DNA from: Oculina patagonica | Taxonomy: Eukaryota | Assembly (NCBI RefSeq): GCF_052425735.1 | Contig: NC_135770.1 | Span: forward strand, 5,332,001-5,396,000 | Length of the DNA stretch: 64,000 nt | Direction of reading: 5' to 3' | Shown here: positions 1 to 64,000 of the stretch, in pieces | Layout: each line of letters starts with the position of its first letter | Numbering within the stretch: position 1 is the stretch's first letter | The notes under the pieces: model-generated | Databases searched by the model: none | Seen by the model: only the letters and a program-made list of their open reading frames with translations | What the model was told of the DNA's origin: nothing | Program-made: the position numbers and the translations under genes

Positions 1-563
1 TTGTTCCACTGCGTATCCACTCAGAATTTCACTTGTTCCACTGCGTATCCACTAAGAATTTACCTATTTCCACTGCGTATCCACTCAGAATTTCACTTGT
101 TCCACTGCGTATCCACTCAGAATTTCACTTGTTCCACTGCGAATCCACTCAGAATTTACCTTGTTCCACTGCGAATCCACTCAGAATTTACCTTGTTCCA
201 CTGCGTATCCACTCAGAATTTTACTTGTTCCACTGCGTATCCACTCAGAATTTCACTTGTTCCACTGCGTATCCACCCAAAATTTCACTTGTTGCACTGC
301 TTATCCACTAAGAATTTTACTTGTTCCACTGCGTATCCACTCAGAATTTCACTTGTTCCACTGCGTATCCACTCAGAATTTCACTTGTTCCATTGCGTAT
401 CCACTCAGAATTTCACTTGTTCCATTGCGTATCCACTCAGAATTTCACTTGTTCCACTGCGAATCCACTCAGAATTTACCTTGTTCCACTGCGTATCCAC
501 TCAGAATTTTACTTGTTCAACTGCCTATCCACTCAGAATTTCACTTGTTCCACTGCGTATCCC
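1..563. repeat. 32-bp minisatellite, ~17.5 copies, runs off the left edge
   Basis: Unit TTGTTCCACTGCGTATCCACTCAGAATTTCAC repeats head-to-tail with few substitutions, which explains the repetitive ORFs in all three + frames. Confidence 0.97.
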
Positions 564-765
564 CTCAATTACAATTAGTAATTCTACGCAAGGTGCTGTT
601 ACTATCATGGGCCGTGTAAGTTATAAATCAACAATCACCTTTTGAGAAAAATAAGTGCACAATTTTCTCCTTGAATTTGTAAAGTCAGCATGATTAAGTG
701 ACTCTTATTCAGACTACGCAAGCAACCCTTTAAAAAATGTGGACTTTGTTGAAATCGTTGTGAAT

Positions 766-930
766 ACTCGATTCCCTCTATAGTGCGCGCCTGCAGGGAA
801 TCACGGTAGTTGTATCCATCAAGTCATGCGCGAGACTCAGCAACGTGCATCGTTGCTGAGTCTCGCGCATGGCTTGATGGATACAACTACCGTGATTCCC
901 TGCAGGCGCGCACTATAGAGGGAATCAGGT
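766..930. mobile_element. Near-perfect palindromic (foldback) insertion
   Basis: Arms ~770-845 and 851-926 are reverse complements with one mismatch and a 5-nt loop (TGCAT). The paralogous empty site GTGAATTGGTCA (~22553) indicates an insertion with an apparent AT duplication. Confidence 0.85.
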
Positions 931-2682
931 ATTGGTCATTATAACCAGGGATTTGAAGTGCTTAAAAGGATATGGGATGTTGGCAAATTTTCACTGGGAT
1001 AATAAGATTTGATTTACTGAACTGGGAATCAAAAACTTGAAAGAGACATTAATAGAAGTGGGAATAAGATTTGGAAAATCGGGAAACAATAGGCTGGGAA
1101 ATGGGATTTATAGCCTCCCTTAAGGACCCTATGCCTCTTGATTGTGACAGACAGATACTCTTGTTGAAATGTTTCAAGACCTTTTAATAGAACAAATTTT
1201 TCTTCATAACAGAACAGACATCCTTTTTAATGGTTGGAGTAAGTATTAGTATATTAACTAAAAGTAATTTTAAAAAATAAACTTTCCTTTCATTCTCTTG
1301 TTTTCTTTCCATGTGGTATTTTTCATTTTAAACCAAGCCACTTAGTTCTACTTCATATATCCACTCCGACATTTAAAAAATCTTAAAACCATCCAGTCTG
1401 CTTATTAAACTGTATTGAGTTTGGTTCATGGCTGCATTGTAACAGATTTATTACAACATTTCGTGACCTTCTTAGCTTCCATGTCATTCAACCTTCAAAA
1501 CATCATTTGTCAGGCTATGAAATCCAAAAACAATTCAGTTCTTAATGTTCTTACTTCGACTAGTTACAAATAATTTTAAATTTATTTGTTTGGAATGAAT
1601 GTAAAATTCAATTACTTTTTTCATCAATTTTGTGTGTCTCTCGGGACAGCAGAGCTGTGGGGAGGGGGGGGGGAGGGGATTTTCGGAAAAAAAAATAGAC
1701 TTTCTAAGAGAAGAGTCTCTTAAGCGCCCCCCTCACTTCATTTCAGTTTGGAGAGCCAAAAACTGAGTGGCATTTGTCCAATGGACAAGTGGAAGAAAAA
1801 AATCTTCTGCCCAAGTACATATGTTGTACTAATCGCTATAAAAATACAAAAAAACTTCTACAATATGGGCCTTCTACTCAGAAAATAATGTCATATCTTT
1901 CTTTAAGAGCTAACAGGTGAGAGGGCTATTTTTTGGAAGGATTTTTCCATCTGAGATTTGGGGAGTGTGTTTCTTGTTTTTTTTTTTTTTTTTTTTTGGA
2001 GGGGGGAGGGGGGGGGGTAATTTTTTCGAAATTTTACAGTATGAGACCAGTGCAAATGTTGTATTGATCTCGACACTAATTCTGGCTGGTTTCAGTTTAC
2101 ATCAAACCAATGTAAATAAAATGTTATATCAGACATGATTTCCACAATGCCCCATCACACTACCAGTAAGCATGTTTCAACCTAGTGTGAACACAGTTTC
2201 ATTATTATTGGACCCTTGTACAAATGAGTAGATTTTCCATTTTCCAAGTGAAACATGAACTTAAGTCAAATCCTGGACAAAGTCAAAGGTCCGGCTCACT
2301 GCTGATTGGTCAGCGGTACAATGTATATAACTTCTTGTGGGTGTCTTAACTTCTTGTGTTTTCAAACAGTGGATGGTAGACAGCAGACAAACAACTAAAT
2401 ACAGGAATTGCTCTGAACTAAACAACACAGTGGTTAGCGTAGAGAGCACAATGTCACTGACTTGAAAATGGTTAGCGTTTGAATATTTGTATTAGAGGCT
2501 AACACTGTATGTTAAACACGACTTGGGCATTTGACTTGGACTTGACTTGTGCTCAGCTTTCACTTGCCAAATGGATAAACTATAATAATATTTACTGTTC
2601 ACTCATAATTTTGCACCAGTACTGATTTGACAGGGTCTCACATATACAACTGAGTCGTACCAGACAGTCACGTAATCACCAA

Positions 2683-4413
2683 CTATGAAACCACTGTACA
2701 TTCCTTGAGAACTTCTTTTGGTATTCGTAGACTACAAATGTCATACTTTTCAGTACCTGGTGAAACAATGGAACAAAATTTCCACTCATTGCTTTCAGCA
2801 TCATACTCCTGCAAAGACATTTCCTGTGAATCATCTTGTCCGAAGCAACCACACACATATATCTTTCCCTTGAAGCTCACTGCACTCATAAAATCAACTC
2901 TTGAAACAACTGTACTTGCAATGCTACTCCACACATCAACAGCTGGGTCGTACACTTCACAGAATTTGGACTTTGTTGCACCTTCTCCTAGGCCTCCAAA
3001 CACAACCACTTTCTGATTGACAGCTACACCACATGCATTGAATCTTCCTTCTAAAGTTGGAGCAACCCTCCCCCAAGATTTTTCTGCAGCATCAAATCTC
3101 TCGACAATCTTTAGCTTGCACCCATCTTTGTTGCCTCCAACTGCATACAGGAAATTTTTGCTAGCCACAGCACATATGCCATATCTTGCAACACTCAAGG
3201 AAGTAATCTTTTGCCACAAGTTGGTCTCGGGATTGAACCTTTGCACTGTGCTCAATAGCATGTTATTTTTGTCTGCTCCACCTATAACATACAGAAACCC
3301 CTGGAAAGTAACAACAGCAGCAAACCGAATTGCTTGATTGAAGGACTTTAAAGGAGTCCAAGTGTTTGTTGTTGGATCGTAGCATTCCGCAGGATAGCCA
3401 TCTGTATTTCCTCCAATACAATACATTCTTCTGTGACACGAACTCGTTGATTGAGAATATTTGAGGCGTTTAGAAAACATATAGGCCAACTTGTACCACT
3501 TGTTCTCTGAAGGTATGTAACACAATGTACTCTTGTGTGTCCCACGTGCACAAATGACATCTTCATGTGTCTTCATGCAGTTCCTTGGTGGCTGAGCAAA
3601 ATAGCCTTCTTCTGTACCACTAAATACCATTTTCATGGCATCTAACGTCACATTCAAGCAGTCTAAATTGCATTTAATCAAGGGATTTGATAAAACTACG
3701 TTGAATAGAAAGTCACGGGTAATGTAAATAAAACGAATGTGACGAAGCAAGTCGGAAACACTTTGATTTCTACTCTCATTTCTTGCGATCCACTTAATTA
3801 GAACATTGAAAACCTCTTCCTCTCCTTCTACGACGATTTCATCGCTTGAGATCCACTCCTCGACTTGAGTGCTGCTTAAATTAAAAAATTCTTCAGTTTC
3901 AGCTACAACAACAAAGTTTGCCAGAATGAAATCCTTCGCTTTTTTCTGAAGATCTTCACACCGATACCTTTCAGCCAGATAATAAGCCGTGATGCAGCTG
4001 GAAAAGGACAAGGCTTGTGCAATAACCTTGCCACATAAATCTTTCAAGGTTGGGAGAAGAAAATAATCTGCTGCTGCCATTAAATCACAGGCATTGGCTT
4101 CACTGATGTCAACACGACCTGTGTAGAGATACTTCAACACTTCTTCCATAACATCTTTGGTTATCTGTTCCAATCGGATCACTCCTTCTTTCTTTTCTTT
4201 CATGTCGCTGTTAAAAGCGTTGAAAAAGAACGGACTTGCTGCACATAACACGATTCTGTGAGCTTTAAAACGAGCTTGATCGTCACCGGAGCCAACTTCT
4301 AGAATCACATCACAGCAATGTTCGTTTCTTCGCTGAATATCGAGGCGTTTCATTATTTCCACACAAAATTGATGCTCCTCAGTCTTTGCAATTGCTTCAA
4401 GTAGAGAATCCAT
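2683..4413 (-). CDS. Kelch-like BTB-BACK-Kelch protein, copy A (576 aa), intronless
   Basis: BTB motif (CDVILEV...FKAHRIVLCAASPFF...YLYTG), BACK motif (EEEVFNVLIKW...LLRHIRF) and Kelch repeats with GG doublets and Y-D-P...W. Confidence 0.95.
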   Translation of the reverse strand: MDSLLEAIAKTEEHQFCVEIMKRLDIQRRNEHCCDVILEVGSGDDQARFKAHRIVLCAASPFFFNAFNSDMKEKKEGVIRLEQITKDVMEEVLKYLYTGRVDISEANACDLMAAADYFLLPTLKDLCGKVIAQALSFSSCITAYYLAERYRCEDLQKKAKDFILANFVVVAETEEFFNLSSTQVEEWISSDEIVVEGEEEVFNVLIKWIARNESRNQSVSDLLRHIRFIYITRDFLFNVVLSNPLIKCNLDCLNVTLDAMKMVFSGTEEGYFAQPPRNCMKTHEDVICARGTHKSTLCYIPSENKWYKLAYMFSKRLKYSQSTSSCHRRMYCIGGNTDGYPAECYDPTTNTWTPLKSFNQAIRFAAVVTFQGFLYVIGGADKNNMLLSTVQRFNPETNLWQKITSLSVARYGICAVASKNFLYAVGGNKDGCKLKIVERFDAAEKSWGRVAPTLEGRFNACGVAVNQKVVVFGGLGEGATKSKFCEVYDPAVDVWSSIASTVVSRVDFMSAVSFKGKIYVCGCFGQDDSQEMSLQEYDAESNEWKFCSIVSPGTEKYDICSLRIPKEVLKECTVVS

Positions 4414-4499
4414 GGCTAGGCTGAGTTGAAATCACAGTGAAGCGGCTAAAAGGAAAGAACACCTGAGAAAAACGACTTGGAAGAGCTCGATTTTGATCA

Positions 4500-4625
4500 A
4501 ATGTTCGAGGCGCATGGCGCGCGAAATTTGATGCCGTCGGGGGCGTTGCCGCAGGACATTAGCAGAGCCCGCAGTCAGGTAAAAATTCCCGCCAAAAGAA
4601 AACCGGGAAGCGCGGGAAGTGAAGC
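4500..4625 (-). promoter_or_regulatory. Conserved CpG-rich proximal promoter / 5' leader of the KLHL copies with E2F-like motifs
   Basis: GCGCGAAA (4519-4526), TTCCCGCCAAAA (4586-4597) and CGCGGGAAGT (4611-4620). The block recurs upstream of all six copies; F lacks the middle motif and D has a variant of it. Confidence 0.5.
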
Positions 4626-4808
4626 ATCTGGGCGCCCAATGCAAAAATAATGATGGCAGTGAGGAGTCTAAGGAGATACTATTATTATTTGTGACATCAA
4701 GACCAGTAAGTTCCAATTCTTATAAAGTCACAGAGGCGGCGGAGCGTTTTCGAACGTGGATGGCTACCGGCTATGACTCCCTGTCCCAAAAATACTCTGC
4801 ATGCATGT

Positions 4809-5040
4809 TAGGGGTATCAAATGGCATGAAATGGTCTTTGCGAGCATGCGAGCACAGCGTTTTTCTTTGCGAGCACGAGCATTGACAAAAATTAGCCTTG
4901 CGAGCAACGAGCACTTTTCGAAAAGCTACCCCACTAAAAACCGAGCATGCGAGCACTTGTAAAAATGTGCGAGCACGAGCAAACGAGCACCCACTCAAAT
5001 TTTGCGACCATTCCAAGCAAAAGCTTAATTTTGCGAGCAT
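4809..5040. mobile_element. Copy-specific MITE fragment with internal TTTGCGAGCACGAGCA repeats
   Basis: Absent from the paralogous region upstream of copy B (~10480) and bounded by GCATGTT direct repeats. Confidence 0.6.
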
Positions 5041-5632
5041 GTTTCTATATTTGGAGCCACTTTTTCCGTTTAATACAGCAACTTTTTGATTTCTGAGCAG
5101 TTTCCGGATCGAAGATTTACGAACATTCTCCTATTGTTGTTCGATGGTCATACGGATGTTGACGATCGTTTGTCGAACTTTTCCGAAGATAGACGTAGTT
5201 TTCCGAAGACTTCCAAGGAAGTTTCAAAGATGTTTGAACTCACTTACGAGCCGGAATGCCGGAATATCGCGAAGAAACAATTTAACGCTGCGCTCGCGAT
5301 ATTTTGGGCACCAAAACGTGGCTACAGCGCCCTTGGGCTCCTGCTATGAGTTATCCTTTAATACAATAAGTTATTCCAGGCAAGGTTCTGTTGCTATCAT
5401 GGGCCATGTTATACAACAACAATCACTTTTATAATAGCAGATTTAAAAAAATAAATGCAAGGTTTTCTCCTTGAATTTTTATCAGTAGCCCTTGCATAAT
5501 AAAATACAAAAACGTAGCCCTTGCATTTTAATTGGTCAGCAAAGTAGGTGAGCAGCAAAACTTGTGACGTCAGCATGATTGAGTGACTCTTAATCCGGCT
5601 ACCCAAGAAAACCATCACGTAAATTTGAAATT

Positions 5633-5747
5633 ATGTAATGTATATGAAATGATTCAATATGAACGCGGATGTATATGAGAGTGATAAATGATCGTCGCAG
5701 TGAATTTCCAATAAAGAATTGAATAAAGAAGCCGAAAAAAAAATTCA

Positions 5748-5781
<34 letters not shown>

Positions 5782-6450
5782 GATACCGGTGCGGCTCTAC
5801 CAACTGAGCTATTGAAGCCACAATTGGGAGCGAGGTAATTATACGGAAGGAAAATAAAAAGATTAAAGAACGCGGGTAGAGAGGTAAATGATCGTCGCAG
5901 TGAATAAAAGAATGAAAAGAAGCGAAAAAAAACAGGGCCACGACCGAACCGTGCGATGCCTACAATGAGAGAAGCATGGAGCGATATAAGTGGGAGATAG
6001 CTGAGTCGCGTGAGAAGTAAGAAGCGAAAAAAAAAGCAACGGACGAAGTGACCCCGCAACGGCGATGCCACCATGGATTGAAGCCAATGAGCGATTAAGT
6101 GGAGGTTAGCGGTGCGTCGAATTGTAGAAGCCTGAAACAGCCGGACGTACCCCGACGCGAGCTCACCTAGAGAAGCACAAGGGAGGGAAATTGAAAAGGG
6201 GAAACGAAGAAGAAGCCGAAACGGACCGCGAGTCGATCCACGAGCAAAGCAAAAAACTGAAGCCGCAGAAGAAACACACACACTCCTCTCAGGGATGAAC
6301 CAAGACCTCGCCCCAATGTGTGGCCAAAGCCAGTTGGTAGAGCCGCACCGACGCGGAGGTCGCCTTAGCCCTGTTTTTTTTTTTTTTTCAGGCTTCTTTA
6401 TTCCAATTGCTTAAATTGGAAATTCACTGCGACGATCATTTATCACTCTC
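5633..6450. mobile_element. tRNA-derived SINE-like element with an inverted partial copy and a 12-bp TSD
   Basis: TSD AAATTTGAAATT at 5621-5632 and 6451-6462. GAGAGTGATAAATGATCGTCGCAGTGAATT (~5677) is inverted at ~6420-6450. The interior is degenerate. Confidence 0.8.
5749..5819 (-). other. tRNA-like SINE head (Pol III A/B boxes), not a functional tRNA
   Basis: GGCTTCA/TGAAGCC acceptor-like stem, TAGCTCAGTTGG A box, GGTTCGAATCC B box and a following T-run; the anticodon arm is irregular. Confidence 0.75.
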
Positions 6451-8383
6451 AAATTTGAAATTGTTGTGAATTGGTCATTACAATCAACAGCGCGCGGTAA
6501 TAACGAAGCTTGATATCATATTTTGTTGAAGGGTTTGAAGGGATAAAATGAAAACTAGGATTTGGGCAATTTTTTAGTGAGACAATGGGGCATCGCAACT
6601 GGAAATGGGATTTGTATACTTCGGGAAAACAGTAGGCTGGAAAATGGGATTTGGGGAAAAATGTGGTCTGGGAAATGGGATTTTATCCCCATTGAGGACC
6701 CTCTTCTAGGGGGGTCCGGGGGCATGCCCCCCCCCCTGGAAATTTTTTTTAAATGGATATGTGCTGAGATGCAATCTGGTGTATTTTGAGACACAACCTT
6801 GATATATTTTCACCGTAATTTTATATTGTTTTTTGGTCATCACATGATTAGGTTTTGACAATGTTAGCTCGGCTGAGACGAAGAGTTCCTATTGCGCTAT
6901 TTATACCCTACAAAGAAGTGAATAAAAGAGATAAACAGCGGCAATGTTTCAGTTCTTAACTTATCTTCATAGCGATGGAAAATTTCTAGATGATATATTG
7001 ATTTATCTATGTACTGTATAAATTATCACAAATTTTTTTGGGGGGAGAAGCTTCTACCCCTGAACACCTCTAGATAGAACCCTGACTGTTTTAAACCTTT
7101 TAATAAAACAATTTTTCCCAGTAACAGAACAGACATACTTGTTGATGGTTGGATTTACTATTATAGCAGTGTTAAAAAAAATAAACCTTTGTGGTATATC
7201 TCTCTTCTTTTTTTCATGTGGTATTTATCTGTTAAAAACAAATCCTTATTAAACCAAGCAACTAACTCCTACTTCATTTTTATCCATTCCGACATTAAAG
7301 ATTTTAAATCTTAACTATCCAGTCTGCTGATTAAACTATATTGAGTTTCATGGCTGCATGGCTATCTTGTAACAGATTTATCACAACATTTCGTGAACTG
7401 TTTAGCTTTCATGTCTTTCAACCTTTAAAACGTCACTTGTCAGGCTATGAAATCCAAAAACGATTTCCATTAATGTTCAAATGCAGACTAGATAAAATAA
7501 TTTTAAATGCGTTTGTTAGGACTGAATGTAAAATAAACTGATAGGGACAAGGTTGCCAATCACTTTTTTCATCAATTTCTTGCGTCTCCAGGGATGCGGA
7601 GCCATGGGGGGGGGGGGGAATTTGCTGATAAAATAAAGACTTACTAAGAGAACAGCCTCTTAAGTCCCCCCCCCCTATTTCAAGTCACTAGTCACCCTCC
7701 TCCGGTCCCCCCAATTAGAAAAAATGTTCCACCATCCTGGTCTTGTCTACAGTAGTGACTACCTGCGATGTGTGAGTCAAAGTACTTTCTTTCTTTTACT
7801 GATCTCGACTCTAATTCTGGCTGGTTTCGGTTTACATCAAACCAATCTAAATAAAATGTCATCTCAGACATGATTTCCACAATGCCCCGTCACAAGCGAA
7901 ACACTTCATTTGTGTTCAGACTTAGCATGTTTTAACCTAGTGTGAACACAGTTTTATAATGCAGCCTTGTATTAATAAGTAAATTAATTAATTTTTTTAT
8001 TTTCCAAGGGAAACATGAACCTCAGTCAAATCTTGGACAAAGTCCAATTTTCTGGCTCACTGCTAATTGGTCAGTAGTACAATGAATACCCAAATTTTTG
8101 TGTTTTTTAACAGTGGATGGTGGGCAGCAGACAAGCAACTTTTACAGGAATTGCTCTGAACTAAACATCACAGTGGTTTTGAAAATGGTCAGCTCTTGAA
8201 TATTTGTAAACGATCAACACGACTTGGGCATTTGACTTGGACTTGACTTGTGGTCAGATTACACTTGCCAAATGGATAAACTATAATAATATTTACTGTT
8301 CACACATTATTTTGCACCAGTACTGATTTGACAGGGTCTCACATATACAACTAAGTTGTACCAGACAGTCATGTAATCACCAA

Positions 8384-10111
8384 CTATGAAACCACTGTAC
8401 ATTCTTTCAGAACTTCTTTTGGTATTCGTAGACTACAAATGTTATACTTTTCACCGCCTAGTGAAATGCTGGAACAAGATTTCCACTCATTGCTTTCGGC
8501 ATCATACTCCTGCAAAGACATTTGCTGGAAACCATCTTGTTCAAAGCAGCCGCACACATATATTTTTCCCTCGAAACTCACTGCACTTAAAAGAGTATCT
8601 CTTGAAACAACTTTACTCACAATGCTACTCCAAGTGTCAAGGGCTGGGTGATACACTTCACAGAATGTTGTCTCCGTCACACCATCTGCTAGGCCTCCAA
8701 ACACAAACACTTTCTGATTGACAGCTGCACCACATGCAGTGGATCTTTTTTCAAGAGTTGGAGCAACCCTACTCCAAGATTTTTCTGCTGCATCAAATTT
8801 TTCTACAATCTTCAGCTTGCACCCTTTTGTGTTGCCTCCAACTGCATACAGGAAATTTTTGCCAGCCACAGCACATATGCCATATCTTGCAACACTCAAA
8901 GAAGTTGTCTTTTGCCACAAGTTTGTCTCAGGATTGTATCTTTGTACGGTGCTCAATAGCTTATTTTTGTCAATGCCACCCATGACATACAAGAATCCCT
9001 GGAAAGTAACAACAGCAGCAAACTCGATTGTTTGATTGAAGGACTTCACAGGGGTCCAAGTGTTTGATGATGGATCATAGCATTCCGCTGGACAGCCACC
9101 TGCATTTCCTCCAATACAATACATTTTTCTGTGACATGAACTGGTCGACTGAGAAAACTTTGGCCGTTTGGACAGCATTGTAGCCAACTTGTACCACTTG
9201 TTCTCTGAAGGTACGAAACACAATGTACTCTTGTGTGTACCACATGCAACAATAACATCTTCGTATGTCTTCATGCAGTTTCTAGGTGGCTGAGCAAAAT
9301 AGCACTCCTCTGTACCACTAAACACCAATTTCATGGCATTTAAGACTATATGCAAGATTTCTTTATTGTCGTTTATCAAGGGATTTGATAAAATGACGTT
9401 AAATAGAAAGTCACGTGTTATGTAAATAAAGCGAATGTGACGAAAAAAGTCGGAAACACTTTGATTTCTACTCTCATCTCTTGCGATCCACTTCAGTACA
9501 ACGTCGAAAACGTCCTCCTCTCCTTTTACAATGATTTCATCGCTTGAGATCCACTCCTCGACTTGAGTGCTGCTCAAATTCAAAAATTCTTCAGTTTCAG
9601 CTACAGCAACAAAGTTTGCCAGAATGAAATCCCTCGCTTTAATCTGCAGATCTTTACACCGATACCTTTCAGCCAGATAATAAGCCGTGATGCAGCTGGA
9701 AAAAGACAAGGCTTCTGCAATAACGTTGCTACACAAATTTTTCAAGGTTGGGAGAAGAAAATAATCTGCTGCTGCCATCAAATCACAGGCATTGGCTTCA
9801 CCGATGTCAACATGACCTGTGTAGAGATACTTCAACACTTCTTCCATAACAGCTTTGCTCATCTCTTCCAATCGGATCACTCCTTCTTTCTTTTCTTTCA
9901 TGTCGCTGTTAAAAGCGTTGAAAAAGAACGGACTTGCTGCACATAAGACGATTCTGTGAGCTTTCAAACGAGCTTGATCGTCACCGGAGCCAACTTCTAG
10001 AATCACATCACAGCAATGTTCGTTTCTTCGCTGAATATCGAGGCGTTTCATTATTTCCACACAAAATTGTTGCTCCTCAGTCTTTGCAATTGCCTCAAGA
10101 AGAGAATCCAT
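8384..10111 (-). CDS. Kelch-like BTB-BACK-Kelch protein, copy B (575 aa), intronless
   Basis: Same domain motifs as copy A and colinear with it. Confidence 0.95.
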   Translation of the reverse strand: MDSLLEAIAKTEEQQFCVEIMKRLDIQRRNEHCCDVILEVGSGDDQARLKAHRIVLCAASPFFFNAFNSDMKEKKEGVIRLEEMSKAVMEEVLKYLYTGHVDIGEANACDLMAAADYFLLPTLKNLCSNVIAEALSFSSCITAYYLAERYRCKDLQIKARDFILANFVAVAETEEFLNLSSTQVEEWISSDEIIVKGEEDVFDVVLKWIARDESRNQSVSDFFRHIRFIYITRDFLFNVILSNPLINDNKEILHIVLNAMKLVFSGTEECYFAQPPRNCMKTYEDVIVACGTHKSTLCFVPSENKWYKLATMLSKRPKFSQSTSSCHRKMYCIGGNAGGCPAECYDPSSNTWTPVKSFNQTIEFAAVVTFQGFLYVMGGIDKNKLLSTVQRYNPETNLWQKTTSLSVARYGICAVAGKNFLYAVGGNTKGCKLKIVEKFDAAEKSWSRVAPTLEKRSTACGAAVNQKVFVFGGLADGVTETTFCEVYHPALDTWSSIVSKVVSRDTLLSAVSFEGKIYVCGCFEQDGFQQMSLQEYDAESNEWKSCSSISLGGEKYNICSLRIPKEVLKECTVVS

Positions 10112-11216
10112 GGTTTGGCTGAGTTGTTAATACAATAAAGCGGCTAAAAGGAGAGAACGCCTCAGCAAAACGAATGGAAGAGCTCGATTTTGATGAAATG
10201 TTCTGGCGCGAAATTTGATGCCGTCGGGGGCGTTGCTGCTGTACATTAACGGAGCCCGCAGTCAGGTAAAGGTTCCCGCCAAAAAAGAAAACCGGGAAGC
10301 GCGGGAAGTGAAGCATCTGGGCGCCCAACCTATGCGAAAATAATGATCGCAGTGAGGAGTCTAAGGAGTTTTGACATCAAGACCCGTAAGGTCTAATTCT
10401 GATCTCCTATAATAAAGTTACAGAGGCGGCGAAGCGTTTTGGAATGTGGGGGGCTATGACTCCCTGTCGCAAAAATGCTTGGCATGTTTCCATATCTGGA
10501 GCCACTTTTTCCGTTTATAATACAGCAACTTCTAGATTTCCGAGCAGTTTCCAGACCGAAGATTTACGCACATTCTCCGATTGTTGTCCGATGGTAATAC
10601 GAATGTTGACGATCGTTTGTCGAACTTTACCGAAATTGTAAACGAAGAGTTTCCGGAGACTTCCAAGGAAGTTTCATTTTTTCAAAGAAGTTTGAACTCA
10701 CTCACAAGACGGAATATCTTGACAAACCAATTTCGTTGCGCTCGCGATATTCTCGGAGTTAAAACGGGGGAGCGGGGCTGAGCCCCCAATTTTTCGGGTT
10801 TTTTTTTTGGGGGGGGGGGGCTGAGCCCCCAATTTTTCGCTTGGGGGAGAGGGGGGCTACAGGCCCCCTGTACCCCCTGCTCCGCCACCTATGATTTATC
10901 CCGTACAATTAGTTATTCCAGGCAAGGTGCTGTTACCTGATCATGGGCAGTTTTGTTCATCAACAATCACCTTTATATAATAGCAGATTGAGGAAAATAA
11001 ATGCAAGGTTTTCTCCTTGAATTTTTATCAGTAGCCCTTGCACTTTTGTTTTATTGGAAGGTCAGCAAAGTAGGTGGGCAGCAAAACTTGTGATGTCAGC
11101 ATGATTGAGTGACTCTTATTCAGACTACCCAAGTAAACCATCACAAAATGTCGAATTTTGTTGAAATTGGTCATTACAATCAACAGCGGTATTAACTAAG
11201 CTTGATATTATATTTT

Positions 11217-11545
11217 CAAATTGATTGCAAGGCTGGTACAACGGCAGGAGGGCAAGATTTATTGGCCAATATTTCAACTAGCAGAGCTAGTCTTCTTCAG
11301 GGCCAGTACTATAATATAAGGAAAATAACGGCTCTAAGCACTGGCCCTGAAGAAGACTAGCTCTGCTAGTTGAAATATTGGCCAATAAATCTTGCCCTCC
11401 TGCCGTTGTACCAGCCTTGCAATCAATTTGGTTTTATAAGCACTTAGAGTGACGTCTGGTACGAGCATTTCTTGAACAAGAGATCCGGCAGCAGAGAAAC
11501 CAAGCAGTTTCTTCTTCGTTGCGTTGTCCCCTGCATCCAAACTGT
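11217..11545 (+). mobile_element. Penelope-like element terminal (pLTR) remnant with an inverted partial copy
   Basis: ~90-bp perfect inverted arms (11217-11307 / 11340-11430), 11-bp TSD TATTATATTTT (11206-11216, 11546-11556), absent at the paralogous site ~6515, and contains a hammerhead motif. Confidence 0.75.
11342..11384 (+). ncRNA. Minimal type I hammerhead ribozyme motif (mirror copy on the - strand at 11263-11305)
   Basis: TGGCC-CTGAAGA-A-GACTAGC-TCT-GCTAGTT-GAAA-TAT-T-GGCCA: CUGANGA core, stem II, GAAA, short palindromic stem III, and stem I TGGCC/GGCCA. Confidence 0.7.
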
Positions 11546-13689
11546 TATTATATTTTGTTGAGGGGTCTAAAGGGAAGTGGGTGGGAATGGGATTTGGTAA
11601 ATTTGGGAAACAATAGGTTGGGAAATGAGGTTTCGGCAAAATTTGGTCTGGGAAATGGGATTTGTAGCCCCATTCAGTACCCTCTTTGTTGTGACAGACA
11701 GATACACTCTTTTTGAACTGTTTTAAACCTTTTAATAGAACAAAATTTTCTTAAAAACAGAACAGACATACTTGTTGATGGTTGGACTTACTAAACCTTC
11801 CTGGTATTTCTTTCCCATGTGGTATTTTTCTGTTAAGAACAAATCCATATTAAATTAAGCCAGTAATTCCTACTTCATTTTTATCCATTCCCACATTTTA
11901 AATCTTAAAACCATTGAATCTGCTTATTAAACTGTATTGAGTTTTGGTTCATGGCTGCATTGTAACAGTTTATCACAACATTTTGTGAACTGTTTAGCTT
12001 CAATGGCATTCAACCTTCAAAACATCATTTGTTAGGCTATGAAATCCAACAACGATTCTAACTTAGACTAGATACAAATAATTTTAAATTTATTTGTTAG
12101 GAATGAATGTAAAATTCAATTACTTTTTTCATCAATTTCGTGTGTCTCCCAGGACAGCGGAGCTGTGGGGGGATTTTTCGGAAAAATAAAGACTTTCTAA
12201 GAGAAGAGTCTCTTAAGCCCCCCCCCCTTCCTCACTTCAAGTCACTAGTCACCCTGCCCCCCCCCCCACCCCTTGATGTTCCGCCATCCCTGATCTCGCC
12301 TACAGTTGTGATTATATAAGACCTGTGAGATTACTTTCTCAGTGTTCTTTTCAGGTTGGCTTATTTCAGTGTGAGGGCTCTATTATTCATATTGATACAC
12401 AACACAATATGTGTATACCGACAAATCATAACAACGAAGCATACCAAACAAGCAAACCGACCATATTGATATGAAGCTCAAAAAAGTCCTGCAGTTGTAA
12501 AACAAACATTACAGGTCTCTGACCATACTCCACAATGATGTAAAATATAAAACAAGCTCTACAATAGGAGATTATTATCAGAAAAAATATATCTTTCTTT
12601 AAGAGCTATTTAAGCGATGATAAACACTTAAGACCTATTTTAATTAATTAATTAATTTTTTAAATTTTACGTAATGTTTTTGGATGAGTGCATTTCACTT
12701 TCGGAGAACCAAAATCTGAGTGGCATTTGTCCAATGGACAAGTCAAAGGAAAAAAAAATTCCGCCCAAGTACAAATGTTGTACTTTTGGCTTTTAAATAC
12801 AAAACAAGGTTTTCTACTCAGAAATGTCAATTCTTATTATAAAATGCTATAACAGCTGAGAGGGCCTTTTTTGGAAGTATTTTTTCATCTGAGATTTGGG
12901 GGGCTTTTTTTTGAGACCAGAGGAAATGTTGTACTGATCTTGATGCTGATTCTGGCTGGTTTCGGTTTATATCATGCCAATCTAAATAAATTGCATCTCA
13001 GACATGATTTTCACAATGCCCTGTCGCATGTGAACACTTGTCAGAGTGAAACATGTTTCAATTATGTTCAGACTAAGCATGTTTGACCTAGTGTGATCAC
13101 AGTTTCAACTGGACCCTTGTATTAATGAGTAATTTTTTTCCCCATTTTCCAAGTGAAACCTGAGCCTAAGTCAAATCTTGGACAAAGTCAAATGTCCGAC
13201 TCACTGCTGATTGGTCAGCAGTACAATGTATATCCAAACTTCTTGTGTTTTCAAACAGTGGATGAAGGGCAGCCGACGGCGACTAAGTACAGGAATTGCT
13301 TTTAACTGAACAACACTGTGGTTAGTGTAAACAGCACTATGCCACTGACTTGAGAATGGTTGTCCCTTAAATATTCGTAGGGCTAATACTATATGTTTTA
13401 CATTTAATGTGACTTTGGCATTTGATTTGGACTTGACTTGCACTAAGATTTCACTTGCCAAATAGATAAACTCTTTTCTATGCCATAGAAAATACAGCCA
13501 ATCAGAATTAAGGAAAGCTGTTGTATATCCAACGGTATTCAGCTCAACCTTCCCATTGTGCGCTGCAATCTTATTCTCGACAAAATTTTGGATGCATATT
13601 TTCTGTCATGGTATAAAATAGTTACACAACACTTTCTCATGGTATACTATGGAACATCCCACTTGTCACTTGTATTTGCTCGCCTAAAG

Positions 13690-13918
13690 GAGGCCCTGTC
13701 AGAGTAAATTCCGATAAGGGAAATGGCCCAAAAAGTAGCGACAGCACAAAAATTAAATTCGCGACAAACGACAACTCTTGGAAAAACTTAAATTCCAACA
13801 GGGACAAGTAATTTTTCTTCAATTTTACTACCAAACGTGATGCCAAGTTTGATAAAACAGCGACACGGTGCATTTTTAAATTTAGACAAGCGACACGGGA
13901 GCCCCCTGGCAGGGCCTC
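13690..13918. mobile_element. MITE, TIR GAGGCCCTG, 6-bp TSD CTAAAG
   Basis: CTAAAG-GAGGCCCTGTCAG...CTGGCAGGGCCTC-CTAAAG. Confidence 0.75.
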
Positions 13919-13983
13919 CTAAAGGCTTGTGTGTACAATGTATACAGAGAAAATACAAGTGACTCGTGGGATGTCCCATAGTA

Positions 13984-14494
13984 CCTTATTGAATGGAATA
14001 AGCGCCGCGGCACTTAAAATTTTTTTTGTGCCTCCAATGCAGTGCTTATTTGAGGGCAGCGCTTATTTAAAATTGGATGCCACAAAGAAATATCTTTTTA
14101 GTTAATGGTATATTTTCTATCTGTAAGGAAAACGGTAACTAACAGAAGTGTTTTTTGATTGTCATGTACCATTTGTCAACAGAATGAAGTGCTCGGTCTC
14201 CTAGGTTCAAACGCTGTTTTAATAACTTATTTAGCCAAACTAAAAAAAAAGCATCAGATCTTTTGCAGGTCATTTTGAACTGAAGAACATTCCTTTAGAG
14301 GAAAAGAAATCTCCAATGCTGTTATAGAGTTCCTTTGTAGTGGTTTCTTGGTTAAACAGAATTCCTCGAATAAGTGTCGCATCGGAACCACGGCGCCTTT
14401 TTGGGGGTGGCGCTTATTAATTTTTTGTCCCAAATGCGGCGCTTATTTGAGAGCGGCGCTTATTTGGGGGTGGCGCTTATTTGATTAAATACCG
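13984..14494. mobile_element. Tc1/mariner-type MITE (TA-flanked, AATAAGCGCC subterminal repeats)
   Basis: TA-CCTTATT..GAATAAGCGCC at the left end and repeated GGCGCTTATT...AAATACCG-TA at the right end. Confidence 0.65.
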
Positions 14495-14622
14495 TATACC
14501 ACTCAAAAGCGTTGCATAACTAGTATATATTTACTGTTCACACATGTTTGCACCAGAACTGATTTGTCAGGCTCTCACATATAGTACAACTGAGTAGTAC
14601 CAGGCAGTCATGTAATCAACAA

Positions 14623-16344
14623 CTATGAAACCACCTCACATTCATACAAAACTTCCTTTGGTATTCGAAGACTGCAAATGTTGTACCTTTCCAGGTCCAG
14701 TAAAGGAACACTGGAACAAAATTCCCACTCATTGCTTTCAGCATCATACTCCTGCAAAGACACTTTGTTGGAATCATCTTGTTCAAAGCAACCACACAAA
14801 TATATTTTTCCCTTGAAACTCACTGCACTTAAAAAATTGACTCCTGAAGCTGCTTTTCTTGCTATGCTACTCCACATGTCAATAGCTGGGTTGTACACTT
14901 CACAGAAGTTTGCGTCTGTTGCACCTTTTCCCAGGCCTCCAAACACAAACACTTTGTCATTGACAGCTACACCACACGCATTCACTCTTCCTTCAAGAGT
15001 TGGAGCAATCCTAATCCAAGCTTTTTCTGTTGCATCAAACCTTTCAACAATCTTTAGCCCGGAGCCTCCAACTGCATACAGGAAATTTTTGCTAGCTACA
15101 GCACATATGCCACACCTTGCAATGCTCAGAGATGGCACCTTTTGCCAAAGATTTGTCTCAGGATTGTATGTTTGCACAGTGCTGGATTTCACTTTATCTT
15201 TGTCTTCTCCACCCATGACATACAATAATCCCTGGAAAGTAACAACAGCAGCATACTGAATTGCTTGATTGAAGGACTTCATGGGACTCCAAGTGTTTGT
15301 TAATGGGTCGTAGCATTCTGCCGGATAGCCATCTGAATTTCCTCCAATACAATACATTCTCCTGTGACATGAACTTGTTGAATGGGAATATTTAAGGCGT
15401 TCGCATAACATCTTGGCCAACTTGTACCACTTGTTCTCTGAGGGTACGTAACACAATGTACCCTTGTGTGTCCCACGTGCAACGATAACATCCTCATGAG
15501 TGTTCATACAGTTTCTTGGTGGCTGAGCAAAATAACACTCCTCTGAACCACTAAACACCAATTTCATGGCATCTAAGACTAAACTCGAGCACTCTTTATT
15601 GCCTTTTATCAAGGGATTTGATAAAACAATGTTCAATAAAAAGTCACGTCCAATGTAAATAAGACGAATGTGACGAAACAAGTCGAATACACTTCGTTTT
15701 CTTCTCTTATTTCCTGCGACCCATTTCACTACAACTTCGAAAACGTCCTCCTCTCCTTTCACAATAATTTCATCGCTTGAGATCCACTCCTCGACTTGTG
15801 TGCTGCTCAAATTCAAAAATTCTTTAGTTTCAGCTACAGCAACAAAGTTTTCCAAAATAAAATCCCTCGCTTTATTCTGCAGATCTTTACACCGGTACCT
15901 TTCAGCCAAATAATAAGCCGTGATGCAGCTGGAAAAAGACAAGGCTTGTGCAATGACGTTGCCACATAAATCTTTCAAGGTCGGGAGAAGAAAATAATCT
16001 GCTACTGCCATCAAATCACAGGCATTAGTTTCACTGATGTCAACACGACCTGTGTAGAGATACTTCAACACTTCTTCCATAACATCTTTGGTTATCTGTT
16101 CCAACCGGATCACTCCTTCTTTCTTTTCTTTCATGTCGCTGTTAAAAGCGTTGAAAAAGAACGGACTTGCTGCACATAAGACGATTCTGTGAGCTTTCAA
16201 ACGAGCTTGATTGTCACCGGAGCCAACTTCTAGAAGCACATCACAGCAATGTTCGTTTCTTCGCTGAATATCGAGGCGTTTCATTATTTCCACACAAAAT
16301 TGATGCTCCTCAGTCTTTGCAATTGCCTCAAGAAGTGAATCCAT
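14623..16344 (-). CDS. Kelch-like BTB-BACK-Kelch protein, copy C (573 aa), intronless
   Basis: Same domain motifs; paralog of A and B. Confidence 0.95.
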   Translation of the reverse strand: MDSLLEAIAKTEEHQFCVEIMKRLDIQRRNEHCCDVLLEVGSGDNQARLKAHRIVLCAASPFFFNAFNSDMKEKKEGVIRLEQITKDVMEEVLKYLYTGRVDISETNACDLMAVADYFLLPTLKDLCGNVIAQALSFSSCITAYYLAERYRCKDLQNKARDFILENFVAVAETKEFLNLSSTQVEEWISSDEIIVKGEEDVFEVVVKWVAGNKRRKRSVFDLFRHIRLIYIGRDFLLNIVLSNPLIKGNKECSSLVLDAMKLVFSGSEECYFAQPPRNCMNTHEDVIVARGTHKGTLCYVPSENKWYKLAKMLCERLKYSHSTSSCHRRMYCIGGNSDGYPAECYDPLTNTWSPMKSFNQAIQYAAVVTFQGLLYVMGGEDKDKVKSSTVQTYNPETNLWQKVPSLSIARCGICAVASKNFLYAVGGSGLKIVERFDATEKAWIRIAPTLEGRVNACGVAVNDKVFVFGGLGKGATDANFCEVYNPAIDMWSSIARKAASGVNFLSAVSFKGKIYLCGCFEQDDSNKVSLQEYDAESNEWEFCSSVPLLDLERYNICSLRIPKEVLYECEVVS

Positions 16345-17093
16345 GGTTAGGCTGAGTTGTTAACACAGTAAAGCGGCTAAAAGGAAAAAACTTCAGCAAA
16401 ACAGCTGGAAGAGCTCGACTTTTGATCAAATGTTCGAGGCGCATTGCGCGCGAAATTTGATGCCGTCTTGGGCGTTGCCGCAGGACATTAGCGGAGCCCG
16501 CAGTCAGGTAAAAATTCCCGCCAAAAGAAAACCGGGAAGCGCGGGAAGTGAAGCAACTAATGCGAAAATAATGATGACAACTTAAAAGATGTGACATCAA
16601 GACCAGTAAGGTCCATTTTGTCCTTATAAAGTTACAGGGTGGAGCGTTTTGGAACGTGTTTTCATATTTGGAGGGGGGGGGGGGGGGGGGGGGGGGTCTT
16701 GGAGGCACTTTTTCCGGTCTTGCAACTTATTGATTTCTAAGCAGTTTCTAGGCCGAAGATTTCCGAACATTCTCCGATTGTTGTTGGAGGGTCATACGAA
16801 CGTTTCCGATCGTTTTACGAACTGAAGATTAGCGAAGATGTTTGAACTGACTCACGAGACTGATTAGGGGGGACTGAGCCTTCCAAATTTTTATTTGGGG
16901 AGGGGGGGGGGGCTACAGCCCCATGTCCCCCTGCTTTGCCGCCTCCCAGTTATCCCACGCAAGGTGCTGTTTCTATCATGGGCCGTGTTAAGTTATAAAT
17001 CAACAATCACCTTTGAGAAAAATAAATGCACTACCCAAGCAACCCTTTACAAAATGTGGACTTTGTTGAAATCGTTATGAATTGGTCAGGATA

Positions 17094-17145
17094 GAGCAGT
17101 TTTCACTTGAGTGTCGAAAGTAAATTGTGTTTGCTTTGGTTTTGC

Positions 17146-17178
<33 letters not shown>

Positions 17179-17374
17179 GCGCCACTTTCTCAGCCAATCA
17201 GGAGTAAAACCAAAACCAATCGTGACTCGCTCGTGCACGTTTTCCCGCGCTTCGTGCCAGCTACATGTATTTGCTTCGAGTTTTGATTGGCTTACTGGAT
17301 TGTCTGTGTCCTTTGTGATTGGCCAGAGTGATTACTTTGGTTTTGGTTTTACGACGCTCAATTGAAAACCGCTC
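17094..17374. mobile_element. MITE, TIR GAGC(A/G)GTTTTCA, TA duplication
   Basis: TA-GAGCAGTTTTCA...TGAAAACCGCTC-TA; empty site CAGGATAATCAG at ~22563. Confidence 0.85.
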
Positions 17375-18346
17375 TAATCAGCAGCAGTAATAACTGAGGG
17401 ATCTGAAGGGATGAAATGGGAACTGGGATGTGGGCAAAGTTTCACTGGGATAATGAGATTTGATTCACTTGACTGGGAATCACAAACAAAGAAACAATAG
17501 AACTGGGAATAAGATTTGGAAAATCAGGAAAACAATAGGCTGGGAAATGGGATTTATAGCCTCCCTTAAGGACTCTATGATTCTTTATTGTGACAGACAG
17601 ATACACGTTTTGAAATGTTCCAAGACCTTTTAATAGAACAAATTTTTCTTCATAACAGAACAGACATCCTTTTAAATGGTTGGATTAACTATAATACCAG
17701 TAATTATCAAATACTTAAAAGTTGCATGTGGTATTTTTCATTTTAAACCAAGCCACTTAGTTCTACTTCATATATCCATCCTGACATTTTAAATTTTAAA
17801 ACCATCCAGTCTGCTTATTAAACTGTATTGAGTTTTGGTTCATGGCTACATTGCAACAGATTTATTACAACATTTTGTGAACTGTTTAGCTTCCACTTGC
17901 TTCCACTTCCTGTTTAGCTTTCACTTGTCAGGCTATGAAATCCAAAAACAATTTCATTAATGTTCTAACTCAGACAAGATATAATTATTTTAAATGCATT
18001 TGTTTGGAATGAATGTAAAATTTAATCACTTTTTCATCAATTTCTTGTGTCTCCCCGTTTCGGAAAAAGTAGAGACTTTCTAACAGAAGCCTCTTAAGCT
18101 CCCCCTCACCCCTCACTTCAAGTCACTAGTCACTCTTCCCTCCCCCCCCCCCCAGATTGAAAAATGTTCCGCCATCCCTGACTCAGCTACAGTAATGTTG
18201 TGATTATATACGAGCTGTGAGAGTACTCTCTCAGTGTTGACAGTGGGAGGGCTCTATAATTCATATTGATATATAACACAATATGTGTATACCGACAAAT
18301 CATAACAACAATTATTGATGCATACCAAACAAGCAAACCGACCATA

Positions 18347-18747
18347 CAGGGGCACCCAACGGAATATTTCGTTAAAATATCTGTTCGGAAGACGATTTGA
18401 GATCTAGAATTTTCGGAACATTCATTGTAATTTTTTTTGCTTGCCTGCCTTTCCTAGGATTTTCGAATATCTAAAAAATGGTATAATTGTTCATTTTTAA
18501 CGGATTTTTACTCTAAAAAGGTCACCTAGAATTTTCGGGAGCCTTTCTCTGGCTGGAATTTTTTCGAAAAGGTAAGTTTTGATCCCTATAACTTTCGGAT
18601 CACTAGACTTTCGGCTAGGAAATCCGAACAGATAAAAAATTTTTAGGGGATAAAAATATGCCTTTATCTACCGTTTAAATACTAAAATACGTTCAACGGT
18701 GCTATCTTTAAAGTGGTTTTGAACTATATTCTCGATGGGTGCCCCTG
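18347..18747. mobile_element. MITE, TIR CAGGGGCACCCA
   Basis: CAGGGGCACCCAACG...CGATGGGTGCCCCTG flanked by ACCATA/ACCATT; absent from paralogous spacers. Confidence 0.8.
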
Positions 18748-18878
18748 ACCATTTCATTATGAAGTTCAAAACAAGTCCTGTAGTTGTTAAACAAACATTG
18801 CAGGTGTCTGACCATACTCCACAATGACGTAAAATAAAACAAGCCCAACAATAGGGGTTTATAATCAGAAAAAATGTA

Positions 18879-19051
18879 CAGTCAACTCTCTCTTAACAGA
18901 CACCTCTATAAGACGGACACCTGGTGTTGGTCCCGTCCCTGCCATTTTTCAGTCTTTTTACTGTAACTAAACTCCATACAAGATGGACACCTCTCTAAAA
19001 CGGACAGTTGGAGCCGGTCCCGATGGTGTCCATTTTAGAGAGAGTTGACTG
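18879..19051. mobile_element. pogo/Tigger-type MITE (TA-CAGTCAACTCTC)
   Basis: TIR CAGTCAACTCTCTC / GAGAGAGTTGACTG with TA flanks. Confidence 0.85.
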
Positions 19052-20097
19052 TATCTTTTTTTAAGAAGTTGATTAACACTTAAGACCTGGTACATTCAGA
19101 TTATTAATTCGATATATTCTAATTAATTAATGAATTAATTTCTAATTAACTAATTAATTAGTTTTTAAATTTTACATATTTTTTTGAGTGAGTGCATTTC
19201 ACTTTTGGAGAACCAAAATCTGAGTGGCATTTGTCCACTGGACAAGTGGAAGGAAAAATTTTTTGCCCAAGAACAAATGTTGTACTGATTGCTGTAAAAA
19301 TACAAAACAAGTTCTACAACTGAAGGGGCCTTTTACTCAGAAATGTCATATCTTTCTATAAATGCTAAAACAGCTGAGAGGGCTCTTTTTGGAAGGATTA
19401 TTTCATCTGTGATTTGGGGGGCCTGCTCTAAATAAAATGTTATTTCAGACATGACTTCCACAATGCACCGTCACATGTGAACACTTGTCACAGTGAAACA
19501 TGTTTCATTTGTGTTCAGACTAGTGTGAACACAGTATCATACTGGACACTTGTATTTATAAGTAAATTCATTTTCTATTATATTTTCCAAGTAAAACTTG
19601 AGCCTAAGTCAAATCTTGGACAAAGTCAAATGCTCGACTCACTACTGAAACTGGTTGGCAGTACAATGTATATCCAAATTAAACTTCTTGTGATTTCAAA
19701 CAGTGGATAAAGGACAGCGGACAGGACACTAAAATACAGGAATTGTTTTTAACTGAACAACACTGTGGCTAGTGTAAACAGCAGCACATCACTGTAATGT
19801 AATTTATTTACCCAAATGACACGGAAGAGCTCAGGAGCTCGTTTAGACGTGTACGTGCATCGAGGATTGAGAATGGTTTGCGTTTAAATATTTGAAAGGC
19901 TAATGCTATACGTTGTACATGACATGACTTGGGCATTTGATTTGGACTTGACTTGTGCTCAGAATTCACTTGCCAAATGGATAAACTCTTATATTTACTG
20001 TTTACTCATTATTTTGCCCCAGTACTGATACAGTGATTTGTCAGTCTCCCACATATAAAACTGAGTTATACCAGACAGTTATTAATTTAATCACCAA

Positions 20098-21828
20098 CTA
20101 TGAAACCACTGTACATTCATTCAGGATGTCTTTTGGTATACGTAGACTACAAATGTCGTACTTTTCAGGACCTGGTGAGACAACGGTAAAAAATTTCCAC
20201 TCATTGCTTTCAGCATCATACTCTTGCAAGGAAATTTCCTGTGAACCATCTTGTCCAAAGCAACCACACACATATATCTTTCCCTTGAAACTCACCGCAC
20301 TTACAAAAATTAATTTTGAAATAACTGTACTTGTTATGCTACTCCAGATGTCAATGGCTGGGTCGTACACTTCACAGAATGTTGTCTGCGTCACACCATC
20401 TGCTAGGCCTCCAAACACAAACACTTTCTGATTGGCAGCTGCACCACATGCACTGGCTCTTCCTTCGAGAGTTGGAGCAACCCTCATCCAAGCTTTTTCT
20501 GTAGCATCAAATTTTTCAACAATCTTCAGCATGCAATTATTTGAGCTGCCTCCAACTGCATACAGGAAATTGTTGCAAGCTACAGCACATATACCACCCC
20601 TTGCAATGCTCAGAGATGCCGCTTTTTGCCACAGGTTTGTCTCAGGATTGTATGTTTGCACAGTGCTGTATTCCGTCTTGTTTTTGGCTGTTCCACCAAT
20701 GACATACAATAACCCCTGGAAAGTAACAACAGCAGCAAATTGAATTGCTTGATTGAACGACTTTAAAGGAGTCCAAGTGTTTGTTGTTGGATCGTAGCAT
20801 TCTGCCGGATAGCCACCTGCATTTCCTCCAATACAATACATTTTTTTGTGACATGAACTAGTCGACTGGCAGTACTTTGGCCGGCTGGACGACATCTTGG
20901 CCAACTGGTACCATTTGTTCTTTGAAGGTATGTAACACAATGTACTCTTTCGTGTTCCACGTGCAACAATAGCATCTTCATGTGTCTTGATGCAGTTTCT
21001 CGCCGGCTGAGCAAAATAACAGTCCTCTGTACCACTAAACACCAATTTCATGGCATCTAAAACTAAATTCGAGCACTCTTTACTGTTTTTTATCAAGGGA
21101 TTTGATAAAACAACGTTCAATAAAAAGTCACGTCTAATGTAAATAAGACGAATGAGACGAAACAAGTCGGAAACACTTTGATTTCTTCTCTCATTTCCTG
21201 CGATCCACTTCACTACAACTTCGAAAACGTCCTCCTCTCCTTTTACGACGATTTCATCGCTTGAGATCCACTCCTCGACTTGTGCGCTGCTCAAATTCAG
21301 AAATTCTTCAGTTTCAGCTACAGCAACAAAGTTTGCCAGAATGAAATCCCTCGCTTTAATCTGCAGTTCTTCACACCGATACCTTTTAGCCAAATAATAA
21401 GCCGTGATGCAGCTGGAAAAAGACAAGGCTTGTGCAATAACCTTGCCACATAAATCTTTCAAGGTTGGGAGAAGAAAGAAATCTGCTGCTGCCATCAAAT
21501 CACAGCCATTGGCTTCACTGATGTCAACATGACCTGTGTAGAGATACTTCAACACTTCTTCCATAACATCTTTGCTCATCTCTTCCAATCGGATCACTCC
21601 TTCTTTCTTTTCTTTCATGTCGCTGTTAAAAGCGTTGAAAAAGAACGGACTTGCTGCACATAACACGATTCTGTGAGCTTTCAAACGAGCGTGATCGTCA
21701 CCGCAGCCAACTTCTAGAATCACATCACAGCAATGTTCGTTTCTTCGCTGAATATCGAGGCGTTTCATCATTTCCACACAAAATTGATGCTCCTCAGTCT
21801 TAACAATTGCCTCGAGAAGAGAATCCAT
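20098..21828 (-). CDS. Kelch-like BTB-BACK-Kelch protein, copy D (576 aa from the conserved MDSLLE start)
   Basis: Paralog of the others; start set at the ATG shared by all copies rather than the ORF-track start at 21885. Confidence 0.93.
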   Translation of the reverse strand: MDSLLEAIVKTEEHQFCVEMMKRLDIQRRNEHCCDVILEVGCGDDHARLKAHRIVLCAASPFFFNAFNSDMKEKKEGVIRLEEMSKDVMEEVLKYLYTGHVDISEANGCDLMAAADFFLLPTLKDLCGKVIAQALSFSSCITAYYLAKRYRCEELQIKARDFILANFVAVAETEEFLNLSSAQVEEWISSDEIVVKGEEDVFEVVVKWIAGNERRNQSVSDLFRLIRLIYIRRDFLLNVVLSNPLIKNSKECSNLVLDAMKLVFSGTEDCYFAQPARNCIKTHEDAIVARGTRKSTLCYIPSKNKWYQLAKMSSSRPKYCQSTSSCHKKMYCIGGNAGGYPAECYDPTTNTWTPLKSFNQAIQFAAVVTFQGLLYVIGGTAKNKTEYSTVQTYNPETNLWQKAASLSIARGGICAVACNNFLYAVGGSSNNCMLKIVEKFDATEKAWMRVAPTLEGRASACGAAANQKVFVFGGLADGVTQTTFCEVYDPAIDIWSSITSTVISKLIFVSAVSFKGKIYVCGCFGQDGSQEISLQEYDAESNEWKFFTVVSPGPEKYDICSLRIPKDILNECTVVS

Positions 21829-23355
21829 GAGTAGGCTGAGTTGTAAACACAGTAAATCGGCGAAAAGGAAAGAACACCTCAGCAAAACGGCTGGAAGAGC
21901 TCGACTTTGATCAAATGTTCGAGGCGCATGGCGCGCGAAATTTGATGCCGTCGGAAGCGTTGCCGCAGGACATTAGCGGAGCCCGCAGTCAGGTAAAAAT
22001 TCCCGTCAAAAGAAAACCGGGAAGCGCGGGAAGTGAAGCAACCAATGACAACTTATAAGATGTGACATCAAGACCAGTATAAGGTCCATTTGTCTTATAA
22101 AGTTACAGAGGCGGCGGAGTGTTTTGGAACGTGTTTTCATATTTGGAGCCACTTTTTCCGGTCTTGCAACTTCTTGATTTCTAAGCAGTTTCTAGACCGA
22201 AGATTTCCGAAAATTCTCCGATTGTTGTACGAGGGTCATACGAACGTTTCCGATCGTTTTACGAACTTTTCTGAAGATTAACGAAGATGTTTGAACTGAC
22301 TCACGAGACTGATTAGGGGGGACTGAGCCCTCCAAATTTTCATTTGGGGGGGGGGGGGCTACAGCCCCGTGCCCCCCTGCTTTGCCGCCTCCCAGTTATC
22401 CCACGCAAGGTGCTGTGTAAGTTATAAATCAACAATCACCTTTGAGAAAAATAAATGCACGGTTTTCTCCTTGAATGTCAGCATGATTAAGTTACTCTTA
22501 TTCAGACTACCCACGTAACCCTTTACAAAATGTGGACTTTGTTGAAATCGTTGTGAATTGGTCAGGATAATCAGCAGCAGTAATAATTGAGGGATCTGAA
22601 GGGATGAAATGGGAACTGGGATGTGGGCAAAGTTTCACAGGGATAATGAGATTTGATTCGCTGGGAATCACAAACAAAGAGACAATAGAACTGGGAATAA
22701 AATTTGGAAAATCAGGAAAACAATAGGCTGGGAAATGGGATTTATAGCCCCCCTTAAGGACCCTATACCTCTTTATTGTGACAGACAGATACACGTTTTG
22801 AAATGTTTCAGTCGTGCAAGCAAAAAATGCCTACGCATTTGATTTAGCCTTACCTCCCCCCCCCCCCAACAAATTTTTTTTTATAACAGAACAGACATCC
22901 TTTTTAATGGTTGGATTCACTATAATACTGGTAATTATCAAATACTTAAAAGTATTCTTAAAAATAAACTTTCCTTTTATTCTCTTGTTTCCTTTCCACG
23001 TGGTATTTTTCATTTTAAACCAAGCCACTTTAATAGTTCAACTTCATATATCCACTCTGACATTTTAAATCTTAAAACCATCCAGTCTGCTTATTAAACT
23101 GCATTGTGTTTTGGTTCATGCTGCCTTGTTACAGATTTATTACATCAGTCGTGAACTGTTAAGCTTTCATGTTTTTCAACCTTTGAAACGTCACTTGTCA
23201 GGCTATGAAATCAAACAACGATTTTAAATGCATTTGTTAGGACTGAATGTAAAATACATTTATAGAGATATAAGGTTGCCAATCACTTTTTTCATCAATT
23301 TCTTGCATCTCCAGGGATGGCAGAGCCATGTTCGGGGGGGGGGGGGGGGAAATTT

Positions 23356-23543
23356 CAACCCTCCAAGTTAAGACCATTTTAGTTGAGCTAGCGACTAAAT
23401 TGGAACTGAAGTCGCCAGCCTGGCGACTAAAATTGAGAAGAAGGATTGAACATGTGAGCATAATCTGACGACTAAAATTTTTCACTGGCGACCAAACTTG
23501 AGCAGTTTGGGCCACCAAGTTAAAAAATAAACTCGGAGGGTTG
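23356..23543. mobile_element. MITE, TIR CAACCCTCC, 5-bp TSD AATTT
   Basis: AATTT-CAACCCTCCAAGTT...AACTCGGAGGGTTG-AATTT; empty site at ~30782. Confidence 0.8.
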
Positions 23544-26001
23544 AATTTGCTGATAAAATAAAGACTTACTGAGAGAAGAGCTTCTTAAGCCCCCCCCCCC
23601 CCTCCCCACTTCAGGTCAGTAATCACCCTCCTCCCCCCAATTAGAAAAATGTTCTGCCATCCCTGGTCTCGCCTACAGTAGTGATTACCTGCGACGTGTG
23701 AGTCAGAGTACTTTCCAAGTGTCCTTTTCAAGTGGGCTTACAATACGTTCATACTGGCCAATCAAATTGACCAAACATACTGAACAAGCATACCGACCAT
23801 TTCATTATGAAGCTCAAAACAAGTCCTACAGTTGTTAAACAAACATTAGAGGTCTCTGACCATACTCAACAATGACGTAAAATAAAACAAGCTAAACAAT
23901 AGGGGCTATGATAAACACAGTTACACTTAAGGTTTCTGTAGACCTTCAGGGGTGTCTTCCGGAAAATCGTTCATACGCGCGTTTCTTTTAAAAAACCCTA
24001 CGAAAAGTATATATCACTGTAAAGCTTATAGAATGTAGAATCTAAAAAAATAATTATTTTAAAGATTTAGTCTAATGGTAAGCTTGCGCAAGCCTTAAAC
24101 CGCAATACTGATGATGTTTGCTAAATTGAATTCCCTGCTTTCGTGTTTGCACGTACGACCAAACAAACTGGACAGTGTCAATCAGCAGGTAATGGACTAC
24201 AAAAGTGTGAGGCTTTTTGGATATTCCTATTGGTTGCTGAGAAAATATATTCCTATTGGTTGGATATTCCTATTGGTTGCTGTGAATTTGGTGATTAGAA
24301 TATTTGCTGATCTTCGTCACGTAAGAAGGCGTAAAATGCGTAATATTTGAAATATTAAAAAAGCCTCACACACTTTGGCGCATTAAAGGAACTATGTCAC
24401 GGCTAAGTTAATCTTATGTTATTAAATTTTGCCAAATATTCGCTATGAAACTAAATGTTTAATTCTTTGATACTAAATGACAAAAACATAGCTTCCTTGC
24501 AGCTAAATGTGTCTCTCGGGCGTCATAAATTAATTCTCGTTTTCTTTCCATGTGGTATTTTTAATTTTAAACCAAACCACTTAGTTTTACTTCATATATC
24601 CATTCTGACATTTTAAATCTTAAAACAATCCAGTCTGCTTATTAAACTGTATTAAGATTTGGTACATGGCTACCTTGTAACAGATTTATCACATTTTGTG
24701 AACTGTTTAGCTTTCATCTCTTTCAACCTTTAAAACCTCACTTGTCAGGCTATGAAAATATCTAAAAAACTAATAGACATTAATTTTGAACTGAATGTAA
24801 AATATATTTATAGGAACTAAGTTGCCAGGGACGGCAGGGATGTGGGGGCGGTGGGATTTCCAAAAAAATGAAGACTTACTGGGTCACCCACTACCTCTCG
24901 AAACGAGTTAATTCATTGGTTCTTAAAACATTAGATAACAGGTAACCACAATGCCCCCAGCCCTGAACAACAATAGAGGTAGTGTTTACAGCGGGCGAAT
25001 AAAAATAGAGGTTCCAGAGAGGTAGTATCTTACTGGACTTACTAGGAGAAAAGGGGTCTCTTAATCTCCCCACTTCAAGTCACTAGTCACCCTCCTCTCC
25101 CCAATTACAAAAAAATTTTCCCCTATCCCTGGTCTTGCCTACAGTAGTGATTACCTGCAACCTGTGAGTCAGAGTACTTTCTCAGTGTCCTTTTCAAGCG
25201 GGCTTACAATACGTTCATACTGGCCAATCAAATCGACCGAACAAGCATACTACATATCCTTATGAAGCTCAAAACAAGTCCTACAGTTGTTAAACAAACA
25301 TTACAGTAAAATTGTATCCTTTTAAGAGCTATTAAAACGATGATAAACACTCAAGACCTGGTACATTCAGATTATCAATTCCATACCTTTAAATTAATAA
25401 ATTACCGGTAATTCATTTTTTAAATTTTACGTATTTTTTATGAATGAGTGCATTTCACTTTTGGAGAACCAAAATCTAATGGGCATTAGTCTTATTGACT
25501 AGTTAAAGGAAAACAATTTTTCTGCCCAAGTACAAATGTTGTACCAATTGCTATAAAAATACAAAACATGTCCTACAATAACAGCCTTCTACTCAGAAAT
25601 CTCATATCTTTCTTTAAGAGCTAACAGCTGAGAAGGCTTATTTTTGGAAGAATTTTCCGTCTAAGATTTGGGGGGCTTGTTTGCTTGTTTTTTTTTTGAG
25701 GGGAGGAGGGGGGTAATTTTTTTTTGAAAATTTACAGTATGTGAGACCAGTGCAAATTTTGTACTGATCTCGATACTAAAAAACGTTCTGTTATGTACAA
25801 CATAATATAAAATAGACCTGCCAAAAAACATATACTTGTACCAACAGCAAAAGTGGCTTGGTCTATTGTTTATAAAAGAAAAACCACAAACGCCTCACGA
25901 ACTTGTACACTGAAGTCGCAGGCATCATAGCCTTTGACTACGCATTTTATAATTAGTGTAACCTTTCCTTTCCATTGAAATGGATTAACTCTTATATTTA
26001 C

Positions 26002-27096
26002 TCCCGGCCTGACCAATAAATGAAAATCGATGATCAGAAATCAATAGATATCCATCAATAAGTGTTAGTTAATTGATATCGACTGGTATCAGCCAATCGA
26101 TAGTCACAAATGAAATTTCCTTAATCACATCGATTGCAATTGTCATTGATATCTTAAAGCGTACATAAGGATCCCAAGGATATTTGGATATACTGTAATG
26201 ATTCGATTTAGCGCCCTCCTTCCAATAAGCACCCCATTCCGAATAAGCGCCCCCCCCCTTCGAATGTGTTTTTGTTAATAAGCGCCCCTATTCTAATAAG
26301 ACCAATATTATTACAGCGCCTTCAGAGTACGTATCAAACATGGTTCATCTATTTGGTCGTTTCTCAAAACATTAAATAAGCGCCCTGTCTCGAATAAGCG
26401 CCCAGGCTCCCTTGAGTTCCTAAAAGTAAATAAGCGCCACGGGCACTAAATCGAATCATTACGGTAGATTTACGCAACACTCAAACGTCCAACGTGGGTG
26501 GGAAATTTCTATTTACAGCTTTTAGTCAACAGATACTCACGAGGCTTTTCACGATGTCTGAAGATTGGGCGAAAGAAAGGAAAGGTTACACTAATTTTAA
26601 AATGCGTAGTCAAAGGCTATCATGCCTGCGACTTCAGTGTACAAGTTGGTGAGGTGTTTGTGGTTTTTCTTTTAGAAATAATAGCCACTTATTCCCAAGT
26701 AATTCTTCTATTGTTGTTAACGTTGATACAAGTATATGTTTCTTGGACGGGTTTATTTTATATTATGTTGTATATAACAAAACGTTTTTGGCAGCCTGGG
26801 TTGGAGAGAAGCGTGTTAAATGGTAAGGGAAAAATAAGGAAAGGGGTTATGGGCGGGGGAGGGGGGGACGAGAGTTGAAATAATAACGTAAAGATTCATA
26901 CAGAATTGAACCAAAAAAAAAACAATCAATGAAAATTGATGATTATTGATGAAGTTTGATTGTGTTAGAAGACACAAAACTTTCTGTCATGGATTGGTCA
27001 TCGTTTTCCAATATCAATCAATAAATTGCCATCGATTGTTATTGATTGATATTGATTATCATTGATTATCGGTTTCATTGATTGGTCAGGCCGGAA
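26002..27096. mobile_element. Non-autonomous TIR element (CCGGCCTGACCAAT) with a nested TA-flanked MITE at 26193-26464
   Basis: Terminal CCGGCCTGACCAATAAATGAAA / TTTCATTGATTGGTCAGGCCGG. A shorter copy sits at the same site downstream of copy F. Confidence 0.75.
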
Positions 27097-27203
27097 TTAA
27101 GTTACTGTTTATTGTTCACTTATTATTTTGCATCAGTACTGATTTGTCAGGCTTTCGCATATACAACTGAGTCGTACCAGACCGTCATCACTGTAATCAC
27201 CAA

Positions 27204-28922
27204 CTATGAAACCACCTCACATTCATTCAGAACTTCTTTTTGTATTCGTAGACTGCAAATGTTGTACTTTTCAGGGCCCAGTGAAGGAACATTGCAACAA
27301 AATTTCCACTTATTGCTTTCAGCATCATACTCCTGCAAAGAGACTTTGTTGGAATCATCTTGTTCAAAACAACCACACACATATATTTTCCCCTTGAAAC
27401 TCACTGCACTCAAAAAATCAACCATTGAAACAACTGTACTGGCAATGCTGCTCCACACATCAAAAGCTGGGTCGTACACTTCACAGAAGTTTGCCTCTGT
27501 TGCACCTCTTCCCAGGCCTCCAAACAGAAACACTTTCTCATTGACAGCTGCACCACATGCACTGGTTCTTCTTTCAAGAGTTGGAGCAATCCTATGCCAC
27601 ACATTTTCTTCATCAAATCTTTCAACAATCTTCAGGAAGGATCCTCCAACTGCATACAGGAAATTCTTGCAAGCTACAGCACATATGCCACTTCTCGCAA
27701 TGCTCAGAGATGCCACCATTTGCCACCGGTTTGTCTCAGGATTGTACGTTTGCACAGTGCTGAATTTCACGTTGTTTTTGTCTGCTCCACCTATGACATA
27801 CAATAATCCCTGGAAAGTAACAACAGCAGCAAACTTAATTTCTTGATCGAAGGACTTCAAGGGAGCCCATGTGTTGGTTAATGCATCATAGCACTCTGCT
27901 GGATGGCCATCTGCATTTCCTCCAATACAATACATCTTTCTGTGACATGAACTGGTGGACTGGCAGTACATTGGCCGATTGGTTAGCATCTTGGCCAACT
28001 TGTACCACTTGTTCTCTGAAGGTATGTAACACAATGTACTCTTACGTGTTCCACGTGCAACAATGACATCTTCATGTGTCTTCATGCAGTTTCTTGGTGA
28101 CTGAGCAAAATAGCACTCCTCTGTACCACTAAACGCCAACTTCATGGCATCTAAGGCTATATTTGAGCACTCTTTATTGTCTTTTATCAAGGGATTTGAT
28201 AAAATAACGTTGAATAAAAAGTCACGTCTTATGTAAATAAGACGAATGTGACGAAACAAGTCGGGAACACTTCGTTTTCTTCTCTTATTTCTTGCGATCC
28301 ACTTCACTACAACTCCGAACACGTCCTCCTCTCCTTTAACGATGATTTCATCGCTTGAGATCCACTCCTCGACTTGTGTGCTGCTCAAATTCAAAAATTC
28401 TTCAGTTTCAGCTACAGCAACAAAGTTTGCCAGAATGAAATCCCTCGCATTTTTCTGCAGATCTTCGCACCGATACCTTTCAGCCAGATAATAAGCCGTG
28501 ATGCAGCTGGAAAAAGACAAGGCTTGTGCAATAACGTTCCCACACAAATCTTTCAAGGTTGGAAGAAGAAAATAATCTGCTGCTGCCATCAAATCACAGG
28601 CATTGGTTTCACTGATGTCAACACGACCTGTGTAGAGATACTCCAACACTTCTTCCATAACATCTTTGGTTATCTGTTCCAATCGGATCACTCCTTCTTT
28701 CTTTTCTTTCATGTCACATTTAAGGGCGTTGTAAAAGAACGGACTTGCTGCACATAACACGATTCTGTGAGCTTTCAAACGAGCTTGATCGTCACCGAAG
28801 CCAACTTCTAGAATCACATCACAGCAATGTTCGTTTCTTCGCTGAATGTCCAGGCGTTTCATAATTTCCACACAAAATTGATGCTTCTCAGTTTTTGCAA
28901 TTGCCTCAAGAAGAGAATCCAT
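27204..28922 (-). CDS. Kelch-like BTB-BACK-Kelch protein, copy E (572 aa from MDSLLE)
   Basis: Paralog; conserved ATG at 28922. Confidence 0.93.
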   Translation of the reverse strand: MDSLLEAIAKTEKHQFCVEIMKRLDIQRRNEHCCDVILEVGFGDDQARLKAHRIVLCAASPFFYNALKCDMKEKKEGVIRLEQITKDVMEEVLEYLYTGRVDISETNACDLMAAADYFLLPTLKDLCGNVIAQALSFSSCITAYYLAERYRCEDLQKNARDFILANFVAVAETEEFLNLSSTQVEEWISSDEIIVKGEEDVFGVVVKWIARNKRRKRSVPDLFRHIRLIYIRRDFLFNVILSNPLIKDNKECSNIALDAMKLAFSGTEECYFAQSPRNCMKTHEDVIVARGTRKSTLCYIPSENKWYKLAKMLTNRPMYCQSTSSCHRKMYCIGGNADGHPAECYDALTNTWAPLKSFDQEIKFAAVVTFQGLLYVIGGADKNNVKFSTVQTYNPETNRWQMVASLSIARSGICAVACKNFLYAVGGSFLKIVERFDEENVWHRIAPTLERRTSACGAAVNEKVFLFGGLGRGATEANFCEVYDPAFDVWSSIASTVVSMVDFLSAVSFKGKIYVCGCFEQDDSNKVSLQEYDAESNKWKFCCNVPSLGPEKYNICSLRIQKEVLNECEVVS

Positions 28923-29608
28923 GATAAGGCTGAGTGGTGAACACAGTAAAGCGGCTAAAAGGAAAGAACGCCTCAGCAAAACGACTCGGAAGAGCTCGAT
29001 TTTGATCAAATGTTCGAGGCACATGGCGCGCGAAATTTGATGCCGTCGGGGACGTTGCCGCTGTACATTATCGCAGCCCGCAGTCAGGTAAAAGTTCCCG
29101 CCAAAGAAAACCGTGAAACGCGGGAAGTGAAGCATCTGGACGCCCAGCCGCCCAGTGCGAAAAAAATGTGACAGCATAGGAGATGTACATGTGACATCAA
29201 GACCAGTATTAATAAAGGTCCATTTGTCTTACAAAGTTACAGAGGCGGCGGAGTGTTCTGGAACGTGGGGGAACGTGTTTTCATATTTGGAGGCACTTTT
29301 TCCGGTCTTGCAACTCCTTGATTCCTAAGCAGTTTCTAGACCGAAGATTTCCGAACATTCTCCGATTGTTGTTCGAGGGTCATACGAACGTTCCCGACTT
29401 TTCTGAAGATTAACAAAGATGTTTGAACTGACTCACGAGACGGATTATCTTGACAAACCAATTTTACGCTGCGCTCTTGATATTTTCGGCACCAAAACGT
29501 GAGGTGGGGGGGGGGGACTGAGAACTCCAAATTTCGTTTTCTTGGGAGGGGGGGTCGGGGCTACAGTCCCCCTGCCCCGCCACCTCCGCGTTATCCCTTA
29601 CAATCGTA

Positions 29609-29783
29609 CAGTCAACTCTCGCCTTGCGGATACCCCGCTATTGCGGACGCTCGCTATTACGGACAAAATCCAGATCCCGAGCGAATAAGGTTTAACTGGA
29701 AATGACTCCCGTTATTACGGACTCTCGCTATTACGGACACTAAACGACGCCCCGAGCGTGTCCGCTTTAACGAGAGTTGACTG
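29609..29783. mobile_element. pogo/Tigger-type MITE
   Basis: TA-CAGTCAACTCTCG...CGAGAGTTGACTG-TA. Confidence 0.85.
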
Positions 29784-31344
29784 TATTTGTAATTCCAGAC
29801 AAGATGCTGTTACTATCATGGGCGGTGCTAAGTTATACTTCAACAATCACCTTTGAGAAAAATAAATGTACGGTTTTCTCCTTGAATCTTTACCAGTAGC
29901 CCTTGCATTTTTATTGGATGGTCAGCAAAGTAGGAAAGCAGCAAAATTTGTGATGCCAGCATGATTGAGTGACTCTTATTCAGACTACCCAAATAACCCT
30001 TTACAAAATGTGGACTTTGTTGTGATTTGTTCATGATAATCAGCAGCACTAATAATTGAGAAGTCTGAAAGGATAAAATGGGAACTGGAATGTGGGCAAA
30101 TTTTCACTGGGATAATGAGATTTGATTCACTGGACTCCGAATCACAAACAAAGAGACAATAGAATTGGGATTAAGATTTGGAAAATCAGGAAAACAATAG
30201 GCTGGGAAATGGGATTTATAGCCTCCCTTAAGGACTCTATGCCTCTTTATTGTGACAGACAGATACACGTTTTGAAATGTTCCAAGACCTTTTAATAGAA
30301 CAAATTTTCCTTATAACAGAACAGACATCCTTTTTAATGGTTGGATTTACTATAATAGTGGTAATTATCAAATACTTAAAAGTATTTTTTAAAAATAAAC
30401 TTTCCTTTTATTCTCTTGTTTTCTTCCCATGTGGTATTTTTCATTTTAAATCAAGCCACTTAGTTCTACTTCATATATCCACTCTGACATTTTAAATCTT
30501 AAAACCATCCACTCTGCTTATTAAACTGCATTGAGTTTTGGTTCATGCTGCCTTGTTACAGATTTATTACAACATTTCGTGAACTGTTAAGCTTTCATGT
30601 TTTTCAACCTTTAAAACGTCACTTGTCAGGCTATGAAATCAAACAACGATTTTAAATGCATTTGTTAGGACTGAATGTAAAATACATTAACAGTGATCAG
30701 GTTGCCAATCACTCTTTTTATCAATTTCTTGGGTCTCCAGGGATGGCAGAGTCATGTAACTTGCGTGGGGGGGGGGGGGGAAATTTGCTGATAAAATAAA
30801 GACTTACTAAGAGAAGATAAGATAAGAAGAGTCTCTTAAGGCCCCCCCCCCCACTTCAAGTGACTAGTCACCCTCCCCCCCACCAATTTAAAAAATGTTC
30901 TGCCATCCCTGGTCTCGCCTAGAGTAGTGATTACCTGCGATGTGTGAGTCAGAGTAATTTCTAAGTGTCCTTTACAAGTGGGCTTACAATGCTTTCATAC
31001 TGGCCAATCAAATTGACTGAACATACTGAACAAGCATACCGACCATTTCATTATGAAGTTCAAAACAAGTCCTGTAGTTGTTAAACAAACATTGCAGGTC
31101 TCTGACCATACTCCACAATGACATAAAATAAAACAAGCTCAACAGTAGGGGCTATGATAAACACAGTTACACTTAAAACCTGGTACATTCAGATTATCAA
31201 TTCCATACATTTTAATTTAATCATTCATTCATTTTTAAATTTTACGTAATTTTTTTGGATGAGTGCATTTCACTTTTGCAGAACCAAAATCTGAGTGGCA
31301 GTTGTCCAATGGACAAGTTTTTCTGCCCAAGTACAAATGTTGTA

Positions 31345-31761
31345 CCGTCGCTTGCATCTAAGCGTGAACACATGCCGCCGAAACATGATCTAATTGGGTA
31401 TCAAACGTGGCATGATTGGTCATCAAACGTTTGAAGTTTAGCAGACCGTAACGGCAACTTTCGCGCCGAAACTTCAACACATTCCGGTTTCGAAACATTC
31501 GAAATGGCGAAAAGATTGGATATCAAGACTTCCTTCGACAAATTAATCCTGATCTGTGTCGATATGCATTTGCAGGTTCACTTGAATCACTTCTGGTGCA
31601 CAGTTTCGCCTGTTCTCAGTGTTTATGGTGAGCATTTTGAGCGTGAAAGTTGTCGTTACGGTCTGCTAAACTTCAATGTTTCATGACGAAACATGCCATG
31701 TTTGATACCCAATTAGATCATGTTTCGGCGGCTCGTGTTCACGCTTAGATGCAAGCGACGG
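31345..31761. mobile_element. Foldback element with ~120-bp TIRs and TA duplication
   Basis: CCGTCGCTTGCATCTAAGCGTGAACAC... / ...GTGTTCACGCTTAGATGCAAGCGACGG; empty site ATGTTGTACT in paralogous spacers. Confidence 0.85.
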
Positions 31762-32450
31762 TACTAATTGCTATAAAATACAAAACAAGCTCAGCAATAT
31801 GCGCAGAAAAGTTCCAGCTGAGAGGGCTTATTTTTGGAAGGATTTTTCCATCTGAGATTAGGGGGGCTTGTTTTTTTTCTTCAGGGGGTGGGGGAGGGGG
31901 TATTTCCAGAATTTTAAAGTACCGGTATGTGAGATCAGTGCAAATGTTGTACTGATCTCAATACAAATTCTGTCTGTTTTCTGTTTACATTAAACCAATC
32001 TAAATAAAATGTCATCTCAGACATGATTTCCACATTGCCCCATCACATGTGAACACTTGTCACAGTGAAACATGTTTAATTTGTGTTCGGACTAGGTAAG
32101 CATGTTTCAACCTATTGTGGACAATTTTTGCAAGTAAAACCTGAGCCTTAATCAAATCTTGGACAAAGTCAAATGTCCGACTCACTGTTGATTGGTCAGC
32201 GGTACAATATATATCCAAACCTCTTGTCATTTCAAACAGTGGATGATGGGCAGCAGACGGGCAACTAAATACAGGAATTGCTCTGAACTGAACAACACTG
32301 TGGTTAGCGTAAACAGCACCACGTCACTGATTTAAGAATGGTTAGGCTAACACTGTATGTTGTACATGACGTGACTTGCCAATGGGCATTTAACTTGGAC
32401 TTGACTTGTGCTTAGATTTCACTTGCCAAATGGATAAACTCTTATATTTA

Positions 32451-32727
32451 ATCCTGGCCTGACCAATAAATGAAAATCGATGATCAGAAATCAACGATCA
32501 ATCGATATCAATCAATAAGTGTTAGTTAATTGATATCCACTGGTATCAGCCAATCGATAGTCACAAATGAAATTTCCTTAATTACATCGATTGCTATCGA
32601 TTGTCATTGATATCTCGCAGCGTACATGGGGATCCCCAGGATATTCGGATACAGATTTACGCAACACTCAAACGGCCAATCGTGAGCGGGGAATTTCTTT
32701 CGGTTTCATCGATTGGTCAGGCTGGAA
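32451..32727. mobile_element. Internally deleted copy of the 26002-27096 element
   Basis: Same termini and the same insertion site relative to the KLHL stop codon. Confidence 0.75.
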
Positions 32728-33678
32728 TTAACTGTTTACTGTTTACTCATTATTTTGCACCAGTAATGATTTGTCAGGCTCTTGCATATACAACTGAGTC
32801 ATACCAGACCGTCATCACTGCATGTAATCACCAACTATGAAACCACCTCACATTCATTCAGAACTTCTTTTTGTATTCGTAGACTGCAAATGTTGTAATT
32901 TTCAGGGCCCAGTAAAGGAACATTGCAACAAAATTTCCACTTATTGCTTTCAGCATCATACTCCTGCAAAGAGACTTTGTTGGTATCATCTTGTTCAAAA
33001 CAACCACACACATATATTTTCCCCTTGAAACTCAATGCACTTAAGAAACCAACTCTTGAAACAACTGTACTTGCAATGCTACTCCACACATCAATAGCTG
33101 GGTCGTACACTTCACAGAAGTTTGCCTTTTTTTCATCATCTCTTAGGCCTCCAAACAGAAACACTTTCTCATTGACAGCTGCACCACATGCACCGGTTCT
33201 TCCTTCAAGAGTTGGAGCAATCCTATGCCACACATTTTCTTCATCAAATCTTTCAACAATCTTCAGGCGGGATCCTCCAATTGCATACAGGAAATTCTTG
33301 CAAGCTACAGCACATATGCCACTCCTTGCAATGCTCAGAGATGCCACCATTTGCCACCGGTTTGTCTCAGGATTGTACGTTTGCACAGTGCTGAATTTCA
33401 TGTTGTTTTTGTCTGCTCCACCTATGACATACAATAATCCCTGGAAAGTAACAACAGCAGCAAACTTAATTTCTTGATCAAAGGACTTCAAGGGAGCCCA
33501 TGTGTTGGTTAATGCATCATAGCACTCTGCTGGATGGCCATCTGCATTTTCTCCAATACAATACATCTTTCTGTGACATGAACTGGTGGACTGGCAGTAC
33601 ATTGGCCGATTGGCTAGCATCTTGGCCAACTTGTACCACTTGTTCTCTGAAGGTATGTAACACAATGTACTCTTACGT

Positions 33679-34106
33679 TGTCGAAGACTAGGACTAGTGA
33701 TTGCGTGACTTTACTTGAGTGGATGTTTTATTTAGGAATCCCACGTGGGGTATCAGATTATGTAATGTCAATGAGTGTTTTGTAGGACGAACCGATAAAG
33801 ATATGTGCCAGAATGTGTCAAGGCCGGAAATTCATAATTAGCCCGTCTGCACGTAATGCTTGTATAAGAAGAAAACAGTTAGTGTTTCGAGTTTAGTTGA
33901 TCTGTTGACCTGTTGAGTTGAGTTGAGTCTTTGACCAGTTACGCCTTTTTAACCTGAGAATTCCGTGATTGTGAAAGTGACCGCGACTTCAAGCCATTAA
34001 ACGACGTAAACCTGTGAGTATCATTTCTTGCACTGAATTGTTTGCCTTAGCTTTTTGTGAGATTCGTGGGGAATCCCGCTACCCTGCCTTGCTAGCGTTT
34101 CCCACA
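33679..34106 (+). repeat. 5' LTR (428 bp)
   Basis: TGTCGAAGACTAGG...GTTTCCCACA; by eye it differs from the 3' LTR by one substitution and a 5-bp indel. Confidence 0.95.
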
Positions 34107-34164
34107 CCTGGCACCTCCGACGGGACCGCCTAACCGATCTAAAACAAGGAAATTTACCGCGATA

Positions 34165-37100
34165 ATGGAAGCTTTAGAAACCAAGCTAGAACAGCTGAAG
34201 TTAGCAGTGAACAGAAGCGGTTCGATAGTGGAATCAAACAATGAAGCTGCGATAGAGAGGCATCTCTCTGCCATAAAAGCCTTAACAATGGAAGCCGACA
34301 AATTAAAACGAACTGTTGAAGAACAAAAAATCGCCGAAAAAGTGGAGCTAGAAGAACTTAACCAGTGGAATGCAAGTGTTGATGCCAAGATTGTCGCTGC
34401 TGACGAGAGCGTCAGGCATCTGAAAACCACCTTAGAGGAATTTCATCAGAAAATGGAGCTGAAGAAACAAGAAAAGGATTTGGAATTCGAGAAGAAGTTG
34501 TTCGAAGCAAAATTGAAGTACCAAGCCGAGCTTCAAGTAGCGAAAGAACAAGCCGAAGCAGCGCAAATAAAAAACAAGCCTACAGATGAGGGATCAGGCC
34601 AAGAGCAAGCAGCAAAGCTACCCAAGCTTCAAATAGCTCGATTCAATGGCACTTATGAAGATTGGCCCAGGTTCTGGAACCAATTCGTGGAAATCATTGA
34701 CAAAGCGACCATGCCGGGCGTGACGAAGTTTGCCTACTTGAAGTCTTTCCTTGACTCGAAGGTGAAAAAACCGATAGAAGGGCTACCATTTTCACACGAA
34801 GGTTACAACAGAGCCAAGTCAATACTGTTGGACAAGTACGGTAAGGATTCAGAGATAATCAAGACCTACGCCCAGCAGATTTTCGACCTTCCTATCATAC
34901 CTAACCAGAATGCATACCGAATTCACGAATTTTCCGATAAATTGACTTTCGCAGTGCAGTCTTTACAGACAATGGGCAAACTAGAACAGGTTAACGGTTA
35001 TGTTGCGATGACTTTGGACAAGTTGCCAGCGATTAGAGGGGACTTGGTGCGAACAGACCCATCGTGGGAAAACTGGACCTTCGACAAGCTGACAGAAGCG
35101 TTGCGCCTTTGGACGCGGAGAAATCCGATCAGTAAACAAGATGATAGAAATCAGCAAGATGACAGAAACCGCCGTGATGACAGGAAGAGAGATAAGCCCC
35201 CATTTCGGGTGTTCAACACCCAACAAAAGAATGGTGCACGCAAGCCATCTTGCGTGTACTGCGACGCGACAGAGCATCGAGCCTTTCACTGCCCCAGTGT
35301 TGTTGACGTGGCTAAACGACGGTCTATCCTACTTCAGAAGAGGTTGTGTTTCAATTGCACCGGCCCCCACAAAGCTGAATATTGTCAGAGCAAGATGGTA
35401 TGTCAGAAATGCAGAAAGAAGCATCACACGTCAATTTGTGACAGCGATCAACAGGATCCAAGGTCTGAAGGATTATTAACGGCCCATCAACGTGACAAAA
35501 CAGAAGTGGTGTACCCTGTGGTTTTAGTCAAGATCAATGGAATTAAAACAAGAGCCCTACTTGACACCGGAGCTGGAAGTTCTTACGCCTCAGCTCGGCT
35601 AATCAACGCCTTGCATACGAAACCGGCCGAAACTCAAACGAAACAAATCGAAATGATGCTGGGCTCCATGACAACCAAAGTAGAAATGTACAATGTCAAC
35701 GTGACATCCCTGAGTGGCGATTTCAGTATGAGCGTGACAGTATCCAAGGTCGACAAACCGGAACTCATGACTCTTGAAAATCCCAAGTATGAAGAGTTGA
35801 CGAAACGGTACACGCACCTGAGTGATGTTTACATGGACGACAAAGATGGCAAACCGAAACTACCCATTCATCTGGTGTTAGGTGCTTCCGAGTACGCAAG
35901 AATCAAGACTAGCACTCCACCGAAGATAGCTTTATCAGGTCAACCTGTGGCGGAGAAGACAACACTCGGCTGGACAATCATGTCACCAGGCCACGAACAC
36001 GAAGCCAGTAACACGTTTCTTACCCAGACAACCAGCGTGGACTTCGAACAGCTCTGCCGTTTAGACGTCCTTGGCCTCGCCGACGCCTCAGCAAACGACC
36101 AGGATGTGGTCTACTCTGAGTTCAAGGAACAGTTGATACGTCATCCCGACGGATACTATCAAACGGGTCTCCCCTGGAAAGGAAGCCATCCACAGTTGCC
36201 CACAAACAAGTCTGGAAGTATTAAAAGACTTCAGCAGCTCGTAAGAAAACTCGATCGCACCAATGCCTATGACCAGTATGACGCCATTATTCAGGAACAG
36301 AAAGAAGAAGGAATCGTCGAACCAGCTCCGGCCGAACCCAAAGGGACTGAATTTTACATACCCCATAGAGCAGTAGTTCGAGAAAACGCGGAAACTACCA
36401 AGTTAAGGATCGTCTATGATGCCTCCGCCAAAGAAAATCCCAGCCAGCCATCTTTAAACGACTGCCTTCATCCAGGACCACCCTTACAGAACCTATTATG
36501 GAACGTTCTAATCAGAGCTCGTTTCTACCCCGTATTGCTGGCAGGAGATCTGCAGAAGGCTTTCTTACAAGTACGCATTAAAGAAGAAGAAAGGGATGCC
36601 TTGCGATTTCATTGGAAACCACGTGATCAATCAGCCATCGAAACTTACAGATTCACCAGAGCCCTGTTCGGCCTCACCTCTTCACCCTTTCTGTTGGGTG
36701 GAGTTATACAGCAACATCTAGACGCGTGGGAGCAACGAGAACCGGAGTTGGTTGCCCAAATCAGAAAGAGCCTGTACGTTGATGATTTGATATCTGGTGC
36801 ATCAACAGTGCCGCAAGCTCAACAGCAAAAGGAAGGATCGATTAAAATCTTTGGTGATGCCAAATTTGTTCTACACAAGTGGAACTCAAATGCACCTGAG
36901 CTAGAGAGAGACGGTGACCCTGGTGACAGCGAGGATCTGAGCTTTGCTAAACAACAGTTGGGACCACCAACAACACTAACGAAGCTGCTAGGACTGCCTT
37001 GGGACAAGATTGCCGACACGTTAAGCGTTTGTTTCCCACAGCAACCGGTTGAACCAACCAGAAGAGGAATCTTGTCGCAGCTGGCCAAAATCTACGACCC

Positions 37101-39378
37101 CCTGGGGTTGGTATCACCCACAACGCTCTGTGGAAAGCTCATATTCCGAGATATCTGCGAGACAAAGTTACCCTGGGACGTGCCCATCCCGATAGATTTG
37201 GATAAGAGGTGGCGGAAGTGGCTTTGTAACCTGCCAGAAACCTTGAGTGTAAAGCGAGCAGTTGCACCGTTTAGAGAGCCAATTCAGTTTATCCAACTCC
37301 ACGCCTTTGGAGATGCAAGCTCACAAGGAGTCTGTGCCGCAGTTTACGCAGTTGTTGGCCAAGAGTCAGGGACCACCCAGGGTCTCATCACCTCCAAGTC
37401 TCGCCTATCAAAACAGAACCTAACCATACCAAGATTGGAGCTTGTTGCAGGCCACATGGCGGCGAACCTGGCAGTTAACGTTCGAGATGCATTGCAGAAT
37501 TGTAATCCAGTTATCCACTGCTGGTTGGACAGCACTGTCGCCCTTTACTGGATAAACGGATGTGGAGAGTATCGCCAGTTCGTTGCAAATCGAGTGCAAA
37601 AGATTCAGCAACACCAAGGAATTGTCTGGCACCATGTCCCCACAGACCAAAACCCTGCTGACCTAGGAAGCAGAGGCGGAAGTGTGATCAGCGCACCACT
37701 TTGGATGAACGGGCCACCATGGTTACCCTATCCGGATCAGTGGCCCCCCAATATTGAAATCAAGGCCTCATCCGAGTCTCAAGCAGAAGCCAAGGTGACA
37801 AAGGAAATCCTTGCCATAGCCCTACCTGAGAGAGATGTGTTCAGCGAGCTGTTGGAAAAATATAGCCTGTTGAAAACTCTGCGCATTTGCGCATGGATCG
37901 CCAGATTCCTCGCCAACTGCAGAAACCCGAAGCCAAGAGGACTAAAGGGACCACTGACCACAGACGAAATAAGGCTCCAGGAAGCCTGGTGGATCAAAAG
38001 AGCTCAAGCCGAATCCACAAGCACAAAGCATTTCCAAGCGGACAAGCTTCAACTCAATTTGCAGTTAAACAACAGCGGGATACTGGAGTGTAGAGGAAGA
38101 ATCGTTGGGTTGTACCCTACCTACCTGCCAGATGACAACTTGTTCACCTTCAAGTTTGTACAGCAAGCGCATCTTACGACCATTCACGGGGGAGTTACAC
38201 TTACCATGACCAAGGTTAGAGAAACCCACTGGGTCCCTCGCCTGAGAAAATTGACGAAGAAGGTCCTCAAAGGTTGTTGGGGTTGCAAGAGATTTCAAGC
38301 CCAGGCTTACCAGTCTCCACCGCCAGGATGTCTACCACTCACCAGGACCCAAGGAGTGACACCCTACGAAACTATTGGAGTCGACTTTGCTGGCCCTATA
38401 AAGTATCGTGTTACACAGAAAACAGAGGGTAAGGCCTACCTAGTCCTTTACGCGTGCAGCCTAACAAGGGGAGTGTACCTGGATCTCCTTCCAAGTTTAG
38501 AAACCAACAAGTTTCTCACAAGTTTGAAGGGTTTCATAACCAGACGTGGCCGCCCTCGCGTTATCTACTCAGACAATGGGAAGACGTTTACAGCCGCCGC
38601 TGACTGGTTGAGCAAAGTTAGGAAAGATGAAAAATTCCATGACGGCCTTGTACATCTTGATATTGCCTGGAAATTTAACCTCAGCCGCGCCCCATGGTGG
38701 GGTGGTCAATTTGAGAGGCTCATAGGCGTGTTCAAGTCCGCCTTTCGTAAAGCAGTCGGGAACGGCACCTTATCCTGGAGCGAATTGTGTGACGTCGTGC
38801 TCGATGTAGAAATTGCCATAAATGGCCGACCTCTGAGTTACCTAGAGGAAGATGTTGAAATGCCAGTGCTCACTCCAAGCTCTATGCTGCACCTTCGGCC
38901 GACCCAGCTCCCTGAGCTAAGCGCACATCACATACAAGAATCGGATCTGAGAAAGAGAGCTAAGTACCTCCTCCGTTGCAAGGAAGCGATGTGGTCGAGG
39001 TGGTCAAAAGAATACGTGCGGAGTCTGAGAGAGCGGCACAGCAAGAGCGGAGGAGAACAGACTCCCCACCCTTCAGTTGGAGACGTTGTTATTATTCAAG
39101 ACGAGTCTCGAAATCGAAACTCATGGAAACTAGGAATTGTGGATAAGTTGATTGTAGGACGTGACGGAATAGTACGTGGGGCCAAGATGCGAGCTGGAAA
39201 AGGAGTAATGGAACGAGCCGTACAGCACCTTTACCCCCTGGAATTGTCTGTCGACCGCACATCCAAAGCAACCCTGGATCCAACAACACCAGCTTTCAAG
39301 CCAAAACGAGTTGCAGCTGAAACAGCGAATCTGAGAATCCAGGAGATTGCACAAGCGGAGCAATCCAGCGACATTTAA
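34165..39378 (+). CDS. BEL/Pao gag-pol polyprotein (1737 aa)
   Basis: DUF1759-like gag (LPKLQIARFNG..W..FW), three Cys/His knuckles, protease LLDTGAGSSY, RT YVDD, Pao RNase H (HAFGDAS...TIPRLEL), integrase HHCC plus DFAGP/SDNG/GGQFERL, and a C-terminal DUF5641-like region. Confidence 0.97.
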   Translation: MEALETKLEQLKLAVNRSGSIVESNNEAAIERHLSAIKALTMEADKLKRTVEEQKIAEKVELEELNQWNASVDAKIVAADESVRHLKTTLEEFHQKMELKKQEKDLEFEKKLFEAKLKYQAELQVAKEQAEAAQIKNKPTDEGSGQEQAAKLPKLQIARFNGTYEDWPRFWNQFVEIIDKATMPGVTKFAYLKSFLDSKVKKPIEGLPFSHEGYNRAKSILLDKYGKDSEIIKTYAQQIFDLPIIPNQNAYRIHEFSDKLTFAVQSLQTMGKLEQVNGYVAMTLDKLPAIRGDLVRTDPSWENWTFDKLTEALRLWTRRNPISKQDDRNQQDDRNRRDDRKRDKPPFRVFNTQQKNGARKPSCVYCDATEHRAFHCPSVVDVAKRRSILLQKRLCFNCTGPHKAEYCQSKMVCQKCRKKHHTSICDSDQQDPRSEGLLTAHQRDKTEVVYPVVLVKINGIKTRALLDTGAGSSYASARLINALHTKPAETQTKQIEMMLGSMTTKVEMYNVNVTSLSGDFSMSVTVSKVDKPELMTLENPKYEELTKRYTHLSDVYMDDKDGKPKLPIHLVLGASEYARIKTSTPPKIALSGQPVAEKTTLGWTIMSPGHEHEASNTFLTQTTSVDFEQLCRLDVLGLADASANDQDVVYSEFKEQLIRHPDGYYQTGLPWKGSHPQLPTNKSGSIKRLQQLVRKLDRTNAYDQYDAIIQEQKEEGIVEPAPAEPKGTEFYIPHRAVVRENAETTKLRIVYDASAKENPSQPSLNDCLHPGPPLQNLLWNVLIRARFYPVLLAGDLQKAFLQVRIKEEERDALRFHWKPRDQSAIETYRFTRALFGLTSSPFLLGGVIQQHLDAWEQREPELVAQIRKSLYVDDLISGASTVPQAQQQKEGSIKIFGDAKFVLHKWNSNAPELERDGDPGDSEDLSFAKQQLGPPTTLTKLLGLPWDKIADTLSVCFPQQPVEPTRRGILSQLAKIYDPLGLVSPTTLCGKLIFRDICETKLPWDVPIPIDLDKRWRKWLCNLPETLSVKRAVAPFREPIQFIQLHAFGDASSQGVCAAVYAVVGQESGTTQGLITSKSRLSKQNLTIPRLELVAGHMAANLAVNVRDALQNCNPVIHCWLDSTVALYWINGCGEYRQFVANRVQKIQQHQGIVWHHVPTDQNPADLGSRGGSVISAPLWMNGPPWLPYPDQWPPNIEIKASSESQAEAKVTKEILAIALPERDVFSELLEKYSLLKTLRICAWIARFLANCRNPKPRGLKGPLTTDEIRLQEAWWIKRAQAESTSTKHFQADKLQLNLQLNNSGILECRGRIVGLYPTYLPDDNLFTFKFVQQAHLTTIHGGVTLTMTKVRETHWVPRLRKLTKKVLKGCWGCKRFQAQAYQSPPPGCLPLTRTQGVTPYETIGVDFAGPIKYRVTQKTEGKAYLVLYACSLTRGVYLDLLPSLETNKFLTSLKGFITRRGRPRVIYSDNGKTFTAAADWLSKVRKDEKFHDGLVHLDIAWKFNLSRAPWWGGQFERLIGVFKSAFRKAVGNGTLSWSELCDVVLDVEIAINGRPLSYLEEDVEMPVLTPSSMLHLRPTQLPELSAHHIQESDLRKRAKYLLRCKEAMWSRWSKEYVRSLRERHSKSGGEQTPHPSVGDVVIIQDESRNRNSWKLGIVDKLIVGRDGIVRGAKMRAGKGVMERAVQHLYPLELSVDRTSKATLDPTTPAFKPKRVAAETANLRIQEIAQAEQSSDI

Positions 39379-39567
39379 AGAACAATAATCAAGGACATTT
39401 TAACTTTTTGCTTGTTTATTAATCGAGGACATTTTAACTATTTGCTTAATTATTGATCGAGGACATTTTACCTTCGCTTGTTTAAGTAATAGCGGACATG
39501 ATTAACGAAAGTCCAGTCTCGAAAGAGAACATATATTCCTTAGAAAGAAATATATGGGGGGAGTGTG

Positions 39568-39990
39568 TGTCGAAGACTAGGACTAGTGATTGCGTGACTT
39601 TACTTGAGTGGATGTTTTATTTAGGAATCCCACGTGGGGTATCAGATTATGTAATGTCAATGAGTGTTTTGTAGGACGAACCGATAAAGATATGTGCCAG
39701 AATGTGTCAAAGCCGGAAATTCATAATTAGCCCGTCTGCACGTAATGCTTGTATAAGAAGAAAACAGTTAGTGTTTCGAGTTTAGTTGATCTGTTGACCT
39801 GTTGAGTTGAGTTGAGTCTTTGACCAGTTACGCCTTTTTAACCTGAGAATTCCGTGATTGTGAAAGTGACCGCGACTTCAAGCCATTAAACGACGTAAAC
39901 CTGTGAGTATCATTTCTTGCACTGAATTGTTTGCCTTTTTGTGAGATTCGTGGGGAATCCCGCTACCCTGCCTTGCTAGCGTTTCCCACA
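39568..39990 (+). repeat. 3' LTR (423 bp)
   Basis: Direct repeat of 33679-34106. Confidence 0.95.
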
Positions 39991-41317
39991 ACGTGTTCCA
40001 CGTGCAACAATGACATCTTCATGTGTCTTCATGCAGTTTCTTGGTGGCTGAGCAAAATAGCACTCCTCTGTACCACTAAACGCCAACTTCATGGCATCTA
40101 AGGCTATATTTGAGCACTCTTTATTGTCTTTTATCAAGGGATTTGATAAAATAACGTTGAATAAAAAGTCACGTCTAATGTAGATAAGACGAATGTGACA
40201 AAACAAGTCGGATAAATTTCGTTTTCTTCTTTTATTTTGTGCAATCCACTTCACTACAATTTTGAAAACGTCCTCCTCTCCTTTTACGATGATTTCATCG
40301 CTTGAGATCCACTCCTCGACTTGCGTGCTGCTCAAATTCAAAAATTCTACAGTTTCAGCTACAGCAACAAAGTTTGCCAGAATGAAATCCTTCGCTTTTA
40401 TCTGCAGATCTTCACACCGATACCTTTCCGCCAGATAATAAGCCGTGATGCAGCTGGAAAAAGACAAGGCTTGTGCAATAACGTTGCCACACAAATCTTT
40501 CAAGGTTGGGAGAAGAAAGAAATCTGCTGCTGCCATCAAATCACAGGCATTAGCTTCACTGATGTCAACACGACCTGTGTAGAGATACTTCAACACTTCT
40601 TCCATCACATCTTTGGTTATCTGTTCCAATCGGATCACTCCTTCTTTCTTTTCTTTCATGTCGCTGTTAAAAACGTTGAAAAAGAACGGACTTGCTGCAC
40701 ATAACACGATTCTGTGTGCTTTCAAACGAGCTTGATCGTCACCGGAGCCAACTTCTAGAATCACATCACAGCAATGTTCGTTTCTTCGCTGAATATCCAG
40801 GCGTTTCATTATTTCCACACAAAATTGATGCTCCTCAGTCTTTGAAATTGCCTCAAGCAGAGAATCCATGAGTGGGCTGAGTTTTATACACCGTAAAAGT
40901 GGCTAAAAGGAGAAAAACAACTTGGAAGAGCTCGATTTTGATCAAATGTTCGAGGCGCGGTTGGCGCGAAATTTGATGCCGTCGGGGGCGTTTCCGCTGT
41001 ACATTAGCGGAGCCCGCAGTGAGGTAAAAGCGCGGGAAGTGAAGATGTGAAAATGGTGGCGTAGTTATCGATAGTTAGCTTCCCTTTTATCCTTTTACAA
41101 TTAGCAGTTATTGCAGTCAAGTAAGGTGCTGTTTACTTAAATGGGGCGTCAAACATAGATTGGGAAAAAATAATTGCAAGAGACTAAAAAATGGTCAAAA
41201 ATCTACATTGCACAATGGGCTCCTGACATACAGGTAGGTATTTGTGAAACAGCCTTTTCAGTTCTGTGCAGTTGGATCGTAGCTGACTACACTTCAAAAG
41301 TTGAACTAACAACATTA

Positions 41318-42187
41318 GGGAGTGGTCATTATTTATGGGGAGTGGGGGTTGGTGAATGGGAGAAGGGAACATCAGAAACTTTTTATGCCCCCCCCCTTTA
41401 GGCTCAAGTAAACTTTTTTGCCCCCCCCTTTAGGATCAAGTAAACTTTTTTAGCCCCCCCCCCCCCCCCCCGCAATCAACATAGGATCAAAAACCAAGTG
41501 ACCAACAAATGGTCACTTTGCCGCTGACTGAGCTACTTGAATACTTAAATTAAAAACCTGCTCAGCATCAATGGACATCATGTAAATGATTTTCTGTTTC
41601 ATCAAAGAAATAGAAATACTCTGTAAGATTTTTTTGGACACCTCATTCGACTAGCTAAACTGTTACTGATATTTTATTGATAATCTAGATCCATAGAGGG
41701 TAGCCAAACCCTTACTTAAACCTGACAACAACAAAAACAATAAAGATAAAATGATAATCTGTCCCAAGCGTGAGACAAAGAAAAAATCTGGGAATTGAAC
41801 CCATGGCCTCCCAGATACCAATTGTGAAATGGTGACTTAAAGAAGCGGGTGAGAGGTGACCCTCTAAATGGGGGTGTCATCAACCCATATCAGATTAACT
41901 AGATTAAGATTGATAGAAAACGTTGATAGGACATTGTAAATAAGCTAATAGTAGCTACATTTGACCAGTCATTTGTCGATGTGTTTATACCTTAGCCAGA
42001 GTTTTATTTACAGAGAAGTTTCCCTTTGCATTACTAGAAATGGAAATCAGGTGGTTGTCAACCAAACTTTTTTGACCCCCCCATCAGTGATGTGAAAACA
42101 TTTTTGCCCTCCATTTACAGGCGACCAAACTTTTTTGTCCCCCCTCTCATTCACCAACCCCCCTCCCCATAAATAATGACCACTCCC
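41318..42187. mobile_element. PIF/Harbinger-type non-autonomous element
   Basis: TIR GGGAGTGGTCATTATTTATGGGGAG with TTA duplication on both sides. Confidence 0.85.
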
Positions 42188-43382
42188 TTAAACTGAGAGA
42201 ACGGTACTTTTAATTTATTTTTCATCTACATTAATTTTATATACAATATCAATACTCTAATATAAAGCATAATTTGTTAATATTTCCTCTGGTATACACT
42301 CTTAACAGAACTTGAATAATGCAAACCTTATGAAAACACTTTCTTTAGATAAATTTATTTTGTTCAGAGCATAGAAAATACCTTAACTATCTCGTTGTCT
42401 CCTTTCATCTGTTTAATTACAATCAAATAATCAACCTCGTCCACAGGGCGCTTTTCCCTCGAGGTTGTCAAATAATGGGAACTTTGTAAAAGATGCCCTA
42501 ACCAATTATTAAATCTTTTGATAATATTTATTTTGATTATTCCAGTTTGGATGCACTTTCTTAAAGTACTGCTATCACAATAACTAAGAACTCAATTTAA
42601 TTTAAACAGTTTAAACTAACTCCTTGCTTCAAGCAAGGAGTGCATGCAAATTGTTCTAATTACAAACCCCAAGGGGGGGGAGGGGGAGGGAGTACTCCCT
42701 ACAATAAATTATACAGGGAGGCTCTACCCGAAAGGAGTGCCTATTTCAGTCTGGAAGTATATAAAAGGGTAGGGATTTCATGTGTTGGAGTAAAGAAACG
42801 AGCATGAAAAACTTTAGGTATCTGTTAGGGCTTTTCAAAATATCTTAAAACAGACCTGTCAATGGTTGATTCGTCTATGTATTAAGGGGTTAATAACGTT
42901 ATACAAAAGGGTATGGGTTTTTACCTTAAAGCAGAGCCTCACCATATCAAGTATTTTTGATAACCCCCCCCCCCTCCCCCCTTCTCCCATATAGTTGTGC
43001 ACAGTTAGACAAATACTAGCTACATTTTTAACTAGCTAGAACAATATTATTTGGCCTTGAATACCTGGAATCAGTGAAAATTTGCATTTTTAGAACAACA
43101 TTTCAGATTTCTTCACTCATTTGTTTTGCTACCTGACTGATCAAATAGCAATTTAAATTCTGACTTTGAACTATGACAGGAAACTAGAGAGCAACCTTCT
43201 GTGACTCTGAGAGCCTTAAATTTCTCCATGCTATTTACACTCCTGATTTCATTTCTTGGAAATGTTTCTTGAAAACTCCATAATATCCTGAAAGTTACAC
43301 TTTTCAACACCAGTCAATTCTGACAGGGGTGGGGAAGGTGGGGATGGGACAGGAGGGTATTGAAAACAACAGATCAAGCCCA

Positions 43383-46300
43383 TCATCCATTTAATGGATG
43401 CATCTTTGTACTCCCATTTGCAGAGCCAGTGCTCTTTGTTCTCCAAATCTTTCTGCTCCAGGCTGGATGACGACTAAGAGCTGGTTCAGGCTCTTGTTTA
43501 AGGTCCAGCTCTATTGTCAACTTGTCCTTTAGATCTGATGGCAACTATGGGTTAGAAAAACAAACAAAACAATGAGACACTTTTTAACGAGACAAACCAA
43601 CTCCCGAGTTAGGATTGATTTCAAGTTTATAGGATTTTGAGTTGGATTTTTCGAGTTAGATTTCCGAGTTAGGATTTTCGAGGGTGAGGATTTTTTGGCG
43701 AAGCAAAACCCATTACAATTATTGAAAGCTAACCGTAAACAGGCCAACCGGAGTGCATGGTAGGCTAACCGAAGTGAACAGTAGGCTAACAGGAGTGTGT
43801 AGTAGGCTAACAGGAGTGCATAGTAGGCTAACCGGGGTGTATAGTAGACTAACCGGATTTCATAGTACTGGGGCTAAACGGAGTGTACAGTAGAGTAAGT
43901 GGCGGAAATGAAGTTTTGCTTGTTTCGTTTCATTCTGACTCTAAAATCCTAACTTGAAACTCCAATTAGAAAATCCAACTTGAAATGATAACTCGAAAAT
44001 CCAACCTGAAAATCCAACTTGAAATCCTAACTCAAAATCCAACTCGAAATCCTAACTCTGTAAATAGGCAACCTCCTTTTTAACCATGTATATAAGTGAC
44101 ATGACACAGGGATGTCGCTAAGGGCCGGCTGCCAGCTTATTTCACCGGGCTGAGAGAAAACTTAAATCCAGCTGAAATTTCACATGAAAACAAAAACTTA
44201 GGTAAACTTTTAGAGCTGCTAAGGCCACAAAACCCAGCTGGTTTAGTGTTTTCTTAGCTACATCCCTGATGACAGACATGGCAATTAACTCAATGACAAT
44301 GCATTGTCTGAAATTTTAGAAAGCTATAGTCAGCTAGTTGCACAACTGAAAATTTCCACACATTAACCCTATTCAGACCAGGCTTTTTTGGACCCTCTCT
44401 GACCGCCCCCCCCCCCCCCCATGCAAATGCAACTTCCAGAATATTTTAGCAATCACAATGAAACTTATAGGATATATAGTATGTTTCACTAGAATGATTC
44501 ATCCGATCTAAGATTATATAGTATGTCCGAATATCTTTCTTTTGGTATACGTCACGTGGGATGATGATGTCATATCACATGACAATTAAATCATGATGCC
44601 AAAACAGCTGCCTCTTGGATTTTAAAATTTTTCAAAAATGCCAGAAAACCACTCAAAAATACTGCAAAGTACAGAAAATCAATAAAATTGTGCTTAAAAC
44701 CGTAACAAGGTAAAAATTAATTGCATTGAAGTTAATTTTCATTAAAAGAAACACGAAAATTACAAATTTGGGAAAACATGCTTATCAAAATGCCATTGCC
44801 ATGGTGATGTCAAGTTCCTGACACAACATCCTATCCTACCAAATTATTCTCAGATAAATTTTAGATAAACTCAGAATGTTTGGCAGGGTTTGGTTGAATC
44901 TTGACAAAGTTATAAGCGTTCAAAGTCAGCGCGGGCCTCAAAAGCCCCCCACCCCCCCTGATCTGAATAGGGTTAATAGGATAATGGGAAAAGATCAAAA
45001 TCACGGTTGACAACAAATTATTATTTCACAAAAAATTATTTTGGAAATTCACGGTTTACAGCTAATAACAAAATCATGTTTGATGAAAAAAAACTAGTCC
45101 CTTCGCATTTCAAGAAAAATAAAAATGGCCATTCACGATTCAAGAAAATACCCTTTACTGCCCTCTCTGTTAGGGAGAACTTGGCATTCTTTTCCTGAAT
45201 TGCTTAACCATGTGTGTCAATCCAAATTTTCTACTAATAATATTTTGCTCACCGTATCCATTTTCTGAGACACAAACTTTTTGTCCAAGGACTGGTTACA
45301 TTTCAAAAGTTGAACTACCAAGGAACAGTCCTTTTTATTCTTCATCTGCAATCAATAAATCAACATTCTTTTTCACAACTTAATTGCAGACGTACGACAG
45401 TCACATGTTAGAAAACCAAGTGTAATCAAAAATTATTTATTTTTGCAAATTTTTAATTCATAATTTAAAGGCTATTAGTTTTCCTATAACATTAAATATT
45501 TATAGGCTTACTAACGAACTCTGTTTAAACTGTTTTTAACACAGGCCGAGAGAGAGGTGCTCAAAGCGAAGGGATGGCCGTTTTGAAGCAATTATGAGCC
45601 AAAAAAAGAGGGTCTGAGGAGAAAGCATGTAAGTGAGTGGAGGAAGGCCTTCTCTTGCTCAGCAATTAAAAGGGGAATTTTTCCCCTAAAAGAGGACTCA
45701 TGTCCCCGGGGCTGGCCCCTGGCTGTCAATGTACAATGTTGTCCACTCACACATTCCCTCTCCAACTTGTTCATTTTCTCAACAAAATCCATCAGCTGCT
45801 CCGACATGGCCCCCACTGTTTCCTCGAAGCGAGCCTTTTCCAACTGTAGATCACCAGCCTGTTAAGATTAAAAGTTGAATCTTAGGGAACTTCATGAGGA
45901 TGGATCATATATAAATAAGGTCAACCACCACTGGCTAAAGGGGATCTAAATGTCTTGCCCTTGTCTGCTTGGAACTACAGGGTTAATAAAATATGTGGAG
46001 AAAGATTATGCATTTTAAAGTATCATTAAAAACAAAATAAAAGCATTATTAAAATATTCTTAAAAGTTTTTTTTTTGTACACATTTATTTGCACTTACAT
46101 TCTTGAACGGTTTATCAATAACAACTAAAACTGCATGAGATTAAACAAATTACCATCTGAAGGATTCTGTTTTCAAGCTCTTGATTTTTCTTTACAACAT
46201 CATCATAATCTGCTTTGAGTCTGCAATTAAAGCCAGTACAACAACATTATTAGATAGATAGATAACTTGATTTTACATGGATAGAAACACTTAATAGCTA

Positions 46301-49300
46301 GTTTACATGTTCTAGCTCTATTTAAACAATCCTCTTTTCTTTTAGTAATAATATTTACCTTAATTTACAAAATATAACATTATATCAGGGGCAGAGAATG
46401 GTCCTTCAAAAAATGCGTCTCGCAAAATTTTAGCCAAATTTCAGGGGTCTCGTCGTCTCAAATTTTTCTTTGATGCCTTTTTGGAGTCTAGATTTCTTTT
46501 GCATTAGGCTGAAAACGTCTCAGGCTCGCAGAAAAGATATTTGACTCGCCGTCTTGCAAAGTCTTGCATTTACCATTCGACAACCCTTGTATTGTTTAAT
46601 GGACACTAAAAAACCCAAAATATTTATTTCTATAGGGGTGGGGTGGGGGACTCAAACCAAAATAGTCTTCCATGCATGGTGGCCATATCATGGGGATACA
46701 GATAGAATTATTTTCTGGAACAACACATTACCTTTTGACTTGTTCTTGGGTTAATTCCACATCAGATTCCATCTTTTGATGTACTGGTACTGTACTATCA
46801 TTTTTTTCTTCCTCTTCTCCTGGTGAAGTGGGTGATAATTCACCTTTCTCATTACCAGTCGGACTGCCTTCATGAAGCTTTTGCAACTTCTGTAGTTTTT
46901 CTCTCAATTCCTGATTTTCTAATCTAAAAGTTTAAAATTATATCAATTCAGGTTTAAAATCTTAAATAAATTATTTTCTGCAGGTATCAATAATAACACA
47001 CTTGCAATAAACTAATTACAATACACTTTTTTACAAATACTTATAAAATATTAAATACCCGTTATATCTTACCGTAACTGGTTACAAGCCATAGAAGAGC
47101 AGCCATTCTGCAAAGAAGCATTCAAATAGTTAAAATATATCCAACGTATAACAATGTTCTTTACTCAAAACTATGAATATTTTAATGTTTCCAAGTAAGT
47201 TTAAGAAAGTTATATTATTCATTTGAAAACTGCAGCACAATGAGTTTACACTATTAATTACATTTTTACCACTGTTTATTAATTTACTTATTAATTAATT
47301 TGGTGACATTTTATTGGTTTCATATTAATATATTTACTATTTTATATTTATTTCTGTATTTTATTTTTTACTACACAAACCAAATCCAGCAGGCAAGGGA
47401 TGATGGGATTGCATCCTCTGCCTGCCCCCCACCCCCTCATCATGAGAATTTGTTTGTACTTGTCAAGAGCTGACTTGAGGAGATTATAGCTCCACATCCC
47501 ACCAAGACAGTTACACTTTTATACCTCACACCCCTGCGTTTGATAATGTTCTGGGCCCACCCTAGCTATACAACAAAAGATCAATCAGTTTCAAAAGGAT
47601 AACCAGAAAAACCAAAAAGAAAACCTTTGCTACAGCATTATGGCTCCCTCGTAAATTAGACACATCCCTGTAAAATGCATACTGTATAACACACACCTCA
47701 CATGAGTTGACTGCAGCAACATCCAGCTTCTCTTCATGTGTGTCCATCAAATAAGAGATTCTTTACACTATCAAAAATAAATACTAACTGGTCACATTTT
47801 TTCTACATTTTAAAATATCCAGCCACTTTTATCAACAGACTAAAATAATTTATAAGGATATCTGTTTGCAGATGCCCTTCTTTGGGTTTTCTGTCTGGGA
47901 GTAAATGATGCAATTTCCAGTTGTTGTTTTATGTTAAAAAATTATACTAGAAAAAGCCTAAACAAATCCTTAATTACTCTCTTATTTCTTTAACAGAAAA
48001 TAATGTGTCAAAAAGTGTAAAGCTGTAGTCAGCTACAGGACATTTTCAATGTTATTGTCGAGAACTACTGCAATCTTCCTACAAGGAGGAAAACTACATA
48101 CCTGAAGGTATCTAACATATGCGGCAACCAGAGAATTACACCCGTAAATATTTTAAAAAATTTAAGAGTCAATGGACGACCGCAGACAACAATACGTGAT
48201 AAAATCTTCCATGTTTTGTCTCAATGTCTTAGAGAGAGGTTATTACCCAGAGATGCATTGTCTGAAATGGGATCAAATCTTGACCTGAGGGTAACCTGAA
48301 TGGCTCCTAAGGTATTATGTATTTTCTTTCTTTCAACAATGCTTTTAATAACACAATCGAGAATTGCAATCATAAGACGATCGTGTAAAAGCTGCTAATA
48401 AGGTTGATCAAATAGGATAATTGTTAAATCCTTGAAAGGGAGGGGGGAGGGAAACTTCTTTATAAAGGCATAATGATCATCAAAAATTTGGAAAGCATCT
48501 ACAAGGTAAAAAAATCTTAACTTGAACAAATTCATTTTAACCCCCAAGAAGCTAAGTATCCAATTGAGACAGTGGAGAATGACAGATTTTCTTGCTTTGC
48601 TTGGGTCCTAAGTATACAATTTGTAATGTCTAGAATTAAATGTTGACTTCAAATATCCTTAAAGGAACCCAAATAAACTACAATAATATTGCGTACATTT
48701 GAAAATGGACACCATACACATAAATTATGCACATTTTACAATCTCTTAAATGAATGTTCAAAATGGAATGACTTGCGAGTATCACCTAATATAGGGAGTC
48801 CCTCAATCTGGTTAAATTGTACAAAGAAGTTTATACAAAGATAACAGTTTGCAGAATTCAAAGCTGTGCACTTAGAATAATTGCAGGGTGCCTGAAGGCT
48901 CTTATAAAAGAAATCTTAGGTTCCAGCTCTAAAAAGCTTTTATGATAGCAAATATTAGTCACCCAAAGGCAAAAGTAAGTCACCTGTGGCACACAGGCTC
49001 TGCTAGAGCACAGCTCTGAAATTAGTAAGCAATCCCTAGATGCTGATAATGATATTCACTTTAAAATAAAAGAAACAACAAAGTACTTAAAATAAGTAGA
49101 AAACCAGTATATTGAATATTGTTTCCACTTGCTTACACGGGCTGTCACGCAAGTCAGTGTCACGCCATAATGCATGCGCAGAGACACGTAAGAAGTAACT
49201 TATAATTCAGAACCGATAATGCAAATTTAAAAGCTGATGTAGTAATAACCATTTTCCACATTTCGTTCTACGCACCAAATATCAAACTAAACAGCTTTTG

Positions 49301-49735
49301 GCTTTCTCAAGGCACTGTTAACTGGTTTGAATCTTAAATCAAGTTAACTCTCTACTAGCGCTTCAGTACTGTGATAAAGACGCGGTTATCTGCTACTCAT
49401 TTTACCAGTACTAGCCAAAAATTTAATTTCAAAAGCGCGTAGCTTCCGCTAACAGCTGCATTCTAGAACCTGAAAACTATGATGAAATTCGTTCGCGTGG
49501 CATTGAAAACATTTTATAGTCCAACGTTTTCAACTTTGCATGCTTTACTTACCAAGGCCACCTTTGAGAGATCTTTTGTAGTTGTTAGCTTCCAAGCATA
49601 CAAAATATATCTTGCGTGACTTTCTAAATTTCCTTTATCATGTTTATGGGTAAATTGAACAATGAGTAACAGAATACGTGCACGTATTTTGGCGAGTTGA
49701 AGGCTCATGTTTGTACAGCAATGATTTGTAAACAT
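43383..49735 (-). CDS. Multi-exon gene for an uncharacterised coiled-coil protein (~248 aa)
   Basis: Exons 49735-49553, 47107-47073, 46923-46732, 46220-46154, 45858-45751 and 43544-43383 all have GT-AG junctions with matching phases (0,2,2,0,0) and no stops: MFTNHCC...KVAL/NGCSSMACNQLR/LENQELREKLQKLQ...EQVKR/LKADYDDVVKKNQELENRILQM/AGDLQLEKARFEE...LEREC/LPSDLKD...PLNG*. The first two exons are less certain. Confidence 0.75.
43600..44060. repeat. Intronic repeat element with inverted arms of GGATTTTCGAGTT units and a central 21-bp tandem repeat
   Basis: About 8 copies of TAGGCTAAC(C/A)GGAGTG..TAG at 43727-43895; the flanking arms are complementary. Confidence 0.7.
44107..44268. mobile_element. 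MITE, TIR CAGGGATGT(C/A)GCTAAG, 6-bp TSD ATGACA
   Basis: ATGACA-CAGGGATGTCGCTAAG...CTTAGCTACATCCCTG-ATGACA. Confidence 0.85.
44367..44972. mobile_element. piggyBac-type MITE
   Basis: TTAA-CCCTATTCAGA...TCTGAATAGGG-TTAA. Confidence 0.85.
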
Positions 49736-49810
49736 ATCCGGGGCGAGAATGTGACAGCTCGGTCCAGTTCAACACGGTCGGGCGAATGATTCTCATTTCT
49801 CATTTCCTTT

Positions 49811-51181
49811 ATGTCTCAGATCCCTCTCCTATATGTACATCGAAAACTCATGCCAAAACTCATGTACCGTGCTTCCGTATTAAATCTAGACAAAGATTTT
49901 TTGAAAAAGGTTAATTCTGTGATGTTTAATTTTTTATGGAACGGAAAAGATAAAATCAAACGCTTAGCTCTGATCAGCGATTATAAAGATGGCGGTCTGA
50001 AAATGCCTCACGTGGAGTCTGCAATCAAAACTCAGAGAATCATTTGCCTAAAGAAGTATACTGAGAACTATCATAGCCCTTGGAAACTTATTCTATCAAG
50101 GATTCTCAAAGATCACGGCGAGAAATTCCTTCTTCATTGTAATTATAATGGTGCTGATCTACCTAAACACCTTCCTAAATTTTATCGCGAGTGTTTTGAG
50201 ACCTGGGCGACAGTCAATACTAAAGAAATGTCCTCCCGAGACGTCATCATGGATCAAATACTATGGAACAATCAATTTCTGCGTATTGGGGGCAAACCTC
50301 AATTTTGCAAAAAATCATATATGGCTGGAATTGTAAAGATAAAAGATATCCTTCTCCCGAACGGCAAATTAAAAACTTGGAATTTCTTTAGAGAAAAAGG
50401 GCTGAATTTTAACAATTATTTCTTAATCCTTGGTCTGTCAAAAGCACTTCCAGACGCATGGAGAGTCTTGATAAACTCGAAAAATCCACAACCACCTGAT
50501 GCGCAAGAGCAGAGCACCACCACAATTTTGGATTTAACTCAGTTTGTGCTCAATTGTAATAATGAAGAAATTAAGCTCAGTGAACTCACGAGCAAAAGAC
50601 TGTACTGGATTCTGATAGGGAACATACACGTCCATCCTACTGCAAGATTAAAATACAACTCTTTATTTGATGATCAAAATCTTGACTGGAATCAAATTTA
50701 TTTAACGCCACAAAAAGTGACTTTAGACATTAAAATGTTTCAATTTAAAATTCTTAATCGTATAATATATACTAACAAATTGTTGAATAAAATGAGGCTA
50801 ATAGATACCTCGTTATGTATGTTTTGTGGAGAGTACGAAGAATCTCTCGAGCATTTGTTTTTACACTGCAAATTTACCATAGATTTCTGGACGCATACTA
50901 CTAACTGGTTAAATAAATTAAATATTACCATTTCTAGGCTAAATGACAGCGAAATTCTGCTAGGTATTACAAAAGAAAGTCCTCATTGGACTCTTCTCAA
51001 TCATATCCTCATTGCTGGTAAGCAAGTAATCCACGCTAATCGGCTCAGGAAAACAAAACCACTCCTACCTCAGTTAATAGCTAAACTTAAATATATTGAA
51101 CACATTGAATATTGTATCGCTAAGAAAAGGGACAGGCTTAAATTTCACCTACAGAAATGGGAAATACTTAAGTTTTCTTGA
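49811..51181 (+). CDS. LINE ORF2 C-terminal fragment fused in frame to an ATG from flanking DNA (456 aa)
   Basis: The first ~12 codons come from the duplicated flank; endonuclease and RT catalytic core are absent. Confidence 0.6.
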   Translation: MSQIPLLYVHRKLMPKLMYRASVLNLDKDFLKKVNSVMFNFLWNGKDKIKRLALISDYKDGGLKMPHVESAIKTQRIICLKKYTENYHSPWKLILSRILKDHGEKFLLHCNYNGADLPKHLPKFYRECFETWATVNTKEMSSRDVIMDQILWNNQFLRIGGKPQFCKKSYMAGIVKIKDILLPNGKLKTWNFFREKGLNFNNYFLILGLSKALPDAWRVLINSKNPQPPDAQEQSTTTILDLTQFVLNCNNEEIKLSELTSKRLYWILIGNIHVHPTARLKYNSLFDDQNLDWNQIYLTPQKVTLDIKMFQFKILNRIIYTNKLLNKMRLIDTSLCMFCGEYEESLEHLFLHCKFTIDFWTHTTNWLNKLNITISRLNDSEILLGITKESPHWTLLNHILIAGKQVIHANRLRKTKPLLPQLIAKLKYIEHIEYCIAKKRDRLKFHLQKWEILKFS

Positions 51182-51487
51182 GAAATTATTGTATCTTTAA
51201 ATAAGTCCTTTTACTTAATCTTCATTGTTGTAAATAGGGCATAATTAGTGTCAAATAGAAGTAGCTTAGCAATCAATCAAAACTTTTGTTAAATAGGAGT
51301 AGCGCTTTACGTTAGCGACAATAGTATTGTTTTTTTTTTTTCGTGTTTGTAGTGTATGCAATGTTAGAATCGTCTTTGTAAGTAATTGTCAGTAATTGTA
51401 TTGTAATGTAATGTGCATGAATCAGTAAGAGCAATAAAAAAAAAATAAAAATAAAAATAAAAAAAAAATAAAAAAAAAATAAAAAAA
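49846..51487 (+). mobile_element. 5'-truncated L1/Tx1-clade LINE with poly(A)-rich tail
   Basis: ORF2 C-terminal motifs (FLWNGKDKIKR...GGLKMP; zf-RVT CMFCGEYEESLEHLFLHC), a 3' UTR, an A-rich tail at 51433-51489, and a 75-bp direct repeat on both sides. Confidence 0.92.
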
Positions 51488-52973
51488 AACACGGTCGGGC
51501 GAATGATTCTCATTTCTCATTTCCTTTATGTCTCAGATCCCTCTCCTATATGTACATCGAAACGGAAGGAGGAGCAAATGGCTGAATCTAGAAAGAGGAA
51601 GTTTAAGGTATAATGTTTAATGTTAACAAGATTATAGAAAGCCTTGTAGAAAGAGATAAAGTTTAGTAGGGAAGGACCATTAATATTATTTGATTGGGGG
51701 ATTGCCAAAAAAATTCCTGCACAGAAGAAACGACTGAAAAAAAAAATCGTGCAAGGGGAACCTGGAGGAAAAGAGTTGAGAAATACCTTAAAAAAATTCT
51801 TGCACAACTTGAAGGTGAAAACAAATATCTTGCCTGGAAAATTAAATCCCCCACCCCCCCCCCCTCTCCAAAAAAAAAAATAATGGTCTTGTATACATCA
51901 CTGCGAATGTTTTTTATTTATTTTTATTTTTTTTAGGTGTCTACTTTATTTTGTTTAAATTTCACAGGCTGTGGTTGGCATAACATCGCTGCAGTACCCA
52001 CCTGGTGACATTGACTAAAACAAGATTGTCACACAGTCTTTTCTCGTGAAGATAGATTGCGTGACAAGCAAACGGAATGTTGGCTCGTGTGGTGCTCATG
52101 ATAAGGGGCTATGTCTGCTATAGTAACGGTATAAAATTCTGATGAACTGATTAATCTATGGCTATTAAATGGCAGACAGACAGACGCATGGACGGTTGTG
52201 AAAGGCTCAAATACAAACCCCAAATATCTGAATGTTTTCAAACCTCCAGAATCACCCATATCCACTAGAAAAAGCACACCCAGAAGCATGTAGAATTATC
52301 CCAAAACGCATCTTTTGGAACACGCAAAGACTAAGCATATAAAGACAAATTTACTACCACCCCCAAAATCCTTGTTCTTGGTTTCCTTCACTTTTATCCT
52401 TAACAAGTGAGTGACTAGCTCTGCCAAGAAAGCGTTGCCGTGATGTAATCAGGTGGGCGTAAAGCGGAGAGTTACTGACGTATTTCGGTCTCGAGAGGGT
52501 TCTTGAAATTTTGCACGATCATCATCACCGCGGAATATTTTTAATTCAATGCATCAAAATTTCCGTTACGTTAATACACTTTTTAAAACGATCCCAACCG
52601 TGACCATCGGGTGCTAATTGAATTTTTCTTTTATGACCGATGTGAAATAAAAAGTGTTGCTTTTCACTGTTTTCAGAGCAGACGATTTAGTGTTAATTTG
52701 GCGCTGTTGAAAAATATGTTCAATATCAATACGAGTAATAAGGAAAAGTTTTTTTCACTAAACTTAAAGGAAAAAATAAAAATCATCAAGGGCCCATTGA
52801 GAATATCGAGTGGGCATTATGAATGGACGAGCGATGAAACACGCCACGTGTCCACGCGTGACCTTGTTCCCAGCTTTCTCGCAACTTCCACTAAACAGGA
52901 ACTGCTCAACTTTGGAGGTCGATTCTAAGAACATTGGTTGTTTAGCGAGGTTGTTTAACACAAAGGCCTCAAG

Positions 52974-54509
52974 ATGTCGGCTAAAAGCTTTTTGTCGACC
53001 GTTGCTATCCATTATTTTGGCTTCACAATGGCCGTGGATTACTCCATAGTGCTTTTATCAGTGCAAGAACTGTGGGATTCGCTCGGTGGCAGCGCCGCTT
53101 ATTACGGTTTCATGTTCGGAAGTTACGCTCTCGCCCAAGCCATCGTTTCGCCTTTACTGGGCTACATCTCCGATTTACGTGGCTTAAAATTCGCCGTGAT
53201 GTTATCCTTGATTGTGAATATTACGGGAAATGTGTTATACGGACTCTCTGTTCTTTCGCAATCGCTGAACATGGCTTTTATCGGGCGATTTGTAGCGGGG
53301 CTTAGCGCGGGTTCGGTGACGCTAGCCCTAATTTACTTGACGAACACGACTCCGAGAGAAACTCGTGGAAAGTCTGTTGCTAGTTTTAAGCTAGCCCAAG
53401 CAGTTGGCCTTTTAGGAGGACCTATAATCGGCATGTTCCTTGTCCCACCGCTAGCGGGTAATATCCATCAAAACGTTACGAGTGCCAAGGTATTCAATAT
53501 GTACACAACTCCGGCTTGGCTTGCGACGGCTAATGTTGTTGTGATCATGTTACCACTGATTAAATACTGTTTCAAGAATCCAATGGCACCTCATATGGCG
53601 ATGAAATTCAACTACAGAGAAGCGAAAGGACTGATTGCTCACACTATAGTGTTGATGTTGTTGATGTTTTTCGGAACGGCGTGTTTCTGGGGAATTACAA
53701 GCGACTTATTCACCCTTGCGTTCGGACAATACCGCCTAGTATCAGCACAGAGAGACTTATGGAAAGTCTATATTTCCGGTGGCATCGCTTTCGTCTTCGC
53801 GGGCGTTCTGATACGAGGCACAATTCACCGAAAACTTTCGCCGGCGATGTTTTCTATTCTGGGACTAATTCTTAACGTCTGGGGATTTGTGATGCTCCTT
53901 GATTACAAAATCACCGATGAACGTTTGAGAAACGGCTTTTACTTCGGAGCCGTGGCTCTCGCCATTTCCGGCGGTGCCGCTTTCTTCACCGGTGTGGGAG
54001 TTTATTACTTGCAAAAAATCACCGATTTCAGCGATCAGGCACGCAATCGTCGAGGGCTGTTTCTCGGGTTTTTCAACTTCGCCGAAGCTCTTGGTCGATT
54101 CGCCGGGCCAGCTCTGATATCCCTGTTCCTGCGCTTGACAAATAAAGATGACAAAGGGAGCCCAGGATGTAACCCTGTCGAGTTTGATGCGACTTACTGT
54201 AAAGTTTCTAACGTTAATATAGTTCTCGCAACATTGTGCGGAGTTCTGTTTGTAAATCTACTCCTGTTTATATATTACCATATTGTTCATGGAAAGCGGC
54301 GTACGGATGGCTTTCTGCTCACTAATACAGACCTTCCGAACGCTTTAGAAGGAAGACTAACGTTCAGGGAGGACCTAGACGATTTTGCGGATGGAGACAG
54401 GGAAGTAAGTGGTCCCGTTCACACCCAGATGGAGCTGTCGCCTCCACAGGTTCACAGGACTTCTTCTCATGCCTCTTCATCACTAGACGGAAGTATTCAC
54501 ACTGTATAA
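52974..54509 (+). CDS. Major facilitator superfamily transporter, MFSD8/CLN7-like (511 aa), intronless
   Basis: Many hydrophobic helices, MFS motif A (GYISDLRGLK), GRFVAG in TM4, LGRFAGP near TM11, and a hydrophilic C-terminal tail. Confidence 0.88.
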   Translation: MSAKSFLSTVAIHYFGFTMAVDYSIVLLSVQELWDSLGGSAAYYGFMFGSYALAQAIVSPLLGYISDLRGLKFAVMLSLIVNITGNVLYGLSVLSQSLNMAFIGRFVAGLSAGSVTLALIYLTNTTPRETRGKSVASFKLAQAVGLLGGPIIGMFLVPPLAGNIHQNVTSAKVFNMYTTPAWLATANVVVIMLPLIKYCFKNPMAPHMAMKFNYREAKGLIAHTIVLMLLMFFGTACFWGITSDLFTLAFGQYRLVSAQRDLWKVYISGGIAFVFAGVLIRGTIHRKLSPAMFSILGLILNVWGFVMLLDYKITDERLRNGFYFGAVALAISGGAAFFTGVGVYYLQKITDFSDQARNRRGLFLGFFNFAEALGRFAGPALISLFLRLTNKDDKGSPGCNPVEFDATYCKVSNVNIVLATLCGVLFVNLLLFIYYHIVHGKRRTDGFLLTNTDLPNALEGRLTFREDLDDFADGDREVSGPVHTQMELSPPQVHRTSSHASSSLDGSIHTV

Positions 54510-56633
54510 TTTGTACAACATCAAGTTACATAATATTTATACTCTTCAACTATTGAAGTAACAAGGTGACACTGCATGGAGCTCTTATAAAGATTGAGTT
54601 TCATTCATGTACACTGCCTCTTATATGTAATTAAGCTAAACAGATAATTTCAGGGGTGAAGAAAATTGGCTCTAACTTGTGCCATCCAGTTTCGGTTTAT
54701 ATGTTCTTATATGCAAATTTAAATGCAATTTGAGGTAAATAGATCCGCACAATAATTACGTCACACAATCTTTCTGTGCACGTAATGTGTTTACTTCCTT
54801 GATAATACCATTGCATAGGTAGCGATCGTTTTTCCCAGAAAGAGAGCAACTAAGTTAGCAGGAAAGAAGAAGAAAATCTGCGTAAAATTTTCAGATGTAC
54901 GGTATACAATCTTTTAAGATCTGTGACATTTAGCATGTAATCAGCTTATTCTTCAGAATTCGAAATAAACACTTCACTGCAATATATAAGAGAGCCTCCA
55001 AATTCCAAGAAATCAGCACGCGGAATAATAAGGAAAATGACGGATTTCCTTGACGTTTTTCCAGACTCTTAACCAAACATTCTTTAGATAAGTAATAATA
55101 CGCCATGCCATCTTGAGAAGAAGAGATTGCGTGACAAACCGTACGTGCGTTGGAGCACAGGAACTTATGCTCTCGTTGATCGGTAAGATATGCCCAGTGA
55201 ATAGATCAAAAACAACATTTTTTATTACTCAAAACAAAACCTGCGTGGGATACTGCTAAGTCTGAACATAGACAACAACTTTATTCCGCTTGCAGTTTTC
55301 TAAATTTAAAGGAGCTATATGTCACAATATTTGAAGTCCTTTTTCGATGCTCAATTTTTTTTTCAAATTGAGGGAACCGAAAATGATACTTTTCTAAGTT
55401 GGAAAAGCACCAAAGAACTAATATACCGAATATAGACAAGAATGGTTACTGAGGAAGATTGCATGTATGAAGCCTGTGAAGCTCTGGTTGAGAACGGGGC
55501 AAAGAGAAAGCGGGAAGGGGAAGGGTGCTCGGCCTCCCCCTCCCCCTCCTCCCCACTCTCGGCCACTTTACTAGCAGCCAGATTCCTTTGCGGCCCTTAC
55601 AGCTGGAGCATGTTCACAGGCTAACATGAAAGACAACTTGTAATTAAAAGGCCCGTTTTTTTCTACCTGTACGTATAACTGATTATCTCAGGAGGTACTA
55701 TTTACGACATTAGAATCTCATGAGTTAATTTAGTGACAATGTAATGTTAGTACTGTCTGCCTTCAGTGAAATCCCAATTTCTCGAAGCTCCGGCCGGATA
55801 TAAACTCGAACGTTTCCCTTGGATTTACTTCGTTTAGTCAAACAACGCAATTTTTAAACCCCCAATTCCTCAAATCAATTTTCTTTTCTCATGGAGGCTC
55901 GAAATCAGGATTGTACTGTATTTACAGTATTCTATATAATCAAGAATATATAACTGAAATTTATAATGCGCAGCTTTAACCATAAAATGAGCAAATAAAC
56001 ATAAATCGCTACGAAATGAACAGTATATAAATCTCGGTGGAAATAAACAGGTCAATAAAAAGCGGAAAAGTATACGTAGTCATGAGGTTTGTTTGTACAA
56101 GAGACCCTTCAACCGTTCCCCTAACAATTTTTTTTCTTTTCAACTTTTGGCACGGACCAGTTAGCGCAAATCCATTGACACTGCTGAAAAGGGCGCCTTA
56201 CAATTTAGTAGCAAACTCGCCAAGTTTGGGAGTGATTCGTCAAAAACGAGTGAAGAAATAGCTCCACAAAGTCGCGAAATTTTACAGACGTTTGAACGGT
56301 TGGGGCCGGGGCACAAACTTGTCCCCACCATACAAACGTCTGTAAACTTTCGCGACTCTGTGGACTTAAAAAGTTTTCAGCATAGCACTCCAACTTCAAC
56401 CCGCTCTTTACAGTGGTGTCGATGGATTATCGCCAACTTGTCCATGTCAAAAGAGGAGAAAGAGAAAAGAAAAGCCATTCGTCCCTTTCGCGCTTCCTCC
56501 CCTGTCCCCACTCCTTAGGAACGGTCTGATACTCGGATTAAGCGGTTTTGAAGAAACTAAATATAGGATAACATTCTTCCTATTTAGACATTCAAGTGTA
56601 TACTATTGCTGTACAAACGATATTTACTTGGTA

Positions 56634-57044
56634 CAGTAAAAACCCGCGTATAAGAACACCTATTTTGGCGGTTCAGGCTGATTTGGTTCTTATATAAAGG
56701 GTTATAATCTGCAAAATCAGCCTGTAAGTGTTCTTAAGTGTTCTTAAAAAAGTTTCTTAAAATAGGGAACATACTAGGCTACCAATAGATGAAATCAATA
56801 TATATGCACACAAGTGTATTTTAATTTTAATAAAATTGATAAATCAAGGCAATACTGTACTGTAATTGGGGTGGAACTATTATGTGTGCAATGAAAAGTA
56901 GTGTTGATCTTTGATATTTTTCCATATAAGAACAACTTTGATTTTTCAGGCTGAATGTGTTCTTACTTGTAAATGGTACTTTATTTTCTAAAATCAGGCC
57001 TGGGTGTTCTTAATCCACTTGTTCTTATACGCGGGTTTTTACTG
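56634..57044. mobile_element. Tc1/mariner-pogo-type MITE
   Basis: TA-CAGTAAAAACCCGCGTATAAGAACA...TGTTCTTATACGCGGGTTTTTACTG-TA. Confidence 0.9.
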
Positions 57045-57814
57045 TATTTGTATTTTTTTTAGCAGAAGTTTGTTTGAATAAGGCGATCTTTACGGCTAGA
57101 GTAGCCATAAAAAACCGCTGTCCGGAGTTTTCCTTCGCTGAATTCGCCGTTAAACTTGACAAGCGAACTTGTGAAAAGTACGGTGTTTAACCCGGGCAGA
57201 AAATGTCTTTTTAATACTGGCCTTTTTCATGGTTATTGTTTCAAGCAGTAACCGGCAGCTTTTCGTACACTTTCAAAATCACCATCTTTTTTTGTTCCCT
57301 TTTGTTTCTCTTTTCCTTGCGTGCTTTTCAACCTTTGTATCATCCAGTTTATGACATTTACAGAGCTGCGTGTCCGTATTGTAGAGAGAAGAATAATGGC
57401 AAAATTCCCCTTTCTGTACGAAGTGAGCTAGAGGCCGTATCGGATATTTAGACGGGCGGCAAAACTTGTCAGGAGAAGCGTATAGGGACAAGGCTCACGT
57501 GCGACTTTTATAATCTGACTGAAAACTTGGCTTTTAGCCAATCAGAGTGCACGCAGAATAATACAGCCCAAACGGAGGCGCTCAAACATTTTCTTATCAA
57601 ACCAAACCAAACCTCAAAACACAACTTTTATAACATTCAGCGTTTACTGATCAGAATAGAAATTTTTTGGTCGTTTTTAGCCAAAATTTATCTTCTTTTC
57701 TTTTCTGTGCGTGAGCGCGCGCGCCGACTCTCATGTGTCTGCACGTGCGAGTGCAAATGACGTAATAAAGGAAATTGAAAATCGTCATAAACGGCTAAAA
57801 AGCGGCTCGGATGA

Positions 57815-58951
57815 ATGAATGAATCAGAAGCATGGATGGATTCAAAGATGTCGTTGAAGTTGAAAATCACAAGGTATGTCCTTTGTAATTTGTTTATTAT
57901 CACATTTCTTTTCCCCACAATATTTTAACCACCGCGGCATTTTAGTGCTGGTTATGACACGGAGGATTGAGCTAACTTTCGAGTTGCGTGGAGAAATTCA
58001 GTGATGATATACGTTTCTGAACAGTGTGTCTGAACCACGGACTGAAATTGATGTTCTTGCTTTTGGGGGAGCTTTCACTCACACTCATGAGTTGAGATAT
58101 CGTTTTTGCATTTTCAACCTGTAGTTTTTGTCGAAACCGTATTTTTTTGACGAGTTGATCTGGGGGAGAACCTGCATTTTTTTCAGCGTGCAGATCAGAA
58201 AAGACACTCTCGTAAGCGGACAGCTCTACTTTCGGCCGCCTTGTTTGAAACCCCGTTTTAACTCCCCTACAAACTCTGTATTTTAACATTCTCGTAAGCG
58301 GACATTCCCGTAAGCGGCCGCGGTCACTTTCAGAGATTACGACTTAGACTTTTTCTTTGTTTTTAAGCTCCCGTAAGCGGACACGTCAAAGAAAATCCTA
58401 CTTTTTATCAATCAACTTCACATCGCTGTTCGTCACAATGATTTTACAGTTATTACACTACCATATTTCAGTGTTTGTTTTGTCGTTATCCACATCCGAC
58501 TACATTTTGAAACACCACTTTCATGCATATTTGCATTATGTTAGCTCGGCAAGCTCCCGTAAGCGGCCATCTATCCCCTACACCTCTAGTGGCCGCTTAC
58601 GAGAACCATTCTCGTAAGCGGCCAGCTTTAGTTGCGGACACTTTTTTCGCGTCCCGAGGGTGTCCGCTTACGAGAGCTTCGACTGTATACAGTAAAAACC
58701 TGCATTTTTAAAGCTAGCCTAAAAAGGTTTTTTGCCCTTTATACCTATTAAACGACAAGAAAACAAATTTTATAAAATAAGTAACTGTTTCAAATTTCAG
58801 GCTTTAACAGGTTCTAATGAAAAGTGGGTCTTAACAGGTTTTTACTTGGGGGATTTTACTGTATGCTATCTCTTGTGCCTTTTTAGCACTCCTGAAGGTG
58901 ATAAATGCAACATCAACAAACAGGCGTACAGAGAAAAGGGAAAAAACATCA
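57815..58951 (+). other. Possible first two exons of a downstream gene (57815-57873, 58887-58951)
   Basis: CpG-rich upstream segment, AAG/GTATGT donor, pyrimidine-rich TTTTTAG acceptor and phase-compatible frame; no recognisable product. Confidence 0.25.
58205..58862. mobile_element. Two adjacent Tigger-like MITE remnants
   Basis: Repeated CGTAAGCGG units ending GAGAGCTTCGACTG-TA, followed by TA-CAGTAAAA...TTTTACTG-TA. Confidence 0.6.
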
Positions 58952-59897
58952 GTAAGACTAAATAGAAATGGGGATAGGACTTTGGACTACTTTGGATTTA
59001 TGTTGGGTTCTTCAACAGGTGGTAGCTGAATCTGAACATGCGGCCACCGCCGGTTATTCAACCTACTGAAAATCACACCTATAACTGAACCAACATATAT
59101 GGGCATCCCGTGTTCCAGTAAAAGGCGAGGACGTAATTTCTGGAATATGCTGTTTATTCAGTACACCTAAAGATAATAAATACCCAATACTAAAATTAAA
59201 ATTCCAAACGTTGAAAGATAAAAGATTTTAGACAGAAAAAAAATTTTTTTTTTCATTAAGTCAATTGCCAACCTATGTCACGCTTGACCACTTCTTGTAA
59301 GATTTAACACAAACTTCGAGTTCCTCGTAACCATATTTCTGCAAGTTTACACATATTTGAAACTGAATGGAATTGAATCTTGAATCGCCTCTTGAGTCGA
59401 ACAAGACTGCTGTCTTGACGAACTTTCACGTTTTAGGTGCAGAAAAAAGTTCAGGGAAATAACACGATTTGTAGTCGCGTTAAGGCAGGTACGCCCCTGG
59501 TTGTGGCCTGTCTCTTTAAGATGTTCCTCAACCGCGGATAGTGTAGTAAAGGGCTTAAGGGAAGAACAAACAAAAGGCGCACAAAGACACGAGGATAAGA
59601 TTTTGGATTTATGTTGGGTTGTTCAACTGGGGCTGGCTGCACGTATTTCAGATACAGCCACTATCGGTTGAACAGTCTACTAAATCCTGGTTATGAATGA
59701 GCCTGGTCGTGGCAAGCTCCCGTTGGGAACTAACACTGCAGACGGAAGTTTTACATGAACTTTTATTTCAACGAGCCGAGGCGAAAATTAGATTATCCAC
59801 TATTATTTTTATTAAATACAAAAAAATCAGAAGTGTTATGCCTTATAATTGTTTAACCTTTAATTCCAATGCCCATATGAGATGTACCTCACCGTCA

Positions 59898-60105
59898 CTA
59901 GCCTGCGAGCAGGCTCTCTATTTAGACGCAACGTGAATCTCTCTTCGAGCGCCGAAGGCACGATCCCCTCGAGTTTCACATTGCCCCCGAATAGAGAGCC
60001 TGCTCACTCTGTCTCGAAACTCGCGGCTTTGGCACTCGCGGGATCGCGCCTTCGGCGCTCGAAGAGAGATTCAAGTTACCCCCGAATAGAGTCTGCTCAC
60101 AGGCT
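59898..60105. mobile_element. MITE with TIR TAGCCTG(C/T)GAGCAG and an internal inverted duplication
   Basis: TAGCCTGCGAGCAGGCTCTCTATT...AATAGAGTCTGCTCACAGGCTA; the internal AATCTCTCTTCGAGCGCCGAAGGC occurs in both orientations. Confidence 0.7.
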
Positions 60106-61147
60106 ACACCGCCACCTAGACGTACATGACAGGCAAAAAGGGAATTTAAGTGGCGCCAGGTTTTTACTAGCACCTCCCACTCCCACGCGACCGTTCCTGC
60201 AGGTGCTCCACCTGTGCACACCCAGGCGGATGGGGGGGGGGGGGGGGGGGGGCTGTGACACGTTTTGGAGCATGCTGCCAGTCCGTGTGTGAGCCCCTTC
60301 TTGTGTTAAAGCACAACTGCAAACAAAATGAGGGCCCCCAGTTTATGGGTCAGTTTATCAGTAACTTAAGTTACTGTCACGGGTCACCCTCATTAAATAG
60401 TCTCTTACTTACTAGAAGAGGAGACGTCATCAGTAGTTACGCATTTGAGATGAGCATGATCTCCTAATCAGAAGCGGAGATGCGGTAAGGGCACTAGCTT
60501 GTGTAAAGCATGAACCAACTGAATTTGTAGCAAGGTTAACATACCGAGTAGCCGAAAATGTCCGAGGAAGCTGCAGTAGGGCGCCAGAGTTACTTGAGTT
60601 AGAAATACCCTCCCATGTACAACAAAGGGTAAACTACAATCCTAGACGAAAGTCTTAGGACACTCAACCATTATTTAAACTTTGCTTTTTTGGGGAGGAG
60701 GAAGGGGGTTCGAAAAATTAAATAATGGCTTCTCAACTAGATAGGATTTGTCCGGCTGGGCACTATTCGGTTAGTGTGTCCCAAGGACATTTGCCCAGGA
60801 TTATAAGCATCTTTCTAGAGCCACATTCCTTTAATTAAACAGAGATAGCGAACAGAAGCAGTTGAAGTGTCGCATAAAAACGAAATATAATTCATAAATT
60901 TTCTTAGAGTTTATTTGGAGTGTTGACAAATGTAATGCAGACATTTCTATAGCAGCCAGCCGGAGACAATGGAAAAGTATCAAGTTAGAAAGGCCACACC
61001 CTAGAGGCTATGGAAAAATGGCATCACAATTACAAATCGCTCGTGCTTTTAAGGAGGCCCACATCGGTTTTGAGCAATTTCCAGCTCTTATACTTTGATG
61101 AGGTCAGTACTACAAATCGTTAACAGTTGCTGTTAACTTTCCGAAAA

Positions 61148-61431
61148 TTAAAGGTGGTTCTCAAACCGCTCCGGAGAAATTTTTTTAACTTTGCAAAAAG
61201 TTGTATCGGACTCCTTTTTGAGTTATAAGCGCTTAAAGAGAAAATTAATGGTGTTTTAAACAGGTTATACTGTTGCTATGATAACCAGCGACGTCATGAA
61301 AATAACTACAACTTGTTCAGCAATGATTGAACATTGGACATATTGTAGCGGCAACTAATAGAGATAAGTAGTACTGACCCATCAAAGTATAACAGCTGGA
61401 AAGTGCTGGAAACCGTTGTGAGCCTCCTTTA
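61148..61431. mobile_element. TTAA-flanked degenerate MITE (Kolobok-like)
   Basis: TTAAAGGTGGTTCTCA...TGTGAGCCTCCTTTA imperfect terminal inverted repeat. Confidence 0.4.
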
Positions 61432-64000
61432 CTGGCGAGAACCGTTTGCAATTGTGTTGCCAAACAACTGTTCTTTAATAAACATCCCGACTGCAGATAT
61501 GCAGTAATTAAAAACTAATGAAATTAACATAACTCGATTGAAAAAATGTGTATTTGGTTCGAGTGGCTGTATTAACGGGGTAAAATTATAAAGGATTATA
61601 CAGGTTGGGATTTCAGAATGTGGCCGTTGGCCGTATTATTAGGAGTTTTATTATAAGAAAATGTATGGGCGTTTCGCCAGGAGATAAAAGGTGACCGTAA
61701 TAACGAGGTGGCGGTAAGGCGGGGTTCCACTGGGTATAAAAGGGTAAGAGTTTGGATCTCGGGGCGGAGCCTCCCCGTATCAAATATTTTTGAGTAGCCC
61801 CCTCCCCACCACCGCCCCGGTTCTGGGACCACAGACAAGGCGTTAAGAACAATGGCGCATAAAACAAAGAGGGAAACTAAACGTGCTCGTGAAACATGTT
61901 CCACCTGCTGGACCATGGGAACAATCCCCCCGCCACACCCTCCTAGATCAGGGGTACCCTCCTAGGTCTTCTTCACGAGCTAACTTGCCCAGCGTTTCAG
62001 AAGACAGGAACCTCTTCGGAACCTGTTATTTCATTCTCTCCTTGGGCTAGGGTCATTGTTTCTGTTGTTGTTGTTTTTTTCAGCTAATACTTGACAATGC
62101 TGTTAAGCCTTCCGAGAGGTGCGTACCGCACCCAGCGTTTACATAGATATTAGGACATGTGACCAAAGATACGGGATATGTATTACCAGGAATTTGGGTT
62201 GTCAGCCTGTAACGTAACAGCTCACTGAACCCCTTAATGCTGTTAATGTACAACAAATAGGTGACACATGTATAAGCCTTCTTTAAAATAGGAATTTTAT
62301 GCTATGGGCAGGACGCCATCTCGGTTAAGGGTTATCAAAGTACGCGGGAGGAGCGGGACCTGAGTACAATCTTTTTAAGCAAAGGTCATTCCAAGTCTTT
62401 TCCTGCAATCCGACATTATTCTGAAGTCTCCTGATTCCCAGTTAATACCTACAGAAGAAAAGACAAAGTTGAATTAGCAGTGTAGTCGACTATTATCGTC
62501 AAGTATATTCTCCTGAAAAAAAGAGTGTTGCTAATTTGAAAAAGAAATTTGCATATTTTCAGAAGCCCATTCATTTTGCATTTTTGAGCCGCACAAAAAT
62601 CCGTTAACAGTCCACAAACTAGTTTCATCTCATCCAAGTTATGAAAATTTGAATTTTAAAGTCAGAAAATAAAAAAGAATACGAAAATCGGCAGCAGGTG
62701 TGCGTGGTTCATTTTTTTAAAAAATTTACATAAAGTTGAAGTTTGAGCCTGTACAATAAATCCGGGAGAAATTAGCTGACGAGATCAAACAAATAACTAA
62801 AGAAAAACCAAGTAAATATCAGTTCCAAAGTTGAAAATATTCTTGGTTACAAAAGAATTTCAAATTAAATAATATCTAGCTGAAAGGGCTCAAATTAAAT
62901 GATGGAAAAATTTTTAAATAACGGAGGCGAATGCTGAGGTATCAATACAGCAATTTTTTTAGAAACACCTGCTCTATAGATAGAATTAAAATGAAACAAT
63001 TTAGAAACTGTCCTCGACATCCCGCCAATTTTGGCATCCACTTCCTAAGTAATAAAGTTTCAAGAATAACAATGCAAACATAAATAAGGCTTGAATGAAA
63101 GGTCATCTTTTCCGAGTCTCTTTTTAGCGTTTCACTTTTCTGATCAAGTAACTTCGTAGGAAGCCGGTTGGGCTTTTGATAGACCGCGCCATGATCCCGC
63201 GGCCAGTCGATACCACCCATGTATTTTGTGATAATCTTGTAAAAAGCGAACTTTCTTGAACACAAATGATTAAATATCAGCCAGTGATGCATCGGTTTTA
63301 ATTTTAGATTTCCTTCCTGCCTTTTGATGCGCATTATTGGTAAAGAATTAGCACGTTTAGTACATTAGCGCGTCGCGCGGTATTACAAGCAAGAACCCAC
63401 TTTCAATGAAATTAAACCCGGATTCGACGACACTCGCTTCGCCGGAAATTTCTGTCGTACTTCCCTTTAGATTGACAAACCAAGCTTTTAAAAACCTATA
63501 TTGAACGAAGGAAGTCTTCCTTTTGACAATCACCCTACGGGTTGGTTTATACCTTTCAAAATTTTTATAGGAATAAACTGAGCCGGGGTGTGAATTAAAT
63601 ATTTGGTGTTATGTTCATTCGTATACACGGGAAGCACACAGTTTGCACCTTGCTGAATTTGAAATTATGAGAAAAATTCATTAGCTGTAATTTTATTGAT
63701 GTTTCAAATTTGAAGTGGGCATAATACTTCAGTGAGTTTAACTAATGACAGCTAGAAATGACATACTCAGTCGCAGCTGCACTTTATAAAGAATATCCGT
63801 CTGCCTTTTTTGCTTAACAATCAAACCGTCACTACAAATGCGAATTGCAATAATAAAATTTACCCCAAAAAAATCGCACAACAAAAAAGCGAAAAAAAAA
63901 ACTATGGTTTACTGCAAGATAAGTTTTTATCCAAGTTTATGTTCATAAGGAAAATCACAATTTTTTAAACCCCGCTTTAAAGTCATACCTCTCATCTTGT

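Follow-up and report, generated by a model that had tools for sequence, protein, structure and literature searches.

A tandem array of KLHL-type genes with a putatively diversifying Kelch pocket in the coral Oculina patagonica

The minus strand of a 64-kb window from Oculina patagonica (the whole stretch of DNA that was analysed) carries six head-to-tail, intronless frames of the BTB-BACK-Kelch (KLHL) type. Sequence and structure prediction together make it probable that these frames represent a tandem array of adaptors for the CUL3 RING ligase, five intact and one recently disrupted, whose Kelch pocket is diversifying and which belong to a genome-wide expansion. One ligase-docking module would be common to the copies, and the targets recruited for ubiquitylation would differ between them. 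Point substitutions, in-frame indels in the loops, and short conversion tracts that carry loop variants from copy to copy may generate new specificities. Such an arrangement is suggestive of a germline set of modules for protein recognition.

The array and its predicted proteins

The copies, here called A to F, are spaced 5.5–7.1 kb apart in a window sequence that contains no N. A first-pass annotation, made from the letters alone, had described a six-copy tandem KLHL array, and six minus-strand frames were indeed recovered, although copy F is split by a retrotransposon. All four sets of motif strings that it had quoted (ARxG, GRxxA, SRxxFx, and the GG...LK indel) match the copy alignment exactly. 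The features are as follows.

2560–2682, minus strand: copy A 3' flank, presumed short 3' UTR, judged from conserved sequence
2683–4413, minus strand: copy A, intact, intronless, 576 aa (open reading frame; Pfam BTB, BACK, and Kelch; AlphaFold2 Kelch pLDDT >90)
4414–4640, minus strand: copy A 5' flank, presumed promoter and 5' UTR; an equivalent ~220–300 bp precede copies B to F
8384–10111, minus strand: copy B, intact, 575 aa (open reading frame and alignment)
14623–16344, minus strand: copy C, intact, 573 aa, blade-4 B-C loop in short form (open reading frame and alignment)
20098–21828, minus strand: copy D, intact, 576 aa counted from the conserved Met; the mechanical open reading frame extends to 21885
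27204–28922, minus strand: copy E, intact, 572 aa counted from the conserved Met
32835–33674, minus strand: copy F 3' half, Kelch blades 1–6, residue 294 onward
33675–33678 and 39991–39994: target-site duplication ACGT (4 bp)
33679–39990, plus strand: Pao/BEL LTR retrotransposon in copy F, 6.3 kb (Pfam domains, LTRs, and junctions)
33679–34106 and 39568–39990: LTRs of the Pao/BEL element
34165–39378, plus strand: gag-pol open reading frame of the Pao/BEL element, 1737 aa
39991–40869, minus strand: copy F 5' half, BTB-BACK and the start of Kelch; its last 4 nt (39991–39994, ACGT) are one target-site duplicate

An in-frame upstream extension of copy E to 29177 lacks conservation in the other copies. 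Two further open reading frames were rejected as mechanical artefacts: a plus-strand frame at 27082–27846 is antisense to copy E, and one at 1–645 sits in a 32-bp satellite.

Pfam placed a BTB domain (PF00651, E = 1.4e-26) at residues 27–133 and, downstream of it, a BACK domain (PF07707, E = 1.9e-26) at residues 140–240, and also recognized Kelch_1 (E = 6.6e-32). In the AlphaFold2 model, the Kelch domain comprises 24 strands that make up six four-stranded blades with pLDDT >90. Foldseek searches matched the full-length model to the KBTBD2-CUL3 and KLHL22-CUL3 structures and the Kelch domain to those of KEAP1, KLHL17, and KLHL20 (TM 0.85–0.88), with sequence identity to the matched solved structures of just 20–27%. 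The BTB domain aligns with those of KLHL11, KLHL3, and KEAP1, and its residues M71-K72-E73 correspond to M-S-E of KLHL3 and to F130-S131-E132 of KLHL11, which is the CUL3-inserting loop of that protein (PMC3597819). M71 and E73, which supply the CUL3-contact phi-x-E motif of the BTB alpha3-beta4 loop, show no variation in 73 relatives. By domain content, modelled fold, and contact triad, the array genes are thus predicted KLHL-type adaptors for the CUL3 RING ligase, and at this level the identity assigned in the first pass is upheld. The coral CUL3 gene itself is multi-exon.

Copy F had been counted among six intronless adaptors, but it is not an intact gene, as its frame is broken by the Pao/BEL element. 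Pfam domains in the element include Peptidase_A17, DUF1759, RVT_1, Integrase_H2C2, and DUF5641. Its two LTRs differ by one substitution and one 5-bp indel across 423 aligned nt (99.8% identity), and to judge from this pair the insertion is very young and copy F was disrupted recently. Once the element and one copy of the duplication are taken out, the 3' half exactly continues the 5' half in an open frame of 572 codons. A LINE fragment is the only other mobile-element content of the window.

The 5' flank of copy A contains an E2F-like sequence, TTTTGGCGGGAA, ~170 bp upstream of the ATG; AGTAAA lies ~90 nt past the stop codon of this copy, and AATAAA is present in copy E. A search of public sequencing runs found copy A, with at least half of its words matched, in 16 runs from seven studies; none of the runs listed for the genes was on record as RNA. 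Two poly(A) read sets (~3.4 million reads each) compared with positions 2500–8499 yielded partial repeat matches only, and zero reads on copy A or the 3' end of copy B. Among runs guessed to be RNA, the copy A coding sequence was present at 5–10 times intergenic depth in X1, and contigs from two such runs match this coding sequence with 0–1 mismatches. These contigs are no proof of transcription because intergenic DNA was covered too, at lower depth.

Could the array simply be a set of decaying duplicates, either redundant or without function, that are on the way to becoming pseudogenes and have no current role? Such decay would accommodate the retrotransposon in copy F, the G335E substitution within a GG doublet of the same copy, and the fact that transcripts were not found in the two poly(A) read sets. 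It agrees poorly with the five frames that remain open over 572–576 codons at dS ~0.26–0.37, and with an overall omega of ~0.37, which indicates purifying selection and falls to 0.24–0.30 in strands and bottom loops. The youth of the insertion also weighs against it, as does the syntenic locus of a second coral, where a parallel array holds at least 10 intact genes. We regard decay as very improbable.

Proposed homogenisation and constraint in the 5' part

Among the six copies, dN is 0.035 over the first 85 codons versus 0.136 in Kelch. The first-pass annotation had described a constant BTB module, and the N-terminus is certainly little diverged. However, within the array, constraint on BTB is no stronger than that on Kelch, with omega of 0.32 and 0.37, respectively; the contrast is in dS, which is 0.118 in BTB and 0.365 in Kelch. 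Because omega is equal while dS is three-fold lower, the uniformity of BTB appears to owe much to 5' homogenisation.

Alternatively, purifying selection alone could keep BTB constant in the absence of concerted evolution, with a lower mutation or synonymous rate in the 5' third of the gene. BTB residues 21–100 are highly conserved (0.2–0.7 bits) among 73 relatives, some of them on other chromosomes and with identity as low as 52%. Between-species dS is likewise lower in BTB (0.25 vs. 0.39 in Kelch), and a slower synonymous rate, rather than conversion, may thus explain some of the 5' uniformity. A GENECONV-style run-length test also returned no significant tract in BTB, whose scarce polymorphic sites leave it little power; its one significant conversion tract (p <0.0003) involves copies A and F and lies inside Kelch.

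Several observations are nevertheless difficult to reconcile with constraint alone. Beyond the equality of omega, dS in BTB is reduced more within species than between them, as the within- to between-species ratio is 0.49 in BTB and 0.79 in Kelch. In the BTB tree, each species is monophyletic (support 81 and 100), with short tips and a long branch between species, whereas the Kelch tree has long tips and paraphyletic O. patagonica copies. The mosaic pair E and F is near-identical in linker and Kelch (dS 0–0.05), yet its BTB dS is 0.16. High identity also extends into non-coding DNA, since mean pairwise identity is 0.89–0.92 over the 300 bp 5' of the ATG and 0.45–0.78 farther out. Constraint as the sole cause is therefore judged rather unlikely.

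We infer instead that 5' homogenisation probably adds to a purifying selection that acts on BTB throughout the family. The promoter and 5' third would be kept alike by 5'-biased gene conversion or unequal exchange, together with that selection. The dS contrast along the gene would then make this array a clean animal multigene case of 5'-biased homogenisation with 3' diversification.

Probable selection and variation in the Kelch pocket

Codon site tests were run with our own implementation (GY94, F3x4 frequencies, and naive empirical Bayes posteriors), with branch lengths held fixed at their M0 estimates apart from one scale factor. The main data set consisted of 16 genes from two coral species, partitioned into BTB, BACK, and Kelch; in the second species, haplotigs may be present among the contigs, such that some sequences may be alleles and not paralogues. 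In the Kelch partition, the likelihood-ratio statistics were 40.5 (M1a-M2a), 51.8 (M7-M8), and 43.1 (M8a-M8), with 7–9% of codons in the selected class at omega ~2.5–3. In the BTB and BACK partitions of these genes, M1a-M2a and M8a-M8 were ~0, and the maximum M7-M8 value was 5.5, in BACK (p = 0.065). The comparison of M7 with M8 that the first-pass annotation had proposed thus gave a strong result for Kelch over the 16 genes, whereas neither BTB nor BACK showed a significant class.

Smaller data sets gave smaller statistics. The Kelch value was 18.8 for the second species alone, and three gap-free Kelch segments, each with a separate tree, gave 13.8, 13.7, and 5.3. Nine paralogues located on other chromosomes form an independent clade that gave 14.6 for Kelch and 0.01 for BTB-BACK and has sites 433 and 458 in common with the window array. 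The six window copies alone gave just 7.96. Simulations under M1a on mosaic trees (n = 20) produced a maximum of 10.5 and exceeded the nominal 5% cutoff in six of 20 runs, a false-positive rate of 30%. The value of 7.96 falls within this inflated null range, and both it and the 14.6 of the replicate clade are weak when taken alone because of that rate. The diversifying selection proposed from the six copies is therefore seen as a Kelch-only site class that stands above the mosaic null in the combined data, but not in those copies by themselves.

The substrate site of KLHL proteins is located on the B-C and D-A loops (PMC3597819, PMC4629420). Loops were assigned here from a DSSP strand map of the AlphaFold2 model and alignment to KEAP1. 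The first-pass expectation that variable sites cluster at these loops rather than spreading evenly is confirmed: of the 13 top-ranked site-model sites, 11 fall in B-C or D-A loops (Fisher p = 0.002), and when Kelch columns are ranked by variability over the whole family, top loops account for 25 of the first 30. For 30 contact positions fixed in advance (GG+1, +3, and +6; R+1 and +2), dN is 2.4-fold that of the other Kelch positions (permutation P <=0.001 in both species). In copy A numbering, the hypervariable pocket positions are 380, 384–386, 411, 433, 458, 506–507, and 554. The KEAP1 pocket places Tyr334, Arg380, His436, Arg483, Tyr525, and Tyr572 at GG+1 or GG+6 and Ser363, Ser508, Ser555, and Ser602 at Arg+1 (PMC4629420). 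These places correspond to variable positions of the array, in a match that concerns only the position within a blade, since the sequence alignment leaves the blade register ambiguous.

Elevated dN is not the same as omega above 1. Whole-loop averages for the top face are 0.55–0.74; in the comparison with strands and bottom loops, whose lower values are given above, loop omega is 0.55–0.59. At the 30 preset positions omega is 0.65–0.72, and its confidence interval (0.32–1.5) extends to both sides of 1. The first-pass proposal that dN/dS exceeds 1 at the top-face loops is, in this simple form, not supported because whole-loop and preset-position values are both below 1; only the 7–9% of Kelch codons in the selected class exceed it. 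Relaxed constraint could account for much of the loop variability.

These averages invite the view that there is no positive selection at all, that the loops of redundant duplicates are relaxed, and that the site-model signal is an artefact of conversion or recombination, indel alignment, or an approximate implementation. The low value for the window copies, the frequency with which mosaic nulls pass the nominal cutoff, and the conversion tracts present within Kelch all lend it some credence. Against it, the combined statistic of 40–52 is four-fold the null maximum, and the signal survives restriction to gap-free columns with per-segment trees. It also recurs in each species alone and in the unrelated paralogue clade with similar omega (~2.8–3.0) and proportion (~6–8%), and BTB and BACK lack it in every data set. 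Finally, the hypervariable codons have neighbours that hardly vary, not even at synonymous positions. We consider an absence of selection unlikely. A small, Kelch-only class of codons under positive selection is, jointly with the explanation as a whole, the probable reading of these alignments.

A genome-wide family and its possible role

Matches to the BACK domain across the genome include at least 150 of 511 candidates, which form many clusters and occur on every large scaffold. The array genes have the same BTB, BACK, and six-bladed Kelch order as vertebrate KEAP1, KLHL20, KLHL11, and KLHL3, and have the phi-x-E triad in common with such adaptors. They differ in being intronless and in reaching at least 150 copies in tandem clusters, whereas vertebrate KLHL genes number about 40–60 and are dispersed and single-copy.

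A closer parallel comes from nematodes and plants, in which MATH-BTB and F-box adaptors have reportedly expanded under positive selection, as described by Thomas in Genome Research in 2006. These expansions resemble the coral array in their lineage-specific tandem growth of cullin-RING adaptors, with a conserved cullin-docking domain and positive selection only on the substrate-binding surface. The coral array differs in its Kelch propeller, which takes the place of MATH or FTH/FBA, in its cnidarian host, and in the additional, probable 5' homogenisation of its docking module. In nematodes and plants, cullin-RING adaptor families that have grown under positive selection have been suggested to form an immune-like layer inside cells; a cnidarian BTB-Kelch equivalent was not described in the literature searched. 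O. patagonica is a facultatively symbiotic coral and has become a classic system for the study of Vibrio-associated bleaching.

It is tempting to speculate, although we rate the idea as more doubtful than not, that stony corals possess hundreds of intronless CUL3 adaptors in which concerted evolution keeps the docking module and promoter uniform, whereas the contact residues and loop lengths of the pocket diversify under positive selection and are reshuffled by short conversion tracts, and that these adaptors provide degradation-based intracellular surveillance against proteins from pathogens, from algal symbionts, or from mobile elements. Adaptors with diversifying pockets would be concrete candidates for the recognition and disposal of microbial, symbiont, or transposon proteins by coral cells. 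Because the pocket positions are known to the residue, substrate-trapping and loop-swap experiments can be designed.

Literature searches on coral or cnidarian Kelch/BTB expansions, positive selection in BTB-Kelch proteins, and the O. patagonica genome found no description of this family, and a coral paper that mentions kelch reports merely neighbouring kelch genes (PMC8001845). Poxvirus BTB-Kelch proteins such as vaccinia A55 (bioRxiv 10.1101/461806) are also intronless, BTB-BACK-Kelch in order, CUL3-engaging, and present as several paralogues per genome. Those proteins are viral and subvert host CUL3, whereas the coral genes are chromosomal. Descent of the array from a virus or a mobile element was rejected because the window has no viral hallmark genes, the locus is syntenic in the two corals, and the family is present across all large scaffolds. 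NCBI names for paralogues in the O. patagonica genome vary, and include KLHL3, 7, 11, 21, and 41a.

Architecture, surroundings and expression of the array

Six paralogous frames follow one another head to tail along the window's minus strand at a spacing of 5.5-7.1 kb. This bears out the six-copy tandem of KLHL-type genes claimed in the first-pass annotation, except that copy F is broken rather than intact. The motif strings quoted there were all found exactly in the alignment of the copies.

Features of the array and its upstream motifs (window coordinates)
2683-4413, minus strand: copy A
8384-10111, minus strand: copy B
14623-16344, minus strand: copy C
20098-21828, minus strand: copy D
27204-28922, minus strand: copy E
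32835-33674, minus strand: 3' part of copy F
33679-39990, plus strand: Pao/BEL LTR retrotransposon, 6,312 bp, separating the two parts of copy F
39991-40869, minus strand: 5' part of copy F
4575-4597, gene strand: E2F-like motif TTTTGGCGGGAA, about 170 bp upstream of the ATG of copy A
10262-10284, gene strand: the same motif, about 170 bp upstream of the ATG of copy B
16504-16526, gene strand: the same motif, about 170 bp upstream of the ATG of copy C
29085-29105, gene strand: E2F-like motif of copy E, as TTTTGGCGGGAA with a T run one base shorter

A Pfam search places a BTB domain at residues 27-133 and a BACK domain at 140-240, followed by Kelch repeats. The AlphaFold2 model of copy A, built from an alignment of 73 sequences, has a mean pLDDT of 83 and exceeds 90 in the Kelch domain, where 24 strands form six four-stranded blades and blade 1 is closed by the C-terminal strand. 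Full-length Foldseek matches were the KBTBD2-CUL3 and KLHL22-CUL3 cryo-EM structures, and the Kelch domain alone matched KEAP1, KLHL17 and KLHL20 at TM 0.85-0.88. The BTB residues M71-K72-E73 align with KLHL11 F130-S131-E132, the region of the BTB domain that forms the CUL3-inserting loop (PMC3597819), and with M-S-E of KLHL3; M71 and E73 are unchanged in 73 of 73 relatives. By all sequence and fold criteria tried, namely these domains, the fold and the M71-K72-E73 alignment, the array genes are predicted KLHL-type CUL3 adaptors, and we infer that they bind CUL3. Residues 1-82 of the model have pLDDT below 50, although conservation within the family is highest there; the low confidence may reflect a shallow, closely related alignment or a BTB N-terminus that depends on the (strand-swapped) dimer.

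The element in copy F carries a single uninterrupted gag-pol frame of 1,737 aa on the plus strand, with Peptidase_A17, RVT_1 and integrase domains (Pfam), and is flanked by a 4-bp target-site duplication, ACGT. Because its LTRs are nearly identical (99.8%, with one substitution and one 5-bp indel across 423 aligned bases), the insertion is very recent. It postdates the E-F duplication (dS 0.05-0.09) by a wide margin. Once the element and one duplicate are removed, copy F is an open frame of 572 codons, and this restored version was used in the comparisons. It carries G335E within a GG doublet. The interrupted gene belongs to the host and is neither viral nor a toxin gene.

The counterpart of the E2F-like motif in copy D is TTTTGACGGGAA. 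The motif adjoins a conserved CTTCACTTCCCGCGCTTCCCGG box, and the two together suggest a shared promoter, possibly of cell-cycle type. Elsewhere in the spacers, two pairs of non-adjacent segments are 93% identical, 23630-23929 (D-E) with 30876-31175 (E-F) and 17375-17650 (C-D) with 30037-30312 (E-F); these could be dispersed repeats or else relics of the duplications that built the array. Positions 1-696 hold a 32-bp tandem satellite of at least 14 register-shifted copies (84-94% identity) that decays toward 696, and a 214-aa plus-strand ORF within it was rejected as a repeat artefact. A plus-strand ORF of 456 aa at 49811-51181 contains only zf-RVT (PF13966) and represents the C-terminal end of a non-LTR retrotransposon. 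Past the array, the first host gene outside the KLHL family is an uninterrupted plus-strand ORF of 511 aa at 52974-54509, which encodes a transporter of the Major Facilitator Superfamily (MFS_1, E = 2.9e-21).

Copy A is a real, stable copy, because 16 public runs from 7 studies contain at least half of the words sampled from it. None of these 16 runs is labelled on record as RNA, no RNA-labelled run is listed as containing copy C, and neither of two poly(A) read sets (about 3.4 M reads apiece) had a read on copy A or the 3' end of copy B. Contigs from two runs guessed to be RNA (X1 and X2) span the coding sequence of copy A with 0-1 mismatches at a depth of 20-60; unique spacer DNA in the same runs has a depth of 0.5-7 (X1) and 11-13 (X2). 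This excess of coding over spacer depth is only suggestive of transcription.

Uniformity of the BTB region

The BTB region had been described as a constant module. Its uniformity among the copies stands, and it results from lower silent-site divergence, not from a lower dN/dS.

Pairwise Nei-Gojobori estimates for the six window copies
Whole gene: dN 0.097, dS 0.262, dN/dS 0.37
BTB: dN 0.037, dS 0.118, dN/dS 0.32
Kelch: dN 0.136, dS 0.365, dN/dS 0.37

Stronger constraint on this region is thus not what the estimates favor (0.32 versus 0.37); homogenisation combined with purifying selection explains the pattern better. Identity at the nucleotide level declines along the coding sequence, from 0.97 (5' end) to 0.83 (3' end), and the 300 bp before the ATG are 0.89-0.92 identical among copies compared with 0.45-0.78 for the remaining spacer. 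In a second coral (ENA assembly ERZ25067872), at least 10 members of the subfamily are likewise arranged in arrays. Sequence upstream of copy F is collinear with that upstream of the first gene in one of these arrays, and therefore the locus is syntenic between the two corals. In a tree of the BTB partition, each species is monophyletic (support 81 and 100) and the tips are short; in the Kelch tree, the tips are long and copies C, E and F cluster with the second coral (support 91). Dividing within-species by between-species dS gives 0.49 for BTB and 0.79 for Kelch. Copies E and F form a mosaic, being almost identical at silent sites in the linker and Kelch (dS 0-0.05) compared with a dS of 0.16 in BTB.

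Taken together, the dS profile, flank identity, partition trees, dS ratio and E-F mosaic indicate, and do not prove, 5'-biased homogenisation of the array genes. Between-species dS is likewise reduced in BTB (0.25 versus 0.39 in Kelch), which counts against proof. A run-length conversion test, which has no power in BTB, identified one clear tract, between A and F within Kelch (p < 0.0003). Purifying selection also acts on BTB, since residues 21-100 are nearly invariant across the family, down to 52% overall identity. The gradient of low 5' and high 3' divergence is not peculiar to the window array, because a nine-gene clade on contigs C5 and C4 has it too (tree length 1.84 for BTB-BACK versus 4.96 for Kelch, with similar omega).

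Variation and selection in the Kelch domain

Site models were fitted with our own codon likelihood program (GY94, F3x4 frequencies, M0 branch lengths rescaled by one factor) to the Kelch partition. The 16 genes analysed comprised the six window copies and ten genes of the second coral.

Likelihood-ratio tests on the Kelch partition, 16 genes
M1a versus M2a: statistic 40.5, p 1.6e-9
M7 versus M8: statistic 51.8, p 5.6e-12
M8a versus M8: statistic 43.1, p 5.3e-11

The models assign omega 2.5-3.0 to 7%-9% of Kelch codons. No positively selected class was found in the BTB or BACK/linker partitions, where M1a-M2a and M8a-M8 statistics were below 1 and the M7-M8 maximum was 5.5 (BACK/linker, p = 0.065). 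The second coral by itself gave a Kelch statistic of 18.8 and the six window copies 7.96, with omega still about 2.9-3.1 in about 6-7% of codons. Three gap-free Kelch segments, each on its own tree, yielded 13.8, 13.7 and 5.3 (sum 32.8, p = 1e-5).

Recombination inflates this test. Among 20 data sets simulated under M1a on three differing segment trees and then analysed with one tree, null statistics lay between 0 and 10.5, with 6 of them above 5.99. The window-only value is within this range and is not convincing alone; the combined 16-gene value reaches four times the null maximum. Nine paralogues from other chromosomes, which form an unrelated clade, gave 14.6 for Kelch (omega 2.8 in 7.6% of codons) and 0.01 for BTB-BACK, and sites 433 and 458 recur. 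The diversifying selection proposed in the first-pass annotation is thereby supported, with caveats, as a small positively selected class of putative pocket residues when both corals are combined, and not from the window copies by themselves.

Thirteen sites (copy A numbering) have an M8 posterior above 0.8: 315, 380, 384, 385, 386, 403, 411, 433, 458, 506, 507, 509 and 554. These recover the variable residues pointed out at the outset, namely x of ARxG (411), x of GRxNA (458), the xx of SRxx (506, 507) and the positions after GG (380, 384-386, 433). As had been claimed, the variability is focused on loops of the predicted propeller rather than evenly spread: 11 of the 13 sites are in B-C or D-A loops (Fisher p = 0.002), as are all eight with a posterior above 0.95, and the remaining two sit at the very start or end of an adjoining strand. 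BTB-Kelch proteins bind substrate on their upper face, which the D-A and B-C loops shape (PMC3597819). The contact residues of KEAP1 (Tyr334, Ser363, Arg380, Asn382, Arg415, His436, Arg483, Ser508, Tyr525 and Tyr572; PMC4629420) fall at GG+1, GG+3, GG+6, Arg+1 or Arg+2 within their blades. The variable array sites occupy equivalent positions, a likeness limited to position within the blade because the sequence alignment leaves the blade register ambiguous.

The expectation of dN/dS above 1 over the top-face loops failed for the loops as a whole (omega 0.55-0.74), and only a minority of pocket codons exceed omega 1. Tree-independent omega is 0.55-0.59 in top loops versus 0.24-0.30 in strands and bottom loops. 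At 30 contact positions fixed in advance, omega is 0.65-0.72 (confidence interval 0.32-1.5) and dN is 2.4 times that of the rest (P <= 0.001). Hypervariable codons are bordered by codons conserved even at silent positions in the codon alignment. The youngest pair, E and F, has 19 differing Kelch residues; B-C or D-A loops hold 16 of them, among which is a block of six (476-481).

Loop variants compared between copies and corals
3115-3147, minus strand: blade-4 B-C loop in copy A, compared with second-coral loci L036 and L037
33100-33125, minus strand: residues 476-481 of copy F, GRGATE
27470-27495, minus strand: residues 476-481 of copy E, RDDEKK

Two features of the codon alignment occur in both species: the blade-4 loop exists in a long and a short form, and blade 5 has an LR[D/N]D variant. 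Since both the long blade-4 form (GG, 4-5 residues, then G[CS]xLK) and the short form (GGSxLK) occur in each coral, this length polymorphism would either predate the species split or have arisen more than once. The 476-481 B-C loop block comprises about 10 nucleotide changes in 21 nt within an otherwise ~97% identical pair, and a similar LRNDR variant is found in one second-coral gene (L037). The block resembles a short gene-conversion cassette or else an old variant that is shared.

Related clusters elsewhere in the genome

A search of the 529-Mb assembly with copy A returned at least 77 scored matches among 713 candidates, most of them stop-free, uninterrupted frames of 570-640 codons. A BACK-domain search gave at least 150 scored matches among 511 candidates (all E <= 1.6e-22), with many tandem clusters across all large scaffolds. 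Therefore, the window array is one of many clusters in a very large expansion. No description of such an expansion in corals or cnidarians was found in the literature searched. With the caveats on the site models, the array is best read from sequence and predicted structure as an adaptively diversifying repertoire of cullin-RING adaptors, a kind already known. We found no description of such a repertoire in this lineage and with this architecture.

Additional tandem clusters of intronless BTB-BACK-Kelch frames are present on the window's own contig (C13, 25.0-25.26 and 36.50-36.52 Mb) and on C4 (12.2-12.3 and 48.69-48.82 Mb), C5 (11.8-12.5 and 13.66-13.72 Mb), C7 (20.34-20.47 Mb) and C14 (8.32-8.40 Mb).
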